From NCBI RefSeq assembly GCF_020745735.1, contig NC_083402.1, positions 7,378,001 through 7,442,000 of the forward strand: DNA of 64,000 nt, given 5' to 3'. Shown here in pieces: positions 1 to 64,000 of this stretch; the first letter of the stretch is position 1; each line of letters opens with the position of its first letter. The translations under genes were made by a program, and so were the position numbers. A model generated the notes under the pieces. The model did not search any database. It had not been told where the DNA came from and saw nothing but the letters and a program-made list of their open reading frames with translations. This DNA is from Hemiscyllium ocellatum (Eukaryota).

Positions 1-650
1 CCAATCAATATTTGGCTAATCAGGCATGTACAAAAAGCACCCAAGGTTTCAGAGACGTCTCTCATGCTTACTGGCTACAGAACAGGCTTTTTAAGTCAAA
101 ATAATGTCATTGCCTTATTCTTGCACGTTCCACAAAACGTACAAGTAACTTACAGCCTCGTGAACATCCACATGTGGACATTCCAAATGAACCCTCCCAT
201 CAATTCTCCATGTTAGAGCTCGGTTTGTCGTTCAACGACACAATCAGACACGGGCCATTGACATTCAGCTCTGCAGCAATCATCGAGACATCCTCCTGTG
301 ACCCAAAGATGCTGTTAGCATCACCCCTGACTGTGGCCTGCATCATTATGAGAACTCTGATATTACATGGGTCAAGAGGTGCGACATGCAAGTGGCTTAT
401 GCCCTGGACTCCATCCACGTCACTACAACAGGCCAAACTGTACAAAGGATGTAACATAGCAGGCCAGAATCCGCGCATCTGGAATCTGATAAAGCCCATC
501 AGTCTGTCCAGTGGTACCATCATTGACCTCATTCTCAGCTAAAAGAGGCAAGAATATCTTGGCCGGTTCTCACCGACGGCCTTGAGGAATGTCATCACAT
601 TGCTCTAAGAAAGGATTCCCGAGCTTCCACATTTGCAGATCTCATGGGAG
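1..650 (+). mobile_element. Degenerate ERV integrase remnant (frameshifted, with stops)
   Basis: Pieces across + frames resemble retroviral integrase: YWLQ...CHCL (Zn-finger end), HVDI (first Asp), IIETSS...TVACIIMRTLILHG, TTGQTVQ, VQWYHH*PHSQ, ISWPVL, ALRNV. Alignment by eye only. Confidence 0.42.
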
Positions 651-689
651 CAATTGGCTGAGGAAGCAAGCAGAAAGTCTCAGATACAG

Positions 690-3600
690 TCACATAGATG
701 GGTTAACTCCAGGAAGGTTGAGAGAGATTGGCACTGAGGGCAGGAGACATTTGTGGATGTACCCATTTCAAACAGGTATGCTGTTTTGGAATATGTGGGG
801 GATGATGGGTTCTCAGGGGAACATAGCACGAACAGCCAAGTTTCTGGTATTGAGACTGGCTCTAATGCAACAAGGGGTGTGTCGGCTTCCAAGAGATCAA
901 TTGTGTAAGGGGATTCTATAGTCAGAGGTACAGACAGATGTTTCTGTGGCCAGCAGAGAAAAAGCAGAATAGTGTGTTGTTTCCCTGGTGCCAGGATCAA
1001 GGATGTCTCCGAGAGGGTGCACAATGTTCTCCGGGGTCAGGGGCCAGCAGGAGGTCATTGTCCACATTGGAACCAATAATGTTGGAAGGGAAAAGTTTGA
1101 GACTCTGGAGGGAGATTACAGAGAATGAGGCAGAAATTTAAAAAGGAGGTCCTCAAGGATAGTAATATCTGGATTACTCCCAGTGCAATGAGTTAGTGAG
1201 GACAGGAACAGGAGGATAGAGCAGATGAATGCATGGTTGAGGAGCTGGTGTATGGGAGAAGGATTCACATTTTTGGATCATTGGAATCTCTTTTGGGGTA
1301 GAAGTGACCTGTACAAGAAGGACGGATTGCACCTAAATTGAAGGGTACTAATATACTGGCAGGAAAATTTGCTAGAACTGCTCAGGAGGATTTAAACTAG
1401 TAAGGAGGTGGAGGGGGTGTGTGTGTGTGTGTGTGTGGGGGGGGGTTGGTGGAGGAGAATGGGACCCAGGGGGATAATGAGGAAAGAGATCGATCTGAGA
1501 CGGGTACAGCTGAGAACAGAAGTGAGTCAAACAGTCAGGGCAGGCAGGGACAAGGTAGGACTAATAAATTAAACTGCATTTATTTCAATGCAAGGGGCCT
1601 AACAGGGAAGGCAGATGAACTCAGGGCATGGTTAGAAACATGGGACTGGGATATCATAGCAATTGCGGAAACATGGCTTAGGGATGGGCAGGACTGGCAG
1701 CTTAATGTTCCAGGATATTCATGCTACAGGAAGGATAGAAAGGGAGGCAAAAGATGAGGGGAAGTGGCATTTTGGACAAGGGATAGCATTACATCTGTGC
1801 TGAGGGAGGATATTCCCGGAAATACATCCAGGGAAGATATTTGGGTGGAACTGAGAAATAAGAAAGAGATGATCACCTTCTTGGGATTGTATCATAGACC
1901 CCCAATAGGCAGAGGGAAATTGAGAAACAAACTTCTAAGGAGATCTCAGCTATCTGTAAGAATAATAAGGTAGTTATGGTAGAGGATTTTAACTTTCCAA
2001 GCATCGACTGGGACTGCCATAATGTTAAAGGTTTAGATGGAGAAGAATTTCTTAAGTGTGTAGAAGACAATGTTCTGATTCAGTGTGTGGATGTACCTGC
2101 TAGACAACGTGCAAAACGTGACCTACTCTTGGGAAATAAGGCAGGGCAGGTGACTGAGGTGTCAGTGGGGGAGCACTTTGGGGCCAGTGACCATAGTTCT
2201 ATTAGTTTTAAAATAGTGGTGGAAAAGGAAAGTCCAGATCTAAAAGTTGAAGTTCTAAATTGGAGAAAGGCCAATTTTGAAGGTATTAGGCAAGAACTTT
2301 TGAAAGCTGATTGGAGGTAGATGTTCACAGGTAAAGGGACGGCTGGAAAATGGGAAGCCTTCAGAAATGAGATAACAAGAATCCAGAGAAAGTATATTCC
2401 TGTCAGGGTGAAAGGGAAGGCTGGTAGGTATAGGGAATGCTGGATGACTAAAGAAATTGAGGGTTTGGTTAAGAAAAAGAAGGAAGCATATATCAGGTAT
2501 AGACAGGATAGATCGAGTGAATCCTTAGAAGAGTATAAAGGAAGTTGGAGTATGCTAGAGAAGAGGGAAATCAGGAGGGCAAAAAGGGGACATGCAATAG
2601 CTTTGCCAAACAGAACTAAGGAGAATCCAAAGGGTTTTTACAAATATATTAAGGACAGAAGGGTAACTAGGGAGAGAATAGGGCCCCTCAAAAATCAGCA
2701 AGGCGGCCTTTGTGTGGAGCCACAGAAAATGGGGGAGATACTGAATGAATATTTTGCATCAGTATCTACTGTGGAAAAGGATATGGAAGATATAGACTGT
2801 AGGGAAATAAATGGTGACATCTTGCAAAATGTCCAGATTACAGAGGAGGAAGTGGTGGATGTCTTGAAAAGGTTAAAAGTGGATAAATCCCAGGACCTGA
2901 TCAGGTGTACCCGAGAACTCTGTGGGAAACTAGAGAAGTGATTGCTGGGCCTCTTGCTGAGATATTTGTATCATCGATAGTCACAGGTGAGGTGCCAGAA
3001 GACTGGAGGTCAGCAAATGTGGTGCCACTGTTTATGAAGGGCAGTAAAGACAAGCCAAGGAACTATAGACCGGTGAGCCTGACCTCAGTGGTGGGCAAGT
3101 TGATGAAGGGAATCCTAAGGGACAGGATGTACATGTATTTGGAAAGGCAAGGACTGATTCATGTCAGTTAACATGGCTTTGTACATTGGAAATCATGTCT
3201 CACAAACTTGATTGAGTTTTTGAAGAAGTAACAAAGAAGATTGATGAGGGCAGAGCAGTAGATGTGTTCTATATGAACTTCAATGAGGTGTTCGACAAGG
3301 TTCCCCATGGGAGACTGATTAGCAAGGTTAAATCTCATGGAATACAGGGAGAACTAGCCATTTGGATACAGAACTGGCTCAAAGGTACAATACAGAGGGT
3401 GGTGGTGGAGGGTTGATTTTCAGACTGGAGGCCTGTGACCAGTGGAGTGCCACAAGGATGGGTGCTGGGTCCTCTTGTTTTTGTCATTTACATAAATGAT
3501 TTGAATGCGAGCATAAGAGGTACAGTTAGTAAGTTTGCAGATGACACCAAAATTGGAGGTGTAGTGGACAGCAAAGAAGGTTATCTCAAATTACAACAGG

Positions 3601-4444
3601 ATCTGGACCAGATGTGCCAATGCGCTGAGAAGTGGCAGATGGAGTTTAATTCAGATACATGCGAGGTGCTGCATTTTGGGAAAGCAAATCTTAGCAGGAC
3701 TTATACACTTAATGGTAAGGTCCTAGGGAGTGTTGCTGAACAAATAGACCTTAGAGTGCAAGTTTATAGCTCCTTGAAAGTGGAGTCACAGTTAGTTAGG
3801 ATAGTGAAGATGGCATTTGGTATGCTTTCCCTTATTGGTCAGAGTACAGAATACAGGAGTTGGGAGGTCATGTTGTGGCTGTCCAGGACATTGGTTAGGC
3901 CACTGTTGGAATATTGCGTGCAGTTCTGGTCTCCTTCCTATCAGAAAGATGTTGTGAAACTTGGAAGGGTTCAGAAAGGATTTACAAGGATGTTGCCAGG
4001 GTTGGCGGATTTGAGCTATAGGGAGAGGTTGAACAGGCTGGGGCTGTTTTCCCTGGAGTGTCGGAGGCTGAGGGTGATCTTATAGAGGTTTACAAAATTA
4101 TTTGAGGGGCATGAATAGGATAAATAGACAAAGTTTTTTTCCCTGGGGTCGATGGGTCCAGAACTAGAGGTCATAGGTTTAGGGTGAGAGGGGAAAGATA
4201 TAAAAGAGACCTAAGGAGAAACGTTTTCACGCAGAGGGTGGTACTTGTATGGAAATAGCTGCCAGAGGACATGGTGGAGGCTGGTACAATTGCAATGTTT
4301 AAGAGGCATTTGGATGGATATATGAATAGGAAGGGTTTGGAAGGATATGGGCTGGGCCCTGGCAGGTGTGTCTAGATTGGGTTGGGATGGATGGGTTGGA
4401 CCGAAGGGTTTGTTTCCATGCTGTACATCTCTTTGACTCTATGA
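690..4444 (+). mobile_element. Near full-length decayed CR1 LINE: ORF1 esterase about 690-1400, ORF2 APE-RT about 1560-4330, 3' UTR
   Basis: ORF1 motifs GDSIVRG, VHIGTN, DGLHLN; APE motifs YFNARGL, IAETWL, DFNFP, SDH; RT motifs NYRPVSLTS, GVPQG, KFADDTK; 3' tail gactctatga. Confidence 0.93.
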
Positions 4445-4445
4445 G

Positions 4446-4790
4446 TTGGAACATGAATGCGTTAACCCATCTATCAAGATCCGTCGGGCTAAAGACACTG
4501 TTAAAACTGTTTTATAATCTTAATCCTAGTGGCCCTGGATTTGGGATTGGAGACTAAATATCAACATTCATCCATAAGTTTGTATTGTTTGCAATGTGCT
4601 CGTTATTTTTCAATTGCTTGTGCTAATAATTTTAATAATCTATGATGTTGTATTGAAAAAGATGCTGAAGCAGGCAGCTACCAAGAAACAGCTCATTCCC
4701 CTTGTTTACAGAGCCTTTCTTAAGGATGATATTTTCAATCCCCCATCAGCTCCAGCAACTGAGGAGGAGGAACATTGGATAGTGATTTGA
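4446..4790 (+). pseudogene. Env-like C-terminal remnant (transmembrane anchor plus cytoplasmic tail) of an ERV
   Basis: GPGFGIGD*ISTFIHKFVLFA, then a frameshift into LVIFQLLVLIILIIY (hydrophobic), KKMLK (basic) and a stop at 4790, immediately before a purine tract and an LTR-like segment. Confidence 0.4.
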
Positions 4791-4842
4791 ATATATTTTG
4801 TGTCCATGGGCCATGGGTTGGCCATGCGCCAACAGTGGGGAC

Positions 4843-4904
4843 TGAGAGGGTGGAATTCCCCTCCACACACCACTTCCAGACCCAACCGCACGTGCGCGCG
4901 CACT

Positions 4905-4937
<33 letters not shown>

Positions 4938-5446
4938 ACACACACACACATACGTACAGTAGAATAGCCATGAAATAGTTAACTGAAAATGCTTAAGCAA
5001 GGCTTATACGGATAGAACAATGTGGTCTACTGACTATACCGACACCTCAATGACATTTCCGTTAGACCACTGGAGGATATACACTAACCGTTAGGCAGCT
5101 GATTGTCGAGATTAGTTAGGGGAAGTATAGCTGACAAAGTAGATAACTGATTAAATTATTAAACTAAAATGAGAGCAAATTCTGTGCTCGAGGGAGTGAC
5201 CACACCAGAAGGGGGGTGGGGTGGGGGGGACGGGAGAGGGGTGTGGAGACAAACTGCTGATAATTGCTAGACAAGTTGTTTATTTCTGCCTATAAAAAGC
5301 TCATGCTCATGAATCAGAGTGAGTTCGGTATTCCTGCATGTCTATCTGGAAGCCCTCTCCCTGTTACTGCTTGTAATAAATTGCTGGATTCGCTTGAACA
5401 ACTCCGAGTTGTTACTGCCTCAGTGAAGGTCACTCTTATACCACCA
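4843..5446 (+). mobile_element. Putative 3' LTR of the ERV
   Basis: Starts TG after cagtggggac (PPT-like) and ends CCACCA; TATAAAAA at 5291-5298, AATAAA at 5375-5380; followed abruptly by CR1 ORF2 sequence. No partner LTR in the window. Confidence 0.5.
4904..4953. repeat. (CA)n microsatellite
   Basis: Direct sequence. Confidence 0.95.
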
Positions 5447-7405
5447 GAGAGTACTTGTGACTTTGGGATGGCATCAAACAGAAACTTAGAGATGCGTGCA
5501 GTGATGGGACAGCAGTTATTATGGGTGACTTCCATTTACGTATTGATTGGACTAACCAAACAGGTAGCAATGCGTTGGAGAAGGATTTCCTGGAATGTAT
5601 GAGGGATGGTACCTCCACCATCCCATGTCCAGGAACCAAATGGACAGCAGGCCATCCTCGATTGGGTATTGGATTAGCAATATTGTGGTGTGAGAGTTTT
5701 TGGGGAAGATTAACTTTAATGTGGTGGAATTATTCAATAAGCTGGAGAGTGACATAATCAAATCTGAGACTAGGGTCCTGAACTTAAAGAAAGCTAACTT
5801 TGTTGGTACGAGGCGTGCATTGGCTAGGATAAGCTAACCAAGGGTTGGCAGGGACAGATAATGGCATTTAGTTAAAGAACACATAGATGAAATTCAGCAA
5901 TTATACCTCAATGTCTGGCATAAGATTAGATTAGGGAAGGTGGCTCAACCATGGCTAACAAGGGAAATCAAGGATAGTGTTAAAGCCAAAGTTGAGGCAG
6001 ATTAATTGGCCAGAAAAAACCTGAGGATTGGGACAATAGAATGCAGGAGTAAGCTTCTAGAAAATAAAAACTGACTGAAGATCTTGGAGTGCAGGTTCAT
6101 AGCTCCTTGAAAGTGGAGTTGCAGGTAGATAGGATAGTGAAGAAGGCATTTGGTATGCTTTTGTTTATTGGTCAGACTATTGAGTTGGGAGGTCTTGTTG
6201 CAGCTGCACAGGACATTGGTTCGGCCACTGTTGGAATACTGTGTGCAATAGGTCTCCTTCCTATTAGAAAGATGTTGTGAAACTTGAAAGGGTTCAGAAA
6301 GGATTTACAAGCATGTTGTCAGGATTGGAGGATTTGAGCTAGAGAGAGGTTAAATAGGCTGAGGCTATTTTCCTTGGAACATGAAGGCTGAGGGGTGACC
6401 TTATAGAGCTTTATAAAATCATGAGGGGCATGGATAGGATAAATAGACAAAGCCTTTTCCCTGGGGTGGGGGAGTCCATAACTAAAGGGCATGGTTTAAG
6501 GTGAGAGGGGAAAGATATAAAAGAGACCTAAGGGACAACTTTTATCATGCAGAAGGTGGTACATCTATAGACTGAACAGCCAGAGGAAGTGGTGGAGACT
6601 AGTACAATTGTAACATTTAAAAGACATCTGGATGGGTCTATGAATAGGAAGGGTTTGGACGGATATGGACCAGGTGCTGGCAGGTGGGACAAGATTGGGT
6701 TGGGATATCTGGTCATCATGGATGAGTTGGACTGAAGGGTTTGTTTCCGTGCTGTACATCTCTATGACTCTATGACTGCAAAAGCTTCTTTAGATATGTG
6801 AAGGGAAAAAGACTGGTGAAAACTACATTTAGAATCAAGTGAATTTTTAATGGAAAACAAAGTGATGGCAGATCAGTTGAACAAATACTTTAGAGGACAC
6901 AAATGACCTTCCAGAAATGCAAGGGGACAGAGGGTCAAGCATGAAGGAGGAGCTGAAGGAAATCCTTATTAGTCAGGAAATGTTATTGAGGAAATTGTTT
7001 GGAATAAAACCCAATAAGGCCCCAGGGCTTGATGCTCAGCATCCTAGAGTACTTAAGAAAGTAGCCTTAGAAATAGAGGATGCATTGGTGATCATTTTCC
7101 AGAATTCTATAGATTCTGGAAGCATTCTAATGGACCAGAGGGTAACTAATGTAACCCTACTTTTTAAAAAAATAGAGGGAGAGAGAAGATGAGGAATTAT
7201 AGTCTGGTTAGCCTGACATCAATGGTGGAGAAAGTGCTGGAAACAATTATTGAGGATGTAATAACTGAGCATTTGGAAAGCGGTGACAGAATCAGTCCAA
7301 ATCATTATGCATTCACTGAAGGGAAATCAGACTCGACAAATCTTCTGAATTTGTTTGCAGATGCGAACAGTAGAGTGGACAAGAGTGAATCAATAGATGT
7401 TGTGC
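5447..7405 (+). mobile_element. Old CR1 ORF2 fragments with a younger CR1 3' end nested at about 6075-6775
   Basis: MGDFHLRIDW (APE), KAPGLDAQHPRVLK and NYSLVSLTS (RT), and a 3' UTR with gactctat tail. Confidence 0.85.
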
Positions 7406-7639
7406 AAGAGGCCTCCGGCGTGTGTGTTTTTTTTCTCACTTCATCCCCCTTGTATGGTTCTCATGTCCTTTAGTTTTAGTCTTGTGTATTTCCAGACATC
7501 CATGGAACTCTGGATTTGTTGCTCTCATAGTTTTTGTTTGGATACTCTCCTTGACCATCTTTGTTAGTCTCAGGTAGTTTATCTTTCTCTTCGATCCTTC
7601 TTTTTGACCAGAATAAATAATTCTAAGCTTTGGGAAATA

Positions 7640-8420
7640 TCTATTTAAATGTCTGCCATTGCTCATCCTACTTTCTACTTTGCCATTTGCAATCCTACTT
7701 TAGACAACTCGTTTTCGTCATGCCTCTGTAATTGTCTTTATTTAAGTTGAGAACATTGCTTTTAGAACAAATTGTTCTCCCTCAAAATGATTTGAAATTC
7801 TGAAATGTTGTGATTGTTATGCCCTACAAAAACCTCAATTGCAGGAACTCTTCATAATTGTCTCTTATTACACATTACTAAATCTAAAACAATCTATTAC
7901 CGGGCAGATTCTACAACAAGCTCTCTAAGAAACAATCCCTTCTGCATTTTACACATTCATTTTCCTTGTTAGCTTTGCCTATCTAATTTGTTGAGTGAAT
8001 ATGGAGATTAAAATCACCAATGACAATTGTCATGCCTTTGCTGCATACCTCCACTATTTCCTAGTTTATAATTTAACCTGCAGTGAGGCAACTTTCCTAC
8101 AACTCCCACCAGTAATTTCTTATCCTTGATATCCATTATTTCCAACCAAACCAATTCCACATCATGATCTGTTGTATTAATATTGCTACTCATATCACTC
8201 TGATACCATCCTTTATTAACAATGCAACCCCACCTCCTTTCAATTCATGTCAATTTTTCCAGATAGATAAAGAATCCAAAGGTCTAATGTTTTCCATATC
8301 ATTTCTTAGCCTGGTGCCAAATTTTACTCCTATACACCCTCCTGTGTACATTCTCTGCCCTTTCCCATTAAACTTTATCATTCATCTCTTCACTAATCTG
8401 TGCTCTCTGCTCCCTCATTT
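7640..8420 (-). mobile_element. Degenerate CR1 APE-region fragment
   Basis: Reverse complement resembles the CR1 ORF2 N-terminus seen elsewhere in the window. Confidence 0.55.
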
Positions 8421-9514
8421 CTTTTTCAATGGTTGAGAGGGAACCTGATAAGATGGAGTGCACAAATAAGATGCATAATAAAACGCGTTTTCATCAGCAC
8501 AGGGGTCAGTGACCAGGGAATATAGATTTAAGTTAAATTATTGAGGAATGTAAGAGGAGAATTGACATACATTTTAACACAGAGGTTGATAAGTGTCTGA
8601 CACACAATGACTTAAACAGCAGTTGAGTCAGAAATGCTGGTAACATTTAAGTAGTATTTACATACTTATTTGCATTTCCATTTTCCACCTCAGTTGCTTG
8701 CATCTCTGCTTTCTCATTGATGTTGGATTTTTTAACTTTCCTCCAACTGAAACCCACCTTCCACCCCCACCCCCTACACCTGCCCCATTAAATAGTTTAA
8801 AGCCCTAATAAGTTGGTAAAAAGGCAAATGGACCAAAAGCTGCATGCTGGGAGAAATAGAGTCAGATCTTTGTTGACACAGACATGATAACCCAATTGGC
8901 CTCTTCCTATGCTGTAAATGTCCTGCTGTCCATGAATCTATAATGAAAACTTGAAGGAATGAATCTTCACACTATGAAGAGTTGATTGTCACTGATTGAC
9001 AATAATTAATACTCATTCTATTGATAAACTGGCATTGAGGCTGACATAGACAAGATGTAACATTCTGTGCTGCATTTTGTTTCTATCTACCTAAGAAATG
9101 TTGCAAGTTCACATTATTCAGTCAATCTCAATGCTCAGCCAACAGCAAGGTTGTTTATGTCACGTAGCAAATTTTGCCTGTGAATGTTCTGTATTTGTGG
9201 TATTGTTTGTAAGAAGTAACAATAAATACCTCTAGTCTCATTATTGTCTGAAACCTGGGTGTGCCTGCAGTATTCTGTACCTTCCCTCACTCTCTGGAAG
9301 GTCACATGAGTTCCTGTGGGCTCTGTCCCACTTGGAGCTCTGTTGGGAACATTTTGGCAACTTCAAGTAAGCGATGTTATCTTGCTTTCATTTTTTTTAA
9401 AGTCAATGATTTCTCCCTGATGAAGAAGCCACATTGAAGGAAAAGGCACATCTGCTGAACAGCAGCAGCTTTGGGAACTAAATACCAGACAGTGGTTGGG
9501 TCATCAACAAGGAG

Positions 9515-9709
9515 TCAAGAGTGCGGTTCTGGAAAAGCACAGCAAGTCAGGCAGCATCCAAGGAACAGGAGAATTGATGTTTTGGGCAAGAGCCTTCATA
9601 AGGAATGAAACATTGATTCTCCTGATGCCCGGATGCTACCTGACCTGCTGTGCTTTCCCAGCACCCACCCTCGACTCTAATCTTGAGCATCTACATCCTT
9701 ACTTCCTCT
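9515..9709. mobile_element. Head-to-head PLE-derived mini-element (hairpin) with a 14-bp TSD
   Basis: Arms are reverse complements (gaaaagcacagcaagtcaggcagcatcc / ggatgctacctgacctgctgtgctttccc); flanks tcatcaacaaggag (9501-9514) and tcatcaacgaggag (9710-9723). Confidence 0.75.
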
Positions 9710-9742
9710 TCATCAACGAGGAGGCAATTTGAAAGATGAGTA

Positions 9743-9802
9743 TTAGAACTGAACCGAGACTGACAGGAGGACTGCAGAAAGACAAACATAGAAAGATTTC
9801 AT
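9743..9802 (-). pseudogene. Paralogous signal-peptide exon (MKSFYVCLSAVLLSVSVQF*) that has lost its splice donor
   Basis: Reverse complement atgaaatctttctatgtttgtctttctgcagtcctcctgtcagtctcg matches the leader at 42423. The ggtcacagtaagt donor region is deleted, so the frame runs into TAA. Flanking homology spans 9375-9960 and 10883-11010. Confidence 0.78.
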
Positions 9803-9959
9803 CAGCAGGACTTTACTGTTTCACCCTCCTCGCTCAGTTCCTCTTGGCCTTTTACAGAAAAAAGACAGAAGTTACTTGACTTCCTCTGCCTGACCGAAAA
9901 ATGTTGATCAATCATCCATGAAATGGACCAAAAATACGATGTTTTGTATGGTCAGTAGG

Positions 9960-10880
9960 GAACAATGGACCTGAACACACAGATCTCTCTGTACATCAAT
10001 TTTCTCCAGGACTTTTCCATTTACTGGATAGTTTGCTCTTGAATTTAATCTTCAAAAATGCGTCACCTCACATTTATCGAGATGGAACGTCATCTGCCAT
10101 TTCTCTGCCCATTTCCCCAATCTATTTATATCCTGCTTTATTCTCTGACAGTCCCCTTCATTATCTGCTACTCCACCAACCTTGGTGTCATCTGCAAACT
10201 TGCTAATCAGGCAACTGATACATTTCTCCAAATAATTTATATATATCACAAACAATAGTGGTCCCAGCACAGATCCCTGTGGAACACCACTGGTCACATG
10301 TCTCATTTTGAGAAGCCCCCTTCCACCATTACTCTCTCTCTCCTGTTGCCCAGCCAGTTCTCTACCTATCTGGCTGGCACGCCCTGGAGCTCATGCAACT
10401 TCACCTTCTCCATCAGCCTACCATGGGGATCCTTATCAAATGCCTTACTATACAGTAAATGGAATTGCACACAATTAAGAAAGATCCTGTTGTAATCTGA
10501 GGTAACCCTCTTCGCTGTCCACTACACCTCCAATTTTGTTGTCATCTTCAAACCTACTAATTGTACCTCCTATGCTTGCATCCAAATCATTTATGTAAAT
10601 GACAAAATGTAGAGGACCCAGCACTGATCCTTGTGGCACTCCACTGGTCACAGGCCTCCAGTATGAAAAACAATCCTCCACCACCACCCTCTGCCTTCTA
10701 CCATTGAACCAGTTCTGTATCCAACTGGCTAGTTCTCCTTGTATTCCATGAGTTTTAACCTTGCTAATCAGTCTCCCAAAGTCCCAATTATTTCCTCTCT
10801 AGCTTCTCTCAGTAACTTGGGGTAGATCCCATCCAAGTCTACCTTAATGCCTTTTAGAATACCCAAAACTTCCTCCTTCT
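9960..10880 (-). mobile_element. CR1 RT fragments inserted in the paralogous promoter
   Basis: [13 protein letters not shown] and KFADDTK in - strand ORFs. Confidence 0.9.
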
Positions 10881-11061
10881 TACGCTGAGCAAATGACATA
10901 ACTGTTATAAAGTTGAAGTAACAACCACAACAACTGTTGAGAAAAGAAAATGTTGCATCAGCTTCCAATACATTTCTCAAAACCCTCAGTGTCAACATCA
11001 AACACTCCAAACGTTGGACAGCAGAGGTTTAGATACAGAGTATAGCTCCTCTACACTTCAT

Positions 11062-11345
11062 GGCCAGTACAGTGACTCAGTAGGTAACATTGCTGCTTCA
11101 CAGAACCAAGGAATTGGGTTCGAATTCACTCTTGGGTGATTGTGTGTGGGGAGTTTGGACATCCTCACTGAGCATGGATTTCCTTCAGGTGCACTGGTTT
11201 CCTCCCATTGTCCAATGCTGTGTGGATTTGGTGGATTACCAGTGGGAAATGCAACAATGGAGTAGGTACTTGGGTCTGGGTGTGATGCTCTTTGGAGGGT
11301 CAGTGTGGACTTAATGGGCCAAATGGCCTAGTTCCACATTCTAGG
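11062..11345 (+). mobile_element. Old HE1/V-SINE copy
   Basis: Similar to the copies at 20504 and 47800 (ggtttcctccc core, ggagggtcagtgtggact 3' part). Confidence 0.7.
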
Positions 11346-11379
11346 GACACTATTATTTCCATGATGCACTGTCCCCATC

Positions 11380-11760
11380 AAACACCCCCAGGGCAGGAAT
11401 AGCACCAGATCAGATAGAGAGTTTGACTTGATACAGATCCCTCTGTATTGTTGAATGGAGAACACAGATGGAGGCTGTTGCCTGGATTTTGCACATCCAG
11501 TGCCTCCAACCATTTCTTGATTCACATGAAGTGAATCAAATTGGCTGAAGACTGATATCTGTGATGCTGGGGACCACTGGATGAGGCTGAGATGGATCAT
11601 CCATTCAGCATGTCTGACCAGACATTGCTGTAAAAGCTTTAGCCTTGTCTTTTGTAATGATGTGCTGGGCTCTTCCATCATTGAACCTTGGGATATTTGT
11701 AGAGATACCTTCTCCTAAGAGTTATTTAATTGTCCACCATCATTTACAGTGGCAGGACTG
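11380..11760 (-). mobile_element. LINE fragment (L2/CR1-like) preceded by a short shark repeat
   Basis: Related sequence recurs at about 51960-52400. Confidence 0.5.
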
Positions 11761-11769
11761 CGGAGAATA

Positions 11770-13150
11770 GATCTGATCATTGGTTAATAAAGAACAAAGA
11801 GCAAAGAACAAAGAAAATTACAGAACTGGAACAGGCCCTTCAGCCTTCCAATCCAGATCATCTATTTAAACCTGCTGCCTACTTTCTAAAGATCTGTATC
11901 CCTTTGCTCCCTGTCCATTCATGTATCTGTTTAGATACATCTTAAATGACACTATCGTGCCTGCCTCTACCACCTCTGCTAACAACACATTCCAGGCCCC
12001 CACCACCGTCTGTGTCAAGAACTTTCCACGCATATCTCCCCTAAATCTTTCCCCTTTCACTTTGAACTCATGATCCCTAGTAATTGGGTTCCACACTCAC
12101 GGAAAAAGCTTCTTGCTATCCATCCTGTCTATACCTCTCATGATTTTGTGACCTCAAACAGGTCCCCCATCAATCTCTGACTTTTTAATGGAAATAGTCC
12201 TAATCTATTCAACCTCTCTTCACAGCTAGCTCCCTCCATACCAGGAAACAACCTGGTGAACCATCTCCGCACCCTCTCCAAAGCATCCACATCCTTTTGG
12301 TAATGTGGTGACTAGAACTGTAATCATTATTCCAAACGTGGCTGAACCAAAGTCTTATATAACTGTAAAATGACCTGCCAACACTTGTACTCAATACCTG
12401 GTTCATTGAAGGAAAGCATGCCATATGCTGTCTTGACCACTTTACTGACCTGCGTTGCCACCATCAGGAAACAATGGACCTGAACACCCAAATCTCTCTG
12501 TATATAAATCCTCTCCAGGACTTTTCCATTTACTATATAGTTCAACATTGAATTGGATCTTCCAAAATGCATCACCTCACATTTACCTGGATTGAACTCC
12601 ATCTGCCATTTCTCTGCCCATCTCTCCAATCGATTTATATCCTGCTTTATTCTCTGACAGTCCCCTTCATTATCTGCTACTCCACCAACCTTGGTGTCAT
12701 CTGCAAACTTGCTAATCAGGTAACTCATACATTCCTCTAAATAATTCCTATACATATCACAAACAACAGTGGTCCCAGCACAGATCCCTGTAGAACATCA
12801 CTGGTCACACATCTCCATTTTAAGAAACTCCCTTCCACTATTACTGTCTGTCTCCTGTTGCCCAACCAGTTCTCTAACAATCTAACTAGGACACCCTGGA
12901 GCTCATACAACTTCATCTTCTCCATCAGCCTACCATGGGAACCTTATCAAACGCCTTGATAAAGTCCATGTATATGACATCCAAAGCCCTTCCTCCATCA
13001 ATCAATTTTGTAACCTACTCAAAGAATTCTATGATTTTGGAAGACATGACCTTCCCTGTACCAAACCATGATGCCCATTACAGATAAAAGCATTTTCTTC
13101 CAAATGGGAATAGATCCTGTACCTCAGTATCATCTCCAGCAGCTTCCCTA
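11770..13150 (-). mobile_element. 5'-truncated CR1 (RT plus 3' UTR)
   Basis: KFADDTKVGG, WQMEFNPGKC, RGHEFKVKG. Confidence 0.92.
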
Positions 13151-13159
13151 CCGCTGACA

Positions 13160-26522: not shown

Positions 26523-26697
26523 GATGGAAAGGGAAGGCACAGGAGCAGAAAATGGTAAGTGACTAATTGTTCTTCAGCATATTTTATATACTATTCCATT
26601 TTGTGATGAATCTGAATGTTTTAAAGTAATCCTCCGCAATAACAGACAATTCCCCTTCAGTTCAAGCAGCAAGACTCTCTGAGTTACTTATTCAGAC
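26523..26697 (+). pseudogene. Degenerate paralog of the - strand tail exons (partial exon 26523-26554, intron, exon about 26667-26697)
   Basis: acaggagcagaaaatg/gtaagt versus acagcaatagaaaag/gtaacc; gcaagactctctgagttacttattcagac/gtgagt versus gcaagatcctcctggctgcagattcagaagaga/gcgagt. TGA in the homologous frame. Confidence 0.6.
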
Positions 26698-27094
26698 GTG
26701 AGTGAATCAGTCTTTCCTTTCAACACCAGTTCTAATTTCCTCTCCCTTTCTCCCTGACACTCTATCTGCTCCCAGGCTCCAGAATCCCACTCTCCATGTA
26801 CTGGACAGAACCAGTTGGGGCTGTGTGATATAGTTCCTTGTTCCTGACATCTCTAATGCTGTTCAGTCAGATCATTGGGGTTTGATCCCATGACTTCCAA
26901 GCCCCAACTCCTCATCCCAGTGCTCTAGTATTGTTCTGCCAGCCTGCCCATCTTCATTGGGGTGTTCATTTTCTGCACCAATTAGAAGGCAAACAGATTC
27001 TCCCCTATCCTATTAGATGGTACTTGACTGTCGGTCAACAGGTTGTCTCTCCCAGTGTGTTTATCCCGGTCAGGAAGAAAATGAGGGAAAAGAG

Positions 27095-27590
27095 GATGTG
27101 AGGGCATCATGGTAAATTGGCTGGATGGTTAATCCAGAGAACCAGGAAATGTTGAGGGGAACTGGATTTGAATCATATTGCAGGGGGTGGTGGAATTTAT
27201 ATACAAAACAATCTGGAATTAAGAGTCTAATAGTGACTACAAACTCATTCCCACTTGTCAGGAAATACCCATCTGGGTCAGTAATGTCCTTATGGACAGT
27301 AAATGCCATCCTTACAGGGACCGGCCTCCATGTGACACCTGATGAATTCCTGATGAAAGGCTTTTGCCTGCTTTTCAGATGCTGCCTGACCTGCTGTGCT
27401 TTTCCAGCACCACTCTAATCTTGACTCTAATCTCCAGCATCTGTAGTACCCACTTCTGCCGACTTATAACTCCAGACCCATCACCGTATGGTTGGGTTTT
27501 GGTTGCTCTCTGGGCAACTATGGATGGGGAAGAAATGCTGGCCTGGCCAGTGATACACCCATCCTATCAATAAATAAAATAAATGTACAA
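27095..27590 (+). mobile_element. Deu-domain SINE (SacSINE1-like) with a PLE-derived insert at about 27340-27465
   Basis: ccatctgggtcagtaatgtcct core, gggcaactatggatggg...tgctggcctggccagtga tail. Confidence 0.72.
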
Positions 27591-27825
27591 TTGTTGAGGT
27601 AAATGTTCCCCTTTCAGGTAATTCCCCTCAAACTGAAATTATAATTCTGAGCTGCTCTGATTTCTGTTTATTACAGACTTACAAAAATATTATTCCAGGT
27701 ATCACCGACCTGGAGAAGGAAGAACAAGGATCAGCATTCTGATCAGCACAAGAATCATCTCAGCAGGTCTTGTGAACAGAGAACCATTGACACTGTTTTA
27801 TGTGGTTTCCCCCTCCCCAAAAGAA

Positions 27826-29182
27826 AATTATAGGCCAATTAGCCTAACCTCGGTTGTTGGTAAAATTGTACAATCCATCATTAAAGATGAGATTTCTAAA
27901 TTCTTGGAAGAGCAGAGTCTGATTAGAACAAGTCAACATGGATTTAGTAAGGGGAGGTTGTGTCTGACAAACCTGTTGGAATGCTTTGAAGAGGTGACAA
28001 GTAGGTTAGACCAGGGAAACCCAGTGGATGTGGTCTATCTAGACTTCCAAAAGGCCTTTGATAAGGTGTTGAGCAAGGTGAGGGCCCATGGTGTTCGAGG
28101 TGAGCTACTGGTATTGATTGAGGATTTGCTGTCTGACAGAAGGCAGAGAGTTGGGATAAGAGGTTCTTTTTCGGAATGGCAGCCGGTGACAAGCGGTGTC
28201 CTGCAGGGTTCAGTGTTGGGGCTGCAGCTGTTCATATTATATATTAATGATCTGGATGAAGGGACCGGGGGCATTCTAGCGAAGTTTGCCGATGATACGA
28301 AGTTAGGTAGACAGGCAGATAGTACTGAGGAAGTGGAGAGGTTGCAGAAGGATCTAGACAGTTTGGGAGAGTAGTCCAGGAAATAGCTGATGGAATTCAA
28401 CGTGAGCAAATGCGAGGTCTTGCATTTTGTAAAAAAAGAATACAAGCATGGACTACGTTCTAAACAGTGAGAAAATTCGTAAAGCCAAAATACAAAGGGA
28501 CCTGGGAGTGCTAGTCAAGGATTCTCTAAAGATAAACATGCAGGTTGAGTCTGTGATTAAGAAAGCGAATGCAATGTTGTCATTTATCTCAAGAGGGTTG
28601 GAATATAAAAGCACCGTTGTGCTACTGAGACTTTATAAAGCTCTGGTTAGACCCCATTTGCAGTATTATGTCCAGTTTTGACCCCCAGACCTCAGGAAGA
28701 ACATACTGGCACTGGAATGTGTCCAGCAGAGATTCACACGGATGATCCCTGGAATGGTTGGTCTAGCATACGAGGAATAGCTGAGGATCCTGGGATTGTA
28801 TTCATTGGAGTTTAGAAGATTAAGGGGAGATTTAAAAGAAACTTACAAGATAATACATGGCTTGGAAAGATGGACACTAGGAAATTGTTTCCATTAGGCG
28901 AGGAGACTACGACCCGTGGACACAGCCTTAGAATTAGAGGGGGTCAATTCAGAACAGAAATGTGGAGACATTTCTTCAGCCAGAGAGTGGTGGGCCTTGG
29001 AATTCATTGCCGTAGAGTGCAGTGGAGGCTGGGATGCTAAATGTCTTCAAGACAGAGATTGATAAGTTCTTAATGTCACAAGGAATTAAGTGCTACAGGG
29101 AGAGTGCGGGTAAGTGGAGTTGAAATGCCAATCAGCCATGATTGAATGGTGGAATGGACTTGATGGACCTTTCACTCAAAAA
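27826..29182 (+). mobile_element. 5'-truncated CR1 (RT plus 3' UTR)
   Basis: NYRPISLTSVVGK, YLDFQKAFDKV, KFADDTK. Confidence 0.93.
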
Positions 29183-29580
29183 NNNNNNNNNNNNNNNNNN
29201 NNNNNNNNNNNNNNNNNNNNNNNNNNNNNNNNNNNNNNNNNNNNNNNNNNNNNNNNNNNNNNNNNNNNNNNNNNNNNNNNNNNNNNNNNNNNNNNNNNNN
29301 NNNNNNNNNNNNNNNNNNNNNNNNNNNNNNNNNNNNNNNNNNNNNNNNNNNNNNNNNNNNNNNNNNNNNNNNNNNNNNNNNNNNNNNNNNNNNNNNNNNN
29401 NNNNNNNNNNNNNNNNNNNNNNNNNNNNNNNNNNNNNNNNNNNNNNNNNNNNNNNNNNNNNNNNNNNNNNNNNNNNNNNNNNNNNNNNNNNNNNNNNNNN
29501 NNNNNNNNNNNNNNNNNNNNNNNNNNNNNNNNNNNNNNNNNNNNNNNNNNNNNNNNNNNNNNNNNNNNNNNNNNNNNNNN
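29183..29580. other. Assembly gap (N)
   Basis: Run of N. Confidence 1.
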
Positions 29581-29761
29581 GTGTTTGTGGGCTGGCAGAG
29601 ACAGAATTACAGGTCAGGGTGGACAGGGGGTGCCTGGCACGCAACAGTGTGAGACAAAGAGACACCAAGAGACTCGGGTGAGAGAATGCAAGATAAAGAG
29701 AGACCAAGTGTCTTGAGCAAGGGACAGTGTGAAAACAAAGAGACAAGGGAGACCCTAAAGC

Positions 29762-30998
29762 ATGAAGAAGTAACAAAGAGGTTAGATGAGGGCAGAGCTG
29801 TAGATGTGATCTATATGGACTTCAGTAAGGCATTCGACAGGGGTCCCCATGAGAGACTGGTTAGCAAGGTGAGATCTCATGGAATACAGGGAGAACTAGC
29901 CATTTGGATTCAGAACTGACTCAATGGTCGAAGACAGAGGGTGGTGGTGGGGGGTTGTTTTTTAGACTGGAGGCCTGTGACCAGTGGAGTGCCACAAGGA
30001 TCGGTGCTGGGTCCACTACGTTTTGTCATTTACATAAATGATTTGGATGCGAACATAAGAGGTACAGTTGGTAAGTGTGTAGATGACACCAAAACTGGAG
30101 GTGCAGTGGACAGTGAAGAAGGTTACCTCAGATTATAACAGGATCTTGACCAGATGGGCAATGGGCTGAGAAGTGGCAAATGGAGTTTAATTCAGATAAA
30201 TGCGAGGTGCTGCATTTTGCGAAAGAAGATCTTAGCAGGATTTATACACTTAATGGTAAGGTCCTAGGGAGTGTTGCTGAACAAAGGGACCTTGAAGTGC
30301 AGGTTCATAGCTCCTTGAAAGTGGAGTTGCAGGTAGATAAGATGGTGAAGGAGCGTTTAGTATGATTTCATTTATTGGTCAGAGTATTGCGTACAGCAGT
30401 TGGGAGGACATGTTGCAGCTGTACAGGACATTGGTTTGGCCACTGTTGGAATATTGCATGCAATTCTGGTCTCCTTCCTATTGGAAGGCTGCTGTGAAAC
30501 TTGAAAGGATTCAGAAAAGATTTACAAGGATGTTGCCAGCATTGAAGGATTTGAGCTACAGGGAGAGATCTGAACAGGCTGGGGCTGTTTCCCCTGGAGC
30601 GTCGGAGGCTGAGGGGTGACCTTATAGTGGTTTACAAAATTATGAGGGACATGGATAGGATAAATAGACAAAGTCTTTTCCCTGGGGTTGGGGAGTCCAG
30701 AACTAGAGATCACATGTTTAAGGTGAGAGAGGAAAGATATAAAAGAGACCTAAGGGATGACTTTTTCAGACAGATTTTGGTACGTGTATGAAATGAGCTG
30801 CCAGGGTAAGTGGTGGAAGCTGGTACAATTGCCACATTTAAAAGGCATTTGGATGGGTATATGAATAGGAAGAGTTTGGTGGGAAATGGGCCGGGTGCTG
30901 GCAGGTGGGAATAGATTGGGTTGGGATATCTGTTCGGCATGGACGGATTGGAACGAAGGGTCTGTTTCCATGCTGTACATCTGTATGACTCTGACTCT
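29762..30998 (+). mobile_element. 5'-truncated CR1
   Basis: [22 protein letters not shown], 3' tail gactctgactct. Confidence 0.93.
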
Positions 30999-31350
30999 AA
31001 ATGGAATCAGACACAGCCGGGAGAGATAATGGCAGGATAGAACTGAAAAGAAAAACCCAGTGGGTTCCAGATCAGTCTGTGTTTGAGAAAAATAAAACCT
31101 TAACTAAAGATATGACAGAGGACTGATGGAATAGGGAGGGAACTGAATCAGAACAGGAAGCTTGGTGGCTGGGTCAAAGAAAGAGAAAGGGAAACAATGG
31201 GTTAATCAGCTTTGTGGCTCTGTTTAAACAGAATACAAAAAAGGAACAGAATTAAGCTGAAATAGCTGCAGTGTTATAAAGTCTGGTTGAAGATTTGTAG
31301 CTCGGGTGTCCGTTGTTGTGGTTCTGTTCGCCGAGCTGGAAGTTTTTGCT

Positions 31351-31390
31351 GCAAACGTTTCGTTCCCTGGCTAGGGAACATCATCAGTGC
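31351..31390 (-). ncRNA. Minimal hammerhead ribozyme motif (left arm copy)
   Basis: Exact reverse complement of 33984-34023. Confidence 0.75.
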
Positions 31391-32640
31391 TATTGGAGCC
31401 TCCTGTGAAGCGCTGCTTTGATGTTTCTTCCGGTATTTATAGTGGTTTGTTCTTGCCGCTTCCGGGTGTCAGTTTCAGCTGTAGTAGTTTGTATGTGGGG
31501 TCCAGGTTGATGTGTCTGTTGGTGGATCTTCTTGCCATTTCCGGGTGTCAGTTTCAGCTGTAGTGGTTTGTATATGGGGTCCAGGTCTATGTGTCTGTTA
31601 ATGGAGTTTGTGGATGAATGCCATGCCTCTAGGAATTCCCTGGCTGTTCTCTGTCTGGCTTGTCCTATGATGGTAGTGTTTTCCCAGTCAAATTCATGTT
31701 CCTGGTTGTCTGAGTGTATGGCTACTAGGGATAGCTGGTCGTGTCGTTTTGTGGCTAGCTGATGTTCGTGGATGCGGATTGTTAGCTGTCTTCCTATTTG
31801 TCCTATATAGTGTTTTGTGCAGTCCTTGCATGGTATTTTGTAAACTACGTTAGTTTGGCTCGTGCTGGCTATCGGGTCCTTTGTTCTAGTGAGTTGTTGT
31901 CTGAGTGTGGAAGTTGGCTTATGTGCTGTTATGAGTCCTAAGGGTCGCAGTAGTCTGGCTGTCAGTTCTGAGACGCTCCTGACGTATGGTAGTGTGGCTA
32001 GTCCTTTTGGTTGTGGCATGTCCTCGTTCCGTGGTCTATCTCTTAGGCATCTGGTGATAAAGTTGCGTGGGTATCCGTTTTTGGCGAATACCTTGTATAG
32101 GTGTTCCTCTTCCTCTTTTCGCAGTTCTGGTGTACTGCAGTGTGTTGTGGCTCTTTTGAATAGTGTCCTGATGCAGCTTCGTTTGTGTGTGTTGGGGTGG
32201 TTACTTTCATAGTTTAGGACTTGGTCTGTGTGTGTTGGTTTCCTGTGTACCCTTGTGGTGAATTCTCCGTTGGGTGTTCTCTCTACTAACACATCTAGGA
32301 ATGGGAGTTGGCTATCCTTTTCCTCTTCTCTCGTGAATCGTATTCCTGTGAGTGTGGCGTTGATGATTCGGTGTGTTTTTTCTATTTCTGTGTTTTTGAT
32401 GATTACAAAGGTGTCATCGACGTATCTGATCCAGAGTTTGGGTTGGATTTGTGGTATGGCTGTATGTTCTAGCCTTTGCATAACTGCCTCTGCTATGAGT
32501 CCCGAGATTGGTGATCCCATGGGTGTTCCGTTGATTTGTTCGTATATCTGATTGTTGAATGTAAAGTGTGTGGTGAGGCACAGGTCTAGTAGTTTAAGTA
32601 TGCCGTCCTTGTTGATAGGTTCGGCCTCCTGTGTTCTGTT
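31390..32640 (-). CDS. PLE RT C-terminal half plus GIY-YIG endonuclease (left arm, open, 5'-truncated)
   Basis: GTPMGSPIS, WIRYVDDTF, NVVYKIPCKDC...YIGQ; the listed ORF is 31390-32520. Confidence 0.88.
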   Translation of the reverse strand, partial: NRTQEAEPINKDGILKLLDLCLTTHFTFNNQIYEQINGTPMGSPISGLIAEAVMQRLEHTAIPQIQPKLWIRYVDDTFVIIKNTEIEKTHRIINATLTGIRFTREEEKDSQLPFLDVLVERTPNGEFTTRVHRKPTHTDQVLNYESNHPNTHKRSCIRTLFKRATTHCSTPELRKEEEEHLYKVFAKNGYPRNFITRCLRDRPRNEDMPQPKGLATLPYVRSVSELTARLLRPLGLITAHKPTSTLRQQLTRTKDPIASTSQTNVVYKIPCKDCTKHYIGQIGRQLTIRIHEHQLATKRHDQLSLVAIHSDNQEHEFDWENTTIIGQARQRTAREFLEAWHSSTNSINRHIDLDPIYKPLQLKLTPGNGKKIHQQTHQPGPHIQTTTAETDTRKRQEQTTINTGRNIKAALHRRLQ

Positions 32641-33984
32641 ATGACAATTGACAAAACCCTAGCCAGAGAAACAATAGCCAACCTACTGAACATACATAAC
32701 AGAACACAGGAGGCCGAACCTATCAACAAGGACGGCATACTTAAACTACTAGACCTGTGCCTCACCACACACTTTACATTCAACAATCAGATATACGAAC
32801 AAATCAACGGAACACCCATGGGATCACCAATCTCGGGACTCATAGCAGAGGCAGTTATGCAAAGGTTAGAACATACAGCCCTATCACAAATCCAACCCAA
32901 ACTCTGGATCAGATACGTCGATGACACCTTTGTAATCATCAAAAACACAGAAATAGAAAAAACACACCGAATCATCAACGCCACACTCACAGGAATACAA
33001 TTCACCAGAGAAGAGGAAAAGGATAGCCAACTCCCATTCCTAGACGTGTTAGTAGAGAGAACACCCAACGGAGAATTCACCACAAGGGTACACAGGAAAC
33101 CAACACACACAGACCAAGTCCTAAACTATGAAAGTAACCACCCCAACACACACAAACGAAGCTGCATCAGGACACTATTCAAAAGAGCCACAACACACTG
33201 CAGTACACCAGAACTGCGAAAAGAGGAAGAGGAACACCTATACAAGGTATTCGCCAAAAACGGATACCCACGCAACTTTATCACCAGATGCCTAAGAGAT
33301 AGACCACGGAACGAGGACATGCCACAACCAAAAGGACTAGCCACACTACCATACGTCAGGAGCGTCTCAGAACTGACAGCCAGACTACTGCGACCCTTAG
33401 GACTCATAACAGCACACAAGCCAACTTCCACACTCAGACAACAACTCACTAGAACAAAGGACCCGATATCTGCAGACCTCATTTTTTACTCAAAGGACCC
33501 GATAGCCAGCACGAGCCAAACTAACGTAGTTTACAAAATACCATGCAAGGACTGCACAAAACACTATATAGGACAAACAGGAAGACAGCTAACAATCCGC
33601 ATCCACGAACATCAGCTAGCCACAAAACGACGCGACCAGCTATCCCTCGTAGCCATACACTCAGACAACCAGGAACATGAATTTGACTGGGAAAACACTA
33701 CCATCATAGGACAAGCCAGACAGAGAACAGCCAGGGAATTCCTAGAGGCATGGCATTCATCCACAAACTCCACTAACAGACACATAGACCTGGACCCCAT
33801 ATACAAACCACTACAGCTGAAACTGACACCCGGAAACGGCAAGAAGATCCACCAACAGACACATCAACCTGGACCCCACATACAAACTACTACAGCTGAA
33901 ACTGACACCCGGAAGCGGCAAGAACAAACTACTATAAATACCGGAAGAAACATCAAAGCAGCGCTTCACAGGAGGCTCCAATAG
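32641..33984 (+). CDS. PLE RT C-terminal half plus GIY-YIG endonuclease (right arm, 447 aa, 5'-truncated)
   Basis: YEQINGTPMGSPIS, RYVDD, LPFLDV, VVYKIPC...YIGQTGR; short RT-EN linker. Confidence 0.9.
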   Translation: MTIDKTLARETIANLLNIHNRTQEAEPINKDGILKLLDLCLTTHFTFNNQIYEQINGTPMGSPISGLIAEAVMQRLEHTALSQIQPKLWIRYVDDTFVIIKNTEIEKTHRIINATLTGIQFTREEEKDSQLPFLDVLVERTPNGEFTTRVHRKPTHTDQVLNYESNHPNTHKRSCIRTLFKRATTHCSTPELRKEEEEHLYKVFAKNGYPRNFITRCLRDRPRNEDMPQPKGLATLPYVRSVSELTARLLRPLGLITAHKPTSTLRQQLTRTKDPISADLIFYSKDPIASTSQTNVVYKIPCKDCTKHYIGQTGRQLTIRIHEHQLATKRRDQLSLVAIHSDNQEHEFDWENTTIIGQARQRTAREFLEAWHSSTNSTNRHIDLDPIYKPLQLKLTPGNGKKIHQQTHQPGPHIQTTTAETDTRKRQEQTTINTGRNIKAALHRRLQ

Positions 33985-34023
33985 CACTGATGATGTTCCC
34001 TAGCCAGGGAACGAAACGTTTGC
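33984..34023 (+). ncRNA. Minimal hammerhead ribozyme motif in the PLE terminal repeat
   Basis: GCA-CUGAUGA-u-GUUCCC-uagcca-GGGAAC-GAAA-CG-UU-UGC: core, helix II and a 3-bp helix I. Confidence 0.75.
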
Positions 34024-34859
34024 AGCAAAAACTTCCAGCTCGGCGAACAGAACCACAACAACAGTGTTATACGTGAAAAAGTGAGAGGGGAAGCATGAAT
34101 TTCTGCACCGGGCTGGTTTTCTGAACTTTGTCGAAGGGTTAACTCTTTGTGGTTTGGTTTGAATGCACGAGTGTTGTTTGCAAAATGTTGTCTTGTGCAA
34201 TTTATGTGTTTTTGTTTCTTTGAACTTTAGATCTGGGGATATGTTGAAGTTAGTTTGCATTTTGGAAATGTTTGGTGATTTGGAAGCATGACATATGCCA
34301 TATGTGAGCCAGTCTGGTTAATATAATGTCCGTTTAAGAAACTATCAGTGGTTGTGCATGGCAGAAGTCTGTGACAAAATGTTGATTTAAGAAGTTGGTT
34401 CGTCAAGCTTGGTAAAAGCTTTTGGAATTGGCTCCGTGCTGTGTTTGGACTTGGGTAAAATTTTCATTCCAGAAATTACCATGTTTGGGATTGCAGTTTC
34501 TTGCCAGAATGAACTTCCAAACACTGTTCTAACACATGAGTGAATCTTTAATTCCTGATGATAAGATTTGCTCATTGTAAAGGTACTTTGATGTGAGACA
34601 ATCAAAACAAAATATGAAATGTGGAATCTTGGAAATACAATTCCCTTTGGTCAAAATTCTGATGGTTTGTTCTAAAATCTGATAAAGCTGATAAAATAAT
34701 TCGGAAAGGCAAATTTAACAAAAGAGGTGGGTTTTTTTTTCTAAAGTATAACATATATTTTGTTGGAGGAGGAATGATGGATGATTGAATTACCTGCAAG
34801 AGCATGTGCCCCCTCCCCTTTTTCCATTGTTGAAAACTAATTAATCCATTCTGCTTCTC

Positions 34860-35035
34860 ATGGAATGGATGGATACTTCCTTTCGAAATTTTGAATCTAT
34901 GGATGATGTTATTTTATCGCTACTGGGTGAAGGGACCTGTAAATAGAGACTGGAGGACAAAAATATTAAGGAATTAACACAAGTTAAGAGAGCACTCAAT
35001 TGGGCTCGGAAGGCAGAACATCAACAAGGAGCTAG
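34860..35035 (+). pseudogene. Possible ERV gag N-terminal remnant
   Basis: MEWMDTSFRNFESMDDVILSLLGEGTCK*RLEDKNIKELTQVKRALNW, upstream of the gag-pol remnant; no diagnostic motif. Confidence 0.22.
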
Positions 35036-35620
35036 CACACAATGGCCGAGTGGTATGATCGCTGGGCTGTTCATCCAAAGACCCAGGTAAGGTTCTGGGT
35101 GCTCGGGTTTGAATCCCACCATGGCAGACAGTGGGGTTTGAATTCAATAAATATCTGGAATCAAGATTCTAATGCTGACCATGAAACCAATAAACCCATC
35201 TGGGTCATAATGTCCTTGAGGGAAGGGAACAGGCATCCTTTCCTGGTTTGGCCTACATGTGACTCCAGACCCAATGCGGTTGACTCTTAACTGCCCTCAG
35301 TAAAAACAATGGCCACAGATGCTGGAAACCAGATTTTGGATTAGTGGCACTGGAAGAGCACAGCAGTTCAGGCAGCATCCGAGGAGCAGTAAAATCAACA
35401 TTTCGGGCAAAAACCCTTCATCAGGAATACTGCCGTAGTATTCCTGATTAAGGGCTTTTGCCCGAAACATTGATTTTACCGCTCCTCGGATGCTGCCTGA
35501 AATGCTGTGCTCTTTCAGCACCACTAATCCAGAAAGTTAACTGCCCTCTGGGCAATTAGGGATGGACAATCAATGCTGGCCCTGTCAGTGATGCTCTCAT
35601 TCCCTGCATGAATAAAAAAG
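35030..35620 (+). mobile_element. Deu-domain SINE (SacSINE1-like) interrupted by a hairpin mini-element
   Basis: tRNA-like head, ggcctacatgtgactccagacc core, gggcaattagggatgg tail. Confidence 0.8.
35299..35536. mobile_element. Head-to-head hammerhead-bearing mini-element with a 12-bp TSD
   Basis: TTAACTGCCCTC at 35287-35298 and 35537-35548; arms meet at caggaatac-tgccgta-gtattcctg; each arm carries CUGAU(G/U)A-GGGC/U...GCCC-GAAA. Confidence 0.85.
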
Positions 35621-35624
35621 AGAA

Positions 35625-37056
35625 GTTGTGACAGGGAATACACACAGACAGGGGGCCTGCCCGAAGCAGCGGAAGGAAAGAGAGTGATTTGTGTGCAATA
35701 ACTTCACCAAGAACTGCCACAATAAGAAATGTGAGAGTAGTGGAGAATGAGGACACAACGGAGAGAACTGCTGGTTCCCCAGGGGAGGCAGGCACGGACA
35801 GGAACCAAGGCAGAATCAGGGAAACACCCAGCCAGTTGCCAATGGCAACAGCAGTGAGAGGACTGTCATACAATTTACAGCAAGAGAGCTGCAGAAACTA
35901 ATCGTGAACAGGTGATGGCTGGTGGTGCTCGGACAAATAGAAGGGGATAACCAGGTGTATATAAGCACGCTGTTAGGGGGCCGGCCGTGCAGTATGTTCA
36001 TAGGCACTGGAGCCTCTATCTGTATTACAGATTTGGATTTGCCATTATCAAATAAAAATTTAAAAGTACAGGGAGGGAGTAGTGGGATTCAACCAGCCAC
36101 TCTCAGCCAACTGCTTGAAATAAAAATAGCTGATTGTGTAATTAATTCTCCTATTTATGTGTGTAAAAATACTGAAGGTGGTGTCCTGGGGTTGGATTTA
36201 TTGGAATAAGTTGGAGCCATAATTGATGTGCGAGAGGCCAAAATGGGCTCACCAGTTTAAATTCGGAAAGACAAGGATTGCCTGCCTCCTTAAGAGTATC
36301 CGTGCTGTCACAATAGAGTGGGAATGGGATTCCGAGAACCCCGACCACAAAATGGCGATGATGTGTCCCAAATTATGAGCAACCCCCAAAACCCAGTGAA
36401 GGAGATTGGACATAACACCGACTGAAATTCCTGGGAATGTACACCCACCTGAAAGACAGTACCCCATCAGACCTGAAGCTGTTGAGGCAATTAAAGAGAA
36501 TGAGAATGGTTTGGAGAAACAGGGAATAATAAAAGAAACTTGTTCCACCACAAACACCCAGAATTGGCCAGTGAAGAAACCCGAAGGATCATACAGAATA
36601 ACGACTGACTATAGCAGTCTAAAGAAATATGCAGATAAACTGGGGCCTGGTGATGCAGATCCCAACACTATAATAAACAATATAGGGTCAGAAACCAAGA
36701 CCTTTATAATCCTAGATATAGCAAATGGGTTCTGGACTCTGCCTATAGACCCCAAACACCAATATACATTTGCCTTTACCACAGGTGACTGACAGTATAC
36801 CTGGACAAGAGTACCACAAGGGCTCCTCATTAGCTCTGCTATATTCCACCAGGCAATGGCAGATGTAATAGCAAAAGTTCCCAAAACAGAGTGTGTAAGA
36901 TTACTATAGGTTGACGATATGCTGATTGCTTCTACTACTGAGGGAAAACACTACAAGACAGGACTGAAAACGTTAAAAACCATTGTAGCTTCTGGATTAA
37001 AAATAAAACCAAAGAAAGCACAGCTCGGCAAACTGGAAGTGTCTTACATGGGACAA
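35625..37056 (+). mobile_element. pol: ERV gag C-terminus (zinc-knuckle remnants), in-frame TGA, protease and RT N-terminal half (decayed)
   Basis: HRQGAC and CESSGE*GHNGENC; TGA at 35913-35915, then FIGTGAS (DTGA site); RT PPERQYPIRPEA, WPVKKPEGSYR, LDIANGFW, QYTWTRVPQG, *VDD at 36907-36918. Confidence 0.88.
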
Positions 37057-37260
37057 AGTTAAAAATCACACAACACCAGGTTCGAGTCCAACAGGTTTAT
37101 TTGGAAGTACGAGCTTCCAGGGCGCTGCTCCTTCATCAGGTCGCTGTGGAGAGGATCATCAGGCACAGAATTTATAGCAAAAGATCATGCAACTGAAACG
37201 ATAGATTGATCAAACCTAGATTGGTGTTACAGTTTTAGGTTCATTATTATGTAAATCCCA
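37057..37260 (-). mobile_element. Neptune-type PLE terminal-repeat fragment with a degenerate hammerhead
   Basis: Same family as 57640 and 60190; reverse strand cctgatgaaggagcagcgccctggaagc. Confidence 0.7.
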
Positions 37261-37261
37261 G

Positions 37262-40200
37262 AACTCCTCTCAAAGGAAAGGAGTGACTATAAGTACTTAC
37301 CCTTCGACGCCAGCGACCTTTTAGAGTGGGAGCAGCAGCGGAGGTAAGGTGAACCAGGAAGGCTACAGCTAAGGTAAAGGAGATGTTTAACATTACTTAC
37401 CGGGAGTGACCGGTGGTGTTTTTCCTCCACGGTAGGAGTGGGAGCAGTGGGCGAAGTGACACGGACCAGAGGGGCTGCTGGGAAGGAAAGTAAGTGACCA
37501 TATATATTAGCAAGGCGGCTTGCTCCTCCTGCAGAACGTGGCAGGTGAGAGACATGACACACGTCTCCGCTGGCTACATCTGCGGGAAGTGCACCCAACT
37601 CCATCTCCGTGAAAACTGTGTTAGGGAATTGGAGCTGGAGCTGGATGAACTGCGGATCATTCGGGAGGCTGAGGGGGTAATTGAGAGGAGTTACCGGCAG
37701 TTGGTCACTCCTGAGGCTCAGGATAAGGATAGATGGGTTACATTCAGGGGGAGGAAAGGGGACAGACAGACAGTGCAGAGATCCTCTGGGGACATTCCCC
37801 TCAGCAATAAGTATATCGTTTCAGATACTGCTGGGGGACGGATGACCGACCAGAGGAAAGCCATAGTGGTCAGTTCTCTGGCACTGAGCCTGACACTGTG
37901 GCCCAGAAGGGAAGGGGGCAGAATAGAAAAGCACTCGTGGTGGGGAAGTCGATAGGGGAATTGACAGGAGATTTTGTGGTGAGGATCGGGATTCCCGGAA
38001 GGTATGGTGCCTCCCTGGTGCCAGGGTCCGGGATGTCTCCGATCGGGTGTATACGATTCTGAAAGGGCAGGGCGAACAACCAGAAATCATGTTACATGTT
38101 GGCACCAATGACTTAGCCAGGAAAAGGATTGAGGATATAAAAAGTGATTTCAGGGAGTTAGGGTGGAAGCTGCAGAGCAGGACGAACAGAGTCGTGTTCT
38201 CAGGTTTACTACTGGTGCCACGAATTAGTGAGGTGAGGAACAGGGAGCGGGCGCAGTTTAACACCTGGCTGTGCAGCTGGTGTAGGAGAGAGGGCTTCAG
38301 ATATGTAGATAATTGGGATGTCTTCTGGGGAAGGTAGGACCTGTACATGAAGGACGGGTTGCACCTGAACTGGAAGGGGACCAATGTCCTGGGTGGGAGG
38401 TTTGCTCGAGTGGTTCAGGAGGGTTTAAACTAGTATGGCAGGGGGGTGGGAACCTGAGCTATATACCGGTGCTGAGAGTTGATGGAGATGAGGCAATAGC
38501 AAGAGGTAGCGCAGCCAGTGGGAAGGAATTTCCTGGGAAAGAACCAAAGGATTGCTTTAATGCAAGGAGTATCAGGAATAAAAGTGATGAGCTTAGAGCA
38601 TGGATCAGTACCTGGTGCTATGATGTTGTGGCCATAACAGAGATGTGAGTTTCTCAGGGGCAGGAATGGTTGCTGGAAGTTCCAGGGTTTAGAACATTTA
38701 AAAAGAATATGGAAGGAGGAAAAAGATGAGGGGGTGTAGCACTGCTAATCAGAGAGGGTATCACAGCTACAGAAGCTACCATTATCAAGGAGGGTCTGCC
38801 TACTGAGTCAGTATGGGTGGAAATTAGGAACAGTGAGGGAGCAGTCACCTCATTAGGGGTTTACTACAGGCCCCCCAATAGCAGCAGGGAGATTGAAGAA
38901 AGCATCGGTCGGCAGACTTTGGAAAAGTGTGAATGTAGTAGGGTTGTTGTAATGGGTGACTTTAACTTTCCAAATATTGATTGGAACCTCCTTCGAGCAG
39001 AAGATTTGAATGGAGCTGTTTTTGTAAGGTGTGTTCAGGAGGGTTTCCTAACTCAGTACGTTGACAGGCCCACGAGAGGAGAGGCCATTTTGGATTTGGT
39101 GCTCGGCAATGAGCCGGGGCAGGTGTCAGATCTTGTGGTGGGAGACCATTTTGGTGATAGTGACTACAACTGCCTCACATTCTACATAGCTATGGAGAAG
39201 GAGAGAAGCATACACAATGGGAGGATATTTAATTGGGGAAAAGGAAACTACGATGCGATCAGATGTGAGTTGGGAAGCATGGACCGGAGCAATTGTTCCA
39301 TGGAAAGAGCACTATAGACATGTGGAGAATGTTTAAGGAACAGTTGTTACGAGTGATGCAAAAATGTGTTCCTCTGAGACAGGCAAGAAGGGGTAAGATA
39401 AAGGAACCTTGGATGACGAGAGCAGAGGCGCTTCTCATCAAAAGAAAGAAGGCAGCTTATGTCAGGTGGAAGAAGCTAGGGCCTTGCTCAGCTCTAGAGG
39501 ATTACAGGCAGGCAAGGAAGGAGCTCAAAAATGGTCTGAGGAGAGCTATGAGGAGGCACGAAAAAGGCTTGGCAGGAAGGATTAGGGAGAATCCAAAGGC
39601 ATTTTACTCGTATGTGAGGAATAAGAGAATGATCAACGAAAGAGTAGGGCTGATCAGGGATAGCATAGGGAACTTGTGTATAGAGTCTGAGGATGTGGGG
39701 AAGCCCTAAATGAGTTTTATGCTTCTGTCTTTACTAAAGAAAAGGACCAAATAGTGAATGAAACCATTGAGGAGCAGGTACGCATGCTGGAATGGATAGA
39801 GATTGAGGAAGCTGATGTGCTGAAAATTTTGACAAACATTAAGATTGACAAGTCGCCAGGGCCAGACCAGATTTTTCCTTGGCTGCTTTGGGAAGCGAGA
39901 AATGTGATTGCTTCACCACTTGCGAAGATCTTTGCATCCTTGCTCTCCACCAGAGTCATACCTGAGGATTGGAGAGAGGCAAATGTAATTCCTTTCTTCA
40001 AGAAAGGAAATAGGGAAATCCCCGGCAATTACAGACCAGTCAGTCTCATGTCTGTCGTCTGCAAGGTGTGAGAAAGGATTCTGAGGGATAGGATTTATGA
40101 CCAACTGGAAGATCATGGCTTGATTAAATGCAGTCAGCGCAGATTTGTGAGGGACAAGTCATGCCTCACAAATCTTATTGAGTTCTTTGAAGATGTTACT

Positions 40201-41385
40201 AGACAAGTTGATGAGGTTCGATTGGTAAATGTGGTGTATATGGACTTCAGTAAGGCATTTGATAAGGTTCCCCATGGTAGGCTCATTCAGAAGGTCAGGA
40301 GGAATGGGATACAGGGAAACTTAGCTGTCTGGATACAGAATTGGCTGGTCAACAGAAGACAGTGAGTGGTAGTGGAAGGAAAGTATTCTGCCTGGAGGTG
40401 AGCGGTGTTCCAGAGGGCTCTGTTCTTGGGCCTCTACTCTTTGTAATTTTTAACAATGACTTGGGTAAGGAGATTGAAGGATGGGTTAACAAGTTTGCAG
40501 ACTACACAAAGGTTGGAGGTGTTGTTGACAGTATAGAGAACTGTTGTAGGCGCAGTGGGACATTGACAGGATGCAGAGATGGGCTGAGAGGTGGCAGATG
40601 GAGTTCAACCTTGATAAATGTGAAGTGATGCATTTTGGAAGGTTGAACTTGAAAGTTGAGTACAGGATTAAAGACAGGATGCTTAGCTGTGTGGAGAAAC
40701 AGCGGGTACCTGGTGTGCAGGTACATAGATCCCTTAAAATTGCCACTCAAGTGAACAGGGTTGTTAAGAAAGCATATGGTGTTTTGGCTTTCATTAACAG
40801 GGGGATTGAGATTAAGAGCCGTGAGATCTTGTTGCAGCTCTATAAAACTTTGGTTAGACTGCACTTGGAATACTGCGTCCAGTTCTGATTGCCCTCTTAT
40901 AGGAAAGATGTGGATGCTTTGGAGAGGGTTCAGAGGAGGTTTACCAGGGTGTTGCCTGGAATGGAGGGCTTATCTTACAAAGAGAGGTTGACTGAGCTTG
41001 GACTTTTTTCATTGGAAAAAAGGAGGAAGAGAGGGGACCTAATTGAGGTCTACAAGATAATGAGAGGCATAGATAGAGTTGATAGCCAGAGACTTTTTCC
41101 CAGAGCAGAAACTGTTAACGCGAGGGGTCATAGTTTTAAGCTGTTTGGCGGAAAGTATAGAGGGGATGTCAGAGGCGTGTTCTTTATGCAGAGAGTTGTG
41201 AGAGCATGGAATGCATTGCCAGCAGTGGGTGTGGAAGCGAGGTCATTGGGGATATTTAAGAGAGTACTGGACATGCATATGGTCACAGACATTTGGGGGT
41301 TCGTACATTAGGTTTACCTTATGTGAGGATCAATGGTTGGCACAACATCGTGGGCTGAAGGGCCTGTTCTGTGCTGTACTGTTTT
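37262..41385 (+). mobile_element. Full-length decayed CR1: 5' UTR, ORF1 (Zn finger, coiled coil, esterase; about 37494-38432), ORF2 (about 38540-41290), 3' UTR
   Basis: CSSC...CGKC, ELELELDELR, LHVGTND, DGLHLN; MGDFNFPNIDW, NYRPVSL, MDFSKAFDKVPH, KFADYTK. Confidence 0.95.
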
Positions 41386-41389
41386 TAAA

Positions 41390-41910
41390 AAATCATATTC
41401 TTGAGATAACTTACAGTTTTAGAGTAAAGGTGACATCTTAGTTCAGTTAATGCATTAAAGGTGTGAGGTTAGAGTCTGTCTGTATTCCAATTTTGAGTCA
41501 GACTGTTTCTATTTCCAAAGTAGGAATTTACAAAATGTTACATGGATCAGCTGCCTGCATTGACTGCCTGCAGGTTGTGGATTTTTTGACAAAATAGAAT
41601 GTCCCTGTACTTTTGCAAATTCACATTCACCCAACATAAATGCGTGTGAGCATGTGAGGGACAGAGAGAGTGTGTTTGTATGTGAGTGAGAGAGCGAGAG
41701 AATGTGAGTGTTTGCACTTGAGTGTGTATGTGTGGATGTGAATGTGAGTGCTTGAGAGTGTGTGTTTGCGTGTGTGCGTACTTGGTAGTGTGTGTGAGTG
41801 TGACGGTGTATAAGCCTGTGAGAGGATTTGTGCTTGGGTGTGAGTGTGGGGAGTGTATCTGTGTGTGTCTGAGAGAGAGCGGGTGTATGAGAAAGGGCCC
41901 TTTGGTCATC
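41390..41910 (-). mobile_element. Neptune-like PLE 3' region with a GT-rich tract
   Basis: Resembles 57950-58400 in sequence (gcaaattcacattcacccaa) and in the GT-rich tract. Confidence 0.5.
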
Positions 41911-42339
41911 TCCCTGCACTAACTGCTTTTTACTTGAATAAACGTTGGCCACGTGCCTGGATCCTGTCTGCCTCCTGAGTCTTTGTACCCATTCGGGGGG
42001 ACAATGGAAAGGTGCTTTCCTTCTGGTTAATTTCAATTTTAAAAAGTAGGAGTTTTACTCTGGATCCAACCCTGAGCTGTGGCTGTCCTGGGAGTGTTTG
42101 ATGGAGACAGTGCTGAAAGAGCTTTACTCTGTCTCTAACACTGTCCTGCCCCAGCTCACAGAGTGTTTGATGCTGAAGCTGATGATTTTGAGAATTGTGT
42201 TGGAAGCTTTTTCTCAACAGTTGCTGTGGTTGGTGCCTCTGTTTTATAATAGCTTTGTCATTCTCTCAGCTCCTACTGACCGTACACAGACTTCCCATTT
42301 GTTGTTCGTATCGTGTATGATTGCCTCACATTTATTTGG

Positions 42340-42360
42340 CAGGAAGTCAAGTAACTTCTG
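42340..42360 (+). promoter_or_regulatory. Conserved proximal promoter motif with an ETS core (CAGGAAGT)
   Basis: GGAAGTCAAGTAACTTCTG (42342-42360) is identical in the paralog (9865-9883, minus) while the flanks have diverged; about 60-80 nt upstream of the ATG. Confidence 0.55.
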
Positions 42361-42422
42361 TATTTTTCTGTAAAAGGACAAGAGTAAGTGAGTGAGAAGG
42401 ATGAAATGGTGAAGTATTAACG

Positions 42423-42483
42423 ATGAGGTCTCTCTATGTTTGTCTTTCTGCAGTCCTGCTGTCAGTCTCAGTACGGGGTCACA
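42423..42483 (+). CDS. Signal-peptide exon MRSLYVCLSAVLLSVSVRGH(T) of a Siglec-15-like receptor
   Basis: ATG, hydrophobic core, CA/GTAAGT donor in phase 1 matching the V1 exon; a conserved paralog exists in the window. Confidence 0.8.
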
Positions 42484-43379
42484 GTAAGTACTTTCTAATA
42501 CTGACCTTTCAAATCCACTTTGTTCATCATGGAATTGCCTCCTCCTTGATGGTCTGTTTGCTGTCTGGTATTTAGTTCCCAAACTGTTACTGCTCAGCAC
42601 GATGTGCCTTTTCCTTCACTGCGGTTTCTTCATCAGGGAGAAATCATTTGTTTTATCAAAAATGAAAACAGTGACAATTGACTGTTCCTAGCGTGATGAT
42701 TTATTCCTTCATGTTTTCCTTGTAGATTCATCAACCTTAGACATTTACAGTGTAGAAGGAGGCCATTTTGGGTGATCATGTCTGTATCAGTCAACGATGA
42801 TCTCACTCTACTTCTCCCATTTTGCAGCTCTCCATCTAAAAGCCTTCTTAACCAACTTATTGAGGGCTTTAATGTAATTAGTGGGGTGGAGACCGCGGTG
42901 GGAGGTGGGATTCAGTTGGAGGGAATTTTGAAAATCAGAAAGGGATGCTGTTCAGAGGGTCAATGTGGATTTGTTGGGTCAAATCTCCTGTTTTCACACT
43001 GCAGGGATTCGGAAAAATAGAAATGACAGAGCAGAGGTGCAGGCTACTGAAGAGGCAAATGGAAATGCCAATGAACATCGAAGTACAAATGTTACCAGTG
43101 TTTATAACTCAACTTCCCTTTCAGGCAGTGAGTTCCAGACTCTTATTAACCTCTACATGAGGAAGAATCTGTTAAGTCTCCTCTCACTCTCTATCTCCGA
43201 CCTTAAATCTATCTTTCCTGTTAACTGACCCCAGTATGAATGAAGAAAGGACCTTCTTCCCTATCCTATCTGAGCACTCATAATTATCCATATTTTATTA
43301 GTTTTCCTGTCAACCAATCAAAAAAAATGAGAAAGCAAATAATGCAGGGTAGTGAAGAGGTTAATGATAATCAAAGTGT

Positions 43380-45710
43380 GATGGGAAAGAGTAGGAGATG
43401 TACAGAGAAAGATACAAGAGGCGAGGCCACATTGGATTCGGTACTGGGCAATAAACTGGGCCAGCTGTTAGATTTGGTGATAGTGACCACAATTCAGTTA
43501 AGTTTATTTGAGTGATGGAAAGGTGCAGGTATATACTGCAGGGCAAGAGTTATAGCTGGGGGAAAGGCAATGAGGCAAGATTTATGAAGCATAAGATGGG
43601 GAAAGAAACTGCAGGGAATGGTCATAATTGAAATGTGGAGCCTGTTCAAGGAACAGCTCCTACGTGTCCTTGATAAGGATGTACCTGTCAGGCAGGGAGG
43701 ACGTGGTCATGCCTCACAAACCTTATTGAGTTCTTTGGGATGGCGACCAAACGTGTGGATGAGGATAAAGTCGTTGATGTGGTATATATAGATTTCAGTA
43801 AAGTGTTTAATAAAGATCCCCATGGTTGGCTATTGCAAAATACAGGGAGGCATGGGATTGAGGGTGATTTAGCAGTTTGGATCAGAAATTAGCTAGCTGA
43901 AAGAAGAGAGGGGAAGGTGGTTGATGGGAAATGTTCATCCTGGTGTTCAGTTAGGAGTGGTGTACTGCAAGGATCTGTTTTGGGGCCACTACTGTTTGTC
44001 ATTTTTATAAATGACTTGGATGAGGGTGTAGAAGGATGGGTAAGTGTATTTGCAGATGGCACTAAAGTCAGAGGAGTTGTGTACATTGCTGAAGGATGTT
44101 GTAGGTACAGAGGGACATAGATAAACCGCAGAGGTGGGCTGAAATGTGGCAAATGGAGTTTGATGAGGAAAAGTGTGAGGTGATTCACTTCGGAAGGAGT
44201 AATAGGAATACAGAGTACTGGGCTATTGGTTAGATTCTTGGTAATGTGGATGAGCAGAGAAATCTCGATGCCGATGTGCATTATCGCTGAAAGTTGCCAC
44301 CCAGATTGATATTTTTTAAGAAGGCTTACAGTGTGTTAGATTTAATTGGGAGAGGGATTGTGTTTCAGAACAAGAGGTCATGTTGCAGCTGAACAAAACT
44401 CTGGTGCTGCCACACTTGGAGTATTGCATACAGGTCTTGTCAGTACATTATAGGAAGGATGTGGAAGCTTTGGAAATCTCAGAGGAGATTTACTAAGATA
44501 TTGCCAGGTATGGAGGGAAGATCTTATGAGGAAAGGCTGAGGGACTTGAGGCTGTTTTCGTTAGTGAGAAGATGGTTAAGAGGTGACTAAGAGAGAATAC
44601 AAGATGATCAAAGGATTAGATAAGGTGGACAGTGAGAGTCTTTTCCCTCGGATGGTGATGGCTAGCACGTGGGGACATAGCTTTAAACTGAGGGCTGATC
44701 GATAGAGGACAGATGTCAGAGGTAGGTTCTTTACTCAGAGAGTAGGAAGGGCACGGAATGCCCCATCTGCAACAGTAATAGACTGACCAACTTGAAGGGG
44801 TATTAAATGGTTATTGGTAAATATATGGATGATAATGGAATAGTGTAGGTTAGATGGGCTTCAGGTTGGTGCAACATTGAGGGCCGAAGGGCCTGTACTG
44901 CACTGTATTGTTCTGTGTTCTACGTTTTAAAGATGTAGTAGAAACTACCAGCAGCTTAACAAATAAAGTTAAAAAATTTCAACTTTGGGCTCTTTATCCC
45001 TGTCCGGAAAAACATTCAAAAAATGAAAGGAGTTGGGGTCACATTGTTCATAAAGGAGGGTATCAGTGTGGTGATGAGGAGTGATACAAGTACAAGAATT
45101 CATGATGTGGAATCGGTTTAGGTGGAAATTCGGAATATCAGGGGAAAGGAATTACTGGTATGAGTTGTTTATTGGCCGCGGAAAAGTTGTTTCACTGCAG
45201 GATAAATTATAAACCAGGAAATAGGAGAGGGGTGCAACAAAGGTACGACAATGGTCATGGGTGATTTTCATCTGAATATTGACTTGACAAATCAGATCAG
45301 CGAGGATAACAAGGAGAATGAATGTGTAAAATGCAGAAAGGATGGTTTTTTAGAAAAGCCAGTTGCAAAATCTGCCTGGTAATAGGCTATTTTAGATCTA
45401 CTAATGTGTAATAAGGGAAGATTATGAAGCGTTTCTGTAATTGAGGATGCTCTCGGGCGATCACAACATTGTAGAATTTCAAATCAGCTTGGGTCTAAGA
45501 ATTGTGTCCTCAACTTCAGTGAAGTCAACCACAGAGGTTTGAAGAAAAGGAAAACCCACAACTTGTAAAAATTATTTGGATGAAAACTTGTGGTGTCATA
45601 ACATTCAAGGCTATTGGCCGAGTGCAGGAAAGTGGGACTTGTGTTGGTGGAATATATTTTGGTAGTCCAGTCTTAATGGGCTGAAGGGCCACTTCTGCAC
45701 CGTCTGATTC
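43380..45710 (+). mobile_element. CR1 fragments in intron 1 (about 43380-44930 and 45000-45710)
   Basis: [20 protein letters not shown], 3' UTR gggccgaagggcctgtactg. Confidence 0.85.
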
Positions 45711-45929
45711 TGTGATTCTAAACCAACTGCAGATGCCAATAAAGATCGTAAAGGTGGAGACAATTGGGATGACAGTAACTGGACAAGCAATAGGGAAACT
45801 AACAGCAATCGTTGCTCTGGGCATATACAGAGAAAGAAAATAATTGTGGAACTGCGTGAGGGAGAAAGTTGGGAATTTAAAACATGGAACAGGGAAATGG
45901 CAGATAATTTAGAGTTACATGGTGATCTG

Positions 45930-48520
45930 CTCATAGAATTTAACAGCACAGAGGGCCATTCTGCCCATTGGGTCTGTGCTGGTCACCTATCTATTCTAAT
46001 CCGATTATCTAGCACTTGCCCTCATATACCTCATGACCAGCCTGTTGATATTTTCTTTCTGCCCAAGGCTATCCTCCTCATTATTTATCACCCCACCAAG
46101 TTGTTTAGACTCTGTGAACATGTTGATCAATCTGCCTACATATAAGTTTATATCATTGATATAAACCACAGACAGCAAGGGTCCCAACACCTACCCCGGT
46201 GGGCCTCCAGTGGACACAAACACCCAGTCGGAAAAAGGTCCCTCATCCTTCATCTTCTACTGCCTGCCAGTGAGAAAATTGTGGATCCAATTTCCCAAAT
46301 GTCCTTGGATCCCATGGGCTCTGACCTTTGCTGTCAGTCTCCCATGTGGAGATTGATAAAAGCCTTGCTGAAGTCCAAGTAGACAACATCAAAATCACTG
46401 CCTCATCTGCACACCTGGTCTTGGCTTCAAACAAATTCAATTATGTTGGTCAGATATAAGACCATAGGATATTGGAGTAGAGCTAAGCCATTTGACCAAT
46501 CAAGTCTGCTCTGTTTGCGATCATGGCTGATATGTTCCTCAAACACATTCTCTGCCTTCTCCCCATAACACACTTGAACCCCTGACTAATCAAGAACCCT
46601 GTCAGAAATACACTCAATGACTTGGCCTCCACAGCCCTCTGCAGCAATGAGTTCCACAGAATTCTCACCACAGGCTGAAGAAATTCTTCCTCATCTCAAA
46701 TCTAATCCTGCACTCTGCGGCTGTGCCCCTGGGTCCTCATCTCTCCCCCGAGTAGAAACATCTTCACGTTCATGATATCCAGGCCTCTCAGTATTCTGTA
46801 AGTTTCAATCAGATCCCCCTCATCCTCCTAAACTCCCTTGAGTACAGACCCAGAATCTGTACTCATCATAACAAGTCTTCGTCCCCTGGATCATTCTTGT
46901 AACTTCCTCGATCTCTTCCAATGCCAACAGCTCCATCCTCAGATATGGGGCCCAAAACTGCTGTCAGTATTCCAAATGTAGTTTGGCCAGATATAGCCTT
47001 ATACAGCACAGGCAATACACCCCCTAGCCTTGTATTTACACCCTCTCGAATGTTTTCTGAACTGCCAACTGAACTTAGAACTTAGAACATAGAACATAAA
47101 AAAGTACAGGACAGAACAGGCCCTTCGGCCCACAATGTTGTGCCAAGGTTTAATCCTAATTTAAATTATAATAACTTCACCTACACATCCCTCAACTCAC
47201 GGCTATGCATGTTCATATCCAGCAGTCGCTTAAATGTCCCTAATGACTCTGCTTCCACCACCACCACCACTGGAAATGCATTCCATGCATTTGCAACTCT
47301 CTGTGTAAAGAATCTACCTCTGACATCTCCTCAATACCTTTCTGCTAATACCTTATAACTATGACCCTTTGTACCAGTCAATCCTGCCCTGGGGAGAAGT
47401 CTCTGGCTGTTCCTCTCATTATCTTGTACACCTCGATCAGGTCTCCTTTCATCCTCCTTCTCTCAGAGAGAAAAGTCTGAGCTTGTTCAACCTTTCTTCA
47501 TAAGGCAAGCTCTCCGGTACAGGCAGCATCCTGGTAAATCTTCTTTGCACTCTTTCCAAAGCCTCTGCATCTTTCCTATAGTAGGCTGACCAGAACTGGA
47601 CACAATATTCCAAGTGTGGTCTCACCAGGGACTTGTAGAGCTGTAGCAAAACCTTACAGCTCTTAAACTCAATCTCCCTGTTAATGAAAGCCGAGACACC
47701 ATATGCTTTCTTAACAACCCTATCCACTTAGTGGGCGGCACGGTGGCACAGTGGGTGGGCGGCACGGTGGCACAGTGTGGGCGGCACGGTGGCACAGTAG
47801 TGGGCGGCACGGTGGCACAGTGGTTAGCACTGCTGCCTCACAGCGCCTGAAGACCCGGGTTCAATTCCCGACTCAGGCGACTGACTGTGTGGAGTTTGCA
47901 CGTTCTCCCCGTGTCAGCGTGGGTTTCCTCCGGGTGCTCCGGTTTCCTCCCACAGTCCAAAGATGTGCGGGTCAGGTGAATTGGCCACGCTAAATTGCCC
48001 GTAGTGTTAGGTAAGGGGTAAATGTTGGGGTATGGGTGGGTTTCGCTTCGGCGGGTCGGTGTGGACTTGTTGGGCCGAAGGGCCTGTTTCCACACTGTAA
48101 ATCTAATCTAAATCTAATCTAATCTAATCTAATCTTATCACTTGGGTGGCAACTTTGAGGGATCTATGTACTTGCACATCCAGATCCCTCTGTTCCTCTA
48201 CACTGCCAAGAATACTGTCTTTAATCCTATTCTCATTATTTGAGTTCAACCTTCCAAAATGCATCACTTCGCATTTATCCAGGTTGAACTCCATCTGCTA
48301 TTTCTCAGCCCAGATCTGCAGCCTGTAATAATGTTCAATATTATCAACGGCACCTCTAAACTTTATGTCACCTGCAAATTTACTAATCCACCCCTCAACC
48401 TCCTCATCCAAGTCATTTATAAAAACTGCAAAGTACAGAGCCCTGGGGGACCCCACTCATCATTGTCTTCCAGGCAGAATACTTTCCGTTGACAGCCACT
48501 CTCTGCCTTCTGTTAGCCAA
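45930..48520 (-). mobile_element. Several CR1 3' fragments
   Basis: RPHLEYCVQFW, RRFTRMLP; 3' UTRs. Confidence 0.85.
47731..48133 (+). mobile_element. Young HE1/V-SINE with a quadruplicated 5' head and (AATCT)n tail
   Basis: gtgggcggcacggtggcaca at 47731, 47755, 47777 and 47800; interrupts a CR1 with an imperfect tatc(c)actt flank duplication. Confidence 0.9.
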
Positions 48521-49420
48521 ACAGGGTTCAGAGACACTGTGCTCCTGTTAGAGTGAAAGGTAAGGCCAGTAAAATGAGGGAACAATGGATGAATAAATAT
48601 ATTGAGGCTCTGGTTAAGAATATGAACGAGTCATGTATTAGGTGTCGACAACTGGGATCAAGTGAATCTTTTGAAGAATATAAGGGCGATCGGGGCATTC
48701 TTATGAGGGATATCAGGAAGGCAAAAAGTGGACATCAGATAACCTCAGCAGATAAGGCTGAGGACAAGCCAAAGATATTCTACAACGTCATTAGAAGCCA
48801 GAGAGCATCCAGGGAGGGAAGAGGGCCTCTTCAAGATCAATGAGGTCATCTATGTGTAGAACCAGAGGAGAGGGGGAGATATTCTAAACAAATAGTTTGC
48901 ATCAGTTTTGACTGTGGAGAAAGAAATTGACGCAAGGGAGATTAAGGGCTACGGGGAGAACGCTGGTAAGTGGAGTTGAAATGCCCATCAGCCATGATTG
49001 AATGGCGGAGTGGACTCGATGGGCCGAATGGCCTTACTTCCACTCCTATGTCTTATGGTCTTATGGTCTTAACTCGGGCAAATAAATATTGATGTCTTGA
49101 AAGCAATTCACTTTACTGAAGAGGAAATGTTGGAGGTCTTGAAAAACATAAAAGTGGCTTTGTGCAGGGGAAATCATGTGTCACAAACTTGACTGAGTTT
49201 TTTGAAAATGTAACCAAAAGACCAGTGAGGGCAGAGGGGGAGATATTGTTTACATGAACTTGTGTAAAGCTGTTGTCAAAGTTCCACATGGTGGACTAAT
49301 TAGTGAAGTTAGGTGGCATGGGATTCAGGGAGAGAATACCAGTTGGATACAAAATTTGCTTGATGCTAAGAGACAGAGTGTTGTGATGGGGGTTTGTTTT
49401 TACATTGGACCATGTGACCT
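48520..49420 (+). mobile_element. Old CR1 fragment with a younger CR1 3' end nested at about 48935-49070
   Basis: CR1 ORF2 tether/RT remnants; (cttatggt)n tail. Confidence 0.8.
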
Positions 49421-49749
49421 CATTTTAAGAACATTCTAAGATATCATCCATCTTATGTCAGTGAGTAACTCCTTCATCAATGTTGCAACACCCTCTCCTC
49501 TTTGACATTCCCCCTACCCCTACATGCCTCATCTCACAGTTCGATAGCCCAGAACATTGTGCTGTCAATCCTGTCACACCCTCAACCATGTCTGTGTGAT
49601 AACAACAATATCTCATCCTCATTCATTAATCTACACCCTCAGCTCATCTGCCTGACTCACAAGTAAATGCCATCCAGCCATGCCTCACTCCCTTATGCCC
49701 TCACTTGACGATATTCACACTGCCTTCTGGATTTACTTGGATTGCCATC

Positions 49750-49940
49750 TCACCGTCAGTTAGCTCAGTTGGCTGGACAGTTGGTCTGTGATGTGGAGTG
49801 ATGCCAACAAGGGATGTTTAATTCCCATATTGTCTGAGGTGACCATGAAAATCCAATCTTCTCAACCTTGCCCCTTGTCTGAGGCAGAGTGACCCTGAGG
49901 TTAAATCATTACCAGTCATAACTTCCTTTAATGAGACAGG
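49750..49940 (+). mobile_element. tRNA-derived SINE of a third family (another copy at about 61585-61850)
   Basis: agttagctcagttggctgga head; gaggtgaccatgaa and caggttaaa(c/t)ca shared between copies. Confidence 0.6.
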
Positions 49941-50465
49941 AGTTCTCTCGCACAATGATGAGTTTACTTTTTTCCTTCAGTTTACTTTTTTCCATCTTCA
50001 TGTCTCTCTGTATCCACCCCTGCCCCCCACTCAATGCTTCCACTGCATCCCCCATCCCTCTGCTACGCCTGATGAATGAGCCAGGTTGCTGAAGGCTGGC
50101 TCGGTAATAGAGTAGAAAGCGATGGGAAATAGAAAAGGTTCCGCAGGGAGGGCCCTGAGTCCTGCTCTTCAGATCACTCTGGGTCTCCTGGAACAATGGA
50201 GAGTTCAGAAAACTCTCAGGCACCAAACCCTCTCTTCAACCAACAGCAACAAACACCCACAGTCTCACCTCAGGATGTTTACAAACCACCTGAAGACCTG
50301 TGTTGTATCCAGCCCGGAGTTCATTCCACACTGTCACTAGTCTGTTCAGGAATCACAATTGTATCATATTTTATCTTTTCTCACAAAATAACAGATTCAG
50401 TGTTTTACCTCACTGTTTGGTGTCTGTGCTGTGTTCATATCCTCTCTCTCTCTCTCCTCCCACAG

Positions 50466-62424: not shown

Positions 62425-64000
62425 AGTTATAGAGTCATACAGCACAGGAGCAGACCCTTCAGTTCAACTAGTCCATATTGACCATAATCCCAAACTAAAG
62501 TAGACCCACCTACCTGCGCTTTGTACATATCCCTCCAAACATTTCTTTTTCATCCACCATTTCCTCTGGAAGTTCATTCCACATGAACCACTCTCTGTGC
62601 AAAATAAAAACTGCCCCTTAGAGGCATAGAGTCATAGAGATGTACAGCTTGGAAACAGACCCGCTGGTCCAACTCGTCCATGCCGACCAGATATCCCAAC
62701 CCAATCTCGTTCCACCTGCCAGCACCCAGGCCATATCCCTTCAAATCCTTCCTATTCATATACCCATACAAATGCCACTTAAATGTTGCAATTGTACCAG
62801 CCTCCACCACTTCCTCTGGCAGCTCATTCCATACACGTACCACCTTCTGCGTGAAAACGTTGCCCCTTAGGTCTGTTTGCTATCTTTCCCCTCTCACCCT
62901 AAACCTCTGCCCTCTCGTTCTGGACTTCCCAACCCCAGGGAAAAGATTTTGCCTATTTATCCTATCCATGCCCCTCCCGTAATTTTGTAAACCTCTATCA
63001 GGTCACCCCTCAGCCTCCTTCCTTATGTCTTTTTAAAATCTTTCTCCTCTCACCTTAAAGATATGCCCCAGTCTTGAAATCTCCCACCTGAGCAAAAAGA
63101 CACCTGCCATTCACCTTATCTATATTCCTCATGCTTTCATCGATCTTGATAAGGTCACCTCTCAACCTAGTACACTCCAGTGAGAAATGTCCCAGTCGCT
63201 CCAGTCTCTTCCGGTAACTCAAGGCCTACTTTCTCGGCAACTTCCTGGTAAATCTCTTCTGAACCCTCTCCAGCTAAATGATATCCTTGTAATAACAGGG
63301 TGACCAGAACTGGACACAACAGAGGCCTCACCAGCATCCTGTCTAACCTGAACATAATATACCAACTCCGATAATCAAAGGTCTGAGCAATGAAGGCAAG
63401 TGTGCTGAACCACCGTATATATAGATGATGCAAACTTGGAAGAATTCTGTACCTGAATCCCTAGGTCTCTGTTCTACAGCACGACCCAAGGCCCTACTTT
63501 TAATTGTGTAAGTCTTCCCTTTGTTTGTTTTTCCAAAATGCAATACCTCACACTTATCTTCAACTCTATCTGTCACTCTTCAGCCCATTGAGCCATTTGA
63601 TAAAGATCTTTTTGTATTCTAAGATAACCTTCTTCACTGTTCAATATTCCATCAATTTTGGGATCAACCACAAACTTGCAAAACATGCTTTTTGTAATCT
63701 CATCGAAATTGTTCATATAAATCAGTGACAAAAGTGGGCCCAGCCCTGATCCCCGTGGAACCCTGCTGGTCACAGGCCTCCAGAACAAAACCCTCCCTCC
63801 ACCGTCACTCTCTGTCTTCTGCCTTTCAGCCAATTGTGCATCCACTTGCCAAGCTCACCCGGAATCCCATGGGATCTAACTTCACTAATTAGTCTACCAT
63901 GCGGAACCTTGTCAAAGGATTAACCAAAGTCTAAGTAAACAATGTTAACCCCTCTGCCCTCATCAATTTTCTTGTTTACTTCTTCAAAAAACTCAATCGA
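62425..64000 (-). mobile_element. Stacked CR1 3' ends and an RT fragment
   Basis: RVPRGSGLGPLL, KFVVDPK, gactctatg tails. Confidence 0.88.

Follow-up and report, generated by a model that had tools for sequence, protein, structure and literature searches.

Two back-to-back receptor-gene junctions in a shark Siglec-15-like cluster, and a probable single-gene inversion

The window analysed here, a 64,000-nucleotide stretch of shark DNA, contains two tail-intergenic-leader units in opposite orientation. With moderate confidence, these are read as gene junctions of two different subfamilies, placed back to back at a point termed J1 (23.5-26.1 kb, two LINE fragments), where J1 is the left edge of a strand island created by an inversion that duplicated both of its breakpoints. 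A tail-intergenic-leader arrangement is in itself what normally links one gene of this array to the next, and it recurs as tail/leader pairs at 7.125/7.120, 7.184/7.176, 7.226/7.218, 7.583/7.571, 7.856/7.838, and 8.124/8.120 Mb. Both arms are ordinary members of their family, with no private mirror-image duplication between them; the feature is real and fairly ordinary.

The surrounding cluster exceeds 1.5 Mb, is rich in segmental duplications, and encodes Siglec-15-like two-V-domain receptors with ITIM tails. Whole-genome searches confine the block copies and the V1 exons to C2, the contig that carries the window (7.08-8.63 Mb, 4.7 Mb), and to unplaced contigs C330, C342, C623, and C894. The cluster holds about 45 V1 exons, with a single extra V1 exon at 9.46 Mb. 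Each matching block has about 20 copies genome-wide, every one inside the cluster, and none shows the many genome-wide copies of a dispersed transposon or repeat. These counts rule out a dispersed high-copy repeat family, one of the outcomes that an earlier note on this DNA had named as refuting its claim. The only genome-wide pieces are embedded hairpin, SINE-like, and LINE elements (the hairpin at 9512-9677; another element at about 27335-27580).

Both V exons of the plus-strand gene match the Pfam V-set (E 3e-13 and 1e-16), and among solved structures V1 is closest to Siglec-15 (PDB 7zoz, E 4e-14, with ..YxCRVE.. aligned). The cytoplasmic ITIM (V/I/L/S-x-Y-x-x-V/I/L) appears as VTYAAV in this gene's tail and in the copy at 8.21 Mb. 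It is replaced by VTCAAV in the window's orphan tail T_b and in the copy at 8.14 Mb; the second orphan tail-type block, T', is without an ITIM. In a hydropathy scan for a membrane-spanning exon between the V exons and the tail, a single weak candidate turned up, close to window coordinate 100810 and lacking clear splice sites; 18086-26200 yielded none. (Window coordinates are continued past its right end where needed.)

The left arm, on the minus strand, comprises the following features.

7709..9748, minus strand: start of intron 1 of the left gene, homologous to 42486-45551, with the genome-wide hairpin 9512-9677 inside
9749..9802, minus strand: left leader exon, MKSFYVCLSAVLLSVSVQ..., with a 17-base deletion that takes out the splice donor
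9803..11048, minus strand: left promoter block (9803-9980 and 10884-11048), interrupted by a LINE fragment, 9981-10880
14227..14887, minus strand: 3' flank of the left tail, containing a 93-base block, 14511-14603
14887..17214, minus strand: LINE insertion separating the left tail from its 3' flank (self comparison)
17576..18086, minus strand: orphan ITIM tail T_b, exons A, B, and C
18033-18086, minus strand: T_b exon A, ..CTYASIVF..
about 17899-17938, minus strand: putative T_b exon B
17576-17638, minus strand: T_b exon C, VTCAAV, with the ITIM tyrosine changed to cysteine and the usual stop codon gone
18087..23478, minus strand: upstream intron of T_b, 87-90% colinear with its match, no V exon

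The match of this T_b intron is the intron ahead of the intact plus-strand gene's tail (101870-107016). The 93-base block recurs at 27708-27802 and beside two tails outside the window. J1 and the right arm continue as follows.

23567..25569, minus strand: 5'-truncated LINE at J1, with a duplicon edge, 24020, inside
25570..26129, plus strand: second LINE fragment, joined 5'-to-5' to the first, its 3' end abutting the truncated right tail
26130..27821, plus strand: T', an orphan tail-type block whose upstream side is truncated, with the 93-base block 27708-27802
27810..29182, plus strand: 3' part of a LINE, reaching and flanking the assembly gap
29183..29580, no strand: assembly gap, with different elements on its two sides
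29581..42118, plus strand: transposon-filled intergenic stretch, 94-95% colinear with C2:7839107-7848820
42119..42485, plus strand: right promoter and intact leader (exon 42423-42485, MRSLYVCLSAVLLSVSVRGHS, GT donor present)
42486..45551, plus strand: first part of intron 1 in the plus-strand gene, homologous to 7709-9748, with a dispersed repeat at ~43705-44930
50468..50863, plus strand: V1, Siglec-15-like V-set exon of the plus-strand gene (Pfam and structure match)
60475..60828, plus strand: V2, second V-set exon of the plus-strand gene (Pfam V-set)

No target-site duplications are evident around the J1 LINE. T' carries a 53-base minisatellite (26340-26484) and ends at 26130; other T' copies run on upstream. 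It contains no recognisable ITIM exon, and tblastn searches of its copies for ITIM exons gave chance-level matches only. The fold-back element at 31277-34062 is missing from the paralogue C2:7839107-7848820, and each arm indeed bears its own transposon insertions. The earlier description of the centre as nothing but repeats applies only to 23567-26130, which is pure LINE, whereas 18.1-23.5 kb is the upstream intron of T_b. The central tails do lack heads: no V exon lies between 18086 and 42423.

Comparison of the window with itself by blastn recovers the reversed, same-order matches already reported between the arms, as nine colinear inverted segments in total. Six lie in the promoter/leader/intron block.

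7709-8293 with 45551-44971: 74.5%
8342-8718 with 43407-43022: 68%
8726-8997 with 42936-42666: 75%
9383-9492 with 42670-42561: 87%
9753-9959 with 42472-42272: 77%
10884-11048 with 42270-42119: 72%

This block as a whole (7709-11048 with 45551-42119, 68-87%) extends 1.7 kb further left than had been noticed, and a MAFFT alignment gives 73.7% over 1073 positions. The middle block is confirmed as well (14511-14603 with 27802-27708, 78%, E 2e-14). The tail match, claimed as 17640-18050 with 26535-27680, is weak: two segments align and the remainder does not.

17648-17723 with 27667-27592: 80%, 76 bases
17775-17986 with 26842-26620: 65.6%, 227 bases, E 1e-3

The left tail's ITIM exons (18033-18086 and 17576-17638) have no alignable counterpart in the right tail. 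The right tail block does align with another family tail (70.7% over 477 bases), and is therefore a distant tail homologue. The arms are what the earlier note took them to be, homologous tail-intergenic-leader units in opposite orientation within a receptor cluster.

The orientation of the neighbouring genes places these units in a larger context. Between 7.09 and 7.66 Mb, ten of 11 leaders lie on the minus strand; the sole plus-strand leader is the right one of the window. Plus-strand V1 exons in that stretch occur only at 7428468-7468959, with minus-strand exons on both sides. Leader, V1, V2, and tail all lie on the plus strand, an observation that relies on the scaffold orientation of four contigs. 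The result is an island of roughly 90 kb with one plus-strand gene, whose opposite orientation is likely due to an inversion in the cluster.

Both orphan tails are paired with mirror counterparts at the far edge of this island. In window coordinates, 14227-23478 matches 109153-101870 (inverted, colinear, 76-90%), and 26130-27821 matches 118669-116792 (88-93%). Both putative breakpoint regions are present twice, inverted, in the order A-B'-X'-A'-B. As judged from these alignments, mirror tails at both edges suggest an inversion with duplicated breakpoints. An extra 1-kb inverted pair (97940-98936 and 113313-114361) makes the far edge more complex than the breakpoint-duplication model. In addition, a complete tail-spacer-leader unit (7.571-7.583 Mb) matches the plus-strand gene's tail and its downstream spacer, as far as 113303, colinearly at 94-95%, which the simple model does not predict without later conversion or duplication.

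On its left, J1 is flanked by orphan T_b with 5.4 kb of its intron, followed by the pseudogenised leader of the next minus-strand gene. On its right come the upstream-truncated, ITIM-less T', then a spacer filled with transposons, and then the plus-strand gene with its intact leader and its V exons. Under the inversion reading, one inversion would have duplicated both breakpoint regions to yield A - B(inv) - X(inv) - A(inv) - B. LINE and other insertions would have followed, along with further segmental duplications; one of these would have placed two copies of window 1-24020, with at least 5.7 kb further left, at 8.14-8.23 Mb. On this view, the left leader and both orphan tails are non-functional by-products. 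Two other routes are rejected. A simple cut-and-paste inversion of a regular array should, by logic, leave each kind of tail once rather than twice. As for NAHR between the J1 LINE fragments, their similarity is only ~70%, and prior to an inversion their arrangement would have been that of direct repeats.

Each arm has closer relatives elsewhere in the cluster. For window 1-24020, two inverted copies with 94-98% identity lie at a distance of 0.75-0.83 Mb (C2:8.14 and 8.21 Mb), and this shared duplicon has its right end at 24020, within the J1 LINE. The right arm, 26130-45600, is 94-96% colinear with C2:7.84-7.86 Mb, and from the promoter onward 99% with two further loci (C2:7.65 and 8.27 Mb). 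T_b is 86% identical to about ten other tails, the plus-strand gene's tail being no closer; this evenness counts against treating the mirror pairs as demonstrated sisters.

These relatives bear on the idea that one old palindromic, head-to-head duplication of a tail-intergenic-leader unit was followed by complementary decay in situ. The colinear reverse-orientation blocks in three groups are as it predicts. Moreover, in comparisons covering six leader blocks and ten tail blocks, the left and right leaders are the nearest pair among four alignable subfamilies (73.7%, versus 61-69%), and intron piece 7709-8293 matches right-type copies only. The arms of such a duplication should nonetheless be each other's closest relatives and similarly diverged throughout. 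Instead, they match each other patchily at 65-87% when relatives at 94-99% exist elsewhere, and the left tail, so similar to about ten others, shares only 76 + 227 bases with the right block. Divergence is also uneven along the unit: 73.7% in the leader block, 65-80% over ~300 bases of introns, and unalignable tail exons. Nor did the decay occur on the spot, as had been proposed: the donor-removing deletion of the left leader is also found in two distant copies, and the ITIM-less form of T' is common to at least 17, in three identity tiers. Decay was therefore inherited by subfamily rather than arising at this locus. With closer relatives and inherited decay, any such duplication would predate most of the family's growth and be indistinguishable from ordinary paralogy; the account as a whole is improbable. 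Of the original proposal, an inversion in the receptor cluster stands as likely, but the arms are not twin copies.

Two further accounts address the island itself. In one, a ~90-kb module (truncated T', spacer, gene, and tail) was copied from the cluster and inserted, reversed, into the intron upstream of T_b. In its favour, recent duplications whose edges are sharp (24020; about 42100) make the cluster a mosaic, C2:7.755-7.857 Mb holds a similar module in inverted orientation, and T_b does not especially resemble the tail of the plus-strand gene. This insertion would however require that T' of the next minus-strand gene already lay directly upstream of T_b, as two tandem tails, and it leaves unexplained why both kinds of tail occur twice in exact mirror positions. 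Furthermore, T' at 7.856 Mb is untruncated; it therefore was not copied from the truncated T' of the window, nor did it directly give rise to it. This origin is unlikely. In the other account the arrangement is an assembly artefact: a mis-join in the J1 LINE, mis-oriented small contigs between the gaps, or haplotype copies placed as paralogues. Assembly error is possible given three gaps (29183-29580, 58817-58997, and 96478-96677), which split the plus-strand gene into four contigs, and 100%-identical stretches of 4.5-4.7 kb at C2:7.49 Mb, C2:7.76 Mb, C342, and C330; the far-edge region is matched at 100% in three other places. The 2-kb LINE at J1 is bridged by no short-read contig, and its summed contig word depth (10^5-10^7) makes those contigs uninformative on a mis-join there. 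Against an artefact, J1 and the far edge each lie within a single assembled contig. The window tracks the two distant copies (94-98%) to their last LINE base and then stays in LINE-family register, and short-read contigs from runs of two studies reproduce the unique edges exactly or with one difference (22800-23589 and 25540-25843). The gap at 29183-29580 is flanked on the left by the 3' end of one LINE, and on the right by unrelated sequence and then a different 5'-truncated LINE; no reading frame or gene crosses it. The join is supported by a paralogue (C2:7839107-7856863) that keeps the order and orientation of the two sides and is 94-95% colinear with each. An artefact is improbable as the explanation.

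A more specific version of the inversion reading is tentative: a single immune-receptor gene inverted by staggered breaks of the Drosophila type, with the orphan tails as scars. The two LINE fragments, 5'-to-5', would have sealed J1, and the flanking inverted repeats of 1.7-7 kb could allow renewed flipping of the gene by recombination.

Together, these results describe a large and apparently undescribed shark receptor family (no paper on shark Siglec-15-like clusters was found in the literature), reshuffled by nested segmental duplications and probably at least one gene-sized strand flip, which would leave orphan tails and dead leaders behind. Annotators should not join the ITIM tail (17576-18086) and the leader (9749-9802) into gene models, and gene counts for the family will be trustworthy only after long-read validation of the region. 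If true, the breakpoint duplication would be a clear vertebrate case of a mechanism documented mainly in flies, of specialist value and unsurprising.

Inversions with inverted duplications of their breakpoint regions are described by the staggered-break model (Ranz et al. 2007, PMC1885836); the pieces that were duplicated in Drosophila had been single-copy ancestrally. The island resembles these in its order, A - B(inv) - inverted segment - A(inv) - B, where each of the four blocks has the predicted orientation, and in duplicates that are 86-93% identical, the copies left behind being decayed or truncated. Unlike the Drosophila examples, both pieces here come from families of about 15-20 members, so that the mirror pairs need not be sisters, and the length of what was duplicated would be several kb.

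The CD33-related Siglec and KIR/LILR regions are segmental-duplication mosaics of vertebrate immune-receptor clusters. The shark cluster shares their tandem Ig-superfamily genes, many pseudogene fragments, several identity tiers, and duplicons placed both ways round with edges inside transposons. What sets it apart is Siglec-15-like genes of 50-65 kb that have two V domains and, at each locus, many additional V exons. True palindromes and fold-back inverted duplications likewise place homologous units head to head across a short spacer, but the arms here are patchy at 65-87%, belong to different subfamilies, and have much closer copies elsewhere.

The membrane span of Siglec-15 is charged and pairs with an adaptor. 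Shark V1 aligns with human Siglec-15 (PDB 7zoz) over 125 residues, including the ..CRVE.. strand, at the E of 4e-14 given above; unlike the human protein, the shark genes add a second V-set domain and ITIM-type tail exons.

The feature is a real but ordinary part of a duplication-rich receptor cluster. The earlier note described one old inverted duplication: two head-to-head copies of a tail-intergenic-leader unit that had decayed in complementary fashion. Its general idea, a rearrangement inside a receptor cluster, stands. The single mirror duplication fails, as the arms have closer relatives elsewhere and have their defects in common with those relatives.

Same-strand tail-spacer-leader pairs recur through the cluster (7.125/7.120, 7.184/7.176, 7.226/7.218, 7.583/7.571, 7.856/7.838, and 8.124/8.120 Mb), so from its sequence the unit reads as the ordinary stretch where one gene of a tandem array gives way to the next. 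Ten of the 11 leaders between 7.09 and 7.66 Mb lie on the minus strand, the exception being the window's right leader. Plus-strand exons of V1, one of two V-set exon types (V1 and V2) in these genes, are confined in that interval to C2:7428468-7468959 and are flanked on either side by minus-strand ones. The window thus contains the left border of an island, about 90 kb long, that comprises a single gene. (C2 denotes the window's chromosome, on which the window occupies 7378001-7442000; unprefixed coordinates not given in Mb are window coordinates, and may run past 64,000.)

Leader and tail features of the two arms

42423-42485, plus: right leader exon, intact, MRSLYVCLSAVLLSVSVRGHS, then GTAAGT (leader-region alignment)
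9802-9749, minus: left leader, donor removed by a 17-base deletion (leader-region alignment)
9512-9677: hairpin element interrupting the left leader copy
9981-10880: LINE fragment interrupting the left leader copy
18086-18033, minus: left tail exon A, encoding ..CTYASIVF..
about 17938-17899, minus: left tail exon B
17638-17576, minus: left tail exon C, VTCAAV versus family VTYAAV...KTH-stop; stop lost

In the orphan left tail (17576-17638, minus), the ITIM tyrosine codon is TGC and the family TAG stop is GAG, extending the frame. The cysteine is also present in the 8.14-Mb copy, whereas the 8.21-Mb copy retains tyrosine and stop. This pattern conflicts with overall identities, by which those two copies are closer to each other; the conflict hints at gene conversion. 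The left gene's V2 exon (C2:7373782-7374134, minus), some 4 kb beyond the window's left end and downstream of the left leader, has an in-frame stop; with the leader damage, this makes the gene a pseudogene at two points. The copy of this exon at C2:8233166 is open.

Comparison of the window with itself by blastn yields a colinear inverted chain.

Inverted matches between the arms (identity)

7709-8293 and 45551-44971: 74.5%
8342-8718 and 43407-43022: 68%
8726-8997 and 42936-42666: 75%
9383-9492 and 42670-42561: 87%
9753-9959 and 42472-42272: 77%
10884-11048 and 42270-42119: 72%
14511-14603 and 27802-27708: 78%, E 2e-14
17648-17723 and 27667-27592: 80%
17775-17986 and 26842-26620: 65.6%, E 1e-3

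The earlier observation thus holds in part. The reversed leader match is genuine, and extends beyond the limits first drawn (7709-11048 against 45551-42119); so is the 93-base middle block. The tail match, resting on the last two short alignments, is weak: only intron sequence and a small middle exon can be aligned, and neither alignment nor tblastn found counterparts of the two left-tail ITIM exons in the right block. Nor does the centre hold only repeats, since 18087-23478 is the left tail's upstream intron, and it runs colinearly, at 87-90%, with the one that precedes the tail of the plus-strand gene itself (101870-107016). Within the right tail block lies a 53-base minisatellite (2.7 copies, 26340-26484), whose unit is similar to the intron immediately preceding the final tail exon and has the look of a short exon that carries splice sites. 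In an alignment of six leader blocks, left and right are 73.7% identical, against 61-69% for the remaining subfamily pairs. The leader subfamilies are therefore relatively near each other, while the whole arms appear to be of different lineages.

Whole-genome searches, block by block, found about 20 copies of each, every one inside the receptor cluster; matches on other chromosomes are embedded transposon pieces only. This confinement rules out a dispersed repeat family. By sequence identity the arms are not a private pair, either arm having much closer relatives than the opposite one. On the left, window positions 1-24020, with at least 5.7 kb farther leftward, are 94-98% identical, reversed, to C2:8135906-8165000 and C2:8204901-8235000. 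Homology to both stops at 24020, within a LINE; past this point both distant copies switch to SINE-like sequence, and the window stays in register with the LINE family. The distant copies have another 2.4 kb in common, a nesting which points to one copying of a window-like source followed by a second duplication, of that copy. At least ten further tails match the left tail at 86%. On the right, the tail-type block 26130-27821 has six copies at 93-94%, seven more at 85%, and four more at 70-74%; the spacer (29581-42100) is colinear with C2:7839107-7848820 at 94-95%; and promoter, leader, and intron match C2:7835444-7839107 at 94-96%, and C2:7653009-7656522 and C2:8270804-8274310 at 98-99%. The paralogue at C2:7.839-7.849 Mb (94-95%) lacks a fold-back Penelope-like insertion (31277-34062); dozens of copies across the genome match that insertion at 96-99%, so it is young.

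Complementary decay on the spot is likewise not borne out. The donor-removing deletion and the hairpin also occur in the 8.15-Mb and 8.22-Mb leader copies, and the ITIM-less form is common to all copies of the right tail block.

The true junction, J1, where the strand switches, lies at 23567-26129. It consists of a minus-strand LINE and a plus-strand fragment of a different LINE, joined 5' to 5' with 3' ends outward; they sit exactly between the truncated tails, which those 3' ends face. Both fragments are 5'-truncated and come from different families; retrotransposition may have sealed a breakpoint here, or the two may have inserted later. At 26130 the right tail block is cut off, and its other copies extend further upstream. 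Both tail blocks have reversed partners at the island's far edge: 14227-23478 matches 109153-101870 at 76-90%, and 26130-27821 matches 118669-116792 at 88-93%.

That paralogous junction units meet here at a strand switch, the general reading, is held with good confidence. As to mechanism, a plain cut-and-paste inversion cannot account for headless tails at J1 together with intact, gene-attached partners. Starting from a regular minus-strand array, a single breakpoint-duplicating inversion would create the island and leave both J1 tails headless, each with such a partner. This mechanism is tentative, and somewhat doubtful, for several reasons: the left tail is as distant from the plus-strand gene's tail as from other tails; that gene's tail and spacer, to 113303, are 94-95% colinear with the complete junction unit at 7.571-7.583 Mb; and another inverted pair (1 kb, 90%; C2:7475940-7476936 and C2:7491313-7492361), at the far edge, encloses that gene's tail region.

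The genome is 4 Gb, and the window contains two N runs (29183-29580 and 58817-58997). These and a further gap (96478-96677) leave the plus-strand gene in four contigs. J1 is contained in one contig, and so is the far edge, at C2:7.489-7.497 Mb. The first gap is flanked on the left by the 3' end of one LINE and on the right by unrelated sequence, then a different truncated LINE; no reading frame crosses it. How the two sides of the N gap are ordered and oriented is supported by a full-length colinear paralogue of the right arm (7.835-7.857 Mb). At 22800-23589 and 25540-25843, short-read contigs of two studies agree exactly or with one difference; none bridges the J1 LINE, where summed contig word depth amounts to 10^5-10^7. 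The far-edge region has 100% identical copies over 4.5-4.7 kb at C2:7.76 Mb and on the unplaced contigs C342 and C330. Stretches identical at 100.000% are C342:15653-20329, C330:81910-86586, C2:7754136-7758812, and C2:7493292-7497968 (one C2 copy inverted), and also C2:7487500-7492000 and its copies; a 99.6% copy lies at C2:4.70 Mb. These sequences reflect either duplication in the very recent past or haplotypes that were assembled redundantly.

The exon order of the plus-strand gene was read from the window and flanking sequence.

Exons of the plus-strand gene (all plus strand)

C2:7420423: leader
C2:7428468: V1
C2:7438475: V2
C2:7444009: V1
C2:7450196: V1
C2:7457913: V2
after C2:7457913, before the tail: two broken V exons
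C2:7485017-7485786: ITIM tail exons

In C2:7420423-7485786, then, seven V-type exons lie between a single leader and a single ITIM tail; the locus spans 65 kb and includes three assembly gaps. V1 exons of 100% identity lie at C2:7647744 (minus) and C2:8279178 (plus). All of the approximately 45 V1 exons found are on C2, at 7.08-8.63, 4.72, or 9.46 Mb, or on unplaced contigs. The plus-strand exons 50468-50863 and 60475-60828 are V-set domains. Among solved structures, Siglec-15 is closest to the former (E 4e-14, with ..CRVE.. aligned); the latter is closest to pIgR, CD276, and TIM domains, with Siglec-15 next.
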